DNA from: a virus
Lineage: Duplodnaviria; Caudoviricetes
DNA: 52,584 nucleotides
Strand: one strand, 5' to 3'
Virus record (IMG/VR): IMGVR_UViG_3300006802_016771
Span: 1-52,584 of that record
Shown: positions 1 to 52,584 of the stretch, piece by piece
Position numbering within the stretch: position 1 is the stretch's first letter
Layout of the letters: every line of letters starts with the position of its first letter
Made by a program: the position numbers and the translations under genes
The notes under the pieces: model-generated
Told to the model about the DNA's origin: nothing
What the model saw: the letters and a program-made list of their open reading frames with translations, nothing else
Databases searched by the model: none

Positions 1-92
1 AGGGGCGGACCTGCGAGAGATTACCATAGGTTAAGAGATTCCTTTTCTTTTAATCGTACATATGACTCAATACCCACAGCCCGACCAATAGT

Positions 93-101
93 ATTATACC
101 A
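93..101 (-). promoter_or_regulatory. extended -10 promoter (TGgTATAAT) firing leftwards out of the window
   Basis: Minus strand reads ...gatgTGgTATAATactat in the gap downstream of ORF 124..351. Confidence 0.5.
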
Positions 102-123
102 CATCCTAGTATTGTCATCATCT

Positions 124-351
124 CTATCCCTCATTATCGAAACCAGCTTCTGATGTTCCTGTTATTATCTCCTCAATAGCTTCAAAGTAATCTAGGAATG
201 GTATCTTAAGTAATACTTTCTTACCATTCTTGATTAAGAAATACTCATCATGCGAACCATCATCATTGAAGTCATGATGGTATGTTGATTTTGTTGAGTT
301 GTTAGGATCAATCGCTTCCTTTAACATTTTCTTTTCTTTTTGACTTAGCAT
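124..351 (-). CDS. hypothetical protein, 75 aa
   Basis: Co-oriented ORF; GTTGACT (381-387) lies 29 nt upstream of the ATG, compatible with a sigma70-type promoter and leaderless start. Confidence 0.6.
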   Translation of the reverse strand: MLSQKEKKMLKEAIDPNNSTKSTYHHDFNDDGSHDEYFLIKNGKKVLLKIPFLDYFEAIEEIITGTSEAGFDNEG

Positions 352-382
352 ATTAACGAACTATGACGAAGTGGTGTTGTAG

Positions 383-1123
383 TCAACACGATACGAACGG
401 GTAATGATTTATAAGCAACTCAGGGAGTAATATTTGATTTGGCTGATCACACTCATGCGGTAACTCTTGCTGGTTTGGCTTGATTGTATCAAAATACTGT
501 TTATGTAGAAATGTTAATTCAATAATTATCGGTACTAATACACCATCTATTTCAGTGTATTTGTTAGAAACATTTGAATTAGTGTTATTACCATGAGCGT
601 GAATGAGCGCGTGTGTTTTGTTAATTTTCTCAATGATCTTACTATTCTTGTATCTGGGATGACCCAGCATATGAACTTCAACAAAAATTTGATCTAGTTT
701 GTGAATATACTCTTCGAGTAGCCAATCAAAATATTTGTATTCTCCACCTTCAATGTCCAGTTTTAATGATATTCTATCATATGAATGAAAGTATTCCTCG
801 AAATTGGTCTTAGTTGGTGCATTGTACACATCAACCATTTTCTCAAAGAAATTCAGCTTATTGTAGTGTGAGTGGTTTTTAAAACGATTATCAGCTAGGA
901 AATCCGATAGACTGCCACGATTACCGAACTGATGGTCGTAACACATCGCATCGCAATGATTATTTTCAACATAATCTAACTCAAACGAAATATCATTACC
1001 AATACCTCCAGATAGTAAAACATCTGAAGAGATTCTAACCCCAACATAACCACCGTCTCCTGCACGGCCATATCTCTTCTTTTCGAGAGGAGATTCATAC
1101 ACTATAAAATCTTCAATCTTCAA
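383..1123 (-). CDS. FkbM/Methyltransf_22-like SAM-dependent methyltransferase
   Basis: RYGRAGDGGYV, SGGIGNDISFE, LKLDIEGGEY, QIFVEVH and HAHGNN motifs typical of this family. Confidence 0.8.
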   Translation of the reverse strand: MKIEDFIVYESPLEKKRYGRAGDGGYVGVRISSDVLLSGGIGNDISFELDYVENNHCDAMCYDHQFGNRGSLSDFLADNRFKNHSHYNKLNFFEKMVDVYNAPTKTNFEEYFHSYDRISLKLDIEGGEYKYFDWLLEEYIHKLDQIFVEVHMLGHPRYKNSKIIEKINKTHALIHAHGNNTNSNVSNKYTEIDGVLVPIIIELTFLHKQYFDTIKPNQQELPHECDQPNQILLPELLINHYPFVSC

Positions 1124-1421
1124 GCTTATTATTCATTCTCCTTGCAGCCTCACTAACTAATGCTCCTATGCCTGCACCTACCAAGGTTCTTCTTCCAAAC
1201 ATGCGTCGGTTGGATTTTTGCCTCTCTAACTTAAGTCTTTTACTTTCGTGAATATAAGTACCGAGAGGCGTTACTGTGGTTCTATATTTTCCTGTAAGCC
1301 CACCCATTGCCGCTCCTATTGCTGCTGACGATGCATAACCCGCTTTATTATCCTTCGCTTTTCTCTTTTCAAATTCATGTAATTCAAAGGATGCTCTTCC
1401 TAGTTGTATTAATTCATTCAT
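1113..1421 (-). CDS. small basic Gly-zipper protein (putative internal virion protein)
   Basis: K/R-rich; AAIGAAMGGLTG and LVGAGIGALVS segments; N-terminal ELIQLG..ELHEFE linker-like motif. Confidence 0.65.
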   Translation of the reverse strand: MNELIQLGRASFELHEFEKRKAKDNKAGYASSAAIGAAMGGLTGKYRTTVTPLGTYIHESKRLKLERQKSNRRMFGRRTLVGAGIGALVSEAARRMNNKLED

Positions 1422-1422
1422 A

Positions 1423-1761
1423 TTAACAATTCCATGCCCGTAGGCTTTTATTTATTCGTGAGTTAGGGTCGCTTGCGGTCTTTGCGCTAGTGCGTCTCTT
1501 CTTCATGCCTTCCATGCGAGCACAGAATGATGCACGACGCTTAGCTGCCTTGCCGCCTTTCTTTAACTTAGATGGGTCTTTAGTTACCGCAGTCTTGAGC
1601 TTACTACCTGGATTCTCTCTGCGATAACTCTCTACGCCTTTTTGATTTAGTCCACCTGATGCACGCTTGCCTGCTTTGCGTGTCCATGCCGCTGAACCAA
1701 ACTCAAGCAAACTATCCAATGCACTTAGCTTTACTTTCCGTAGGTGTGGGTTATTTCGCAT
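1423..1761 (-). CDS. basic protein, DUF6321-like, preceded by an LSALDSLLEFG linker
   Basis: AWTRKAGK..GGLNQKG..SYRRENPGSKLK..RRASFCARM..DPNSRINKSLRAWNC resembles, from recall, the phage DUF6321 family. Confidence 0.75.
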   Translation of the reverse strand: MRNNPHLRKVKLSALDSLLEFGSAAWTRKAGKRASGGLNQKGVESYRRENPGSKLKTAVTKDPSKLKKGGKAAKRRASFCARMEGMKKRRTSAKTASDPNSRINKSLRAWNC

Positions 1762-2452
1762 GTGGCCCCCGTAGCTTAGCCTTTTTCTTTAATGAATAGC
1801 CCTGCTCGGTATATGAATCCACCAATTTTCTATATTTTTTAATATCTTTAGCCTTCTTCCAGCCTTGCTTTTTGGGAAATTTTTCATCAGGGACTACGCG
1901 AACCATGTCTTCATCTACACCTTTTTGCCTAGCCATTTTCAAGAATTTCTTGATCTGCTTTTTTCTACCAAACTCTAATGGCTCATCTTTTGCTTCCATT
2001 TCTCTATTAGCTTTCGCTAGGCATTTGCCTGCCTTATTACATTTATTTGCGTGTGGGCAAGTTTTGCATGGATTAAATGGTCTAGCTAACTCGATCAAGC
2101 GATCATGTGCACTCATCTCGGTCTTTTTCTTGCGTTTGCCAGCTACATATCCACTTGTAGTACCAGCTACTGCACCTGCACCTGCGATGCCTGCGACCTT
2201 GCCCACTTTACTTGCTTTAGCGCGAGCTGCCATCATTTGTTTTCTAGCTTCCGCTTTCTTAGCCATTGCACTGCTATATTTTGATGATGGACCAAGGCTG
2301 AATGGATCAAGTGTTTTTATTCGCTCTTTGATGCCCTTCTTGCCTTTTGCTTTTTCAGCTGCGGCTTTCGCTTTAGCGTAGTCTCTACCTGATGCCTTGT
2401 TGGCATAGTCTAAGATTCTACTCTTTAATTCTTTTAGTCTTTTTAAATTCAC
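1751..2452 (-). CDS. modular basic protein with Gly zipper and 4-Cys motif
   Basis: K-rich; AGIAGAGAVAG; linkers EMSAHDRLIELA and EMEAKDEPLEFG; CKTCPHANKCNKAGKC. Confidence 0.75.
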   Translation of the reverse strand: MNLKRLKELKSRILDYANKASGRDYAKAKAAAEKAKGKKGIKERIKTLDPFSLGPSSKYSSAMAKKAEARKQMMAARAKASKVGKVAGIAGAGAVAGTTSGYVAGKRKKKTEMSAHDRLIELARPFNPCKTCPHANKCNKAGKCLAKANREMEAKDEPLEFGRKKQIKKFLKMARQKGVDEDMVRVVPDEKFPKKQGWKKAKDIKKYRKLVDSYTEQGYSLKKKAKLRGPHAK

Positions 2453-3072
2453 GATTCTAATACTCTTTTTGTGATTCTTTTTGAGCCTGATTGCTCAGCT
2501 TGCTTAAGCCTACCTTTAAGCCTCATGCGCTCTTTGTTTTCTTTTATGACATCCTTTACCTTAATACCATTTGGCATGGTGTGGTATGGCTTACTATCCA
2601 CCTTACGCTTTAAGGATTTAAGTGCTCTACGAAAATGTGCTGAGTGACCAAACTCAATGATGTGCTGTCGGAGGGCTGACATATAGTTATTCTTTTTCTT
2701 ACTCCTCCTGTGCCCCTCTTTACCTTTCCTCATTCTGCGCTTACGAGCTTCCGCTGGCGAGAGTGGGTCTTGCTCGCGAACTATTCTTCCATCTTTATCT
2801 ATTGGATCAGTCTTCTCCCATGGTTTCTTACCCTGATTTCTACCATGCTTCTCAAGTGCTTTTTGCCTTCTGCCTAAACGAGCTAACCCTCTAGAGCCAA
2901 ACTCAAGGAGGTCACCCAAGCTTGATAGTTGAACATTTCTTTTCTTCATTGCTTGATTTATAAGTTTTTGACGCTTATTTGGGTCTACAATATTCGCAAA
3001 TTGTCTCTTAATTGAGAGAATGCTATCTAGTCTATATCTGAGCCTATTCTGCATCGTCATCTTCCTCATCAT
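2449..3072 (-). CDS. modular basic protein (start may be one of the downstream Mets)
   Basis: K/R-rich; linkers QLSSLGDLLEFG and YMSALRQHIIEFG. Confidence 0.75.
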   Translation of the reverse strand: MMRKMTMQNRLRYRLDSILSIKRQFANIVDPNKRQKLINQAMKKRNVQLSSLGDLLEFGSRGLARLGRRQKALEKHGRNQGKKPWEKTDPIDKDGRIVREQDPLSPAEARKRRMRKGKEGHRRSKKKNNYMSALRQHIIEFGHSAHFRRALKSLKRKVDSKPYHTMPNGIKVKDVIKENKERMRLKGRLKQAEQSGSKRITKRVLES

Positions 3073-3247
3073 CCAATGAGAAATCTGCCTCGAAGTCTAC
3101 GACATCCTCATCAAAGTAATCATCAATAGCCGCATCAACGCATTGCAAGATGTCTACTTCCGTTAGGTCGCTCTCCTCTTCCCATCTATGGAAGAGACAC
3201 TTTAACTCATGGATGACTTGTTTTCTTGCTTCTGCTGCTTGACTCAC
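3044..3247 (-). CDS. small very acidic protein
   Basis: GTG start 14 nt after GTTGACA; D/E-rich tail DFEADFSLDDEEDDDAE. Confidence 0.7.
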   Translation of the reverse strand: MSQAAEARKQVIHELKCLFHRWEEESDLTEVDILQCVDAAIDDYFDEDVVDFEADFSLDDEEDDDAE

Positions 3248-3261
3248 AAAATAGACCGCTG

Positions 3262-3268
3262 TGTCAAC
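3262..3268 (-). promoter_or_regulatory. GTTGACA element, 14 nt before the start at 3247
   Basis: GTTGACA-cagcggtctatttt-GTG. Confidence 0.7.
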
Positions 3269-3331
3269 GATCGTAGAGCCAAGATACCAATATAAGAAAT
3301 GTAAATACGAGACAGAATAGAGTGATGAGGC

Positions 3332-3703
3332 TCACTTCTTAGCTCTAATGTGTGAGTGAATATATTCCCTCCAGCACATAGCAAATGTTTTAGCATCCTC
3401 CTCATTGTCCACTGTTACTGGATAATTTGGCCAAACAAAGTCGGGGTCAAACTCATAAAGAGCCTTTAATGTTAGTGGCGTGCCATCTTTTAGGAATATT
3501 TTATATTTACCTATTTCTGATGGATGAACATCCATCTTTGGCTCTACTTTTTGATAGTCAATTAATTCTCCTTTTTCTTTCATGGCATTCTGTAAATAGT
3601 TAAATGCATAGGTAGAAAGAAAATCATATTTAGCCTTTTGTGCCAGTATTTTATCGCGAACGGACCTACAGATTTTGTTACCAATCTGGTCATAAGTCTT
3701 CAT
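3332..3703 (-). CDS. hypothetical protein (start probably MKTYDQ at 3703)
   Basis: ORF track 3332..3757; the internal ATG gives a short overlap with the upstream gene. Confidence 0.6.
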   Translation of the reverse strand: MKTYDQIGNKICRSVRDKILAQKAKYDFLSTYAFNYLQNAMKEKGELIDYQKVEPKMDVHPSEIGKYKIFLKDGTPLTLKALYEFDPDFVWPNYPVTVDNEEDAKTFAMCWREYIHSHIRAKK

Positions 3704-3938
3704 TCTTATTAACAAATAAACATATCTTCGCGCCTTTTGGCAAGTCAGAAATATCAAATATATTTATCGTTAACTCTGGATACATATGCGATAGGTAGTT
3801 CTTTAGTGATTTCTTTCTATTATATATATTGTCTTCCTTATCAAATATCGTGACACTATGTTTCCTTGAACTAGAGAACTTTTGCAAAAGCGTCTCTAGC
3901 TCCCTATATCTTTCCAAGCTTATCGTACTCTCTAACAT
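3690..3938 (-). CDS. hypothetical protein
   Basis: Co-oriented ORF filling the gap after the methyltransferase. Confidence 0.55.
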   Translation of the reverse strand: MLESTISLERYRELETLLQKFSSSRKHSVTIFDKEDNIYNRKKSLKNYLSHMYPELTINIFDISDLPKGAKICLFVNKNEDL

Positions 3939-5661
3939 CTTCTTGGTGTAATACTAGTAATTCACTAAATGCTTTAGCTGCAGTCAACCAAACAACACCA
4001 TTGCCAAGCATTCTTAGTCGTTCAATTCTAGTTTCGTGTAACCCGCGGGTAACAACATCAGACTCTCCACCCAATCTGGGTTCAACTTCCTCGTCTTCTC
4101 TTGATTCGCTGCTTGACCGCAGAGTGTGTTCTCCTTCTCTATCCCCCTCTTCTTCGTATTCATCATCAGATTCGATGCATCCAGAGTTCTTGGAGTCGCC
4201 CAAGATTGTCCTTGGTGCTTCCCATGGGTATTGTGGTCTCCCTGGTCTTGCTGGCCATTTGATGACTGGGTGAGTTCCTTCAATATTGATTCTGTATTCT
4301 CCGTCAACTCTTCTGCTACTCGGGAAGCCTTCATCATATATTCTGGCGAGTGCAAGGCAGTGCTCTGTTTCACCGCAATTCTCAAGGGTTTGTGTAGGTT
4401 GATGCCCTCCTTCTCCTTCCTTGCCTTCCTCTTCTCCCAAGTTTCCATAGACTCCGTTAGGTGATCCGATACTATTGGTGTTGGCCATTTCTCCATCGCA
4501 TTTACAGCTTCTCCTAGCTTCGCGCCAAATACTTCCCCCGACCTCTCTCTCTTCATACGAAATCCTCCAGGGGTAATCTCCGCCGCATTGGGGGCATCGC
4601 CCGTGTCCGACGCTCTCGTCGTTGGCCATAGCTCTGGTATCACTTCCTCCCGCAAGTTCTTGCATCCCCCCTTCTTCTTCGCTTCCTCTAGTTTCTCCAC
4701 ACTCCGAGGTGGCAAAACATCCATCGTTGAGGGGGTAGCCCATTGTTTGTCGAATGCATCCTTCAATTGTTGATTGGCTTCTTTGCTCGCCTCCTTGTAA
4801 GCTTTGACCATCTCTGGGTCTATCTGCTCCCTCAAGTTGCTCGGCTTCTGCCTGTTCTTCCTGTGACCATTCGTAGCCTGTGCCTTCATCGCCTCGTAAC
4901 TCCGACTCGGTAAGTAATCCATTGTGTTGGGTGTTGCCCAGCTCTCCCCCATCCCCTTCTCCACATCTCTCAGTTGAGTCCTGTGCGCTTCCCTCGTCGG
5001 GTCTGCCGCTCCATTCATGTCCGAGACTTGCGGGGTCGGCCAAGTATCCCGTTGTAAGGGCTCTGAACTTGAGTTCATCAATATCGATCCATCCTTGATT
5101 GCCTCGCTTGAATTGATCCCAGGGGGCACTCCGAGGGTCTGATCTAAATGAGAGCGAAAAGATTCGCTTGCGGAGATGTGGCGCACCAACCTCGAACGCA
5201 GAGTATATTCCTCCCTTAACCATGAAACCATCCTCTGCCAAGTCGCTGACAACTGTGTCGAGTCCAAGCGAGACGTGCCCGTCGACGTTTTCTCCGAAGA
5301 ATGCTCTAGCATTACATCCATTAACAACTGCCCTGGTGTATCCCCACATTTTTCCACGCTTCCCCTCCAGTCCCGCTCTATTCCCTGCACTACTAAAGTC
5401 TTGGCATGGATATCCGGCAATGACGAGGTGTACTTTGTCTCGAAAGAGGTGCGCAGGGAATTTGGTAACATCCGTGAAAATAGGGGCTTCATCCATCTCA
5501 CCCCTTTGAATTTTTTGCGCCAAGAGTTCGACTGCATAGGCTTCGATCTCCACATAAGCGACGACTCGCAGGTTTGGTATAACTCTTCGCACTCCGAGGT
5601 CGAGACCTCCGTATCCGCTGAATAAGCTAATGCACGTAACTTCTTTGTCGTAATTATCCAC
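3904..5661 (-). CDS. C5 cytosine DNA methyltransferase, alpha polypeptide (motifs I-VIII and X)
   Basis: SLFSGYGG (I), AGYPCQDFS (IV, catalytic Cys), GENV (VI), PHLRKRIF (VIII), RLRMLGNGVV (X); likely GTG start at 5661 after AGGAGG. Confidence 0.9.
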   Translation of the reverse strand: MDNYDKEVTCISLFSGYGGLDLGVRRVIPNLRVVAYVEIEAYAVELLAQKIQRGEMDEAPIFTDVTKFPAHLFRDKVHLVIAGYPCQDFSSAGNRAGLEGKRGKMWGYTRAVVNGCNARAFFGENVDGHVSLGLDTVVSDLAEDGFMVKGGIYSAFEVGAPHLRKRIFSLSFRSDPRSAPWDQFKRGNQGWIDIDELKFRALTTGYLADPASLGHEWSGRPDEGSAQDSTERCGEGDGGELGNTQHNGLLTESELRGDEGTGYEWSQEEQAEAEQLEGADRPRDGQSLQGGEQRSQSTIEGCIRQTMGYPLNDGCFATSECGETRGSEEEGGMQELAGGSDTRAMANDESVGHGRCPQCGGDYPWRISYEEREVGGSIWREARRSCKCDGEMANTNSIGSPNGVYGNLGEEEGKEGEGGHQPTQTLENCGETEHCLALARIYDEGFPSSRRVDGEYRINIEGTHPVIKWPARPGRPQYPWEAPRTILGDSKNSGCIESDDEYEEEGDREGEHTLRSSSESREDEEVEPRLGGESDVVTRGLHETRIERLRMLGNGVVWLTAAKAFSELLVLHQEDVREYDKLGKI

Positions 5662-5663
5662 AT
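4014..5663 (-). CDS. overlapping alternative-frame protein, putative MTase beta polypeptide (W[PA]TP repeats plus motif IX)
   Basis: 549 stop-free codons overlapping nearly all of the MTase in a second frame; ATG after the same SD; six W[PA]T[PT] repeats; C-terminal LNPDWVESLMLLPAGYT. Confidence 0.75.
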   Translation of the reverse strand: MWIITTKKLRALAYSADTEVSTSECEELYQTCESSLMWRSKPMQSNSWRKKFKGVRWMKPLFSRMLPNSLRTSFETKYTSSLPDIHAKTLVVQGIERDWRGSVEKCGDTPGQLLMDVMLEHSSEKTSTGTSRLDSTQLSATWQRMVSWLREEYTLRSRLVRHISASESFRSHLDQTLGVPPGINSSEAIKDGSILMNSSSEPLQRDTWPTPQVSDMNGAADPTREAHRTQLRDVEKGMGESWATPNTMDYLPSRSYEAMKAQATNGHRKNRQKPSNLREQIDPEMVKAYKEASKEANQQLKDAFDKQWATPSTMDVLPPRSVEKLEEAKKKGGCKNLREEVIPELWPTTRASDTGDAPNAAEITPGGFRMKRERSGEVFGAKLGEAVNAMEKWPTPIVSDHLTESMETWEKRKARKEKEGINLHKPLRIAVKQSTALHSPEYMMKASRVAEELTENTESILKELTQSSNGQQDQGDHNTHGKHQGQSWATPRTLDASNLMMNTKKRGIEKENTLCGQAANQEKTRKLNPDWVESLMLLPAGYTKLELND

Positions 5664-5971
5664 TTCTCCTCCTTGAGTTGTAGTCTAAGTTTAGAATATT
5701 GAAACCCTTCAACAAAAAACAGTAATTCTATTGCTCCATCTTTGTCAGATATTGAAGCGGATATTGATGCAGGTGTTTCCCCAAATAATATTTTATCTAT
5801 ATCCCACCCCTTAGTTCTTGCCACCATTTTACACAATTCAAACATCCATTTATGAGCCTGTGGCAAAAAATTATGCCATGCTTTCTCTTTGGCTCTAAAC
5901 GCACATATCATGGGGATTAGTAGTCTTAATTCGGGCCCAGGGGCAGTGTTGTATTCTAAATCACAAATCAT
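5654..5971 (-). CDS. hypothetical protein
   Basis: Co-oriented ORF with short overlaps to both neighbours. Confidence 0.6.
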   Translation of the reverse strand: MICDLEYNTAPGPELRLLIPMICAFRAKEKAWHNFLPQAHKWMFELCKMVARTKGWDIDKILFGETPASISASISDKDGAIELLFFVEGFQYSKLRLQLKEEKCG

Positions 5972-6230
5972 TTTCTTTTATTTCTATTTCCTTTATATCC
6001 TTCAGGAAAATTATTCTATCATCACCATCTAAAACGCTCTTGTCAAAGATGCCATCACGGGAAATTGATAGAATATTACCCCTCAAACAATCATAAACTA
6101 CTAGCGTCTCAAAGTTTATGACTTTCTTAATCCAATCATTATTCCATTTTATTTTATCGCTATATACCCTCATAGAGTACACAGTACCATTGAGGTCTCC
6201 CATATAGTTTCCATTATTGAATAATCTCAT
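5961..6230 (-). CDS. hypothetical protein
   Basis: Co-oriented ORF. Confidence 0.55.
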   Translation of the reverse strand: MRLFNNGNYMGDLNGTVYSMRVYSDKIKWNNDWIKKVINFETLVVYDCLRGNILSISRDGIFDKSVLDGDDRIIFLKDIKEIEIKENDL

Positions 6231-6319
6231 ATCAAAGGGAGGTGGAAGAGAGAGAGGTAGGAGGAACCTCCCCCTCTTTTACCCCATATGCCAGAGGGTT
6301 CCACCAAATGTTATTGTAG

Positions 6320-6344
6320 GTAGGGGGGCTTAAGCCCTCCCTAC
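6320..6344. repeat. GC-rich palindrome in the intergenic region downstream of the primase-helicase
   Basis: gtaggggggctt|aagccctccctac, inverted repeat with one bulge centred on CTTAAG. Confidence 0.7.
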
Positions 6345-6389
6345 TACTAACAGGTAGACCCTTATCTATTATAAGCGTTTTGACTTGGG

Positions 6390-8384
6390 TCATACCTCTA
6401 TAATAATCTTCTCAGGTTTACGAACCATTGTTCTTCTCCCTGGAGAGGATTCCTTTTCAATTCTAAGTTCTTTAACAGCCGCAGAAATCTGTCTCTTGAC
6501 TGTTGTAGCAGAGTGTCCTTGCTCAACCATCTTATTAACCAAATCCTGTTGCGGTAGCCATTCGCCTTTCTTTAGCTTTGATAGATATTCTATTGCATCA
6601 GGTATGCAATCGTCTGCCTGTGGTCTACCGCCTGGTCTTTTCAACTTCTGTGGGTCTAGCTCGTCAACTCTTTCAAACAAAGGGAATTTCATCTTCACAA
6701 CAAAAGGCTCAGGCGTTTCAAAGTTTCGCACTGTTGCATCCACGGTGAAACACCCGTGTTCTTCATGCTCGGTCATAACAAGAATAGTATCAGGTGATCT
6801 AGCGAAAACACCACTGCCTGAAATTCTATCAATTGGAGACTTGGCTGCTTGATTTCCCTTTGAGAAGTGTGTAGCGAAAACTACCGCGGCACCTGTCTCT
6901 AGAGCTAGATGCTCCATTTCATTCATAAGCGAATTGATATCACCCGCGGCATTTTCGTCACGATTACCTAATGTCTTATAGATAGGATCAAGTATAACCA
7001 TGGCAAAATTAGCATTCGCCATCACTCTAGTAAACTTTGGTCTAATGTTTTCCAAAGCTTGAGCCCGACCTCTCAAATTCCATATGTATAAATTGTCAGA
7101 TGGTATATCTATACCCTTAGCATCACATATGCTCTTAACTCTCTCCCTCATGTAATACTCAGGAATCTCAAAGTTTATGTATAAACATTTACCTTGAGTT
7201 GTATTCATGCCCCAAAATGGCACACCATTAGCAGTGGAGATAGCCATATCTAAGAGTGACCAACTTTTATAAGTTTTAGAGCTACCACCAATAACTAATG
7301 ATAACTGCCTATGCAGTAAGCCCTCAATTATCTCGGGAGGCTCAGACAAATCTTCGTTATAAAACTCCTCTTGGGTTTGTATCTCAGGGAACTTATCAGT
7401 TATATGAGACTCCCAATCTTTCCATGACTTTGAGCCAATATTCGTAGCCAAAAGAGTTTGTGCTTTCCCCGTGTCACCTCTCGTGCAACCAGGTAATCTA
7501 GATAATCTTGATGGGTCGCTATTTTGCGTATCTACATCATACTCACTAAAGTGATCAAATAATAAAGCCACCCGCTCATCATATTGCTTTTGATCCCGAG
7601 CATTAACTCTGACGATGGCATGAAGCGACTTATTTCCGCTGTAGCAAACTGCTGCACAAGGTATCTTGCTTTTCTTTATTAACTGCCATTGTTGCTTTAA
7701 TGAAATTGTATCAAATTCAACAAGAGCATGATCATAACGCTGTATATTGTGTCGCTTGCGACCTTCCTTTACTTCCCTTAGTGGATTAATGGAGAAATAT
7801 AAACCTTGGTTAATTTTCCCATTCTTATCACTTGCCGAAAATATCTCTGTTACATCACCACCCTTGGATTCTATCCTCTTTGTCCATTCCTCGCATTTGA
7901 GTATGGGCATTGCACCAACGGGAGACTCACCTCCATTTTCATTTCTCTTAGCTACAACTATTTGTATTTTATCTTCTGGCGAAAATAATGCATTAAGGAA
8001 ATTAATAGTTGGATTCTCTAAAGGCTCTGGTATTTCATCAGCTTCATCCAAAGCATATATAACAGGCTCTTTCTCCTCTATTGGTTGTTGAAACTGAAAG
8101 TTATAATCTCTTTGTACACGCATCGGTCTGTCCATTGTGCGACCATGACCTATTTCATCTCTAGGCGGTCTTGATAAAACTGACTTTATAGTAGCATTTA
8201 TCTCCGCCTCTCTTAATCCATCTAAAGCGCCACGTCTATGTAACACTTCAAACATTCTTTGTGGCTCCCACTTTGCATCACGCAACTGGCAAGCCGCATC
8301 CATTAATGCACCATTCCGTTGACCTTCGGGTGCTCCATATTTTAAATATTCCTCCGTCTTTTGGGGGATTCTTCCATAATCCAT
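6390..8384 (-). CDS. primase-helicase (PriCT-like N-terminus, RepB-type primase, AAA_25 helicase)
   Basis: GQRNGALMDAAC; LVEFD..YSGNKSLHA..DPSRLSRLPG; Walker A GGSSKTYKS, Walker B ILDPIY, THFSKG, ISGSG; GGAGG before the ATG at 8384. Confidence 0.85.
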   Translation of the reverse strand: MDYGRIPQKTEEYLKYGAPEGQRNGALMDAACQLRDAKWEPQRMFEVLHRRGALDGLREAEINATIKSVLSRPPRDEIGHGRTMDRPMRVQRDYNFQFQQPIEEKEPVIYALDEADEIPEPLENPTINFLNALFSPEDKIQIVVAKRNENGGESPVGAMPILKCEEWTKRIESKGGDVTEIFSASDKNGKINQGLYFSINPLREVKEGRKRHNIQRYDHALVEFDTISLKQQWQLIKKSKIPCAAVCYSGNKSLHAIVRVNARDQKQYDERVALLFDHFSEYDVDTQNSDPSRLSRLPGCTRGDTGKAQTLLATNIGSKSWKDWESHITDKFPEIQTQEEFYNEDLSEPPEIIEGLLHRQLSLVIGGSSKTYKSWSLLDMAISTANGVPFWGMNTTQGKCLYINFEIPEYYMRERVKSICDAKGIDIPSDNLYIWNLRGRAQALENIRPKFTRVMANANFAMVILDPIYKTLGNRDENAAGDINSLMNEMEHLALETGAAVVFATHFSKGNQAAKSPIDRISGSGVFARSPDTILVMTEHEEHGCFTVDATVRNFETPEPFVVKMKFPLFERVDELDPQKLKRPGGRPQADDCIPDAIEYLSKLKKGEWLPQQDLVNKMVEQGHSATTVKRQISAAVKELRIEKESSPGRRTMVRKPEKIIIEV

Positions 8385-8839
8385 TATATAACCTCCTGTA
8401 TAGCATAATTTAAGATGCAAAGTGCATCCGCTTGATTATCATCCTTGATATTTTGGCATGGATAGATGCTTTTAGCTGCCTCTATCATTTCTTCCTTACT
8501 AGCATTACCTTTTCCCGTGGCATGTTTCTTAATAGTACCAACAGGCACGCCAGTATGAGGGATACCTGCCTCAGCGCAATATGATGCGACATGAGACAAG
8601 TAACCCCCATATGCATGGGCTGCATCTACACCAAGATGCCTCCTGACTTCCTCAATTACGATTACGTCAGGTGTAACAATTTCAGCTAGTTTAGTTAAGA
8701 ATTTCTTGAACTTGAGGAACTGCATACCATGCCCCTCAAACCTCGATAACTTGAAGTCATTTGTCCCAGAGTCAATAACACCACCACACCTCGTTGCCCA
8801 TCCTAGTTTAGTGCCTAAATCTAGGCAAATTAGGTTCAA
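8384..8839 (-). CDS. ruvC: RuvC-like Holliday junction resolvase
   Basis: LDLGTKLGWA, VIEEV, TIKKHATGKGNASKEEM, DDNQADAL. Confidence 0.85.
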   Translation of the reverse strand: MNLICLDLGTKLGWATRCGGVIDSGTNDFKLSRFEGHGMQFLKFKKFLTKLAEIVTPDVIVIEEVRRHLGVDAAHAYGGYLSHVASYCAEAGIPHTGVPVGTIKKHATGKGNASKEEMIEAAKSIYPCQNIKDDNQADALCILNYAIQEVI

Positions 8840-9111
8840 TCTTCTAAATCAGGTGTCATTGCATAGACACGTGATTGAGGTGGCCAAAAGATGCAAGTCT
8901 CAAAATATTCCAATAAATAAAAAGCGAAAGCCATATTGAAATCCTGACCCTCAAAAGTGAATGAAGTCCTAACATCTTTTGGTAGTATTCCTTCTTTTAC
9001 CTTTTTGTCATAAGCCATTCTGAATTTACGAACGCGCTCTGGGTCCCAGTTGTCATTGTCTTTTTTCTCTGCGGTTTCGGTTTTATTATTTGGTTTCTTC
9101 CGTGTTGCCAT
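8836..9111 (-). CDS. hypothetical protein
   Basis: Co-oriented ORF with an SD (GGAGG). Confidence 0.65.
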   Translation of the reverse strand: MATRKKPNNKTETAEKKDNDNWDPERVRKFRMAYDKKVKEGILPKDVRTSFTFEGQDFNMAFAFYLLEYFETCIFWPPQSRVYAMTPDLED

Positions 9112-9391
9112 TTTTATCCTCCTTTTGGGTATTTTTTTCTAGTTCTTTTTCAAGGTTAGCCAATTCTTCTCGGCTTTGCTCGATCATTTGTTCAATCCTT
9201 TCTTTTCTCTTATCTTGGCTTAATAGGTCAAGCACAGTTTTCATATCTTTAGCCTTTTTTTTCTTTTCTATTAAGCCAATTATAAGTGCGGCTATTAGCA
9301 CAAAAACAAAGAATGAAACTATACCAATGCCAATTACAAAAAAACTGACATAAAATAAGTCCAAGAAAGTACCATTAAAATGGAACATCAT
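9086..9391 (-). CDS. small membrane protein with coiled coil
   Basis: Long hydrophobic N-terminal segment followed by KKKK and a charged helix. Confidence 0.65.
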   Translation of the reverse strand: MMFHFNGTFLDLFYVSFFVIGIGIVSFFVFVLIAALIIGLIEKKKKAKDMKTVLDLLSQDKRKERIEQMIEQSREELANLEKELEKNTQKEDKNGNTEETK

Positions 9392-9845
9392 CGCCTCCTT
9401 CCTCTAGAAGACTTTGTTGGCCCTTAGATGCTCCAGTAGGCGCGGAAAGTCTAGCGCTAGGAAGATAAGCACCAACGCGAGTCCTCTTTTTACCATTGTA
9501 CTCTTCCTCCCTAACTTCAACTCTTCCCTCACCACCAACGAGGTATTTCTCAACAAACTCGTTGTTGATTGTAATTCTATCGCCTTTGTTGGGAAGAGCT
9601 TGATTCTTGCTCGCAGCATAGCACTTAAGAACTGTATCAAACTTCCATTGAGCCCTCGGAGTGAAATAAACATCTTCCAACATAGAACTTTCGCAGTCAG
9701 GAAAGTATAAAGTGAGAGTGAGTTTATCAGTCCCAGATGAGGACATCCCGAACTCATAGCCCGTAATCTCCGTATCATATTCACCAGGTGGTATGGGTCT
9801 AGCGGTTGCATTATCCGAATCAGTGTATTCATATTCTATTGACAT
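9375..9845 (-). CDS. DUF669-like single-stranded DNA-binding protein
   Basis: PIPPGEY, EEYNGK and an SSB-type acidic tail DDVPF. Confidence 0.75.
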   Translation of the reverse strand: MSIEYEYTDSDNATARPIPPGEYDTEITGYEFGMSSSGTDKLTLTLYFPDCESSMLEDVYFTPRAQWKFDTVLKCYAASKNQALPNKGDRITINNEFVEKYLVGGEGRVEVREEEYNGKKRTRVGAYLPSARLSAPTGASKGQQSLLEEGGDDVPF

Positions 9846-9848
9846 ATA

Positions 9849-10874
9849 TTACTCCTTTTTTTGTGTTAGTTTTTTATAAGATTTTCCCTGCCTTATTAAG
9901 CTGGGTATTTTTTTCTCAATAAATTCCATGGCTTCATTCCTTGTTGTCATGTTGTTGGATAAACGAACAAGCTCTTGTAGTTTTGTTAATGAAATATTTG
10001 AGTTCATGATAAAGTCGCCTTCGCTTATCATAAGCTTTTGACATATATCACCAATCGGCTCAACCCATCTTTTTCCTTTTATTTCCTTCCATTCAAACCC
10101 AGGAATAGAATCATGATCCTTTGCTATTTCCTCTATGGAATTAACCCACTTTTTCATCATCCTGCTCAAGAAAATTGCCTTGGATAGTTCATCTGGGTTT
10201 TTAGTGATCTCACTAGGGTCGTATGTATCTAGTTTCCAATCATTACTTAAAGCGATAGTGTTAGCTCTATCTTTAATAGCGGGACATATTGCATTCTTTT
10301 TGCACCATCCACAAAATTCATTTGGGTAACACGGGGCATTAGGTTGGCTTGTCCTTGATATGATATCAAGAATTGCTGGTTCTGCTTGCTCCTTTGTTAT
10401 AGTAAAGGTTTGTATTTTCTTATAACGAGAAAATAGCAAATGAACATTAACAACTTTGTAACCTCGCTCACTCATTAAAGCGAGTGCATAGCCTGCCATC
10501 TGATGCCAATATGCGTGCTCCTCTCCTGTTTTTAAATCATATATATTTGGGCCATTGACTATATCACAAGTACCGAAATATAATTCATTGAATGAGCTAT
10601 CATGGTAAGATACTTGAATCTCTGACTCAATAGGCCAAGTAGAGCTGCATAAATCGTTAATTGTTTTATAAGCCCAATCAACCTCGGATATATCCGCTTC
10701 TGATAACTCAAATAAATCAAGAGGGTCTGTTACTCCTTTGCTAAATTTTTTATTTAGTTCATGATGCAAAGCTGTTCCGCGATCAGCCGAAGGAGAGCCG
10801 CCGCCCGCAGACTCAAACTGCGGACAGCGATTTTTCATAGGAAAACTAGATGGGCTATTTCGATGATGCTTCAA
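9849..10874 (-). CDS. Cas4-like PD-(D/E)xK exonuclease (DUF2800-like)
   Basis: SPSS..CP, RGTALH, ESE, GTCD, YDLKTG, QMAGYAL, CGWCKKNAICP. Confidence 0.8.
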   Translation of the reverse strand: MKHHRNSPSSFPMKNRCPQFESAGGGSPSADRGTALHHELNKKFSKGVTDPLDLFELSEADISEVDWAYKTINDLCSSTWPIESEIQVSYHDSSFNELYFGTCDIVNGPNIYDLKTGEEHAYWHQMAGYALALMSERGYKVVNVHLLFSRYKKIQTFTITKEQAEPAILDIISRTSQPNAPCYPNEFCGWCKKNAICPAIKDRANTIALSNDWKLDTYDPSEITKNPDELSKAIFLSRMMKKWVNSIEEIAKDHDSIPGFEWKEIKGKRWVEPIGDICQKLMISEGDFIMNSNISLTKLQELVRLSNNMTTRNEAMEFIEKKIPSLIRQGKSYKKLTQKKE

Positions 10875-11607
10875 TTTTAAGCCCTTCTATGAATACATCC
10901 CAGTTCTCAATAACGCGAGATATGTTTTCATCACTTAGGTCAGTCATTGATTTAACTTTGAACCTTTTCAAGATTTTTGACTCCGCCTCTCTTCTGCTAT
11001 TAGGATCAAGAGATTCAAGTCTCCTTCCCAAGACCTTGATTCCATTAATTTCACCAGGACTAACCATAACAGTTGGCTGTGGTGCATCATCTAACTCATG
11101 TGGGTCATAAATACCAGCAGCGATTTCAGGCACATGCATTCTGAGGGCTTTAGTAATACAACGCGCTCTTAGCATTTCAGGAAGATGCATTTTCCAGTTT
11201 GGTTTTGATGATAGACCCTTTTGTTTCGCCTCCTCTAAGGTGAAGCTAACGGGTTTCTTTTGTGACCCCTTATATATTAATGTTAAAGTAGCCGCTTTAC
11301 CGTCTTCGCCATCATCAACCCAATCAAAATCCCCACCGTACTTGGAGCGAAACTCTGCGAGCATCACAGAAGCCTTTTTCGTGGGGCGACCATGTATAAT
11401 ATCATAAGTGCGTGAGAACTCAATAGGTGTAATTTTTTCAGCCAAGCAAGTAAACGCTACGATTACTCCTTGCTCCACCTTTTCACATCCAGCGAATCCG
11501 CTTTTAGTGATAGCTTCACCTAGGGCTTGAATTGCAGACATTTGGTTTTCTAAGTTTGTGAAAACGGGCGCTGCTGAATCCCTTATCTCTATCTGAGACT
11601 GTTCCAT
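10855..11607 (-). CDS. RecT/Redbeta-like single-strand annealing protein
   Basis: IIHGRPT, FTLEEAKQKGL..NWKMHLPEMLRARCITKALR..GIYDPHEL; AGGAGG before the ATG at 11607; adjacent to the exonuclease. Confidence 0.7.
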   Translation of the reverse strand: MEQSQIEIRDSAAPVFTNLENQMSAIQALGEAITKSGFAGCEKVEQGVIVAFTCLAEKITPIEFSRTYDIIHGRPTKKASVMLAEFRSKYGGDFDWVDDGEDGKAATLTLIYKGSQKKPVSFTLEEAKQKGLSSKPNWKMHLPEMLRARCITKALRMHVPEIAAGIYDPHELDDAPQPTVMVSPGEINGIKVLGRRLESLDPNSRREAESKILKRFKVKSMTDLSDENISRVIENWDVFIEGLKIEASSK

Positions 11608-11689
11608 ATATACCTCCTTGTTTAATGTTGAGGTTGTACTAAAAAAGCAAGGTGAAGACCCTGTCAAACTTTTTTCAAAAAAAAAATAC

Positions 11690-12364
11690 TTATTGGTATT
11701 TGTATCTCCCAAGTTTGATTATTTCACCGAATACCGCAGCTACAAAATCCTTAGTCGCATCATTGTAGTACTCTTGATACTCCCTCCTCTTGGTGCTATT
11801 TAGATGTGGCAAATCAATAGCATCCATGTCAATATGCGGGGCAATACGCCAGAAGATGAACTTTAATTCCTGCCTCATATCCTCCATCTTCCCAAGATGG
11901 TTTACTCCTAATTTATCTCCAGAAAAAACCCTATTATGCAGATATAATTGCACCCCCTCAGCATACTTGATGCACCAATCATTAAAGTCACCATCAAGGG
12001 CTTCTTTTACTTTTTGCTTTTCAATAGCAGGTAAGTTTACCCCCTTAATCATATATTGCCGATAGTACTCATAACTAGAAACCATTAAGTCCCATGGATT
12101 CCTAATGAATGCGAACTTGAAATATTCCTTATGGTCTTCTCCGTGCTTCTTTAGGTAACTACCCACTTCATCTATGCTTGCGTGTATATAAAGATCGGTG
12201 GTGACCTTAGGGTATTTACTTTTATTCAACTTATAGAAGCCATCCCAAAAACCACACAATGTATACTTGAACTCATCGTAATTGCACAGGAACTTAACGA
12301 TAGATGTCCCTCCCGTCTTTGGCACATGGATGAATATGTATTTCAACTCATTTGATATTATCAT
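11690..12364 (-). CDS. sulfotransferase (Sulfotransfer_2-like)
   Basis: 5'-PSB FIHVPKTGGTS and 3'-PB FIRNPWDLMVSSY. Confidence 0.85.
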   Translation of the reverse strand: MIISNELKYIFIHVPKTGGTSIVKFLCNYDEFKYTLCGFWDGFYKLNKSKYPKVTTDLYIHASIDEVGSYLKKHGEDHKEYFKFAFIRNPWDLMVSSYEYYRQYMIKGVNLPAIEKQKVKEALDGDFNDWCIKYAEGVQLYLHNRVFSGDKLGVNHLGKMEDMRQELKFIFWRIAPHIDMDAIDLPHLNSTKRREYQEYYNDATKDFVAAVFGEIIKLGRYKYQ

Positions 12365-15116
12365 GTAATTTATTCAAGTTATGGCGTTCTCGAAATTCTT
12401 TTTGGTTTGCATGTAAAGATGCAGTAATATCCTTTTCCTTGTAAAACTTTGTTCGCTCGAAATCTAAGTGAGGTATATGAAATATCGGTGCATAATTAGT
12501 TCTAAAGTTGACCATCATCCTGCTTAATCCACATTTGTCCCGCAGCCTGATGTATAAATCGCAGTCGTCCCAGCCATATCCGTGCTTATTTCCATCATAA
12601 TTACCTGCTTGCTCCAAGTGTTTCCTCTTGCATATGAGCAACCCATTAAGATACTCCAAGAACCCCATAGAGTTGTCTTTTTCTTTATGCTCCCAATTTC
12701 CTGTCACAAAAGCATTATCTAAATTGAAACTCATCCACTCGTTGATCTGGAAGTATGGGTTAATAAAATAATCCACATCAAGTTTTAATATATTATCATA
12801 TTCAGCATTCTCTAGAGCAATATTGTATGCCTTGGAGAGATTAAAGTATTCACTCTCAACCCGTATTACCTTTACTCTTTGATCTAGCTCTTTCATGTAT
12901 TTTTCGTCAAAATCATCTGAGCCATAATCAACAACAACGACCTCTTTTACCTCCTCCTGTATTAGCCAAGAATTTATTGATGACTTGAGAATATTAAATC
13001 TATTTTTCGTAACAGTTACAACCGAGTACGGTCTTTTAACTTTTGTTAATTCATGATAGCGCAAGTTTTCGTCGCTAAGTTCCACTCTATCCCTATAACC
13101 TATAATTGAAGCCACCTGGTTGAATGTGCTCCAATTAGTTCCATAGATTTTATTCGTTTTAGAGAGTAAAATCATATCAATAAGAGCTTCCGCTTGAAAC
13201 TCTTTGTTATTCGATTCCTTTAGGCCACTATCAACAAACCTCTTTTCACTGCATAGTATTTTATCTCCATATAAATCCTTGAAGTACTTTTCTTGGGTCT
13301 CGCTATCGGTGGTCAAAAATATTTTCTCATTGGAATTAATAATAGCCTCATAATGATCTAGTTTTGATTTTTTATAATTGTCCTGCCATGGACTAATTAA
13401 CGCATCGCCTGCTCTTATGTGCAATCCTACATGACCATCAATTTTATACTTATCTATTTCTAATTGTATTTTTTCTGAAGGCTTTACATGATTTCGTAAA
13501 AACTCGAATCTGTGTTTCAAATTTAAAATAGGAAACAACCAATCAATAGATACGAAAGACTCCAATGTGAAGCTTTCATTTTTTATCTTATGTAAGATAA
13601 TTTTCCTATCTACATTGAAAACGTAATTCAATTTATCGTTTTGATGAAAATACTCATCTAACTTTAAGTACCTAGACCTTGCATTAACATACTCTTCATG
13701 CGTGCATAAAGAAAACTTTGGAGATAATGAACAGAGATAAGGCCAATCAAGAAGGTCTTCAAATTTCTCATCCGAAAAGCCTTTTGTTTTGTGCCAATAA
13801 ATCTTTATAGAGGAAAATCCATGCTCCTTGGCGTGTGCATAAATTGAATCTACTTGTAATAATCTATTGCCAAGACCTTGTTGAGGCATGATATAAATTG
13901 ACTTTTCGTCATCATCATCACTCATATATAAATCATCTTCATACTTCTTATGTAGTATTAAACCTTTGGGAAACTTTTCCCTGAAGTACTCCAAACTCTT
14001 TCCCTTATCAGCATCGGAGGATGCATTTATAATGTACTCTGAATCCAAAAAGTGACCACTGGGGTCATCAGGGTTAGAGAATTTTTCCTGCCCTATCTTT
14101 GTTTGCCTTAATAGGTGCATTCCTAAATCATAGGAGATGCAAAATGAGTGCTTAAGCGACATAATGTGAATAGTTGCGTCGCTATGGAAGTGGCTCTTAT
14201 TTGTTTTGATTTTCTCGCGTATGAGGTTTTCCGTGTGCTCCATGAGAAACCCCAGGTGCTTGTTGTTAGCGAAAATACCAACGCCATTTAAGTGACCAGT
14301 CCAGTCTTGATATGTTGGATTTTCCTGATCTCCTTTATATGTACTACCAAGAATCAGAAAATCTTTCGTGTTAAATGCCTCTTGTAGCCTCGGGAACCAG
14401 TCATCTACCATTGGCTGGGTGTCGGTTTCTAGAACAAGAAAGCCATCGGCTTTTTCTTTAACGAGGTGTTTAAATGCACCAAAGAAAAGGTTGTTTGGGC
14501 CAGACGACCCCCCAAGTGGGGGGATATCCTTGAGTTTCATTGAACTCAATTCTTGCGGCGTCCTCTTGTAAATATTATCAAAATCAGATATTCCGATTAC
14601 AGTGTGTATAATATTTAGTGATTTATGTGGCTGGATAACAACATCCTTATCAGTGAATACCCTTATAGTGTATGCATTATCATCCTTAAAGTAATGATTC
14701 AAGCATCTCGCAAATTCCCCCCGCTCAACCTCGGCTTTTGTTGTAACAAAAACTATATCTAGCTTTTTTTCTACATATGGTTTTCGCAATTCTGCATTTA
14801 CCCTAGTCCAGGCTGTTTTGTCATACCTATGAGCACTATGCACATCAAAGTGGAAAGACTTAAAAGCCTCTATATAATATTGCAGAGGTTTTTTTACTTG
14901 TTTAGCCTGCCCTACCTCTCCCCTTCCTATATTGAAATTTATTAATAATTTCCCCCCAGGTTTCAAGACCCTATAAGCTTCTTCTATAATTGCAGTGTCA
15001 ATTTCATTGTGTGTAAAAAAATTATAAATTTTTATGCTATCAAGTGAGTTACTTTCTAGCTTATGAATAGAGTATGGGTCTGTATTATCAAGGTCTGTAT
15101 TATTTACTGAACTCAT
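12348..15116 (-). CDS. multidomain glyco-enzyme: MTase-like fragment, GT-A-like domain, fucosyltransferase/NodZ-like domain, GT2/GT7-like domain
   Basis: EAYRVLKPGG; LETD..HLNGVG; QGLGNRL..GLHIRAGD..FLTTDS..DMILLS; VVVDYGS..KLDVD..GYGWDDCDLY. Confidence 0.75.
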   Translation of the reverse strand: MSSVNNTDLDNTDPYSIHKLESNSLDSIKIYNFFTHNEIDTAIIEEAYRVLKPGGKLLINFNIGRGEVGQAKQVKKPLQYYIEAFKSFHFDVHSAHRYDKTAWTRVNAELRKPYVEKKLDIVFVTTKAEVERGEFARCLNHYFKDDNAYTIRVFTDKDVVIQPHKSLNIIHTVIGISDFDNIYKRTPQELSSMKLKDIPPLGGSSGPNNLFFGAFKHLVKEKADGFLVLETDTQPMVDDWFPRLQEAFNTKDFLILGSTYKGDQENPTYQDWTGHLNGVGIFANNKHLGFLMEHTENLIREKIKTNKSHFHSDATIHIMSLKHSFCISYDLGMHLLRQTKIGQEKFSNPDDPSGHFLDSEYIINASSDADKGKSLEYFREKFPKGLILHKKYEDDLYMSDDDDEKSIYIMPQQGLGNRLLQVDSIYAHAKEHGFSSIKIYWHKTKGFSDEKFEDLLDWPYLCSLSPKFSLCTHEEYVNARSRYLKLDEYFHQNDKLNYVFNVDRKIILHKIKNESFTLESFVSIDWLFPILNLKHRFEFLRNHVKPSEKIQLEIDKYKIDGHVGLHIRAGDALISPWQDNYKKSKLDHYEAIINSNEKIFLTTDSETQEKYFKDLYGDKILCSEKRFVDSGLKESNNKEFQAEALIDMILLSKTNKIYGTNWSTFNQVASIIGYRDRVELSDENLRYHELTKVKRPYSVVTVTKNRFNILKSSINSWLIQEEVKEVVVVDYGSDDFDEKYMKELDQRVKVIRVESEYFNLSKAYNIALENAEYDNILKLDVDYFINPYFQINEWMSFNLDNAFVTGNWEHKEKDNSMGFLEYLNGLLICKRKHLEQAGNYDGNKHGYGWDDCDLYIRLRDKCGLSRMMVNFRTNYAPIFHIPHLDFERTKFYKEKDITASLHANQKEFRERHNLNKLHDNIK

Positions 15117-15780
15117 ATTTACCGAATTTTATATCATCTTTGAATAATTCACTTATTCTATTTATCAAGATTTCATCATTTTGATAATATTTCTCGTAAT
15201 CAAACTCAGTGGTTTTATTAACCCAGGGCATTTCTTGTATATTTAATCGCGAACAGAGTTCTGGCATTTCGTCTTCTAGCTTATAAAAATCACCAACTAT
15301 TGTACCATTGACACTAAGCCATGAAATCTGTTGATCGCTCTGACTCCATGCCCGACCCGTTGAATCTGAGTATTCTATTTCCTCTGCGTGACCATCAACG
15401 AAGAAACCCCCTGGCATCCATGAGTTCCGAAAGCCTTCGTAGGATAATCTTGGGTGATCCTCTTGCGCCCAACCTTGATCACTCATTCGGTGGGCAAGTT
15501 TTAAATTATACAAATATATAGAAACACACCTAGCCCATGGATTCCTAATTATAGCAATTGGTCTTAACCCCTTCGGTATCTCATCCCTCCAGTAGTGCCA
15601 CTTATTGTGCCTAACATCAGACTTTGACTGAATCCTGGTGACATGATTTTCTTGTGGGAAGATATTACCTAAATTCGATAAAGCCTTATTTCTTCCATAA
15701 AATGATGCATTATTAACAGAACTACCCGCATTTTTGGGGATGTGTATAAAGCACCAGCCATCAAACTCATTATAAATCAT
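15100..15780 (-). CDS. sulfotransferase
   Basis: FIHIPKNAGSS and IRNPWARCVSIY. Confidence 0.85.
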   Translation of the reverse strand: MIYNEFDGWCFIHIPKNAGSSVNNASFYGRNKALSNLGNIFPQENHVTRIQSKSDVRHNKWHYWRDEIPKGLRPIAIIRNPWARCVSIYLYNLKLAHRMSDQGWAQEDHPRLSYEGFRNSWMPGGFFVDGHAEEIEYSDSTGRAWSQSDQQISWLSVNGTIVGDFYKLEDEMPELCSRLNIQEMPWVNKTTEFDYEKYYQNDEILINRISELFKDDIKFGKYEFSK

Positions 15781-17419
15781 TAATGAACTCCCTTAAATCA
15801 TCAGGTATATAATTTATTAAAAATGAATACAGAGCGTTATAACCTTTCTGTAAACCCTTATCTGCTTTCACATAAGATTCTTTGAAGGTATGAAAATGGA
15901 ATGATTTAGACTTAGACCATTTAGTGTAATCACTACTTAATACTAAATTTGAATCATCCCAAGTTTTACGAAACCTTGAAAACCCAACATTGTGCGTTTC
16001 ATCAAACTCACCGACGGTAAAATAGTTTTTAAACTTCTCCATCCCTTTTTGCTCATAAAATGAAGATTCATTTAAATAAATATCCTTCCATCTTTTAGGA
16101 ACATCTTTATTAGAGACCCATATATATCCCGCATTGAATTTTCCATATTGTTCATCAAGTTCTTTACCTGCTCCCATTTCATGAAAATGCGGAGACAGCA
16201 TAATGTCTTTATTTAATAAATCATCATGTAGTGTGCTAGTTATTATGATGTCTGAATCAAGGAAGAATGTCCTCCTTGCGGATTCCATTGCCCACTCTAT
16301 GCAATCCATTTTTTTGTAAATTATTTTTGGATTATGAAAATTATTATGCAGTTTTACTTTACCCGTATCTACTTCTTTTAATTTACTTTCATCCAACTCA
16401 TTCCTAAAGTGTACATCATTAAATGAAAATTTCCTCAAATATGAACTTGTCGCTTTATCTGATAAAACATAAACAGGGCATTTATAGAGTCGTCTTATTG
16501 ATTTCAACAAAACTGCTGCCTCTTTCTTGTTTTCTTTGGTAGCCACAAAACTAAATGATCCAACTTCAAGGCCCTGGTTTATATAAAAAGTATTAGTGGA
16601 TTCGCCAGCAGCGTAATCCACTATATCATTGGGTATGTTTTGCTTAACCCAATCATTAAATAAATTTTGCCTAGTTATTATTGTATTATTTCTATAACCA
16701 AAATTTATCAATCTAGCGTGAATGGAATAGATATACTTCCAGTTATAACTCGGTGGATTAAAGGTTATTCTTTGCTCTCCATTCAAATATTTCTGGGGAT
16801 AGGAACCTCTCCAAAATCCAAAATTATGACCCCGACTAAAGTGAAAAACATCAAAATATTCAGACAACCAAATCAATCCTTGTTGTTCATAGAACTCGCT
16901 TTTGTATAAAAAAATCTCTCTCCATATATCAGCAACCTCAACTTTATTCGCATAAAGGTATCCAGCATTATACACCCCATATAACCCAGATTGTAGTTGC
17001 CTATCCCACCCATAATAGTGAGGAGATAAATAGACGTCCGCACCCTTGAAAATTGCTTTATCAACCCTATCTACTATTATTACATCAGAATCTATAAATA
17101 ACGTATTGCCAGCTTCCCTTATAGCCCATGCAAGCGTGTCCATTTTTGTGGCAATAACCTCCATTCTATGATGAGATGCCACATGATTAGGGTGTTCTTT
17201 TTTTATGCTTTCGCGATAAAGTTGCAGGATTTCATTGGTTGCTAAGTTTTTAGTGAAAACATACTTGAACGGCAATTTCTTTATGTAATCCGCTGTTTGC
17301 TGATCACACCCTATGTAAATCGGTAAATCCTTATATATTCTTCGTATTGCATAAATGCATAAACCAGCCTCTTTCCGTATACCCGCAGTGCATACCAAGG
17401 AAAATGAATTCATTTCCAA
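15770..17419 (-). CDS. glycosyltransferase with two tandem homologous GT-A domains
   Basis: Both halves have SFS.V.T..KEA, KMD..WA, F[IL]DSD, LSPH, NAGY, FYEQ and HN.GF. Confidence 0.8.
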   Translation of the reverse strand: MEMNSFSLVCTAGIRKEAGLCIYAIRRIYKDLPIYIGCDQQTADYIKKLPFKYVFTKNLATNEILQLYRESIKKEHPNHVASHHRMEVIATKMDTLAWAIREAGNTLFIDSDVIIVDRVDKAIFKGADVYLSPHYYGWDRQLQSGLYGVYNAGYLYANKVEVADIWREIFLYKSEFYEQQGLIWLSEYFDVFHFSRGHNFGFWRGSYPQKYLNGEQRITFNPPSYNWKYIYSIHARLINFGYRNNTIITRQNLFNDWVKQNIPNDIVDYAAGESTNTFYINQGLEVGSFSFVATKENKKEAAVLLKSIRRLYKCPVYVLSDKATSSYLRKFSFNDVHFRNELDESKLKEVDTGKVKLHNNFHNPKIIYKKMDCIEWAMESARRTFFLDSDIIITSTLHDDLLNKDIMLSPHFHEMGAGKELDEQYGKFNAGYIWVSNKDVPKRWKDIYLNESSFYEQKGMEKFKNYFTVGEFDETHNVGFSRFRKTWDDSNLVLSSDYTKWSKSKSFHFHTFKESYVKADKGLQKGYNALYSFLINYIPDDLREFINDL

Positions 17420-18027
17420 CGAGGCCCAATGACCCAGCCTACTAATGATCTCCTGATTCCCTTGGATATAGGATTGACCCTATGACGCATTCTGCTGTCA
17501 AATATAGTAAGGTTGCCTTGACCCTTCTCCATTTCGTGTAAATTGCCTTGGTTGTCTTCAATTTCTAGCTCACCGCCCTTGTAATCGTTTGCGCCATTTA
17601 GTTGCAATGAAAATGACAATTTACGGACATGCTCGCCCATTAGCATAACCTTATCCTCGGCTGAACTGGTTTCTGATGAGGGAATAATTTTACACTCGTA
17701 AGCAGTATCTATATCCTGATCTCTATGCCATGAGTAAAATTGATCCTTTCCATAAATGGTATATTGCAAAGAGCCATCATCATAGTCCGTTATGTCATAA
17801 CGGAAGTTGTTATTATTTGCTTGCTGAATATAGTACCAAATAAACCCTCCCAACCAATTTGATGCATCTAGGAAGAAAACTTTACTATCACGAATAGTTT
17901 TATTTAAATCATCCCCATCTATTAATCCATCAACAGCTTCATTCTCGAAGGTTACTAGTTGATTAAGGGCTTCATTTATCATTATTTTAGGTAATTTAGT
18001 TTGAAACCAATATATAGTGTTTGCCAT
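17410..18027 (-). CDS. 2OG-Fe(II) oxygenase (prolyl-4-hydroxylase-like)
   Basis: WHRD, RKLSFSLQL, YKGGELE, FDSRMRHRV, RRSLVGW. Confidence 0.9.
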   Translation of the reverse strand: MANTIYWFQTKLPKIMINEALNQLVTFENEAVDGLIDGDDLNKTIRDSKVFFLDASNWLGGFIWYYIQQANNNNFRYDITDYDDGSLQYTIYGKDQFYSWHRDQDIDTAYECKIIPSSETSSAEDKVMLMGEHVRKLSFSLQLNGANDYKGGELEIEDNQGNLHEMEKGQGNLTIFDSRMRHRVNPISKGIRRSLVGWVIGPRWK

Positions 18028-18030
18028 GTT

Positions 18031-18327
18031 TTACTCCTTTAATTTATACCAAGTTCTTTTTTTATACTTACCACATTTAGCAAGGTAGGAGCCATCATGG
18101 CGAATAGCTTTTCCTGAGTCAAGAAGACTTCTCATCATTTTTAGAGACTTAACTTCTCCAACGCCCCACATTTCCCTAACTTCCACCAAGGTGTACCAAC
18201 CTTCTGGGTAACCAGGTGGAACATCGCCTAGCCCTAATGCTTCAGCTAGGGCTGCCGACCATAAATCTTTATCTCGCTTGCCAGAGCCCACCCCTTTAGA
18301 CCTTTTTTTGCCTGAAATACTTCCCAT
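18031..18327 (-). CDS. small hypothetical protein (possible winged helix; start uncertain)
   Basis: Co-oriented ORF filling the gap; PEGWYTLVEVREMWGV. Confidence 0.55.
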   Translation of the reverse strand: MGSISGKKRSKGVGSGKRDKDLWSAALAEALGLGDVPPGYPEGWYTLVEVREMWGVGEVKSLKMMRSLLDSGKAIRHDGSYLAKCGKYKKRTWYKLKE

Positions 18328-18989
18328 TGTTTTGCGTCCGTATATCCATAAGCAAAACCATTGCGATGAGTCAATCTATTTGGCCAATGCTTATTGTACT
18401 GCATGTCGGTTGTAGCTAAACAACCAACTGCCATTCCTGCTGCACCCCCGACTCTTTGAGTGCCTGATTGCCCTATTGAGTGCGTATGGCCATGTAATAC
18501 CACACCCCCATTTGGGGAATATGTGTCGGCGTGTCTTTTTGTTGCGTATATTCCCGCAAAGTAGCCATGAATAAATCTAACTTTACCGATGTCATAGTAG
18601 CCACTTGAGGCATCATAGGGTATAATTTTGCAATTAATACTTTTGCATTTCTTTTCTATATCTCTCACGCCCTGTTTTGCCAAATCCATAACAAGGCCAA
18701 CACTATCATGTTCTGCTGTTTTCCATAAACGAGCATCATGATTTCCCAATAATAAAACATTTGGCTTAAATTTACTAAGGAACTCCAAACCTGCGTAAAC
18801 ATCAGCTTCCATGCTCTCGGCTCGCTCTGCAGGCCCTGCCCCTTTTCTTAGGGGTCGGAAATCGAATAGGTCGCCACCAAATACTTTTTTATCAGGCTTA
18901 AAATCTTTTATGAACTGCAGGAGAACATCCACAGATTCCGTATCTTGGTGGTCGCCATGGAGGTCACTGGCGAACACAAATTTCTTCAT
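18246..18989 (-). CDS. calcineurin-like metallophosphoesterase
   Basis: SDLHG, GGDLFD, GNHD, HG, HGHTH. Confidence 0.9.
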   Translation of the reverse strand: MKKFVFASDLHGDHQDTESVDVLLQFIKDFKPDKKVFGGDLFDFRPLRKGAGPAERAESMEADVYAGLEFLSKFKPNVLLLGNHDARLWKTAEHDSVGLVMDLAKQGVRDIEKKCKSINCKIIPYDASSGYYDIGKVRFIHGYFAGIYATKRHADTYSPNGGVVLHGHTHSIGQSGTQRVGGAAGMAVGCLATTDMQYNKHWPNRLTHRNGFAYGYTDAKQWEVFQAKKGLKGWALASEIKIYGRQP

Positions 18990-19210
18990 TTTTTTGTAGA
19001 TTTCCTTTTGTAACTCTTCTTTGGCTTAGCTAGGGCTACAGGGGCTACATCCTTGATGTTCTTGTACTCCTTAATAAGTTTCTGTACCAGGATTAGTACC
19101 GTTAGCACACCTGTAAGTGTAGCCAACATGGGGTTTACATATTGGTTTAATAAAAACGTAGTGGCAGTCCCACCAGTTCCCATGAGTATAGTTGAGTTTA
19201 TATCATTCAT
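18986..19210 (-). CDS. small membrane protein (holin-like)
   Basis: ATG at 19210 overlaps the upstream stop; two hydrophobic segments then a K-rich tail. Confidence 0.55.
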   Translation of the reverse strand: MNDINSTILMGTGGTATTFLLNQYVNPMLATLTGVLTVLILVQKLIKEYKNIKDVAPVALAKPKKSYKRKSTKK

Positions 19211-19683
19211 TGTTTTCCTGATGGTCCGAAATAAAAACCTATTATTGCGGGGTAGACCACAGTGGTCGTGACGAGAGCAATGTGCCCACTTGAGATTGTG
19301 ACTTGATCTTGGCTTGCTTGCCAACTGATGAGCCCAAACAAGATTTCGTTTCTTCCTTCTCCATTGAGGTTTGTAAGGGTAACGATTTGGGCTTCTGGAT
19401 AAAGGGTACAAAGGATTGTGACCGCACTGAGGGTAGACATCCCGATAACAGCCAGCAAACGGCGAGTACCACGAACAAACTTGCCACCATCGCCTTGATT
19501 GAGCTCAGCTTGAAGTCTAAGGAAATTATCGCTCGTTCGAGCCTCTCTCGCCATTTCAAGATCGTGCTTGTGCTGACGGGCTTCAAAAATATAACCAAAC
19601 ACGCCCTTAAGAATAGCGCCCATAGCCGTAGAACCACCACCAGTGATAAACAACGTAAGTAGTTCACCCATCTCACTGCTCAA
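19207..19683 (-). CDS. three-TM membrane protein, holin-like
   Basis: Three hydrophobic segments; FVRGTRR..IIGFYFG pattern resembling 3TM phage holins. Confidence 0.6.
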   Translation of the reverse strand: MSSEMGELLTLFITGGGSTAMGAILKGVFGYIFEARQHKHDLEMAREARTSDNFLRLQAELNQGDGGKFVRGTRRLLAVIGMSTLSAVTILCTLYPEAQIVTLTNLNGEGRNEILFGLISWQASQDQVTISSGHIALVTTTVVYPAIIGFYFGPSGKQ

Positions 19684-20038
19684 TAAAGTCGCTATGACCT
19701 TCGACTTTATCCCTTATGCGATCCAATTCTTTTTCAAGATACTTAATTCTTTCAAATTGTTGATAATCTGATGTGATTGGCTCATCTTGCTTTGCTACTA
19801 GGCTATCCAAGTCAGCCTTTGCTTGTTCTGCAAATTTTTCGATATGCATCATGCGAGCAGATAAGTCCCCTAACATAGTCCCTTCATGCTGAACTCTTCC
19901 TAATCCATTGTCTAGTTCATTTATTTTATTCCATATAACAGAATAGCCCCATACGCATGTGCCAACAATAGCGATAACCTTCGCCATGAATGCGAGGTTT
20001 GCTTTGACTTGGACATTATCTCCTACCTCAGTAGCCAT
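19673..20038 (-). CDS. N-terminal TM plus coiled-coil protein (i-spanin-like or other lysis protein)
   Basis: Start reassigned to MATEV (20038), 14 nt after GTTGACA; one TM then heptad-rich helix. Confidence 0.55.
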   Translation of the reverse strand: MATEVGDNVQVKANLAFMAKVIAIVGTCVWGYSVIWNKINELDNGLGRVQHEGTMLGDLSARMMHIEKFAEQAKADLDSLVAKQDEPITSDYQQFERIKYLEKELDRIRDKVEGHSDFIEQ

Positions 20039-20052
20039 GTGATAAGTGTTTT

Positions 20053-20059
20053 TGTCAAC
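20053..20059 (-). promoter_or_regulatory. GTTGACA element, 14 nt before the ATG at 20038
   Basis: GTTGACA-aaaacacttatcac-ATG. Confidence 0.7.
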
Positions 20060-20060
20060 C

Positions 20061-23000
20061 TTAAGGAACGACTTTACCTTCCTTACTTTTTGCCCCTGAT
20101 CTTGTCCCCTTGTATTCAACAATCGAGTCACCCTGAGTGCTCATAAGTTGTTTTTCCAATCGACCACCCCCCATATATACATAATCAGGATTATCAATAT
20201 CACTTAATCTCGTAATAATTACGCCAAAATCAAGTAGCCTGGAAGGACTTGAGTAGTATTTTCTCCACCTTGTGTCATCGGCAGGATGCTCGCGAGTCAT
20301 GGCTTCAATGTGGGCGGTCTTTGCATAGAATTGAAGCCTGTTAGCATAATATCTGCTATGCTTAACATAAGGGGTTCTTGTGGGCTTACCCCTAGTGCTT
20401 GCAATAGGGTTGCCATCCTTATACGCGATTTCATTGAATCTTATCGTTAATGCGTGCTCTACCGAGTCCGTTCCCTTGTGGTTCTCTGTCTCAAATTTAG
20501 AGGATGGTGAAACATCCCCATATTTCTCCCCGCCCTTGTCCTTTTTTGCACTATATGGATCACCATCTAATTCTTTCCATCCACGTTTTACAACTTCAAT
20601 GATAAAGGACTTGGATGATGAAGAGGTGAACACAGAGGGCACTTTAGCATCACATACTTCGGTATTAGCATTATTATAAATCCCCCCAGGAATCTTTGGA
20701 GCACATGGGTTGGGTGCGCAGCATGAGTTATTATTTGAGTAAGTCTTAAACCCAGGTGTGCCCTTGCCTTTGCATACAGGGTCACCTACTTTACACTGGC
20801 CATCCACTTTTGCTTCTGCTCTATATCCAATTTTACAAGGTGGATCAGAGCCTAGAACGATTTCTTTACAATCTATATCACACGTACTGTTTCTGTATTT
20901 TTTATTATAGTTTAATTGTGGATAGATATAGGGATGTCCATAATCAAAATCCCTCATATCATATTCAGCTGGTTCTCTATTCTCAACACTTGATGGAAGT
21001 CTTCCATTCCAGTTCGGGTTTGATAAAATACTACGATGGAAAACCTTACACCACCCATGTTCTTCGGGATCAACATGCGCTCCATGATATCTTAATTCAT
21101 TTAGATAATTCCCAGACTCACCTGACACATCTGTGTTAGAGAAAAGACTATCATCCCCAGTGGGTAAACCCTGAGGAACAGCGAATGTTTTTCTTACCCA
21201 CCTTATATTTCCAATGCCTCTGAAAACCTTCCATGCTCCCTTGCCCATCCACACTGATGAAATATCAAAAGGAAAATGCATACCCCAAGCTATAGAAACA
21301 TCTGCGGGCCAAGAGTTGGCTCTAACCATTCTATTAGGAAGTCTAATTTTTGGGTAGTAGTTGTTCGGGCAACTAGATACATTGGGTCTCCATAAGTGAC
21401 GAGCAGGGCATTTTACCATGACAGGGACATCCTTTTCGCAAAAAAGCATGTGCCTACACTTGGGATGATACTTAGAATCAAGCTTGAATTTTCTATATAT
21501 AAACCAATCTAATTCCTCCCACTCCTTTACTAATCGAGATTGTATTGTTTCATTGAAATTTGGCTCTCTGATCTTCTTGTAATCTATACCTATATTTGTT
21601 TCCTTTTTTTCAGAAATTACATAACCTTCGCAATTCTCGAGGAACTTTGGAACTTCAATGTAATCCCATTCTACGGGCATATTTTCATATGTTTCTAGCG
21701 AAGTTGGTACTTCATAAATTTTCCAGGTTTTTGGTATGTGAGCTTCAATAGGTTCATTGGTAAATGCATAAAATTCGCGGAGCTTCCAATCTATTATTAC
21801 CTTTTCTGACTTATATTGTGTGGGGATTGATAATCTCTCATATGTCGCAGGGAGCCTAGGCTTCTCTGTTTCTGTAACCGCTACGAAGGGTAGCAAAGTT
21901 TTTATGAATTTTTTTGTTTCAAAATTAGTTGGGATTTTTTCTGTATTAGTAGAATCAACAAGCTTAAATTCGTTAAAAGTGCTAGGATAACTTATGTCTA
22001 TTATATTTTCAGGCAAATTAACAGATGCGGTAGTAACTGGTATCTTGAAATCAGCAAACATATCTGGGTAGAAAATAGTCTCAAGTTCTTTAATGGACGT
22101 TATGTCACTAAACTCAATAGGACTTTTAATATCCTTATATTTTTTGGGGACATCTACACTTTTTGTGTAAACTTCACTCGCTGTTACTTTATTTAAGGTA
22201 TATACGGTTACATCTTCAGTACTCTTCACACCTTGCGATGCTCCATTCTTTGAAGGTGTATTAATAGCAAAAGTGTTCCAAACAGTTGGCACAGAAGAGC
22301 CATCCATAATATCAACTTTTAAGATTTGATAAGTAAATGGATCAATCGTGACTGTCCCCGAGACCTGTCCGCATGTGCCTGGGGTATAGCTAATTAAAGC
22401 GCCCTCACCGCCTTTACCTCCTTTTCCTCCCTTTCCTCCAGGACCTCCTTTGCCACCTTTACCGCCCTCACCGCCTTTGCCGCCCATGCCGCGCGTGCCG
22501 CCTTTTCCACCTTTGCCACCAGGACCTCCAGGACCTCCAGGACCACCAGGACCTCCCTTGCCACCTTGACCGCCTCGACCGCCTCGACCGCCTTTGCCGC
22601 CCTGACCACCTTTTCCACCTTGACCACCTCGACCGCCCATGCCGCCCATGCCGCCCTTGCCGCCTTTGCCGCCTTTGCCGCCTTTGCCGCCTCGACCACC
22701 AACGCCTCCAATTCCACCTTTTCCACCTCTGCCACCTTGACCGCCAGCGCCACCTCTGCCGCCTCGACCACCGCGACCGCCAGTGCCGCCTTTGCCGCCT
22801 CGACCGCCTCTACCTCCAGGACCTCCAGGACCTCCAGGACCGCCGTAACATGGGGGGCCACAACTAGAGCCACCCCCAGGGCTTCCAAGGCTTCCAGGGC
22901 TTCCAGGTTCTCCACCCGCTCCATTCCCTCCATCAACACCAAAATCACCATGAGCACCGCTCCACCCCCCTGGGCCATAGCTTCCTTCACTGCCACCACT

Positions 23001-26000
23001 ACCGCCGGCTCCTGAAGAACCTAAGCTTCCGAAGTCTCCACTAGAACCTGCTCCACCCGTAAAACCCGCTGTGCCACCTGCGCCACCTTCACCGCCGGCC
23101 CCATCAATCCCATCAATCCCATCTTCACCACCATCCCCAAGGGCTCCACGCTCACCACCTTCGCCTGTAAATCCAAAATTGCCTAGTACCCCCGAATCCC
23201 CGCTTTCCCCCTCTTTTCCATCTTTAGCACTTTTCCCATCTTTCCCGAGTTCACCATCTTCACCGTCTTCACCATCTGCTCCATCTTCTCCGTCTTCTCC
23301 ATCTATGCCATCTATGCCAGGTTCTCCATCTTTACCATCTAAGCCTTCTTCACCCTCGCCTGGAGGGCCTATATCTACAACTGGCTGCTTGCACCCCTTG
23401 AGTGTAATATCATGGCTCGCGGTAAGGTTTGCCGTTCTATCTTCCTCATCAAAGAAGTAATACTTGAGCTTCTCTTCGCCACTTATTACCGAAACATATT
23501 CTTGGAAAATTTTAATCTTATCAATGCTTTCAAGTTCTTTTATCGCTAGAATATTCTTTTGGCTTTTGATTTGTGCTACATCGACTGTATTTACGGTTGA
23601 TATAACCTTTACGGATTGTGTGCCGTCGACTCCCTGCGCGCCCTCAAACTTTGTTGCGACATTATAATATTCTGTGGACTTAACACCTTGTGAGTCAGCC
23701 CAATTTACGGGTAACCCCTCTTGCCTATATGATGTAGGTAGATCATATTTCTTTACTGCAGTAAAAGCTTTAGCGTCGCTCCAATCTACGGGTACGCCAA
23801 CAGTGGTGTATGATGCAGGTAGATTATATTCTGTATATTTTGTCGGAATTTCAATATCTTCTGTTTCCTTAATAGCCTGGCTATTCACAGATTTAAATAT
23901 GGTTGTGCGATATTCGAGACTTACCGTAAAATAATAATACTTAGGAGTTTTACCCAACAAGTATGTATCATCTTTGACGTGCTGGACCATGTCTTTAAAA
24001 TAATCAACACCTCCCTCTTCACCAACTAATGCCGTCTTCCAACTTTTTGGTAACATAGTGGTATCATATTCGTCGACACTAGTTATATCAGCATATTTAT
24101 ATGGGTAATAAGATTTACGGAGATCATTTGCCCCCCATATTCTCATTTTTTCACATAATTTAATGGGAATTTGAGCATTTTCTAGTAATTTTTGAGCTTG
24201 AAACTCATCTTCCCAGGCTTCAAATGCCGCAAATTTTTTGAGATTATGAAGTGTTTTTGGTATCCATTTCTTAGTACCATCAGGGTCTTTAATTGGAAGT
24301 TCAAACACTTTTCTCTCAATTGGTGCTTCAAGTGGACTAATTTCACTTTCAACCCATTTCTTTTGCTTTTTCTTCGTTTCAACTTCAATTCTATCAGGAA
24401 ATGGAATATCCCTCCATGTGGAAGGACAAGCATTTCCTCCAGTAAATTGTCTTGGTCCATCCAAGAAATACATTTGATCATCAGTTGTTTTACATGGATA
24501 CCATTTAGTTTTTGGCTTGTTATCTTGAAATACTAATGTAGTAGGGCATGATGGACTCATTGAGCAATATGGCGCCCCATGTGACCCATCAACATACGGG
24601 ATCGCGCCGTGTGGCTTTAGCACCCCATTATGCGGACAATATTTCGGTGACACAGTGCAACTCCCTGTTGTTTTTCCTCCCTCTCGGAAACCAAACTGGA
24701 TAGGAACGCCATAGTTATTGGCTTTAGTATTAGCTGAAAGCAAGTGATACCCAGCTTCATTTATACCATGTTTACAGTATTCACCATACGGGTAGTTTGG
24801 GTCAGGCGGAAAAGGATTCGTGGCAACATTGCGACCATATTTCTGGATATCTCGTTGTCCCTTGAAGTACCCATAACGTAGGTTTTGTGATATTTCACTT
24901 GATCTTGACCAGACAGACCTAAATTCTGTCGTTGTTGTCCCATCGGTAAAAACTGGAACCCACAGTGTTTCATATGTAATTTTCGGTATTTCCCAACAAC
25001 CTATTTTCCAATGACACATTTCAGGTATAGCTTGTATGAAACCAAATCCATTTCTCATTTGGCTCGTCACAAATTGTTTTTCGGATGCTAATGGCTGGTC
25101 AGCAGTTGTACGATAAGGGCTTGCCATCCGCAAACCTCTGAACTGGTAGTCTTTCTTTTCCTTACAGATTGAAGATTTCTTGCATCTTAAATCCCCAGCG
25201 TGCTTGTGGTTTAAATTATCAAAATCGCGCCCAGTTATGTCCGAAGTTAGTGACCGACTATCTCCCGAACCCATGCCCACTGAATTATACCAAGGGCGAA
25301 TTACAGCGTCATGATTTATGCATTGTAGGGGTGCGTTTGTGGCGTTTAATAGACGGAATGAAAAATTAACATTTGCTTGGAAGTCGCCTAAATTTCTTGT
25401 TGTAGTATTTAAGGTTTCATACATTACAGCCACAGTTCTTTCAGGAGTAGACTTATCACCTTCATCACGATAGCCCCCTACTGTCGCCCACTTCACTGTT
25501 GTCCTAGCTGGATAATTCATGGATGGCTCATCATCCTCATGTGACATGAAAGTAGATGAATCCATTTCAATTTTATAAACCCCTGGCTCTAGAAATTCGA
25601 TACACGACCTAGCGTATTTATTTGGACTATTGAAACTGTCTTCGGCTGATATATTCTTTGCTCGTTTTTTAAAGGTATCAATCCTCATCTTGGCTATTGC
25701 CCTGCCAGTTGTAGAGAGTGGTTGAAGAAAATTACATACATCCAATGGAAGTGTTTTACATTCATACCCATAACCAATAGCGTTACCCCCACTTTGATTA
25801 TCAGCTGGAATAACAGGAGCAGTGAATGGTTGACCCGGAAATGGGTTCAATGCATGTAAGCCTCCATCTGTGTATCTGTCTTCCCTGCCATCTCTCCTTG
25901 AGCGCTTTCCAGGGTCTTGCCCAATTGTGCCCACTATATCATCCCAACCATCGCTCTGAAAAGCGAAGTGTGCGGTTGATATAGGGTTGGGCTGGCGCGC

Positions 26001-26192
26001 TTGGCGATTGGAGGAAATTGATATTAATCCCTTACCCTTTTTTATTTGGGTATTTGCGCCTTGTGCTAGATTGTCCCCACCAGCAAGTGCTTTGATTGCA
26101 TCCTGTATGGCGTTTATCCTTTCCGCCGTGAGGACATCAAGCAAATCCTTGCCCGCACTAACTCTCGTTAGTTTTGATAATACATCTAACAT
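20061..26192 (-). CDS. giant tail fibre/adhesin with central collagen-like and poly-GGX region
   Basis: 2043 aa; last tail gene; N-terminal LTAERINAIQDAI; about 105 Gly-X-Y/GGX triplets; Cys-rich flanks. Confidence 0.8.
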   Translation of the reverse strand: MLDVLSKLTRVSAGKDLLDVLTAERINAIQDAIKALAGGDNLAQGANTQIKKGKGLISISSNRQARQPNPISTAHFAFQSDGWDDIVGTIGQDPGKRSRRDGREDRYTDGGLHALNPFPGQPFTAPVIPADNQSGGNAIGYGYECKTLPLDVCNFLQPLSTTGRAIAKMRIDTFKKRAKNISAEDSFNSPNKYARSCIEFLEPGVYKIEMDSSTFMSHEDDEPSMNYPARTTVKWATVGGYRDEGDKSTPERTVAVMYETLNTTTRNLGDFQANVNFSFRLLNATNAPLQCINHDAVIRPWYNSVGMGSGDSRSLTSDITGRDFDNLNHKHAGDLRCKKSSICKEKKDYQFRGLRMASPYRTTADQPLASEKQFVTSQMRNGFGFIQAIPEMCHWKIGCWEIPKITYETLWVPVFTDGTTTTEFRSVWSRSSEISQNLRYGYFKGQRDIQKYGRNVATNPFPPDPNYPYGEYCKHGINEAGYHLLSANTKANNYGVPIQFGFREGGKTTGSCTVSPKYCPHNGVLKPHGAIPYVDGSHGAPYCSMSPSCPTTLVFQDNKPKTKWYPCKTTDDQMYFLDGPRQFTGGNACPSTWRDIPFPDRIEVETKKKQKKWVESEISPLEAPIERKVFELPIKDPDGTKKWIPKTLHNLKKFAAFEAWEDEFQAQKLLENAQIPIKLCEKMRIWGANDLRKSYYPYKYADITSVDEYDTTMLPKSWKTALVGEEGGVDYFKDMVQHVKDDTYLLGKTPKYYYFTVSLEYRTTIFKSVNSQAIKETEDIEIPTKYTEYNLPASYTTVGVPVDWSDAKAFTAVKKYDLPTSYRQEGLPVNWADSQGVKSTEYYNVATKFEGAQGVDGTQSVKVISTVNTVDVAQIKSQKNILAIKELESIDKIKIFQEYVSVISGEEKLKYYFFDEEDRTANLTASHDITLKGCKQPVVDIGPPGEGEEGLDGKDGEPGIDGIDGEDGEDGADGEDGEDGELGKDGKSAKDGKEGESGDSGVLGNFGFTGEGGERGALGDGGEDGIDGIDGAGGEGGAGGTAGFTGGAGSSGDFGSLGSSGAGGSGGSEGSYGPGGWSGAHGDFGVDGGNGAGGEPGSPGSLGSPGGGSSCGPPCYGGPGGPGGPGGRGGRGGKGGTGGRGGRGGRGGAGGQGGRGGKGGIGGVGGRGGKGGKGGKGGKGGMGGMGGRGGQGGKGGQGGKGGRGGRGGQGGKGGPGGPGGPGGPGGKGGKGGTRGMGGKGGEGGKGGKGGPGGKGGKGGKGGEGALISYTPGTCGQVSGTVTIDPFTYQILKVDIMDGSSVPTVWNTFAINTPSKNGASQGVKSTEDVTVYTLNKVTASEVYTKSVDVPKKYKDIKSPIEFSDITSIKELETIFYPDMFADFKIPVTTASVNLPENIIDISYPSTFNEFKLVDSTNTEKIPTNFETKKFIKTLLPFVAVTETEKPRLPATYERLSIPTQYKSEKVIIDWKLREFYAFTNEPIEAHIPKTWKIYEVPTSLETYENMPVEWDYIEVPKFLENCEGYVISEKKETNIGIDYKKIREPNFNETIQSRLVKEWEELDWFIYRKFKLDSKYHPKCRHMLFCEKDVPVMVKCPARHLWRPNVSSCPNNYYPKIRLPNRMVRANSWPADVSIAWGMHFPFDISSVWMGKGAWKVFRGIGNIRWVRKTFAVPQGLPTGDDSLFSNTDVSGESGNYLNELRYHGAHVDPEEHGWCKVFHRSILSNPNWNGRLPSSVENREPAEYDMRDFDYGHPYIYPQLNYNKKYRNSTCDIDCKEIVLGSDPPCKIGYRAEAKVDGQCKVGDPVCKGKGTPGFKTYSNNNSCCAPNPCAPKIPGGIYNNANTEVCDAKVPSVFTSSSSKSFIIEVVKRGWKELDGDPYSAKKDKGGEKYGDVSPSSKFETENHKGTDSVEHALTIRFNEIAYKDGNPIASTRGKPTRTPYVKHSRYYANRLQFYAKTAHIEAMTREHPADDTRWRKYYSSPSRLLDFGVIITRLSDIDNPDYVYMGGGRLEKQLMSTQGDSIVEYKGTRSGAKSKEGKVVP
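22400..23369 (-). repeat. Gly-triplet repeat region (acidic G-X-Y arm, CGPPC, basic G-G-X arm)
   Basis: 9-nt periodic repeats such as gccgccttt and acctccagg on the plus strand. Confidence 0.95.
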
Positions 26193-27064
26193 TATTCCCA
26201 GCTCATAGTTGAAGGCTTGCTTAAGTTAATAGTTGACCCATCTTGATAAATCAAGCGATTCCAACCACCTAAGCTAGAAAGAAATTCATATTCAAGTCTA
26301 TAAAACACACCTTGATTCGCCTTTGAGCCGAGAGTTATTGCATTTGAATTGAAACTCGTTAGCAACCAATCACTTTCATTTCCTCGAAAATCGGGTAATT
26401 CAGGAGGATCACCCCCTGAAATTGCAATGATTTTACCTACTAACCTTCCATGATTCTTCTTATTTTTAGACAATATACTATATGTGTACTTTAATTGACC
26501 TGCCCCTAAAAAGTCAGTAACCCCCATGAGCCTGCAATGCGGGCCACTATTTTTTTTTGTACATGGAGCATAGTGCCCCTGTCTGCCATCCTGCCCATCT
26601 GGTACTGGACCAAATTTTAAAAATTTACCATCTTCTAAAATCCTGCCAAATTCATTAGGGCTATCCCCTTCTCCAAACACTGGTCCCCAGGAGAACTTAG
26701 TATTCGTGTAATTAACATGAAGATCAATAGGGATAGTATTGGTGTTTTGAGAAACTCTGGATATTGGTGATTTATACCTCTGATTATCGTCGGCGAATCC
26801 TTTATATGTCTCCCTAATTTCATGCAACCCAGGAGCATCATCGCTTACCACATAATCAGTGAGATACATTTCTTGATGACCAGGCAATTTTTGACCTAAA
26901 GTAGGAAGCTTTTCCGTGATTTTAAAATCACCAGGGTTTGCTGCTCTATGTTTTACTAAAGTAAAAACATCAAAATCCGTATTACTAGTTTGGAAGCTTG
27001 AGTTGGCGCCAATAAACCATTTCTCGCACTTGAAGCCTTCTTCGCTGGAAATGATGGTCGTCAT
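26192..27064 (-). CDS. tail tip/baseplate protein (paralogue of 27061..27912)
   Basis: Follows the TMP; shares IDxHxNY, FGxGxSPNxxGR, GQLxYxYSILS and GGW with its neighbour. Confidence 0.7.
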   Translation of the reverse strand: MTTIISSEEGFKCEKWFIGANSSFQTSNTDFDVFTLVKHRAANPGDFKITEKLPTLGQKLPGHQEMYLTDYVVSDDAPGLHEIRETYKGFADDNQRYKSPISRVSQNTNTIPIDLHVNYTNTKFSWGPVFGEGDSPNEFGRILEDGKFLKFGPVPDGQDGRQGHYAPCTKKNSGPHCRLMGVTDFLGAGQLKYTYSILSKNKKNHGRLVGKIIAISGGDPPELPDFRGNESDWLLTSFNSNAITLGSKANQGVFYRLEYEFLSSLGGWNRLIYQDGSTINLSKPSTMSWE

Positions 27065-27912
27065 AATGCCCCCGAGAGATCATCTAGGTCCCACGCTGAA
27101 CCTTGTTTTTGTTTATATATCCAAGGATGCCAACCGCCTGCTCCGCTACCCAGGAATGTAACGGTCGTTTTATAAAACTTCTTATCCCCGACATAAATTA
27201 TTTCTCTTGAGTATCCATTAAATAGCCAATCTCCGTTAATTTCAGGTGGTGGTATAAGTTGAGATTTAAGCTTACCTTTCTGGCCTATTTGATCCATTAT
27301 ATCCTCAAGCCAATCCTTTGATGATAATATTGAATAATCATAGGATAATTGACCCACGGTTAAGTAAGACTCAACACCGACCATCATGCACCCCCAGGTC
27401 TTTGGGTCATCTCTCTTTTGACCACACCAGATGGTGTCGGTCTTACCAAAACGAAGAAAAGCACCATCAGCATCGGTGACCCTACCATACCTATTTGGGC
27501 TTGGTCCCGTACCGAATAGTTCCTCATCCTTTTCGGCCCAAGTATCTGGCCTATATTGATAGTTTGGGTGAGTATCTATACCTTCTTCATTCAAAAATAT
27601 ACCCCCTCCCCCCTCGGGGATTTTCTTTGAAATTATCCCCTTGAATAAAACATCAGCATATAAAGCACCCCTAGTTCTACTAATATTTACTGTGTCGCAA
27701 TAAAGGCTTGAGACGAAGGTTTGGTCTATTTGTGAACCTAAATTGTCTTCAATTGGATCGCCTGGTACATATAGCGTACTCTGCCAATTCGTACCAAGTA
27801 AAAACCTCATACTTAATTCATCAAAATTAGTACGAGACAGCTTCAGCTGCGGATTCGGTTGCGCCAAAATTCCAGCGCGACACTTAAATGCATTTAAACC
27901 TGGGTAAGCCAT
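27061..27912 (-). CDS. tail tip/baseplate protein (paralogue of 26192..27064)
   Basis: Immediately downstream of the TMP; same shared motifs. Confidence 0.7.
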   Translation of the reverse strand: MAYPGLNAFKCRAGILAQPNPQLKLSRTNFDELSMRFLLGTNWQSTLYVPGDPIEDNLGSQIDQTFVSSLYCDTVNISRTRGALYADVLFKGIISKKIPEGGGGIFLNEEGIDTHPNYQYRPDTWAEKDEELFGTGPSPNRYGRVTDADGAFLRFGKTDTIWCGQKRDDPKTWGCMMVGVESYLTVGQLSYDYSILSSKDWLEDIMDQIGQKGKLKSQLIPPPEINGDWLFNGYSREIIYVGDKKFYKTTVTFLGSGAGGWHPWIYKQKQGSAWDLDDLSGAL

Positions 27913-30900
27913 TATCTTAATTTAAATCTACCAACATTGGCGGCTTGATCAATCATGGAATCACCAATACCCATGATTCCGTCATTTATTTTTTCGAGCA
28001 TCCTTAATCGTCTTTCCGCTAGAGCTTTCATTGGGTCACTCGAGGTCGCAAAACCTCCCGCTCCTATTCGACGTGCAGAATCAACCGTCATTTGAGTAGT
28101 ACCCATTTTGTTTAATAATGTTGCATCAGCTGCCTGCATGGCTGTTTTCTGTGCTTCATCTTTACCCATCCCAGCCTCTACTGCTTCCCTAAATACTTGC
28201 CTGAATCTTTCATTTCCTTCTATGGCCGCAAGCTCGTTTCTTGCCTTACTATCACCATCTCGTGCCTTAGCCCCAAGATCAGCAGTAACTAAATCCAAAG
28301 CTGCTCCTCGTTTGATTCCATCTTGTCTTGCCTGTCTTTCGGCATCCCTCTTTTCTCTAAATTTATCAAGTGCAGCTTCTGCATCATTTTCTGACAAACC
28401 CGCCGCTTTGGCACGCTCTAGAAACTGACGATCATCCCGAGCATCCTCCATTTCCATTGCGTCTTTGGTTTTGAACTCAAACCTTCCAAGATCATCATTC
28501 TGGAAAGCTGATTCTGCTTCTGCTCTTGTTATGCCTATCTCTAAAGACTCTTCAAGTTCTCTTTTAAATTTTTCTACTCTTTCCGCAAGTTTGCGTAAAG
28601 CGTCCTCTAGGGAAAGAATAGGATCATTTAATTTCATCAGCTCTGCATTTAGATTCGCTATCGCGTCATTTGAGATATTATATGTGTCTCTTGCCGATTT
28701 TAACTCATCATCTAGTTCTTTAACTTTTTGATTGTAGGCTATTAAATCTTCAGTGCTAAAATCTTCTGTGCTCGTTGCTTGTAGGGCATTTCTTGCCGTT
28801 TTAGCACGCTCCATTCTTTGCTCGGCATCATCCCTAGCATCTTTAGTTCTACCCAGTGACTCCAATATTGGTACTCTTTCGACATCCCTCACCTGCTCAG
28901 CTGCATTTAAATCAATTTGAAGGCTTTTTCTTTGAGCCTCAAATTCTTTATCTGGGTCAATTTTTCGTAGCGCCGCTCCCCTTTCTCTCTCAATTCGCAG
29001 GAGTTCAGTAGATCGCACTGTTGTTTCTCCACCTTCTCGGATTCTGTTTCTTATTCTACCAGTTTCTAGAAGATTAGAGTTTATGTCTTCTTTTGCGGTC
29101 TCAAGTGTTTTAATAGATTGATTGATCGTCTCTTTGTCCCTAGGGCTAAAATCATTACCTTCTACTAACTTACTTGATTTTAATGCAGTCAATAAACCAG
29201 CACTAGCACCTTTTTCTATTGCTAAGGCTGCCGCCTTTTCAAGACTTTCAGTTGTTATCTTGCCATCATCATCGCGCAAAGCTTTTATGACGTCGCCATC
29301 TATAGCTCTCCCACCTTTTAGATCCACGCTCAAATTTCGTATTGCGTCCTTAATTTGAGCCAGTATATCTTTTAGCCCATCAATATCACCCGCCTCAATA
29401 GCCTCAGCCGCTCGAGTCCTCAGATCATTAACTTCATCGAAAGCGCCGCTTATCTTTGTTGCTTGATCTGTGTTTAAATCTTTAGTTGGGAGATTATTAT
29501 CCCCTAGATTCTCCAGTGCTTGTCGAAGTTCTTCTATGCGGTTTTGTTGATCCGCCTTTGTTTCAGGTCTCGCAGACAGCCCAATTGTGTTCTCAATAAG
29601 ATCACTAAGCGATTGGCCAAATTCCGCGATTTCTTTTGCTGATTGCAAGGACTCAGTTTCGCTAGTTAATGCTACTCCTTTAGACTCATTAAGTTGAGCC
29701 TGTAGTATATTCTTTAGGGTCTCTATCTGCGTTGAGTTCAATTCCCCCAACTTTGCTATACCACTCTCCAACTCCTCGGTATCTAATCCAAATTCTCCTA
29801 AATCGAGCCCTACTCCACTACTGATGGCAGTTAATGCCTCTCCTTTTTTACTGCTTTCTTCAGCATCTAAACCAACCCTCGCCCTGCCTTCTATTTGTTG
29901 TTGTCTCTGATCTAATAATAAAATCTTTTCAGGCGCGGTTGCCTTTTCCATTTTAAATTCAAACTCTTGATCACTTAAATCTTTCGCTAATGCGACTTGT
30001 CTTTCAAGTTGAGCATTGTGGGCCTTTAATAGCTCTAAGCGCCTAGCATCAACTTGAATTACACTCATATATGTGTCCAGAAGTTGCTGGAGTGAGTTTC
30101 TAGCTTCCTCAAATTCTGCTTCCATGCCTATCTTCCCGCCCATGAGTGTATCGAACGCTGTGAGCTCGCCCATTTGCTTGGCAAATTCCTGGGTTTTTTG
30201 AGTAAGACTTTCTATTTCTGTGGTAATTTTAGAAAGGGAGGAGTCCCTATCATCCATATTTTTCATGGATTTAACCATTTCATCTATCTTATCCCTGGCT
30301 TGCTCATTTGCAGCCGCAAACTCTTTTAAGCGATTAGCTGCTTTTTCTACATTTTCCCTATATTTAGCAAAAGATGCAGCTGCAACAACTACCCAAGTTA
30401 CTGGACTTTTAGCTAATACTGCAAAAGCTGATGCAAAAGCTGCTCTCACCATACCTAAGACCATAGCGATTGCTTTGTATGCACCCACAAGACCAAATCC
30501 TACAAGGGTTTGCAACTTAACCGCAGCTGTGGTGCCAGCCATAGCCGCCGTCATTGCGCGCATTGTTGCTATTATACCCATCCCTGCAGTTTGTTGGCGA
30601 ATTTGGGCTAATGTGAGTGCCTGTGTGAGACCTGTGGTGATCCCTAGTAGCTTATTTAATCCAAACAATGACGCAATCATGCCCGCGAACTGGACACTAA
30701 GTACAGCCGTTGCAAGAGTTAGAAATACACTCGTAATATTCCCGAGAATGTTACCGAGACCTTTGAAGCTACCTAGTGCTTCCGTAGCCTTAAGGCCTAT
30801 ACTAGAAAGTGCTTTACTAACCATTGCCATGTATTCACCAACGGCACTAGCTACTGGCTCTAAAAGATTAAGAGTATTTATTAGTGCCTTAACTTGCATT

Positions 30901-31673
30901 TTCTCAGCCGCGGCAAAATCTTCCGCGAAACCTGCCGCGAATTTGGCTCTTACATCTGCCAATGTGCTTTCCAGTCCGCCTAAGGTTTGGGATAATTGCT
31001 CCATGCCACCCGAGCTGCCCTGTAATGCTTTTTCTAAAATAAACATAGTAGATGAGAAAGCCTCACCAGCGGCTGCACTTTCTTGTAGCTTCCTCCTCAC
31101 CTCCCCTGTGATTAAACCCATTTCCTGGAGTCTTGCAGTGGCTTCACCTATAGGTGCCCCACTCTTAAGGGCATCATATGTGCGACCAATCCAAAAAGCC
31201 ACAGTTTGCATACTCTGACCACTAACTGCTGCTGCATCTCCTACTAATCTTAAAGCCGCTTGTGATGAAAATGCTCCTTTTGTTAAAACCTCTAGGGTTC
31301 TTGATGCTTCAGCTATTTCCGCTAATTGAAAGGGAGTACTTGACGCGAATGTGAAGAGTTCCTCGAGTCTCTTTTTTGCTGCCTCTGCTCCACCTAGTAA
31401 TGGTTGAAATTGTGTCTGTATGAGCTCTAATTGGCGTATCTTTTCAACCCCTTTCGCAACTGCCTCGGTTCTACCTAAAAACAGCTTCATCGCGCCATTC
31501 ATCGCCATCAAGCCTCCAGTTATTAATGAAAGGGGACCAAGAATCTTAGTCGCAAGGATAGTGCCAAGTAAAGACCAAGTAGAAGCAGCCGCGCTCCCCG
31601 TCTCTGCGAAAACCATTGCAGGTTCAACAGCCATCCCCATGGCGTCTTTTAATTTATCCACTCCTGATGCCAT
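27912..31673 (-). CDS. tape measure protein
   Basis: 1253 aa, Ala/Leu-rich and helical; FASSTPFQLAEIAEASR tape-measure motif; central hydrophobic segments. Confidence 0.9.
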   Translation of the reverse strand: MASGVDKLKDAMGMAVEPAMVFAETGSAAASTWSLLGTILATKILGPLSLITGGLMAMNGAMKLFLGRTEAVAKGVEKIRQLELIQTQFQPLLGGAEAAKKRLEELFTFASSTPFQLAEIAEASRTLEVLTKGAFSSQAALRLVGDAAAVSGQSMQTVAFWIGRTYDALKSGAPIGEATARLQEMGLITGEVRRKLQESAAAGEAFSSTMFILEKALQGSSGGMEQLSQTLGGLESTLADVRAKFAAGFAEDFAAAEKMQVKALINTLNLLEPVASAVGEYMAMVSKALSSIGLKATEALGSFKGLGNILGNITSVFLTLATAVLSVQFAGMIASLFGLNKLLGITTGLTQALTLAQIRQQTAGMGIIATMRAMTAAMAGTTAAVKLQTLVGFGLVGAYKAIAMVLGMVRAAFASAFAVLAKSPVTWVVVAAASFAKYRENVEKAANRLKEFAAANEQARDKIDEMVKSMKNMDDRDSSLSKITTEIESLTQKTQEFAKQMGELTAFDTLMGGKIGMEAEFEEARNSLQQLLDTYMSVIQVDARRLELLKAHNAQLERQVALAKDLSDQEFEFKMEKATAPEKILLLDQRQQQIEGRARVGLDAEESSKKGEALTAISSGVGLDLGEFGLDTEELESGIAKLGELNSTQIETLKNILQAQLNESKGVALTSETESLQSAKEIAEFGQSLSDLIENTIGLSARPETKADQQNRIEELRQALENLGDNNLPTKDLNTDQATKISGAFDEVNDLRTRAAEAIEAGDIDGLKDILAQIKDAIRNLSVDLKGGRAIDGDVIKALRDDDGKITTESLEKAAALAIEKGASAGLLTALKSSKLVEGNDFSPRDKETINQSIKTLETAKEDINSNLLETGRIRNRIREGGETTVRSTELLRIERERGAALRKIDPDKEFEAQRKSLQIDLNAAEQVRDVERVPILESLGRTKDARDDAEQRMERAKTARNALQATSTEDFSTEDLIAYNQKVKELDDELKSARDTYNISNDAIANLNAELMKLNDPILSLEDALRKLAERVEKFKRELEESLEIGITRAEAESAFQNDDLGRFEFKTKDAMEMEDARDDRQFLERAKAAGLSENDAEAALDKFREKRDAERQARQDGIKRGAALDLVTADLGAKARDGDSKARNELAAIEGNERFRQVFREAVEAGMGKDEAQKTAMQAADATLLNKMGTTQMTVDSARRIGAGGFATSSDPMKALAERRLRMLEKINDGIMGIGDSMIDQAANVGRFKLR

Positions 31674-32344
31674 TATACAGTCTTTCGGTTCATAATATGT
31701 TTAGGCATGGCACCAGATTCTATATCTTTCATTATTCTTTCTTGTGCTTTTCTTAACTCTTCTGCTGCTTCACCGCTGTCTCTTTTTGCCCTAAGCATAG
31801 CAATGATCTGGTCTTCTTTATTGCTATCAAATAATACTTTAACGCCTTGCATTTTTGCGTGAACCGTTAATAGCCAAGAACTTTTACCTACACTCATATC
31901 CCATGCCTCACTTTCCTTATAACCAAGAGACATGAGTGTCATGATTTGAACTATTGGCTCAGGGGGATCATTTGTTGTATCTGAGCCAAATGAAGCTTTG
32001 CCCTCTTCCTCTTCTATTGTAAAAGTAGGAACTGCATTATGGTCATCAAGGTAATTTTTAATTTTGTCACTTAATTGCGTTAAGTCCTTCTCAAGTTTTC
32101 GCCACACATATAGCCTTATCGTATCCCTCCATGAAATAGGGGGAGTGTTTGGAAAAGTAGTAGTGCAAATTTTGCAAAACTTATATACATCACCAATGGC
32201 AAATGAAGAGCCCTCATTCATTAAAGGGGACTCCATTGTCATAAGGAGGAATCTATGCCAATTAGAAAATGGCCTTAAAGATAGGCCAAAAACTTTGTGC
32301 TTAGAACTTAGCCACGACTCGGCGAAATTTTCTTCATTTCCCAC
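31673..32344 (-). CDS. putative tail assembly chaperone
   Basis: Lies between the tail-tube genes and TMP; EAWDMSV motif. Confidence 0.6.
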   Translation of the reverse strand: MGNEENFAESWLSSKHKVFGLSLRPFSNWHRFLLMTMESPLMNEGSSFAIGDVYKFCKICTTTFPNTPPISWRDTIRLYVWRKLEKDLTQLSDKIKNYLDDHNAVPTFTIEEEEGKASFGSDTTNDPPEPIVQIMTLMSLGYKESEAWDMSVGKSSWLLTVHAKMQGVKVLFDSNKEDQIIAMLRAKRDSGEAAEELRKAQERIMKDIESGAMPKHIMNRKTV

Positions 32345-32358
32345 ATCGCGAAACTATT

Positions 32359-32709
32359 TTAGCAGCTTGAAGTTAATTTCTCCCAGAATCTAGCAGTTAC
32401 TTCCAGTTTTTGAAAGTCCTCACTAGATTTGATTAGTTTAACACGGTCTACCCACATAGTGCGACCATCCAAATCAAAGCTATCATTAATTTCTGGAGCC
32501 TTAATAGTCTTATTCATGTACCCAGACACACTTGCTGTGCCTGTTGATTTACCAGAAACTAATGCTACTGTTTCACCTGTATCATCCTTGGCTTGTGCTT
32601 GAAACTGTGGTTGAGACTCAAGATTGTAACTTGTTACAATCATTTCTCCCTTACCACCGAACTTTACAGTATCAGTTCCAAAAATATATCCACCGCAATT
32701 TTTAGCCAT
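32359..32709 (-). CDS. tail tube-like protein 2
   Basis: beta-rich; AQAKDDTGETVA..SVSGY..SEDFQKLEVTA; strong SD AGGAGG. Confidence 0.6.
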   Translation of the reverse strand: MAKNCGGYIFGTDTVKFGGKGEMIVTSYNLESQPQFQAQAKDDTGETVALVSGKSTGTASVSGYMNKTIKAPEINDSFDLDGRTMWVDRVKLIKSSEDFQKLEVTARFWEKLTSSC

Positions 32710-32724
32710 TTTATTTCCTCCTGT

Positions 32725-33198
32725 TTACTTGCAACTTGGGGCACAAACTTGACCACCACTTCTTAGCCTGAAGTAAGACTCTGCAGTCAAATCAAGTTGG
32801 GCAAATTCATTATTCTGACGAATTACTTTCCAGCTAGTTACATTACATTGCAATGTAGTTCCATTGAGGAGATGAGACTCTATCTCTAATGACCAAGTCT
32901 TATCATTCTTACAATCAAGATATGTATTTAAGGCTGCACCAGTTTCAGCATACCCCACGATGTTCATGGTTATCTTTACTGGCCCCCGACGAACAGCACC
33001 CACGTTTCCGTCACTATCTAGTGCGGTAGCCTCAAATTCAGGGGTGTGCTCTTCTGTGAAGCTCTGAACTGTTAATTTAGTTACATCAGGTGTATAGCTT
33101 CTACCATTTCCATCATCAAATGCCCAAAGATAAGCATCGCATCCGCGTACGGAAGAGCTCCCCTGTTTTACATCATCTCCTGTAATTGTTTTACTCAT
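32725..33198 (-). CDS. tail tube-like protein 1
   Basis: ATALDSDGNVGA..NIVGY..NNEFAQLDLTA, homologous to the next gene. Confidence 0.6.
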   Translation of the reverse strand: MSKTITGDDVKQGSSSVRGCDAYLWAFDDGNGRSYTPDVTKLTVQSFTEEHTPEFEATALDSDGNVGAVRRGPVKITMNIVGYAETGAALNTYLDCKNDKTWSLEIESHLLNGTTLQCNVTSWKVIRQNNEFAQLDLTAESYFRLRSGGQVCAPSCK

Positions 33199-33212
33199 AC
33201 TATTGACATTGT

Positions 33213-33219
33213 TGTCAAC
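33213..33219 (-). promoter_or_regulatory. GTTGACA element, 14 nt before the ATG at 33198
   Basis: GTTGACA-acaatgtcaatagt-ATG; its TGA is the upstream stop codon; a second TTGACA on the plus strand (33203-33208) makes an inverted repeat. Confidence 0.7.
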
Positions 33220-33976
33220 CGCAGTATTCTTGTGCGCCGACAGTTAGTGAAAATATATCAGTAAATGCCTGTTGGTCAGAGTGCGTACTAACTTCCTCAA
33301 GGTAGCACCCATTTAATATTATCCTTGGTCTTTTCTTAATATATCTATCTTTTGACTCTTCCTGTATGGAAGCAATTACAACATTATTTTCCACATCTGG
33401 CTCAAATTCATAATAGTTTCCAATTTTCAAAAACTGCGAATAGTCCTCTTTCCAAGATGGGTCTCCCCCTAAATTATTAACGGAGTACAAAGCTTGCCTT
33501 ATGCCTCTCGCGAAAGCAACTGGATCATCAGTATGTATTCGGAAGTTTGCCATAGTTTTTGATAATGTCCTAAGCTCATCATAGTAATCTAGAATAGATT
33601 TCTCACTCAATTCATAACCATATAGCTCGTCAAGCGGGAGCATACTAACTTCTGGATCATTTTTAGGAAAATCAACAATTGTATCTTGTATAATAGATAT
33701 ATTTGCCCCATGTTCTTGAGCATCAACCTCATCTATATGGGTTATGTACATAACTTTTACATTGCATAAGTATGCTTTGGGCATCTTTAGGCTACCACCT
33801 GATATTCCACCATTTAGCAACTTGGCGGTTTCACATACGACCGCGCCAAAAGGCGGCTCTAATTCAACGTCTCCCTTATTTGGATAAAACTCAATTCCTG
33901 TTTCTTGCTTCAAGAGGTAGCAGAAAATCATTTCTAGCTCACGCTTTGGATCATGATAATACTCTTTATATCTCAT
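33215..33976 (-). CDS. putative tail terminator/completion protein
   Basis: Position between the head-closure and tube genes; start probably MRYKE at 33976. Confidence 0.5.
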   Translation of the reverse strand: MRYKEYYHDPKRELEMIFCYLLKQETGIEFYPNKGDVELEPPFGAVVCETAKLLNGGISGGSLKMPKAYLCNVKVMYITHIDEVDAQEHGANISIIQDTIVDFPKNDPEVSMLPLDELYGYELSEKSILDYYDELRTLSKTMANFRIHTDDPVAFARGIRQALYSVNNLGGDPSWKEDYSQFLKIGNYYEFEPDVENNVVIASIQEESKDRYIKKRPRIILNGCYLEEVSTHSDQQAFTDIFSLTVGAQEYCG

Positions 33977-34296
33977 GGAATAATGCCCTTCATTGGCCCT
34001 GAGCAATTAAGTGTAAACATATCTGATCCATCACGCTCAATGCTTTCAACGCGTAATGTTGCGTGGAGTGTGTATATTTTTGTACCCTTTTTAATACCAG
34101 CTAATTTAAATACATCTTTTGTGACATATAAAATCGCATCAGCTAGTTGCATCTTCCCCCCAGGTATTCTTTTATTAGAAACCTCAATAGGGTCATATAT
34201 GGCTATGTACTCTTCTCCATTTACCTCTATAGGTTCACCCATTTGATCCATCGCTGGTTTTATGGATAGATTCATACCCTCACTAAAAGTGCTCAT
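33973..34296 (-). CDS. head-tail joining/closure protein (gpFII-like)
   Basis: MGEPIEVNGEEYIAI..LRVESIERDG; first gene after the MCP. Confidence 0.65.
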   Translation of the reverse strand: MSTFSEGMNLSIKPAMDQMGEPIEVNGEEYIAIYDPIEVSNKRIPGGKMQLADAILYVTKDVFKLAGIKKGTKIYTLHATLRVESIERDGSDMFTLNCSGPMKGIIP

Positions 34297-34309
34297 ACTA
34301 TATTTGCCT

Positions 34310-34316
34310 TGTCAAT
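34310..34316 (-). promoter_or_regulatory. ATTGACA element, 13 nt before the ATG at 34296
   Basis: ATTGACA-aggcaaatatagt-ATG, directly after the MCP terminator. Confidence 0.65.
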
Positions 34317-34325
34317 GTAACCAAT

Positions 34326-34354
34326 AAAAAAGCCCCCGAATACTCAGAGGCTTC
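34326..34354 (-). terminator. Rho-independent terminator after the major capsid gene
   Basis: Minus strand aaGCCTCTGAgtatTCGGGGGCtttttt: hairpin with G-U pairs followed by a U tract. Confidence 0.8.
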
Positions 34355-34383
34355 TTTACGATTGTTGTTACCCGCGGGTTACA

Positions 34384-35400
34384 TTATCCCCAAGTGATAC
34401 TATTATTACCACCTGCGAACTTGATACGAATGCCCGCGTTTTTGTTGATAACTTTTTCGGCAGTATGGTGACGAACACGAACCATGTCTCCACGGCGTGG
34501 TTCAGAGCGATAGGTTTCGGTCGTATAAAGGCCTGTGCCATCTTTAGACCAAACAAAAGTGCGACCAGCTCCACCAGAAGAAACTTCACCGCCGGTTACA
34601 TCCCCGATCCAAATTTGGTCATTATCCCAAAGAGGATTAAGGTCCGCAGTTCCATTTCTTTTGGAAGAATCAATGTGTGCAGCTGCGATATAAACATTCT
34701 TCAGCATGAAGTGTTTAGCAATATCTTGCTCATTAACCAGCTTGTAACCTACACCTTGACCCAAGGAGCCATAAAGGAAAGTATTAAGCTTAGTTGAGCG
34801 ACGGATGTGATCCCAGCAGTTTTGACCAAATACGATGGTATTAGGAGTTTCACCACGCTTGGTGAGCTCTTTAATAGCATCCATGATTACTAAAACATAA
34901 TCAGCATTAGCAAGAGCGGCTGCGTCGCCATAATTACCAGTAACACCATATTTGGTTTTATTTCCTGCTGTACTTGCGTCTAGATCATGAAAGTTACCAC
35001 TAGCTACAAGGGTATCATAGACACGTGACTCATAATCAAGCTTCATTGTGCGCATGATGAGCTTGGAGGTAAGTACTTCTACGTCAAAGAATTTAGCGTA
35101 GTCACGAACAACGACATCGTCGATGCGTTCTTCCATACCACGATCCAAGCACTCATAGGTGTCAGTTACAAACTTACGAGTGGTTTCATTGTAAGTACCA
35201 GTAGGTCCACGGAGTGTTGAGTCCTTTTTAAGGAGTTCACCTCCGTCGCCAATGTTGATCCTTGGATAAATACCAGCGCGGGAGTCTACGGGGAGAACAG
35301 GCATTAACTTATCTGCGAAGAGGAGTTTGTCAGCGTTGGCTGCTTCTTCCACAAAGGCAGTTAAGTCATGCCGAATAATTGCGTGTGAATTCTTGTACAT
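34384..35400 (-). CDS. major capsid protein (lambda gpE-like, HK97 fold)
   Basis: 338 aa after protease and cement genes; ADKLMPVLPV, PNTIVFGQNCW, ETYRSE..VRVRH; followed by a terminator. Confidence 0.85.
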   Translation of the reverse strand: MYKNSHAIIRHDLTAFVEEAANADKLLFADKLMPVLPVDSRAGIYPRINIGDGGELLKKDSTLRGPTGTYNETTRKFVTDTYECLDRGMEERIDDVVVRDYAKFFDVEVLTSKLIMRTMKLDYESRVYDTLVASGNFHDLDASTAGNKTKYGVTGNYGDAAALANADYVLVIMDAIKELTKRGETPNTIVFGQNCWDHIRRSTKLNTFLYGSLGQGVGYKLVNEQDIAKHFMLKNVYIAAAHIDSSKRNGTADLNPLWDNDQIWIGDVTGGEVSSGGAGRTFVWSKDGTGLYTTETYRSEPRRGDMVRVRHHTAEKVINKNAGIRIKFAGGNNSITWG

Positions 35401-35412
35401 GATAAATTAAGG

Positions 35413-35766
35413 TTATGCGACTACTACGCGAATAATATCTCCGTCAGCTGTAGCTTCTTCTAAGGCGTAGCCAATTGATAAAGCTCCACCAGCGGTTACT
35501 TTAGTAGCGGTGGCTCCATACCCTACGGCTGCTCCAATTGTGATGGCTCCACCAGCGGTTGCTAAAATGATTCCTCCTCCACTAAAAAGATGCACATCAA
35601 CAGGGCGTGCAGATTCTGTGGCATCAACATCATGGAGTACAACTCCAATTTGATTACTTGCTGCAGGTGTGTCTGCTTGACCAGATGAATTTACACCAAT
35701 TGCTTGACCAGCCACATACGTAGATGCTCCATCAGTGGGAAGGGCGATTACTCCATTGTGATTCAT
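35413..35766 (-). CDS. capsid cement/decoration protein (DUF2190-like)
   Basis: Gly/Ala-rich; AGGAITIGAAV..IGYALEEATADGDIIRV. Confidence 0.8.
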   Translation of the reverse strand: MNHNGVIALPTDGASTYVAGQAIGVNSSGQADTPAASNQIGVVLHDVDATESARPVDVHLFSGGGIILATAGGAITIGAAVGYGATATKVTAGGALSIGYALEEATADGDIIRVVVA

Positions 35767-35778
35767 AATAATTCTTCC

Positions 35779-36393
35779 TTAGTTTTCAAGAACGCCCTGG
35801 CGAATAAGCCAATCGCGATGCCCTTGTGGATTAGAGGATACGGCTGCGCGAATAGCATCAAGTGGGCTCTCATTATTATTTGAGCTTTGTTGTACGCTAA
35901 ACTCAAAAGAGCCTTCGCCCTCGTTGTTAAAGAAAAGATTTTCAATAGCGGAGGAAGGAAGAGGCTCAACTGCACTAAGCTCGATTTGCTCTTTTAGTTC
36001 CTCGTTCTCAAGCAAGAGCTCCTCGTTTCTTTTAGTGAGTTCTTCAAACTTCATCTCAAGATCACGGACGAGTTTTTCGTCTTGCAAATCTTGCTCAGCT
36101 TTAAGAGCTCCCTCGGCTTTAGCTTCTAAGTAGGTGAGAGCGTCATCAATGGAAGAATACTCAACTGGCTCAGCCACTTCAGCTTCTTCTTCATCGTAGC
36201 TATCTTCATAATCATAATCTTCTTCAGAATCTTCATAATCAGCTTCATCGGAGGCTTCATAATCATCGTCAGAAAATTGATCAGCGATAGCTTCCTCAAG
36301 ATCACCCCGAAAGCCTTCAAGACCTTCAAGACGCTCATTGATACTTTGGAGCAACTCCTCCACCTTGTTTTCAGATACTTCTGGATCGTTCAT
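35779..36393 (-). CDS. nested in-frame scaffolding protein (204 aa, MNDPEV...)
   Basis: Internal ATG right after the protease domain, with its own GTTGACA 14 nt upstream; analogous to lambda Nu3 within gene C. Confidence 0.7.
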   Translation of the reverse strand: MNDPEVSENKVEELLQSINERLEGLEGFRGDLEEAIADQFSDDDYEASDEADYEDSEEDYDYEDSYDEEEAEVAEPVEYSSIDDALTYLEAKAEGALKAEQDLQDEKLVRDLEMKFEELTKRNEELLLENEELKEQIELSAVEPLPSSAIENLFFNNEGEGSFEFSVQQSSNNNESPLDAIRAAVSSNPQGHRDWLIRQGVLEN

Positions 36394-36888
36394 ATTATGA
36401 TTGTTGTTGTCAACTTTTGTTTCAAACATTCCATCGGGATTAGCCGCTGGGTCAGCGACCAAATCAACAGAAATTATGCGCTTACAGCGCGCGTAAATTT
36501 TTCCACCCTCACCTGCTTCTTTGTCTCCCTGGAATGCAACAGAGAGTCCAATTTGACCAGGCATGGTAGATATTTGCTCCATAGTTTGATTGTAGTCCCT
36601 ATGATGCTTAAGAAGATTTAAATCACCCTTTAGCTTATTACCTTGTATGGAGAAGTTATTAATATAACCAAAAACAGCTTCCACACCAGAGCGGTGATTA
36701 AGTTTAGCCTTAATACCAGGATTAGGAGTTCCATCTAAAGATTCTTTCAATTGCTCCAATGTTTTTTGGTCAACGATCAACCCATGACCTCTAGCATCAC
36801 CCATAGTGATAAGTGATACTCCTCGGATTACACCTGACTCTTCATCAATCCTGCCATCTATGGCTTCAAATAAACTTAGGTCTTCCAT
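35779..36888 (-). CDS. prohead protease fused to scaffold
   Basis: GVSLITMGDARGH, LNH, IGLSVAF, SVDLVADPAANPDGMF protease core, then an acidic coiled coil. Confidence 0.8.
   Translation of the reverse strand: MEDLSLFEAIDGRIDEESGVIRGVSLITMGDARGHGLIVDQKTLEQLKESLDGTPNPGIKAKLNHRSGVEAVFGYINNFSIQGNKLKGDLNLLKHHRDYNQTMEQISTMPGQIGLSVAFQGDKEAGEGGKIYARCKRIISVDLVADPAANPDGMFETKVDNNNHNMNDPEVSENKVEELLQSINERLEGLEGFRGDLEEAIADQFSDDDYEASDEADYEDSEEDYDYEDSYDEEEAEVAEPVEYSSIDDALTYLEAKAEGALKAEQDLQDEKLVRDLEMKFEELTKRNEELLLENEELKEQIELSAVEPLPSSAIENLFFNNEGEGSFEFSVQQSSNNNESPLDAIRAAVSSNPQGHRDWLIRQGVLEN
36408..36414 (-). promoter_or_regulatory. GTTGACA element inside the protease gene, 14 nt before the scaffold ATG
   Basis: GTTGACA-acaacaatcataat-ATG. 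Confidence 0.7.
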
Positions 36889-36902
36889 TGATTAGTTTCC
36901 CT

Positions 36903-36909
36903 TGTCAAC
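36903..36909 (-). promoter_or_regulatory. GTTGACA element, 14 nt before the protease ATG
   Basis: GTTGACA-agggaaactaatca-ATG. Confidence 0.7.
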
Positions 36910-36910
36910 C

Positions 36911-37345
36911 CTACTTAAACTTAGGGAGCTTATATAGTATAGACCTCGGGAGTTTCGCCCTATTGAAACCAGGAATACCTCGTGTTAGTATGGCGCTTAA
37001 CGCACTTGGTTTGAAGTTACCCTTTTTTAATTTACCCCTAACTGCGCGTAAATCTTTTCCTTTGGTAGTCTTGCCTGGGAAAACACCATGCTTCTTAGCC
37101 TGCTTGGTTTCCCATTTATCCATCTTGCGCTTCCTCCGAGAAGCTGCGGTAATTTTAACACCAGTATTTGGATCAATATGATCACCCTGGATTTTCTTAT
37201 GTAAATTAGTTCGCTTCCTTCTACGAGCCGCCATGTAGTCCCTGGCGATCTCATTGTCACGAGCTGCCTTATAATATCCCGCAGTTAATACGGCACCCCC
37301 TGCGCCTCCTGCTATGGTTGATAATCTATCCTTATCTTCTGCCAT
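36911..37345 (-). CDS. basic Gly-zipper protein
   Basis: IAGGAGGAVLTAGYY followed by K/R-rich sequence. Confidence 0.7.
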   Translation of the reverse strand: MAEDKDRLSTIAGGAGGAVLTAGYYKAARDNEIARDYMAARRRKRTNLHKKIQGDHIDPNTGVKITAASRRKRKMDKWETKQAKKHGVFPGKTTKGKDLRAVRGKLKKGNFKPSALSAILTRGIPGFNRAKLPRSILYKLPKFK

Positions 37346-37589
37346 TTAATCTCCTATGACCCCACCTAAAAAGCAATGCACCTAAAACGATTTGACCAAG
37401 CGAACCTGTTACACTACCTGAGCTTTTATATTCTCTAGCATCTGATTTAGCCGCACGGATGTCTCTCCTTACTTTAGATAAAGAGTTTGCGCGAACTATT
37501 ACATTTGATTGATATAGCTCAGATAGCTCAGGACTGAGAACCCAACCAGGTGGCGGCTCCCTCCTTGGCGGCCATCGCCTTATTTCCAT
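37332..37589 (-). CDS. hypothetical protein with C-terminal hydrophobic helix
   Basis: Co-oriented and tightly packed; WPPRREPPPGW, LGQIVLGALLF. Confidence 0.6.
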   Translation of the reverse strand: MEIRRWPPRREPPPGWVLSPELSELYQSNVIVRANSLSKVRRDIRAAKSDAREYKSSGSVTGSLGQIVLGALLFRWGHRRLNGRR

Positions 37590-37724
37590 TTAACCGCGTC
37601 CGCGCCCGCGCCTTCTAATGATTTGAGGCTGGGCTTGCTTTGGTTGCTGCTGTTGAGCTTCTTTAGCTTGCTGCTGGCTTTGTGGTTGTGCTTGTGCTTG
37701 TTGTTGTTTTTGTTGTTCACTCAT
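37590..37724 (-). CDS. 44-aa Gln-rich microprotein with RG tail (absent from the ORF track)
   Basis: MSEQQKQQQAQAQPQSQQQAKEAQQQQPKQAQPQIIRRRGRGRG; fills the gap, with its TAA abutting the next ATG. Confidence 0.7.
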   Translation of the reverse strand: MSEQQKQQQAQAQPQSQQQAKEAQQQQPKQAQPQIIRRRGRGRG

Positions 37725-37726
37725 AA

Positions 37727-38887
37727 TTAATTATTTTGATATCTTGGTGGTTTAGTCCTGCCATCAGGTTTCCTTACGACATGAATACCCTTGGGCTTAC
37801 CCTTAATTCTATTGTAAGCTTTTTTGTAAGCATCTCTATTTTGAGTTATTCGCTTTAATCTCCTGCCAAGAAGGGCAGATAACCCAGCAGTGCCAACGGC
37901 TCCCATAATTGCAGTCCCAAGGAATTTATCGCGTGATGATTTTCTTTCATGCCAATGCTTTTTCCTGCGATTTCTTCTATCTCCTTTGTGATGAACTCGC
38001 ACGGATTGGCTAGTAGGACGAGACATACGCCAGCCTTTACGCTTGGCTTCATCTGTTAAAATTTGAGGCCCTTCCATGAGTTCAATCATTTTATCTTCCT
38101 CAATGTGCCCTTCTGAAAATAATCTTTTAATTAATGCGCGACCCCTCTTGGAGTTAGCTAAAGCTGCTATACCTAAACCACCGCCAGCGATTGCTGCTGA
38201 AGTTGCATTATCTTTAAATGCCTGTTTTTCATAGAAGCGCTTCCTTCTTTTATTACGCCTCTCTCCTTTTATCATATCCTGAATGTCACGAATTGCGTCA
38301 ACTCCCTTTCTCGCTGTGCGAACTTGACGCTTCACCTTATTATGGCTCTGCCTCATAGCTCTTAGCTTTTCCGCACTGGAGTCGTCAAGCTCGGGCCTAG
38401 ATATAGCAAATGCTATTGTTTTAGCTTTATTTTTTTCAAATATTCTTTGCTGAATAGAGTTTTCAAATATGAAACGCTTTCCACCAGGCAATTTATTTAA
38501 AGTTTTTCTCCACTTAGACCATTTACTTGATCGTTTTTTATTTAAATACTCTTTAGCCCTTTTTACTCGCTTTGCTTTATTTTTACGAACTGCTTTTGCA
38601 CGAGAAGACCTATTTAGGGGGGATTCATTAATAGCCGCCTGGGCATCCCTCGCCGTCTTTGTGGCTTGATTTGCCGCACGTGTCGTGGCTTTAGTTGCTT
38701 TAACAACTTGCTCAGTGGGTCTTTGTCTAAGCATCCTTGTTGCCGTAAGCAAACCCGCAGCAGTACCTACACCTGCTAAAGCAGTGTTAATTCTACGATG
38801 CTGCTCAGCTGGCTTATTAGTCAATACCGTATCAACGGGATGCTTAATAGCGTGCTCAATCTTTCCTTCTTTTTTTATCGATGCCAT
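37727..38887 (-). CDS. modular basic Gly-zipper protein
   Basis: Three Gly/Ala hydrophobic segments each followed by K/R tracts; linkers FIFE..IAFA and LFSE..IELM; SD GGAGG. Confidence 0.75.
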   Translation of the reverse strand: MASIKKEGKIEHAIKHPVDTVLTNKPAEQHRRINTALAGVGTAAGLLTATRMLRQRPTEQVVKATKATTRAANQATKTARDAQAAINESPLNRSSRAKAVRKNKAKRVKRAKEYLNKKRSSKWSKWRKTLNKLPGGKRFIFENSIQQRIFEKNKAKTIAFAISRPELDDSSAEKLRAMRQSHNKVKRQVRTARKGVDAIRDIQDMIKGERRNKRRKRFYEKQAFKDNATSAAIAGGGLGIAALANSKRGRALIKRLFSEGHIEEDKMIELMEGPQILTDEAKRKGWRMSRPTSQSVRVHHKGDRRNRRKKHWHERKSSRDKFLGTAIMGAVGTAGLSALLGRRLKRITQNRDAYKKAYNRIKGKPKGIHVVRKPDGRTKPPRYQNN

Positions 38888-40370
38888 ATCCTATACCTCC
38901 ACCTATTGCTAGTGGTGTCAAAAGTTTCATCAATGCTCTACTACCTACGTGTCTCCTAAAACCTTTCGGTGCCTTATCGGAATACAATGGGGCTTTACCA
39001 CTTCTCCATGATTTTTTTGTACCCCTAAGTTTAGCTCTTTTTAGTTGCTTATGCCTTAACTTAACATCCCTCAGGTAGTTACCCGCGAGTAACCCACCAG
39101 CTGCTGCACCCGTTGCGCTTCCTATAACTGTAGCCTTCTTTTTCTCCTCTAAGTTTATCCTAGGGTAACCATCATCAGGCTTTCTAACCTTATTCATTAT
39201 ATCTTTAAATACTTTCAAATCAGGGTACTGGCCTTCTGGCAACTCATCATCTTTGGGTAAAAGTTTTTTTGCTCTCTTTATAGCACCCCTCTTTGCTGCT
39301 TGACCTGCTATTGTTGCCTCTTCTTTACCAGTCCCTCTTGCCCTACTTTGTACATTCTTAACCTTACCTTGGCTATCAAGCACTTTTTTCGTGTTACGCC
39401 TCTTGGCCCCAGGATCAAATTTATGGCCTCCGGTCCTTTTCCCGGCCTTCAATCTGGCTGATCCCTGGTCAGGTATCTTGTTTCTGCGATTAATAGAGAC
39501 CTGAGTGTCTCCTGTTTCGCCAATAGGTCTGGTTTTCCCAGGAGCCTTGACCTGGTTAGCCTGGTTGGCCGCGGCTTTTTTCTGGTCTATTTTTCGCACA
39601 GCTTGCGATCTAGCATTAGCCCTGGATATGCCCTGGTTCTTTTTCTTGGATAAAACTTTCTCTGTTTTCTTATTTATCTCAGCTTCTTTTACATTACGGG
39701 ATCGCGTTTTCTTTCTTTGCCGCTCAGATGTGGATGCTCTTTTATGTGCCTGCTGGGGACTCTCCCCAGGCTTAGCCAATCTTTTCATCTTCCTTTTCTC
39801 GCTCCCTGTTAAGGCGCCCCAATTCTTTTTTTCCCAGTCTGCTGACTTCTTGCCTTCTACGAAATCTTTTAGCTCCTTCTGTACCCCAGGGTTTGTCTTT
39901 GCTATTCTTTTACGCTCCTTGTTGATCCTCTTTTGACGCAATTCGGTTTCTTTCTTTAACTCTTGATTTACATAGTCAGCATCTCTTTCTTTGCCTAGCT
40001 TAGCCAAATCCTTAGATTCAGATTCATAGCGATTGGCTAATTTCTTCATGCCTTTATTGGAAGCCCTTGGATGATTTAAGTCATCCTTGAGCCTACTGGG
40101 TGCTTGATTACTCCTCACTAAAGAATTTACTCTTCTTCTGGTTTCTGGAGTTGGTTTCTTGGCGTCACCATAACCCACACCTGCTGCTGCTCCTGCTGCA
40201 CCTCCAGCTCCCGCGGCTTTAGTCATGGATACTTTCGTTTTCTTGCCATAAAACTTATCAGTATCAAAAGAACCCAAGCGATTCTTTGAACCACCTTTTT
40301 GGAATTTCTTACGACCCGCCTGCCTATATTTAACTGCGGCTCGTTTTAAAAATCTACTTATTGCCCGCAT
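38856..40370 (-). CDS. large basic Gly-zipper protein directly after the portal
   Basis: 504 aa, very K/R-rich; AGAGGAAGAAAGVG, GSATGAAAGGLLAG, LAIGGGIGYG. Confidence 0.75.
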   Translation of the reverse strand: MRAISRFLKRAAVKYRQAGRKKFQKGGSKNRLGSFDTDKFYGKKTKVSMTKAAGAGGAAGAAAGVGYGDAKKPTPETRRRVNSLVRSNQAPSRLKDDLNHPRASNKGMKKLANRYESESKDLAKLGKERDADYVNQELKKETELRQKRINKERKRIAKTNPGVQKELKDFVEGKKSADWEKKNWGALTGSEKRKMKRLAKPGESPQQAHKRASTSERQRKKTRSRNVKEAEINKKTEKVLSKKKNQGISRANARSQAVRKIDQKKAAANQANQVKAPGKTRPIGETGDTQVSINRRNKIPDQGSARLKAGKRTGGHKFDPGAKRRNTKKVLDSQGKVKNVQSRARGTGKEEATIAGQAAKRGAIKRAKKLLPKDDELPEGQYPDLKVFKDIMNKVRKPDDGYPRINLEEKKKATVIGSATGAAAGGLLAGNYLRDVKLRHKQLKRAKLRGTKKSWRSGKAPLYSDKAPKGFRRHVGSRALMKLLTPLAIGGGIGYGIDKKRRKD

Positions 40371-41886
40371 TTGAATTGGGTTCTATAGGCGCACCAGCAT
40401 TGGGGTTTTTGAGACTATGCTTATATGCGTCAATCATTTCATGCGCAGACTGCAACCTTTTTGTTATTAAGCTCATAGGTATCTCATACTTTTCAGCTAA
40501 TGCCTGTAAATGTTGTAACTCTCTAGCTATTTTTTCAGACTCTTCTTCAAAATCTAAGCCCATTTCGCCATATGCCGCATCATGGGTCTTGAGGCCCGCG
40601 TCAAGCATACCAATAGTAGCCTGCACTTCATGACCTAAATCTGCTGTGATTTGCGAATTGAATTGCCACTTGCCCTTTTTGTAGTTCGGGCTCGCGGGTA
40701 AATTACCTAATGCTATCGCTCTTGATATTACTATATTTTTTATTGGGTCAAGAACCTGCTCTGATAATAAATCTTGATGCCGCTTAAATGCTCTCTGTGC
40801 TTGCTGTACCTCAAGCCTAGCGGTCGCCCCTCCAAAAGCTGACATATCCCAAACGAATGCGAAAGGCAGATTAAGCCCATTTGCCATTTCGCGAATCAAA
40901 GTGGTCACAAACCCATTGAATGTTGGGCTTGGTCTTGATTGAGTTTGGAACATTCTAATGTCATCCCCTGGTTGCAAGCGAACAATCTTCCCTGGGTCAA
41001 TCTTTTCCATTTTCCTGTCATCCATAACGCCAGGGATTTTGGACGACCATTTATCAGGCCCATGATCGTTTTTGGTAATTACGCCCGCGTGTGACGACCC
41101 CCATTTTACGGCCATCTTTTCCATCTTATACAACTCATAAACATCTTTTGCATGAGGAATTGCAGTCTCGAAAGCTGTTATGCCGCGATACTGATCAACC
41201 CTCATTGGGTCTATGTAGTGTATGAAATTTGAAGCTGGAATATCGCGAGGGTCTTTATATTGACCATGTAAAGTTCTTTTAAATACTTTGTATGATAATG
41301 GTTGCCCATAGTCATTTATAGTAATTCCCCCTATGTAGTTTTCTTCTTTTACTGGACGATTAAACTCACTAGGGTTGCCAATCCTATCTGCCTCTATGGC
41401 TTGTAATCTAACATCTGCCCCTTGTGTGACTAACACAAACGCAGCGTCCCCGTCTCTTCTCATACCCATGTGGGCTAATTGAACTAGATGCCTAAATGGA
41501 TAGCGACGAGTTATATCACACCGCTTTTCCCAGTCCCTCCAGTACTCTTCATATGCCTGGTTAATTGCTGGGTCGCCTGTTTGTGCTTGGTATCGCATTG
41601 AGCCGCACACATACATGGCCTCTTTCAATAGTATGGATTTAAAGAAAGAATAGTTCTGAACCAAGTTGCGAGCTTCCCACATCATCTTGATTCTATCCCT
41701 TTGGTTCTGGAAAGACTCAGATGCCGCTGTTGCGTGTGATGTTGCTATAGTTTTATGGGCAGGTATATCTCGCGCTGCATCGTAAGAAAATTCAAGCCTC
41801 TCCTTGTAATACCTTCTTTGTAGGCCCCACTCAGGGCTAACGAAACTTATTACTTTATCTAGGATTCCTGGTGTATCTTTTTTCAT
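40354..41886 (-). CDS. portal protein, lambda gpB family
   Basis: YDAA, ARNLVQN, RDGD, IEADRI, GGITINDYGQPLSY, DQYRGI, GATARLE. Confidence 0.9.
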   Translation of the reverse strand: MKKDTPGILDKVISFVSPEWGLQRRYYKERLEFSYDAARDIPAHKTIATSHATAASESFQNQRDRIKMMWEARNLVQNYSFFKSILLKEAMYVCGSMRYQAQTGDPAINQAYEEYWRDWEKRCDITRRYPFRHLVQLAHMGMRRDGDAAFVLVTQGADVRLQAIEADRIGNPSEFNRPVKEENYIGGITINDYGQPLSYKVFKRTLHGQYKDPRDIPASNFIHYIDPMRVDQYRGITAFETAIPHAKDVYELYKMEKMAVKWGSSHAGVITKNDHGPDKWSSKIPGVMDDRKMEKIDPGKIVRLQPGDDIRMFQTQSRPSPTFNGFVTTLIREMANGLNLPFAFVWDMSAFGGATARLEVQQAQRAFKRHQDLLSEQVLDPIKNIVISRAIALGNLPASPNYKKGKWQFNSQITADLGHEVQATIGMLDAGLKTHDAAYGEMGLDFEEESEKIARELQHLQALAEKYEIPMSLITKRLQSAHEMIDAYKHSLKNPNAGAPIEPNSNAGNK

Positions 41887-42164
41887 CCTTCCATATTGCG
41901 ATTGAAGGTTTCTCCGTCAAGACCATAGCCACCAAAATCTGCGTAAGTGTCCTCATTGTAAGATTTACCAGACTTCTCTCTTTTTATCTCTGCTATAGCT
42001 CTAAGCCTCTCTTCAACTGAAGTAATGCTTCGCTGATAACTTTTGCCCCCAACAGATTGCGCTAAATATAGATTGCTCGCCTCTTTTTTTAGGCTATCAC
42101 TCTCCATTTTAAGTTCTTGACTGTTGTAGTCGCGATAAATAATTTTCCAATTAGCTACGCTCAT
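41883..42164 (-). CDS. gpW-like head completion protein (start reassigned to MSVANW)
   Basis: Small gene immediately before the portal; QSVGGKSYQR; GTTGACA 15 nt upstream. Confidence 0.65.
   Translation of the reverse strand: MSVANWKIIYRDYNSQELKMESDSLKKEASNLYLAQSVGGKSYQRSITSVEERLRAIAEIKREKSGKSYNEDTYADFGGYGLDGETFNRNMEG
42117..42145 (+). promoter_or_regulatory. sigma70-like promoter for the plus-strand HTH operon
   Basis: TTGACT-N17-TAATTT ending 33 nt before the ATG at 42179. Confidence 0.55.
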
Positions 42165-42178
42165 ATAGCAAAGAAACC

Positions 42179-42592
42179 ATGTCAACAATAAGAGAAGCAT
42201 TCGTAGACTTTGATTATGACTCCATAGACTTTGGAGACAAGCCACCTAGTGATGAAATCATTGATGATATGCCTGAATTACTTCGGCAATATGTTGATGA
42301 AAGGGTTAGAGCAGAAGTCCAAGATGCACTCACCCGTGTAATTGCCCTTATTTATGACTCCAACAACTACAGACTAAAACTAGCGACCATAGTTTGCGCT
42401 TTTGGGTTGCCTTTGTTTTTAGGTAAGTCCATGAAAGATATAGCCGCAATACATGGGGTTACAAGACAAGCTCTTTCTAAATCAGTAAAACTATTTCAAA
42501 AAAACTTTAACCTACCTCCCGTGAGGGGTCAAAAATCATTAAAGGCTTGCGAAAAATATAGAGAAATACAGATAAAACGTAATAAAAAATAA
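42179..42592 (+). CDS. HTH DNA-binding protein, sigma70 region 4-like
   Basis: FGLPLFLGKSMKDIAAIHGVTRQALSKSVK matches the region-4-type HTH pattern. Confidence 0.7.
   Translation: MSTIREAFVDFDYDSIDFGDKPPSDEIIDDMPELLRQYVDERVRAEVQDALTRVIALIYDSNNYRLKLATIVCAFGLPLFLGKSMKDIAAIHGVTRQALSKSVKLFQKNFNLPPVRGQKSLKACEKYREIQIKRNKK
42180..42186 (-). promoter_or_regulatory. GTTGACA element, 15 nt before the ATG at 42164; overlaps the HTH gene start codon
   Basis: Plus strand ATGTCAAC is both the HTH start and the reverse complement of GTTGACAT. Confidence 0.7.
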
Positions 42593-42593
42593 A

Positions 42594-43085
42594 ATGGAAT
42601 TAGAAGTAACATTAGCACCTGATCAAACAGCAGAACGAATTTTAGAATGCCATAAGCAAGGATTAAACCAAATGGTTGGATCGCTAGTGCATTTCGCCGA
42701 AGCGGGGTTGCATTTGAAAAGAATACGTTCGCAGGTTGATGACTTTGGTAAATGGATTAGTGAGAATTTAGTATTTAGCAAAAAAACCGCATATCAATAT
42801 ATTAAGCTAAATGAAAAAGTTGAGGCTGGTCTTGACCTAGAGAGTGGCAAGTACACATCTATTAGGCAATGCTTAGGAATTGACCATGATGGAGAAAAGT
42901 CAACTTACAGAGAAACTGCTGATAAACGATTTGAGAGCATCCCTGGTCTTTCATCAAAAATTCAACACACATATAAAGGTGCTGTTAGGGCAAAGCCTTT
43001 GCATAATTGGAGTGCTGATGAGAAAAGGGCACTAGCTACTAGCTTGCTGCCAATTCTTGATATCTACAATGAGTTAAACGACTAA
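42594..43085 (+). CDS. DUF3102-like protein
   Basis: EAGLHLKRIR..FGKWISENLVFSKKTAYQYIKL pattern. Confidence 0.65.
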   Translation: MELEVTLAPDQTAERILECHKQGLNQMVGSLVHFAEAGLHLKRIRSQVDDFGKWISENLVFSKKTAYQYIKLNEKVEAGLDLESGKYTSIRQCLGIDHDGEKSTYRETADKRFESIPGLSSKIQHTYKGAVRAKPLHNWSADEKRALATSLLPILDIYNELND

Positions 43086-43152
43086 CCCCCACACCCTTCC
43101 ATATTAGTAGTGTGTGCTTTAGCCCACTACTATTATAAGGGTTTTGGGTTAG
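43082..43152. terminator. long imperfect hairpin between convergent genes (bidirectional terminator or processing site)
   Basis: ctaaccc..accctt..ata.tagtagtg pairs with cactacta.tataagggt..gggttag and spans both stop codons. Confidence 0.65.
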
Positions 43153-44129
43153 GTGAATATTCTACTAGAATAAAAAGCGTTAGACCTCTCAAAGTATTCC
43201 CTAACTACTTCGCCTTCTATATATTGTTCCTCCTCTTCATTGGAGAACTGATTCATGTAAGATTTAGCGTTTTGAGTGATCTCTTCACATTTCTCATTAT
43301 TATCTTTACACCAATCTATTATTTCACCTAAATCCGACCAATCGTCTTTGACTTGTATGTAGTGAACTCGATCTTCTAATTTATCCTCCATTAACCAAGT
43401 GCAGGCCTCAGGTTTCGCCATTATCACGACACTGTTTGACATTAGTTTCCAATGAAGACCGCTTTCGTTTATGTTGCCTGGTGAAGATATAATATATTTA
43501 AAATTACTAAATTCTTCATCACTTAAATATGGTGATTGATTAAAGGGCGCCCCTCTGGCACAATTCGTTGCCTTTGAAAAACCTACATCAATGTCTGGTC
43601 TTTTGTTGTGCCAATCGGTAGCTAACTTAAATCGGTTACCTGCACCTACATGAAACCCTGATGTTGCCCCCCGCCAAACTGCACTGCGGTTAGTTTTATC
43701 CTTGAATGGCTTGTATTGTGTCTTTGCATAAAATGACTTCCACCATCTCTCGCGATGAAACTTTAAGCAAATACCTGCATCATTATTTATCTTCCTTGGT
43801 CTCCATCTTTTAGTTGCAGATGAATATGGCGAGAAACATGGGTAATTACTCCTTGTGTGCTGATCTCCAGATACAGCAAAAAATCTACCCTCTTTAATTC
43901 CAACGCTAGAGCAAATTTCTCTTACTCTATGCATTAGCCTTCCCTGAGCTGGGGTGTACCCATTGGGCGGTATTAAGTCACGGGTTGCCCTTTTAGTATT
44001 TGGTTCCCAGTCAAATAAATCTTTGACAGTCATACTAAACTCAAAATCGTTCACTTGATCGCTAGAACTGGGCCATTCAAGGCTATTTATATTACCCAAG
44101 TAATACTTTATTCTATCTTCTGTATTCAT
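43149..44129 (-). CDS. GT90/CAP10-like glycosyltransferase
   Basis: AVWRGATSG, DIDVGF, FKYIISSPGN, SGLHWKLMSNSVV, HYIQVKDDWSDL. Confidence 0.8.
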   Translation of the reverse strand: MNTEDRIKYYLGNINSLEWPSSSDQVNDFEFSMTVKDLFDWEPNTKRATRDLIPPNGYTPAQGRLMHRVREICSSVGIKEGRFFAVSGDQHTRSNYPCFSPYSSATKRWRPRKINNDAGICLKFHRERWWKSFYAKTQYKPFKDKTNRSAVWRGATSGFHVGAGNRFKLATDWHNKRPDIDVGFSKATNCARGAPFNQSPYLSDEEFSNFKYIISSPGNINESGLHWKLMSNSVVIMAKPEACTWLMEDKLEDRVHYIQVKDDWSDLGEIIDWCKDNNEKCEEITQNAKSYMNQFSNEEEEQYIEGEVVREYFERSNAFYSSRIFT

Positions 44130-44733
44130 TTAACTCCTCTTTCATCGTCTTTGGTTCATCCCATAAATCAATCTGCCCTTTCCATGAAGTTTCGCTAGAA
44201 GTTTGCCAGTTTTTACCTGGTGAGCAAAGCTCTTTTCCTGGCATAGCTATATAGCGATGTTTAAACTCTATAGCATTTATGCATCTACGTAAGGGAATTA
44301 TACCTATCGCGCGAGCGTCCCCGACCCCTCTTTGATCTATAAAATCCCTAGCCTGCTTAATAACACAATCCGATACTTCTTCTGGTATGCGTAATATTGC
44401 ATTTACAATAAAACCCTTACCTTTTCGTAGTCTTGATATGAAATACTCATTTTTATGCGAACTATTGAAATGCATCCAGTCGTCCATATCAATGTATATT
44501 CCATTATTTCTCTTCAATACATGATATCTAGTAAAATCGCACCTTGCTATATTATTTTTTATTGCATCAAATCTCACCCTATCATCTTTTTCTAGGATTC
44601 TATAAATGCTGCTTTTTTCCCAAAATTTATACTTAAACCCAGCGGCAAATGCTTTACTTTCATTTCTCCTAGCTCGATTTAAAACTAATGGTGGTGTAGG
44701 TGTGTCACTAATCCATATTTGATTAATTATCAT
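44113..44733 (-). CDS. GT32-like DXD glycosyltransferase
   Basis: IINQIW, CDFTRYHVL, GIYIDMD. Confidence 0.75.
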   Translation of the reverse strand: MIINQIWISDTPTPPLVLNRARRNESKAFAAGFKYKFWEKSSIYRILEKDDRVRFDAIKNNIARCDFTRYHVLKRNNGIYIDMDDWMHFNSSHKNEYFISRLRKGKGFIVNAILRIPEEVSDCVIKQARDFIDQRGVGDARAIGIIPLRRCINAIEFKHRYIAMPGKELCSPGKNWQTSSETSWKGQIDLWDEPKTMKEELNEYRR

Positions 44734-45152
44734 CGCAGTGGGTAGTTTAAGCGATTCATGTACTTTTTGTTTATAAATTTATTAACTAAGTTTATATCAT
44801 CTCGATTTTCATTAAACTCAATTATATCAATCTCGCCTCCAACCCAAAGTATTTTTTTATTATACTCCCTTATCTTGATGGAGTACTTACTAGCTAAATG
44901 AAAAATTAAATCACTTTGACCTTCCATCAAATATAAATCCTCCAATTTATAACAAAATTCATGAGAAGCGAGGCGATTCCATTGATCGCATGTTTTTTCT
45001 ATTTCATGGTCGCAAGCTTTTACTAAGTCGTAAGGATTTGCTAGTATTGCAAAATCTCCATTATTCCAATTTCTCTCAACACTTGAAAGATTCCTTATTA
45101 ATATTCTCTCTATTTGAACGAAAGGTTTTATGGGTATAATTTGTATTTTCAT
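44730..45152 (-). CDS. hypothetical protein
   Basis: 4-nt overlaps with both neighbours. Confidence 0.6.
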   Translation of the reverse strand: MKIQIIPIKPFVQIERILIRNLSSVERNWNNGDFAILANPYDLVKACDHEIEKTCDQWNRLASHEFCYKLEDLYLMEGQSDLIFHLASKYSIKIREYNKKILWVGGEIDIIEFNENRDDINLVNKFINKKYMNRLNYPLR

Positions 45153-45802
45153 TGAAGGTATCCCCCTATATCGAAATCTTTTCTGTAATAATTATAAACT
45201 AAGTTTTTCATGTCTCTACTATAGTAGTCTTGCCAACTTATTTTAGTGCTCATGTTGTGATGAGGGAGTGGGCTATAGTCCCAACTCCTTTTGCGGCATA
45301 GTAATTCAAACTCTAAGTGTAAACTTTCTACTTTAACTAAATTAGGTATCACTTTTTCTGTACTAGAGAGCACTGAATTACAGTTAATATGCAGAAATGA
45401 ATACTGGGTGGTTTCTTTTAGATGTAAATTAACTTGATAATCTTTTCTGATTGCTTGCACAAAAGTTTCAAATGTTGGATAATCATCAACAACCCTTTTA
45501 CCAAACTTTGTGTGGTTATCATTTTTTACATCTTCACTAGGGTTAATTCCTATTTTTTTTAAATACTCATACTGCGAAACAAGTCTTGAATATGGATTTC
45601 TAACAAAAGCTAACCAATTTTTGAATGGATGGCTACTTTCCGTGACTATATTTCTATATGCTTCTCCCCTAATATGTCTCCTTAAGAAGTTATTTAACTT
45701 ACGATTGGCTAAATTTTTCTCAAAAGCCCATTCACGAAATGAAGTTGTTGCGCACTTTGGGGTCTCTATAAATATGAAATCCTTGCCTATCATTTCTTCC
45801 AA
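45149..45802 (-). CDS. sulfotransferase
   Basis: FIETPKCATTS and FVRNPYSRLVSQY. Confidence 0.85.
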   Translation of the reverse strand: MEEMIGKDFIFIETPKCATTSFREWAFEKNLANRKLNNFLRRHIRGEAYRNIVTESSHPFKNWLAFVRNPYSRLVSQYEYLKKIGINPSEDVKNDNHTKFGKRVVDDYPTFETFVQAIRKDYQVNLHLKETTQYSFLHINCNSVLSSTEKVIPNLVKVESLHLEFELLCRKRSWDYSPLPHHNMSTKISWQDYYSRDMKNLVYNYYRKDFDIGGYLQ

Positions 45803-47463
45803 TATACCCTTATGCGCGGATCAATTACAACTTTCCCATGGGCGCGCACCATGTCGCAAAAATGAATGTGCTCACTTACTGAGAAATTCCCTGATCCATC
45901 TAGGTCACTTTCCCAATGGCACACCTCAAGAACTTTTGTCCTTATACAAACAAATCCTGCAAAAGCGCTACGGACTTCAAAAGGTTCGGTATGATGACCT
46001 GGTGGTCTAATTTCATCACCCTCTAGCGGTCTAAATGCAAATGTGTCATAGTACCCATTAGTCCAAACAGGAGTTCCGAAAGGTGTTACCATCGCAATGT
46101 CCTCGTTATCCTCAAGGACAGAAATCATATTACTCATAATTTCTAGATCAAAAATTACCTCACTATCAATAATGAAAGAGTAGTCTGATTGAGTCCAATC
46201 TTTGCATAGGTTTTTCATTTTATTCCTATACATAGATAAGTCTTTTATTCTCCTTGGGTCATTAGTGGATGGCCAGTGTGTATTCCCTAGCTTTTCGCAA
46301 GAGAATTTACCATTAGAGTGCTTAAAAAAATCTTCTAACAAATTAGGAGTGGTATCGCTACTATCATTCTCGAAAAAATAGTAATTAACTGGACCTTTAT
46401 ACTTATGCTCCATCACCTTTAATCCACCCAATGTTTGACCAATAGACTCCTCGTTGTTTCGGAAACAGCCAAATACATTCACCCTAGAACCGCTCGTAAC
46501 TTTCGAGTGAACGGATAAACCAGAAACACCGATAGATTTTAATAAGTTCCTCATCCTGTCTGCGGTTGATATTTCCCTTATCTCCTCTAAGCCCGCTACG
46601 ATTTTACTCTGCACATGACTAGAGCAAATATTCGCCATGCCTAAATCCATTCTAGCTTGGCTATTTTGATTGGCAGTAATTATAGCACCAAAATTCTCTC
46701 TTATATCTTGAGCAAAAGGTGTAGGGTGAGCAATGCAAGGAATGCCAGCTCGTATTGCCTGCACTATTGTGCTTTCGCTCCTAAACATGGGAGCTATAAC
46801 TAAATCTAGCTCACTAACCTCAAATGGCGTAAATGTTATATACTTATGGTATTCCTCATCTATTTTTTCTAAGATATCAGACACAGTTAATGTATTGACG
46901 TGCTGCCTATAGTTCGTGGCATTTATAAATAACTCAAACTTAGGTAAATGCTTAACTAGTGATTTTATTATTATTTCATATCTTATTTTAAAAAAAGTGC
47001 CCCAAGGTATCCCGACCCTGCAACTATTTTTATATAACACCCAATTAGGCACTTTTAAATTATGGTTATCCTCAACTTCCCCAAGTACCCTATTTTTACT
47101 ATATGGAGGTCCAACTCTACGAATGGTTATTGGTTTCTTCCCCCTTCCTAGTAGTAAATTTTTAGTAAAACTATCTGCAGCGATATAGTTGCAGTCTGGT
47201 AAATCCTCAATTCCAGAAATACTATTATCGCACCACAGGAACCAATCTTTTGTAGCAAATTCCTCTACACCTTTTATCGCGGGTGACCACTGAACTATAA
47301 TATCACCCTTAAGTCCCTTAATTGTCTTTCTTGTCCAATCAATAGTTTCAGGATCAGTTGTATCATAAATGCTAATGGGTTTTATGAAATTATAATCCAA
47401 TACATTCTGGGCAATTAATTTTTGATCAGGATTTGTATCGCAGTAAATGTAGTTGAGCTTCAT
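45790..47463 (-). CDS. two-domain glycosyltransferase (GT-B-like fragment plus GT-A/Anp1-like domain)
   Basis: QAIRAGIPCIA; FFENDSSDTT, YRNK, IIDSEV, YYDTFAFR, SAFAG, SEHIHFC. Confidence 0.75.
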   Translation of the reverse strand: MKLNYIYCDTNPDQKLIAQNVLDYNFIKPISIYDTTDPETIDWTRKTIKGLKGDIIVQWSPAIKGVEEFATKDWFLWCDNSISGIEDLPDCNYIAADSFTKNLLLGRGKKPITIRRVGPPYSKNRVLGEVEDNHNLKVPNWVLYKNSCRVGIPWGTFFKIRYEIIIKSLVKHLPKFELFINATNYRQHVNTLTVSDILEKIDEEYHKYITFTPFEVSELDLVIAPMFRSESTIVQAIRAGIPCIAHPTPFAQDIRENFGAIITANQNSQARMDLGMANICSSHVQSKIVAGLEEIREISTADRMRNLLKSIGVSGLSVHSKVTSGSRVNVFGCFRNNEESIGQTLGGLKVMEHKYKGPVNYYFFENDSSDTTPNLLEDFFKHSNGKFSCEKLGNTHWPSTNDPRRIKDLSMYRNKMKNLCKDWTQSDYSFIIDSEVIFDLEIMSNMISVLEDNEDIAMVTPFGTPVWTNGYYDTFAFRPLEGDEIRPPGHHTEPFEVRSAFAGFVCIRTKVLEVCHWESDLDGSGNFSVSEHIHFCDMVRAHGKVVIDPRIRVYWKK

Positions 47464-49187
47464 CGTACACCAATCATTTCAGTTACTAGAGCTGCCACTA
47501 ATATCATGCATTCACAATCCCAAAAGTGATTATCTTTGCGAGGTTTATTTACCCACTTATATGTAATCTTTCCGTAATTATCTATAATTTCCTCCCTATG
47601 CTCCGCTGACATTTGATTGATATAATCTCTTGTTATGTTTTCTGGCAACTGCCAACTAGGGCCTATACCTTTTTTATACTCAGCCAAAAGGTCTTTTATC
47701 GCTGGGTTGGAATACACGAAAAGTCTTACGGGTCTAACTTGACCTTGACTTACAGTTCCCATTGCTGGGTCTACTAATGTATCTTTCCATGGTTGCCGTA
47801 TTCCATCAACCATGAAGTATTGGAAATCATCACCCTTCATTGGCTTCCATGCATAACCAGATTTAGTAACCTCATTATAGACCGTTGTGGCTAAATAACC
47901 ACTATCTATAACAACATCATCAGAATCTACGCCAAGTTCGTGTATCTTCTCTCGTAGGGAAGAAAAATCAGACACTTTGCCATAATCATACAACCTAGAG
48001 GCTCCTGCTTTACCAAATTGCCTACAAACATAATACAAGCAATCTTTCTGCACATCTGCAGCTAAGAATTTTCGCTCCCCCTCGGGCCAACTATCTAGAA
48101 GCTTATAACTCCCCTTGCGATCCTCAGACCATGAAGAAACATCACCATACTTTAACCTATCTTCCCATGGTTGCCCTAAGCTTTCCGTTATAAATGTTTT
48201 TAATGGCATAGGATCGCCCCAAGAAAGAGCTTTTTTAGCATTTATAAATTCCTCAACCAACTCCCTCCATCGCACCCATTGTGGGAGTAATGCATTCCAG
48301 GTAAAACTTCGTCTTGATGTGGGGGCACTTGGGTTCTTCGCGATCCATTTGCCCGTATTCGTAAGTCTTCTTCTTTCCGCGGGAGTGTCTCTTGTTTCAT
48401 ATCCGCAGTGCGGACATTCAACTCTTATTGTGTCTGCTAGGGCATCAAAATTGTACAAGTCAGGCTTAGTAATCTCATTTGTATCCCACTTCATGTAGTC
48501 CCATATCAGTTCATGATATTCATTGCATTTAGGGCAATTAATATGCCATGATCTCTGATCTCCACGCAGGAACTCTTGATGGACAGTGTCATGCTCTAAA
48601 TCTGGGGTTGAAATAATAACCTGCCTAGCATTCCAAAATGTTCGTGTTCTTTTTAAAACTGTAGGCAAAGCGCCTGGGGGCCAGTTTCTAACCTCATCCA
48701 ATAATAACCACCGCCTAGGTTTTGATTGTAATTTTGAAGGTGCATTAGACCCAACGATCTCTAGCGTCATGTGAGGAAAAAACACTTCCTTACTCTTCAG
48801 TAATTCACGACTACTCGGGAGTAAGCTTCGGACCAATGGACAAGACTTGAGGGAAGGCATCATACGCTCTTTAGCGAATTTTAGTGCCTCCTCTTCGTTT
48901 GATGTCACCCACATACATGGTCCTGGGTCTTCTGCTATTAGCCAACATAGACAAGCCATCATCGTCTCTGTCTTAGCACTCTGCGCAGAGCACATGATGG
49001 ATAGAGTTCTTACTCTATTATCGGCAAAAACTTCCATGAACTCGCGAACCCATGGAGAGTTTGCCGACTTCCATTTACCAGGAAATGGCGAGACTGAAAC
49101 AATAAAATTATCTTCAGCCCACTGCCATGGTGGTCTATTATCGGCAGGCTTCCAAGATTCTTGAGCTACCCGCTCAACTAAATTCAC
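47460..49187 (-). CDS. terL: terminase large subunit, lambda GpA family
   Basis: Walker A CSAQSAKTE, Walker B LLDEV, ISTP, CPKC..CPHC zinc ribbon, ADVQ, IDSG, NHFWDC. Confidence 0.95.
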   Translation of the reverse strand: MNLVERVAQESWKPADNRPPWQWAEDNFIVSVSPFPGKWKSANSPWVREFMEVFADNRVRTLSIMCSAQSAKTETMMACLCWLIAEDPGPCMWVTSNEEEALKFAKERMMPSLKSCPLVRSLLPSSRELLKSKEVFFPHMTLEIVGSNAPSKLQSKPRRWLLLDEVRNWPPGALPTVLKRTRTFWNARQVIISTPDLEHDTVHQEFLRGDQRSWHINCPKCNEYHELIWDYMKWDTNEITKPDLYNFDALADTIRVECPHCGYETRDTPAERRRLTNTGKWIAKNPSAPTSRRSFTWNALLPQWVRWRELVEEFINAKKALSWGDPMPLKTFITESLGQPWEDRLKYGDVSSWSEDRKGSYKLLDSWPEGERKFLAADVQKDCLYYVCRQFGKAGASRLYDYGKVSDFSSLREKIHELGVDSDDVVIDSGYLATTVYNEVTKSGYAWKPMKGDDFQYFMVDGIRQPWKDTLVDPAMGTVSQGQVRPVRLFVYSNPAIKDLLAEYKKGIGPSWQLPENITRDYINQMSAEHREEIIDNYGKITYKWVNKPRKDNHFWDCECMILVAALVTEMIGVR

Positions 49188-49393
49188 TTAATAGCAGACT
49201 TGAAAGCCTTTTTTGACTCACAAACGGTTTGCCTATAGTGTTGGATCATTTCTATAAATCCCGCGAAAGAGTCTTTAGCTGGATCAAATGTATTCAAGGA
49301 GTGACCAGTTTCTTCGTTAAACTTTTCTATCTCCTCGTTTATTATAGTGAGATCAAATATTACTTTATTTCCGTCTAGATTTATTCCATTCAT
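49184..49393 (-). CDS. hypothetical protein
   Basis: Overlaps the terL start; upstream TTGACT-N16-TAATTT-N6-ATG. Confidence 0.6.
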   Translation of the reverse strand: MNGINLDGNKVIFDLTIINEEIEKFNEETGHSLNTFDPAKDSFAGFIEMIQHYRQTVCESKKAFKSAIK

Positions 49394-49399
49394 AGATAG

Positions 49400-49427
49400 A
49401 AATTAGTAAAATCATTAATAAAGTCAA
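49400..49427 (-). promoter_or_regulatory. sigma70-like promoter giving a leaderless transcript into terL
   Basis: TTGACT-N16-TAATTT then 6 nt to the ATG; same hexamers as the promoter at 42117. Confidence 0.45.
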
Positions 49428-50047
49428 CCCTTCCTGCGTGCGAGAATGGCTAATATTTTCTTCTTAGCCAACTGCATATTCGCTTTGGCTTTTCTTTTAG
49501 TTCTAGCGGAAGTTGTGTTTTTCGCGTCTTTCTGCTGTTTCCTAGCTATGTCTCCATAGCCTTTTCCGTCAGAAGCATACATAAATTCCATCAAGTCCTC
49601 TACACTAGGCTCTTCATATTTGAAGATTTTCTTACGAAGGTTTTTTAGCATTCTACCGGTCCGACGTGCTTGACCTTTTACATAAGGATTTACTTTACCC
49701 TTAATTTCAGAAGCTTTCTTTTTAATTTTTTGAGCACTTCCAGGAACTACGGCATTCGCTGCGCCTGAGGCTACTCCTCCGCCTACCCTTCTTGTCGCAT
49801 TGTACCTATTCTTGGCACCCTGGGCATACTTGCTTATCTTGTCGCGATTTTGATAGGCAACAGCACCAGCACCTAGCCCTGCTAAAACGCCTGTTCCGCG
49901 ACCAACAGTCTCTCTAACAGACCCTAATACTCCGCCAACATTTTTATGATCTTCCTCTTCGGCGCGAAATTCAATGTTTTCACCCCTAAGTCTAATAACT
50001 TGGTCTAGTTTTTCATCTAAAGCGATAATGCGTTTTGCGTCATTCAT
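49424..50047 (-). CDS. modular basic Gly-zipper protein
   Basis: GTGVLAGLGAGAVAY; linkers ENIEFRA and VEDLMEFMYA; K/R-rich modules. Confidence 0.75.
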   Translation of the reverse strand: MNDAKRIIALDEKLDQVIRLRGENIEFRAEEEDHKNVGGVLGSVRETVGRGTGVLAGLGAGAVAYQNRDKISKYAQGAKNRYNATRRVGGGVASGAANAVVPGSAQKIKKKASEIKGKVNPYVKGQARRTGRMLKNLRKKIFKYEEPSVEDLMEFMYASDGKGYGDIARKQQKDAKNTTSARTKRKAKANMQLAKKKILAILARRKG

Positions 50048-50061
50048 ACTATTTATTGCGT

Positions 50062-50068
50062 TGTCAAC
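50062..50068 (-). promoter_or_regulatory. GTTGACA element, 14 nt before the ATG at 50047
   Basis: GTTGACA-acgcaataaatagt-ATG. Confidence 0.7.
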
Positions 50069-50870
50069 TAAATCTCTTTCTTGTGAAAGCCGCTAATAAA
50101 CTCTTGCGGAGTAAACTTTTAGCACCACGCCTATTAACACCATGGTTTTTCATGGCCGTTTTTATTGCTTTTTCTTTCTGATTTACATCCAAATCATCAT
50201 ATTTTGCCTTTCTAGCGCGTGTTTTTTGGTTACTAGAAATATTTTTTGCCTCCTTAGCTTTAGCGTTTTGGCGCTGCTTTTGAGTAAAATCACCTCTCTC
50301 GTACTTACCCTTCGTGGGTCTTTGATACTTTTTAGGGTCATCTACCTGGGCGGTTACAATTCCTTGCTTCTTGGCGAAATTACCAGAAGTCTTTATGCTC
50401 ATTTTAGCATTATTCCTCAAGTTTTTGCCGCGCACTTTTGCAGACTCTGCTTCCTGTTGAGTAAGCATTGCAATTTTTGCATTCTCTTTATCAATGCTCT
50501 TGCGAATTGCCGATTTCTTTTTCGTTAACTTATCAGGTAGTACATTAATCTTTTCTAGAGTACCACTTTTTGTTTTTCTATAAATACCATCTTTAATAAC
50601 ACCTATCTTTTTACCCGCGGGTGACTTGGGCGTATTATTACCCTTACCTAAATTACTTGGCAAGGTTTTGGCTCGCCTTCTTCTATCAAACCTAGATCGC
50701 TCTTCATCCTTGAGGGCAAATAGCATCAAAAGTTTCTCATTTCTTTCCGCAAACTCTTTTATTTCTTTCTTAAGCAAGCACTTGCCTGCTTTTGAACAAG
50801 CAACCTTAGACTTACAGGCACTACAAAGTGAGAATGTTGGATTATTGCCGAACGGTTTTATGTCTTTCAC
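50064..50870 (-). CDS. basic protein with 4-Cys motif (start reassigned to GTG 50870)
   Basis: CSACKSKVACSKAGKCL; linker IKEFAERNEKLLMLFA; very K-rich. Confidence 0.7.
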   Translation of the reverse strand: MKDIKPFGNNPTFSLCSACKSKVACSKAGKCLLKKEIKEFAERNEKLLMLFALKDEERSRFDRRRRAKTLPSNLGKGNNTPKSPAGKKIGVIKDGIYRKTKSGTLEKINVLPDKLTKKKSAIRKSIDKENAKIAMLTQQEAESAKVRGKNLRNNAKMSIKTSGNFAKKQGIVTAQVDDPKKYQRPTKGKYERGDFTQKQRQNAKAKEAKNISSNQKTRARKAKYDDLDVNQKEKAIKTAMKNHGVNRRGAKSLLRKSLLAAFTRKRFS

Positions 50871-50885
50871 ATAAAAGCACGACCT

Positions 50886-50892
50886 TGTCAAC
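50886..50892 (-). promoter_or_regulatory. GTTGACA element, 15 nt before the GTG at 50870
   Basis: GTTGACA-aggtcgtgcttttat-GTG. Confidence 0.6.
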
Positions 50893-50893
50893 A

Positions 50894-51454
50894 TTATGAA
50901 CTTAAATGCCCTAGTGCTTCATTAATCGCGTCTTTTAGGAAAGCTTCAGCCTCAGCGGGTTCCATGCCTATAACTTGGGGCGCAGCTTTCGCTGGTATGC
51001 CCAGGAGCACAGTTTTTGACTCTTGTATCATACTAGCCACCCACCTCTTTACGTCATCATTTAATGTATAGTCGCCTCTTTTTACGGAAATTTCATGCTC
51101 CAGCTTTTCGCAAATGAGCTTTAGTTGTCGGATTTTTAAGTCATGTAGATCCTCAGTTTCATCTGGATCGCTTCTTTGGTTAGCTTTAATCCAAGCACGA
51201 ATAGCGAATACATCCCACTTCCCATTCGATAATGGCTCGGGAAAACCAGGCTCTTTTCTCCACCTCTGAATCGTTTTACGATCTACCTTAAATAACTTGG
51301 CCAACTCAGTCTGGTTTTTTGCATAGTGAGGCAAGGTTTCTTTCTCTACCTCGCGTATTAAGATAGCACTCGCTTTATGTAGGTCTTCCTCTGGCACGCT
51401 TTTACCAGCATCGACCTTATCCATTACGTTTTTAGCCCAATCTATATCTGTCAT
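50894..51454 (-). CDS. terS: terminase small subunit (Nu1-like wHTH)
   Basis: NQTELAKLFKVDRKTIQRWRKEPGFP, coiled coil, LLGIPAKAAPQV; upstream of the GpA-type terL. Confidence 0.85.
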   Translation of the reverse strand: MTDIDWAKNVMDKVDAGKSVPEEDLHKASAILIREVEKETLPHYAKNQTELAKLFKVDRKTIQRWRKEPGFPEPLSNGKWDVFAIRAWIKANQRSDPDETEDLHDLKIRQLKLICEKLEHEISVKRGDYTLNDDVKRWVASMIQESKTVLLGIPAKAAPQVIGMEPAEAEAFLKDAINEALGHLSS

Positions 51455-52035
51455 GATTTGTCATGATTTATTCTCCATACATGACTTACGCCACCGACTT
51501 TAGGTGCTGGGGTTTCCCTTACAATAGTGCCATTATATGGCTCAAATTTTGCCTTATAAAAAGATTGGTCATGCAATACATGAGGATATTCCATCCAAGG
51601 CTGACTCTCCCTGTTTGCAGTAGAATAAGTGGATATATATGCGTAACCCGATAGGTGTGCCAAAAGGAGTTTTAAATTTTCGTCAAAAATATCATCAGCT
51701 ATATGTATGAAAACCTGAAATGCCCAAATCACATCAAATTTCTTATAGTTAGGTATTTGATCACTTAAGTATATTTTTTTATTTATACCACTTTTTTCAT
51801 ATATAGATTTACCCACATCAAGTCTCTTCTTTGATATATCATAACCATGGTACTTTCCATCATCTAGGTAATTAATTATATTTATTCCACCCCTCAAAAT
51901 ACCACAACCGAAGTCTAGTAGATCATGGTCTTCCTTTAGTCCAAATCGTATAAGTAATTTCAACTGAGAATCGCGATTTTCCCAGTTATGTTTTGACCCT
52001 ACGAGCTTATAAGCATCATCCATATTGCAGTCCAT
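51451..52035 (-). CDS. class I SAM-dependent methyltransferase (start at 52035 or 52023)
   Basis: LLDFGCGILRGG, YHGYDIS, FDVIWAFQVFIH; the N-terminal extension in the ORF track looks non-coding. Confidence 0.8.
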   Translation of the reverse strand: MDCNMDDAYKLVGSKHNWENRDSQLKLLIRFGLKEDHDLLDFGCGILRGGINIINYLDDGKYHGYDISKKRLDVGKSIYEKSGINKKIYLSDQIPNYKKFDVIWAFQVFIHIADDIFDENLKLLLAHLSGYAYISTYSTANRESQPWMEYPHVLHDQSFYKAKFEPYNGTIVRETPAPKVGGVSHVWRINHDKS

Positions 52036-52199
52036 ATTGCAATTTATACATAAATAGAGGGGGGCTTCAATACCGTTTTTTCGACAAGCGGAACTTAAAA
52101 ATATAGTAAACTTATTATGCTTAACTTTACTTAAAGCATTGAATATCAACAACTTACAACAAAATTTGACAAGCATGGTATAATGAAGTTGGCTGAAAT

Positions 52200-52584
52200 T
52201 ATGCCAATCCCCCCCACAGCCTGCGCAAGCGGGAGCGCATACATGTAAGGATGCCACACACTCATGTATGCGGGGGCGCACGTACACACGGGAGAGTACG
52301 TATCAAGGCATTGTCCACCCACGCACAGTCGCATGGATGCGTTCATGCGCGCGTTTCTAAGGGTGGGCATGACTTTCTTCATTACGCATAAGCGTCCGCG
52401 CGTACGCTAGTGCGTACACATAACACACGCGCACAGGAGACACCAAAATGTCATACATAAATAACCTATGGAGTGCGCTCGTAAGCGCACCTGCAACCGT
52501 AACCCCAACCAAAACCAAAAAAGCCAAGGCTAAGCGCGTCCGCAAGTCACGCACGTACACGCTCACGGGCTACACCGCGAGCGC
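52200..52584. other. GC-rich, probably non-coding region with alternating purine-pyrimidine tracts and short repeats
   Basis: cgcacgtacac at 52277-52287 and 52550-52560; gcgtccgc twice; taagcg three times. Confidence 0.6.

What the first reader, a model, noticed from the sequence alone, without database searches (positions are those of the whole stretch)
3247..50892. Non-canonical (G)TTGACA-N13-15-start element before nine putative late genes
Seen on the minus strand (spacer to start codon in brackets): 3262 (14), 20053 (14), 33213 (14), 34310 (13, ATTGACA), 36408 (14), 36903 (14), 42180 (15), 50062 (14), 50886 (15). The spacers mostly lack a Shine-Dalgarno sequence, whereas the replication genes have GGAGG. 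Every copy heads a structural, lysis or basic-protein block. One copy follows the MCP terminator directly, and one lies inside the protease gene before the scaffold ATG. Established: TTGACA is the sigma70 -35 box, but with normal geometry transcription would start inside the CDS, so these cannot be ordinary promoters for these genes. Inference: a phage-specific late promoter making leaderless mRNAs, or an RNA-level translation signal. The element also corrects three ORF-track starts (20038, 42164, 50870).
Basis: partly seen in the sequence, partly recalled or inferred. Interest (0 to 1): 0.85.

Follow-up and report, generated by a model that had tools for sequence, protein, structure and literature searches.

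The report
Compact TTGACA promoter at phage start codons
An uncultured lake phage and its relatives place the word GTTGACA about 14 bases before the start codons of their late genes, most likely as an undescribed compact promoter whose messages begin on the start codon itself.

Summary
All nine sites exist as described. TTGACA is the most start-linked of all 4096 hexamers (9 of 15 coding-strand copies, p = 7e-11; 0 of 7 on the other strand).

The element is conserved at orthologous genes in 13 related viral sequences, while the spacer sequence drifts (58 non-identical sites). The full signature is G-TTGACA, 13-16 nt, T at -1 (47 of 58), then A/G of the start codon.

Four results favour a DNA-level promoter that starts RNA on the start codon, over a translation signal:
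- Sites with a leader keep the T|purine step 14-15 nt after TTGACA.
- TTGACA is depleted on the untranscribed strand.
- RNA contigs from metatranscriptomes begin just inside three motif-led genes.
- One site feeds a GGAGG leader.

It fits no sigma-70 geometry, and no phage RNA polymerase gene was found. A conserved divergent HTH protein (42179-42592) has weak, non-significant likeness to sigma region 4. It is a candidate reader, untested.

The host is probably a member of Verrucomicrobiota. This scan noted the same box earlier in other verrucomicrobial phages. My literature searches found no description. No transcript 5' ends have been mapped.

The parts
50868..50892 (-). GTTGACA-N15-GTG, start of the 268-aa ORF after the small terminase
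   Evidence: orthologous sites alternate GTG and ATG in relatives
50045..50068 (-). GTTGACA-N14-ATG, start of the 207-aa ORF 49424-50047
   Evidence: an RNA contig covering 49737-50034 stops 13 nt inside the ORF
42162..42186 (-). GTTGACA-N15-ATG, start of the 93-aa ORF that precedes the portal gene; the motif overlaps the ATG (42179) of the divergent HTH gene
   Evidence: conserved in all clade A relatives, with coding conservation (M S V A N W) starting at this ATG
38885..38921 (-). Tenth site: TTGACA, with T|G at spacer positions 15|16, then GGAGG and ATG 38887. This is the leadered variant carrying a Shine-Dalgarno site
   Evidence: orthologues in G2 and in L064/L068
36886..36909 (-). GTTGACA-N14-ATG, start of the 369-aa ORF 35779-36888 (sits where a prohead protease/scaffold gene would be; no family hit)
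36391..36414 (-). GTTGACA-N14-ATG inside ORF 35779-36888, in frame. Candidate internal start for a scaffold-like C-terminal protein
   Evidence: conserved in G1, G2, L072-L074; RNA contigs from two studies stop at 36374 and one at 36385, with little cover upstream
34325..34356 (-). Hairpin plus T-run (intrinsic-terminator-like) after the capsid gene, directly upstream of the next motif
   Evidence: the same order is seen in G2 at 11557
34294..34316 (-). ATTGACA-N13-ATG, start of the 107-aa ORF 33973-34296
33196..33219 (-). GTTGACA-N14-ATG, start of the 157-aa ORF 32725-33198; the TGA inside the motif is the stop codon of the upstream ORF
   Evidence: an RNA contig covering 32718-33188 stops 10 nt inside the ORF, with no cover over 33264-33927
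20036..20059 (-). GTTGACA-N14-ATG, start of the 121-aa ORF 19673-20038, downstream of the 2043-aa fibre-like gene
   Evidence: the G2 orthologue keeps the motif and the M A T E V G start
3245..3268 (-). GTTGACA-N14-GTG, start of the 67-aa ORF 3044-3247
42179..42592 (+). 137-aa helix-turn-helix protein (p137), a candidate reader of the motif; divergent from the head genes
   Evidence: HTH at aa 79-108, weak Pfam hit E = 0.007; conserved in every relative; top Foldseek rows are sigma-A region 4 but all have E >= 0.17
42594..43085 (+). 163-aa DUF3102-like protein (p163), co-transcribed with the HTH gene
   Evidence: Pfam DUF3102 E = 0.001, below the family cut-off; conserved in relatives; no fold match

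Best explanation
G-TTGACA is the upstream recognition element of a phage-clade-specific, probably late-class, compact promoter. RNA polymerase starts at a purine preceded by T, 14-16 bp downstream of the hexamer. In this clade that purine is the A or G of the start codon, so each motif-led block is made as a leaderless mRNA. The first cistron needs no Shine-Dalgarno site. The following cistrons are read by stop/start overlap.

What is shown: the position, orientation, conservation and extended signature of the element, and that it cannot be a sigma-70 -35/-10 promoter.

What is inferred: that it works at the DNA level and sets the transcript start.

What is guessed: who reads it. The best candidate is the host (probably verrucomicrobial) RNA polymerase, redirected by a phage factor such as the conserved 137-aa HTH protein.
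For: 1. Non-random and strand-specific. 9 of 15 coding-strand copies are start-linked against 0 of 7 on the other strand, p = 7e-11; 0 of 200,000 random placements match this.

2. Conserved with a drifting spacer. TTGACA is again the top hexamer in two related records: G1 8 of 18 (p = 6e-8) and G2 10 of 14 (p = 5e-13). It is present in all 7 further clade A loci. Pooled over 58 non-identical sites: G before the hexamer in 54 of 58; spacing 14 in 40, 15 in 9, 13 in 6 and 16 in 3; T at -1 in 47 of 58 against 49 of 158 at other gene starts; G at -1 in 0 of 58.

3. The geometry follows T|purine, not the ATG. Eleven GTTGACA copies lack a long-ORF start at N13-16. Nine of them still have T followed by A/G at spacer positions 14|15 or 15|16, about 0.23 expected per site. 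Two of the nine are orthologues of each other, and two are followed by an ATG of a short ORF. In the distant clade B genome the hexamer lies 14 to 70 nt from the ATG.

4. A leadered copy feeds a GGAGG ribosome site (38916; L064/L068). There the box cannot be a substitute for that site.

5. TTGACA is depleted on the untranscribed strand in four genomes: observed 7, 8, 4, 8 against about 13, 19, 11, 21 expected. GTTGACA there: 0, 1, 0, 1 against 1.6, 3.6, 1.4, 3.9 expected.

6. RNA contigs from four metatranscriptome runs cover 32718-33188, 34386-36457 and 49489-50034. They end 10, 8-19 and 13 nt inside the motif-led ORFs. Cover upstream is zero or low: 33264-33927 is 0 in all four runs, and 36584-37247 is 0 in three of four.

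7. A terminator-like hairpin lies directly upstream of one copy.

8. Phage P8625, a cultured phage of a verrucomicrobial host, has TTGACA exactly 30 nt before 4 annotated ATGs. In three of them a TATnnG hexamer follows 17 nt after TTGACA, and 7 nt separate it from the ATG. Ordinary-geometry promoters placed to give leaderless mRNAs therefore seem to occur in phages of that phylum.
Against: No transcript 5' end is mapped. The RNA data are assembled contigs at depth 2-20, which cannot show starts or strand. DNA carry-over is made unlikely only by the uneven cover.

Two RNA contigs read across motif sites (36307-36457 and 36823-37036), so read-through RNA exists. A translation signal on such RNA is therefore not excluded.

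No known polymerase or sigma factor uses a hexamer at -21 to -15 without a -10 element at -12 to -7. That stretch carries almost no information here.

No RNA polymerase or sigma gene was found in the window or in a relative judged 97% complete.

The weak TATAAT-like bias at -6 to -1 lies too close to the ATG to be a -10 box for this mRNA.

Clade B keeps the HTH protein (41% identity) but not the fixed spacing. Thirteen more distant terminase relatives in bacterial assemblies lack the box at starts (0 of 13).
Confidence: 0.6

Rival explanations
1. An RNA-level, Shine-Dalgarno-independent translation start signal. GUUGACA in a polycistronic late mRNA recruits or holds the ribosome, or a phage RNA-binding factor, 14 nt before the AUG of cistrons that are not coupled to the upstream gene.
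For: The motif heads exactly those late cistrons that do not overlap the upstream stop codon (gaps of 16-23 nt), while most other late genes are stop/start overlapped. The spacers lack GGAG/GAGG. Spacing to the AUG is tight in clade A. Two RNA contigs read across motif sites. The closest published parallel, the Start-Associated Sequences of cluster K mycobacteriophages, was interpreted as translational (PMC3203893, passages read).
Against: In clade B and in 11 other copies the hexamer is not at a fixed distance from the AUG, yet it keeps the T|purine step. One copy precedes a normal GGAGG site. Avoidance of TTGACA on the untranscribed strand has no RNA-level reason. T at -1 with no G is the usual context of a transcription start. 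RNA cover drops upstream of three sites.
Confidence: 0.13
2. An operator array for a phage DNA-binding protein, stoperator-like. The 137-aa HTH protein binds GTTGACA copies next to gene starts and blocks or times late transcription. The promoter activity lies elsewhere.
For: The sites are asymmetric and held in one orientation relative to transcription, in short intergenic spaces. This matches the description of mycobacteriophage L5 repressor sites (PMC9283540, introduction passages read). The HTH gene's own ATG overlaps a copy, which suggests autoregulation. The weakest-level PDB hits include KorA-type and phage immunity-repressor HTHs, E about 1, not significant.
Against: An operator has no need for the fixed 14-nt distance to a T|purine step. 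No integrase or lysogeny module was seen in the window or in the relative judged 97% complete. RNA cover begins at motif sites. No other promoter-like signal precedes these genes.
Confidence: 0.1
3. An RNA processing site. A host or phage endoribonuclease cuts the late polycistronic RNA at or after GUUGACA, leaving stable downstream segments with short leaders.
For: RNA contig boundaries and unequal cover on the two sides of three sites would look the same under this reading.
Against: It does not explain depletion on the untranscribed strand. It does not explain the conserved T|purine step 14-15 nt downstream. It does not explain the copy at the head of a divergent unit, where the upstream RNA would be antisense to two genes. 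No hairpin is associated with the sites.
Confidence: 0.07

Closest known systems
Leaderless late promoters of Thermus phages (Lalka27a, phiYS40)
   Same: Many late promoters are spread through the structural genes, and most transcripts start on the A or G of the initiator codon. A phage factor is thought to retarget the host polymerase (bioRxiv 10.64898/2026.04.20.719267, passages read).
   Different: In the Thermus phages a TANNNT/TAGGGT -10 box lies 6 bp before the start, with a conserved C at -25. Here there is no -10 box at -12 to -7, and the conserved element is a -35-type hexamer at -21 to -15.
Canonical sigma-70 -35/-10 promoters, including the TTGACA-N17-TATnnG-N7-ATG arrangement I read in Verrucomicrobia phage P8625
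   Same: The same hexamer, TTGACA, in the sense orientation upstream of gene starts. In P8625 it is placed so that the RNA would start on the ATG (sequence reading only, since the genome paper PMC4642752 does not mention promoters).
   Different: The hexamer is 16 bp closer to the start, which leaves no room for a 16-18 bp spacer and a -10 box.
Late promoters of phages AR9 and phiKZ, read by phage-encoded multisubunit polymerases
   Same: A short upstream word, a fixed gap, then T and the starting purine: AACA-(6N)-TA/G in AR9, where the last base is the start (PMC5312081, passages read).
   Different: Those phages encode their own polymerases, and AR9 leaders are 26-491 nt long. The word and the gap differ. 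No polymerase gene was found here.
Start-Associated Sequences of cluster K mycobacteriophages
   Same: A conserved asymmetric word in one orientation, just before the start codons of many genes. It is conserved across subclusters and its function is unknown (PMC3203893).
   Different: The SAS is 13 bp (GGGATAGGAGCCC), contains an SD core, lies 3-7 bp from the start and is restricted to non-structural genes.
Stoperators of cluster A mycobacteriophages (L5 repressor sites)
   Same: More than twenty asymmetric sites in short intergenic spaces, with orientation tied to the direction of transcription (PMC9283540). That the 13-mer contains TGTCAA is recalled by me and comes from no call.
   Different: Stoperators act by blocking elongation in lysogens and have no fixed distance to start codons. 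No lysogeny genes were seen here.

Membership tests
Sigma-70-type -35/-10 promoter | TTGACA-like -35 hexamer | tested here: met
   Exact TTGACA at all ten sites
Sigma-70-type -35/-10 promoter | TATAAT-like -10 hexamer 16-18 bp downstream of the -35 hexamer | tested here: not met
   None of the nine start-linked sites appears in the consensus scans. That position lies inside the ORF and shows only coding bias.
Sigma-70-type -35/-10 promoter | Transcript start 5-8 nt after the -10 box and about 30 nt after the -35 box, upstream of or at the start codon | tested here: not met
   The start codon is 13-16 nt after the hexamer. Coding conservation begins at that ATG, so the RNA must start there or upstream of it.
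Leaderless late promoters of Thermus phages | TANNNT -10 box 6 nt before the initiator codon | tested here: not met
   Positions -12 to -7 carry 0.02-0.19 bits each in 40 N14 sites
Leaderless late promoters of Thermus phages | Mapped 5' ends on the A/G of the start codon | tested here: inconclusive
   Only assembled RNA contigs were available. They end 8-19 nt inside three motif-led ORFs.
Shine-Dalgarno ribosome-binding site | GGAGG-like stretch 5-10 nt before the start codon | tested here: not met
   0 of 9 window spacers have GGAG or GAGG. 10 of 58 pooled spacers hold GGAG, GAGG or AGGA.
Start-Associated Sequences (cluster K mycobacteriophages) | 13-bp GGGATAGGAGCCC with an SD core, 3-7 bp before the start, in non-structural genes | tested here: not met
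   The word, the distance and the gene class all differ
Stoperator/operator array of an immunity repressor | Asymmetric sites in one orientation relative to transcription | tested here: met
   GTTGACA counts, coding strand against other strand, in four genomes: 8/0, 11/1, 9/0, 8/1
Stoperator/operator array of an immunity repressor | Binding by the phage repressor, in a temperate phage | not testable with these tools
   No integrase was seen. Binding needs a bench assay.
Promoters of phage-encoded RNA polymerases (T7-like, N4-like, AR9/phiKZ-like) | A polymerase gene in the phage genome | tested here: inconclusive
   No polymerase or sigma family hit in 61 window proteins or in 71 proteins of a relative judged 97% complete. 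Many proteins have no family, among them the 549-aa and 547-aa ORFs.
Sigma-70 region 4 fold (for the 137-aa protein) | Significant sequence or fold match to region 4 | tested here: inconclusive
   Model mean pLDDT is 59.7, with the HTH part at 70-82. Most top Foldseek rows are sigma-A region 4, but E is 0.17-1. VIA-align best Z is 4.5, mixed with other HTH folds. One source names a 71%-identical homologue 'YlxM (UPF0122)'.

The most novel reading that the evidence does not exclude
A free-standing HTH protein of the phage, perhaps derived from sigma region 4, reads a -35-type hexamer displaced to -21...-15. It lets the host RNA polymerase open DNA and start on the start codon without any -10 element. 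This would be a mode of promoter recognition not described for bacterial polymerases, used by a whole group of verrucomicrobial phages to make a leaderless late transcriptome.
Probability: 0.2. Interest if true: 0.9.

Novelty: new variant of a known kind. Interest (0 to 1): 0.7.

Why it matters
If the box is a promoter, it defines a transcription start signal whose geometry fits none of the known polymerase/sigma classes. It would also show a phage group that makes most of its late proteins from leaderless mRNAs in a phylum (Verrucomicrobiota) whose transcription and translation signals are almost unstudied.

In practice it corrects gene starts and marks transcription units in uncultured phages. 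It also gives a small, testable pair for biochemistry: a 7-bp word and a 137-aa HTH protein.

Tried and rejected
1. Sigma-70 promoter with normal spacing: rejected, because no -10 partner exists.

2. Sigma-54, ECF-type or leaderless TANNNT geometry: considered from recalled consensus sequences. There is no conserved element upstream of the hexamer or at -12 to -7.

3. Hairpin between the motif and the coding region: only site 33213 has a partner (TGTCAA), so this is not general.

4. Pairing of GUUGACA with 16S rRNA: considered from memory only. No convincing complement came to mind, no host rRNA was available, and it was not tested.

5. Small upstream ORF from the TTG in the motif, or use of its TGA: the frames are inconsistent among sites.

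6. tRNA genes behind a box, which would prove transcription: none found in the window or in 15 related loci.

7. Rfam families in the window: none.

8. Close cultured relatives: none. Megablast gave no hit, terminase identity is at most 27%, and the capsid protein gave no hit.

9. Prophage relatives found by the portal profile: none.

10. 549-aa ORF as a hidden polymerase: the Atlas and relaxed Pfam searches gave nothing usable.

11. 163-aa protein fold: no match.

12. Profile comparison of the two plus-strand proteins: unrelated.

13. The window parts that had no RNA contig are not used as evidence of silence. The exceptions are the two stretches directly upstream of covered motif-led genes, and those count only as a weak hint.

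14. The structured small-RNA idea for 37561-37702: the fold z-score is -0.2, and the stretch is instead a 44-codon ORF.
Full report
**What the window is.** The window is a whole IMG/VR virus record: 52,584 bases, linear, CheckV completeness 79%, G+C 40.6%. Almost all genes lie on the minus strand.

Family scans give a lambda-like morphogenesis set:
- small terminase, 50894-51454;
- GpA-type large terminase, 47460-49187;
- lambda-family portal, 40354-41886;
- cement/decoration protein, 35413-35766;
- major head protein, 34384-35400;
- tape measure, 27912-31673;
- a 2043-aa fibre-like protein, 20061-26192.

The same scans show a replication and recombination block (primase/helicase, RuvC-like, SSB-like, exonuclease, RecT-like; about 6390-11607) and many glycosyl- and sulfotransferases. 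There is no tRNA and no Rfam family. No cultured phage is close: megablast gave nothing, terminase identity is at most 27%, and the capsid protein found nothing.

TTGACA is not over-represented. There are 22 copies on both strands against 30.8 +/- 5.5 in shuffles. What is unusual is where the copies sit:
- 9 of the 15 coding-strand copies lie 13-15 nt before an ATG/GTG that opens 60 or more codons, against 0 of 7 on the other strand.
- This makes TTGACA the first of all 4096 hexamers for this property (p = 6.8e-11). Its overlapping neighbours TGACAA and GTTGAC rank second and third.
- 0 of 200,000 random placements of 15 sites reached 9; the maximum was 6.
- Five of the nine start codons are the most upstream ATG/GTG of their ORF, so the result does not rest on motif-guided start choice.

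The remaining six coding-strand copies are 28 to 219 nt from the next ORF-opening start. One of them, 38916, turns out to belong to the family (see below).

**Which genes carry it.** The box precedes genes that do not overlap the upstream gene. These have gaps of 16-23 nt, with the upstream stop just before the box or, at 33215, inside it. It also occurs in three other settings:
- after a hairpin plus T-run behind the capsid gene (34310);
- at the head of the head-gene unit, which is divergent from two plus-strand genes (42180);
- before an in-frame internal ATG (36393) of ORF 35779-36888.

Most other late genes are stop/start overlapped (ATGA and similar). The replication block has GGAGG-type sites and no box.

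**Relatives.** A portal search found 15 viral loci, and a search with the 137-aa protein found 23, partly the same contigs.

In clade A (portal identity 66-81%) the box stands at the orthologous genes while the spacer sequence has diverged. This holds even in relatives with 50-55% G+C.
- In two whole related records TTGACA is again the top hexamer: G1 (64.7 kb, 97% complete) 8 of 18, p = 6e-8; G2 (49.7 kb) 10 of 14, p = 5e-13.
- I pooled the window, G1, G2 and 10 loci, which gave 58 non-identical sites. G precedes the hexamer in 54 of 58. Spacing is 14 in 40 sites, 15 in 9, 13 in 6 and 16 in 3. The start codon is ATG in 50 and GTG in 8. T is at -1 in 47 of 58 (C 5, A 6, G 0), against T at 49 of 158 other gene starts.
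- Positions -6 to -1 are C-poor and weakly TATART-like. Positions -14 to -7, and everything upstream of -21, carry almost no information.

Coding conservation starts exactly at the motif-linked ATG. One example is M-S-V-A-N-W, with synonymous changes among relatives and GTG/ATG alternation at the start. The ATG is therefore a true start codon and must be on the mRNA.

**Promoter or translation signal?** Several independent results point to a DNA-level signal that fixes a transcript start.

(a) Clade B (portal identity 50%; record G5, 60 kb) has no hexamer enriched at a fixed distance from starts. It still has oriented GTTGACA, 8 on the coding strand against 1 on the other, at 14 to 70 nt from the next start.

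Across all genomes, 11 GTTGACA copies lack a long-ORF start at N13-16. Nine of them still show T followed by A/G at spacer positions 14|15 or 15|16, where about 0.23 is expected per site. Two of the nine are orthologues of each other, and two are followed by an ATG of a short ORF. What is kept, then, is the distance from the hexamer to a T|purine step, not the distance to an AUG.

(b) At 38916, and at its orthologues in L064/L068, that step is followed by GGAGG and, 8 nt later, the ATG. This is a leadered version with an ordinary ribosome site. A translation signal would be redundant there.

(c) TTGACA is avoided on the untranscribed strand of all four genomes: 7, 8, 4, 8 observed against about 12.9, 18.6, 11.0, 20.8 expected. 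GTTGACA there: 0, 1, 0, 1 against 1.6, 3.6, 1.4, 3.9 expected. That makes sense for a signal read on DNA.

(d) A pyrimidine at -1 and a purine at +1 is the usual context of bacterial transcript starts. This rests on general knowledge, not on a call.

(e) RNA. Four freshwater metatranscriptome runs hold parts of the phage, available as assembled contigs only.
- Cover is uneven. It is high on scaffold/cement/capsid (34386-36457), on ORF 32725-33198 and on ORF 49424-50047. This argues for RNA rather than carried-over DNA.
- Contigs stop at 33188 (start A at 33198), at 36374 in two studies and at 36385 (internal start A at 36393), and at 50034 (start A at 50047).
- The stretch upstream of the first site (33264-33927) has no contig in any run. 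The stretch upstream of the second (36584-37247) has none in three of four runs.
- Two contigs read across motif sites (36307-36457, 36823-37036), so read-through RNA exists too.
- Contigs cannot show true ends, strand or level, so this is only a hint.

**What it is not.**
- No TATAAT-like hexamer lies 16-18 bp after the box. None of the nine start-linked sites is listed by the consensus scan, which finds fewer promoter-like sites than in shuffles (39 against 49.5; 36 against 57.4).
- A -10 box placed for a leaderless start (-12 to -7) is absent.
- The weak TATAAT-like bias at -6 to -1 cannot be a -10 box for this mRNA, because the RNA would then start inside the ORF.
- No polymerase or sigma family was found among 61 window proteins or 71 proteins of G1. 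Several sizeable ORFs remain without any family.

**A candidate reader.** Two plus-strand genes, 42179-42592 (137 aa) and 42594-43085 (163 aa), are conserved next to the head genes in every relative, clade B included (41% and 31% identity).

The 137-aa family is small: 54 database clusters, all from this phage group. It has an HTH at residues 79-108, with weak Pfam HTH hits at E = 0.007-0.02.

In clade A its ATG is part of the box on the other strand (ATGTCAAC). The two divergent start codons are only 15 bp apart.

Its AlphaFold model is poor overall (pLDDT 59.7) and acceptable over the HTH (70-82).
- Most top Foldseek rows are sigma-A region 4 chains, but none is significant (E 0.17-1).
- VIA-align gives Z of at most 4.5, mixed with other HTH folds.
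- A PDB profile search finds nothing significant.
- One source labels a 71%-identical homologue 'YlxM (UPF0122)'.

I treat 'sigma-region-4-like reader of a -35-type word' as an attractive lead, not a finding. The 163-aa protein is DUF3102-like, below the family cut-off, and has no fold match.

**Host.** A terminase profile found 13 loci in bacterial assemblies at 39-48% identity. Nine carry verrucomicrobial names (Akkermansia muciniphila, Verrucomicrobiales, Verrucomicrobiia, Verrucomicrobiota, Pedosphaera). Three are unnamed bacteria and one is a 1.7-kb contig binned as Hyphomicrobiales. None of these 13 has the box at gene starts.

The DNA occurs in freshwater, estuary and marine metagenome runs.

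Verrucomicrobia phage P8625 has TTGACA exactly 30 nt before four annotated ATGs. In three of them a TATnnG hexamer follows 17 nt after TTGACA, and 7 nt separate it from the ATG. Its other leaders are CA-rich and SD-less, like those of clade B. That would be normal promoter geometry placed so that the RNA starts on the ATG. The P8625 genome paper does not mention promoters.

The compact box here is 16 bp shorter than that arrangement.

**Earlier notes of this scan.** A word search returned follow-up notes on other genomes that describe the same thing: TTGACA 13-17 nt before the start codons of phages and prophages of Verrucomicrobia. They reached the same reading. These are AI notes on other DNA and not independent proof.
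- They gave me the host lead, which I tested through.
- They gave me the P8625 lead, which I checked at sequence level.

**Literature.** I read passages on the following:
- cluster K Start-Associated Sequences (PMC3203893);
- AR9/phiKZ late promoters (PMC5312081);
- Thermus phage Lalka27a leaderless late promoters (bioRxiv 10.64898/2026.04.20.719267);
- L5-type stoperators (PMC9283540).

Searches for a description of a TTGACA box fused to start codons, or of leaderless transcription in Verrucomicrobia, found nothing relevant. The library lacks most subscription journals, and supplements were closed.

**Verdict.** The feature is real, conserved and oriented. My best reading (0.6) is a compact, clade-specific promoter that starts RNA on the start codon. 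Rivals are an RNA-level translation signal (0.13), an operator array (0.10) and a processing site (0.07). Mapping of 5' ends would settle it.

Noticed in passing
window 37590-37724 (-): An unannotated 44-codon ORF (Gln-rich, Arg/Gly-rich tail) fills the apparent gap between ORFs 37727-38887 and 37332-37589, and its stop overlaps the next ATG (TAAATG). RNA contigs from two runs cover it. One contig spans 37561-37702 with adapter sequence on both sides. The RNA fold is no better than in shuffles (z = -0.2).
   Followed up: partly
window 52166-52186 (+): A plus-strand TTGACA-N7-TATAAT followed by G, which is the same compact layout (T|G at spacer positions 13|14). It points towards the right end of the record.
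   Followed up: no
window 52250-52584: The last 330 bases are far more G+C-rich than the rest and full of short GCGTACGCG/GTGCGC-like words. With a lambda-type terminase this could be the cos/packaging region or a record end artefact.
   Followed up: no
window 42162-42181: The start codons of the divergent genes (minus-strand ATG at 42164, plus-strand ATG at 42179) are 15 bp apart, so each gene's upstream region lies inside the other gene. A TTGACT-N17-TAATTT stretch at 42117-42145 (+) may be the promoter of the plus-strand pair.
   Followed up: partly
window 4014-18327 (-): The replication/recombination block uses strong GGAGG sites, unlike the rest of the genome. Its primase/helicase is most similar (33-36% identity) to proteins of Streptococcus prophages, which suggests a module of different ancestry.
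   Followed up: partly
L019 (clade B) 4140-4178, 13005-13044, 18620-18645: Unlinked genes of the distant clade have long C/A-rich, G-poor leaders without a Shine-Dalgarno site, one being (ACTC)x6. P8625 has similar leaders.
   Followed up: no
L084 (phage P8625) 5412, 10736, 15558, 22406: TTGACA exactly 30 nt before four annotated ATGs, three of them with a TATnnG hexamer 17 nt after TTGACA and 7 nt between it and the ATG. These look like canonical-geometry promoters that would give leaderless mRNAs in a cultured verrucomicrobial phage.
   Followed up: partly
G1 (L052 1618-5361, minus strand of that record): In the relative judged 97% complete, the large terminase gene lies on the same strand and in the same unit as the HTH and DUF3102-like genes, divergent from the head genes. 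That unit is therefore not simply 'early regulatory'.
   Followed up: no
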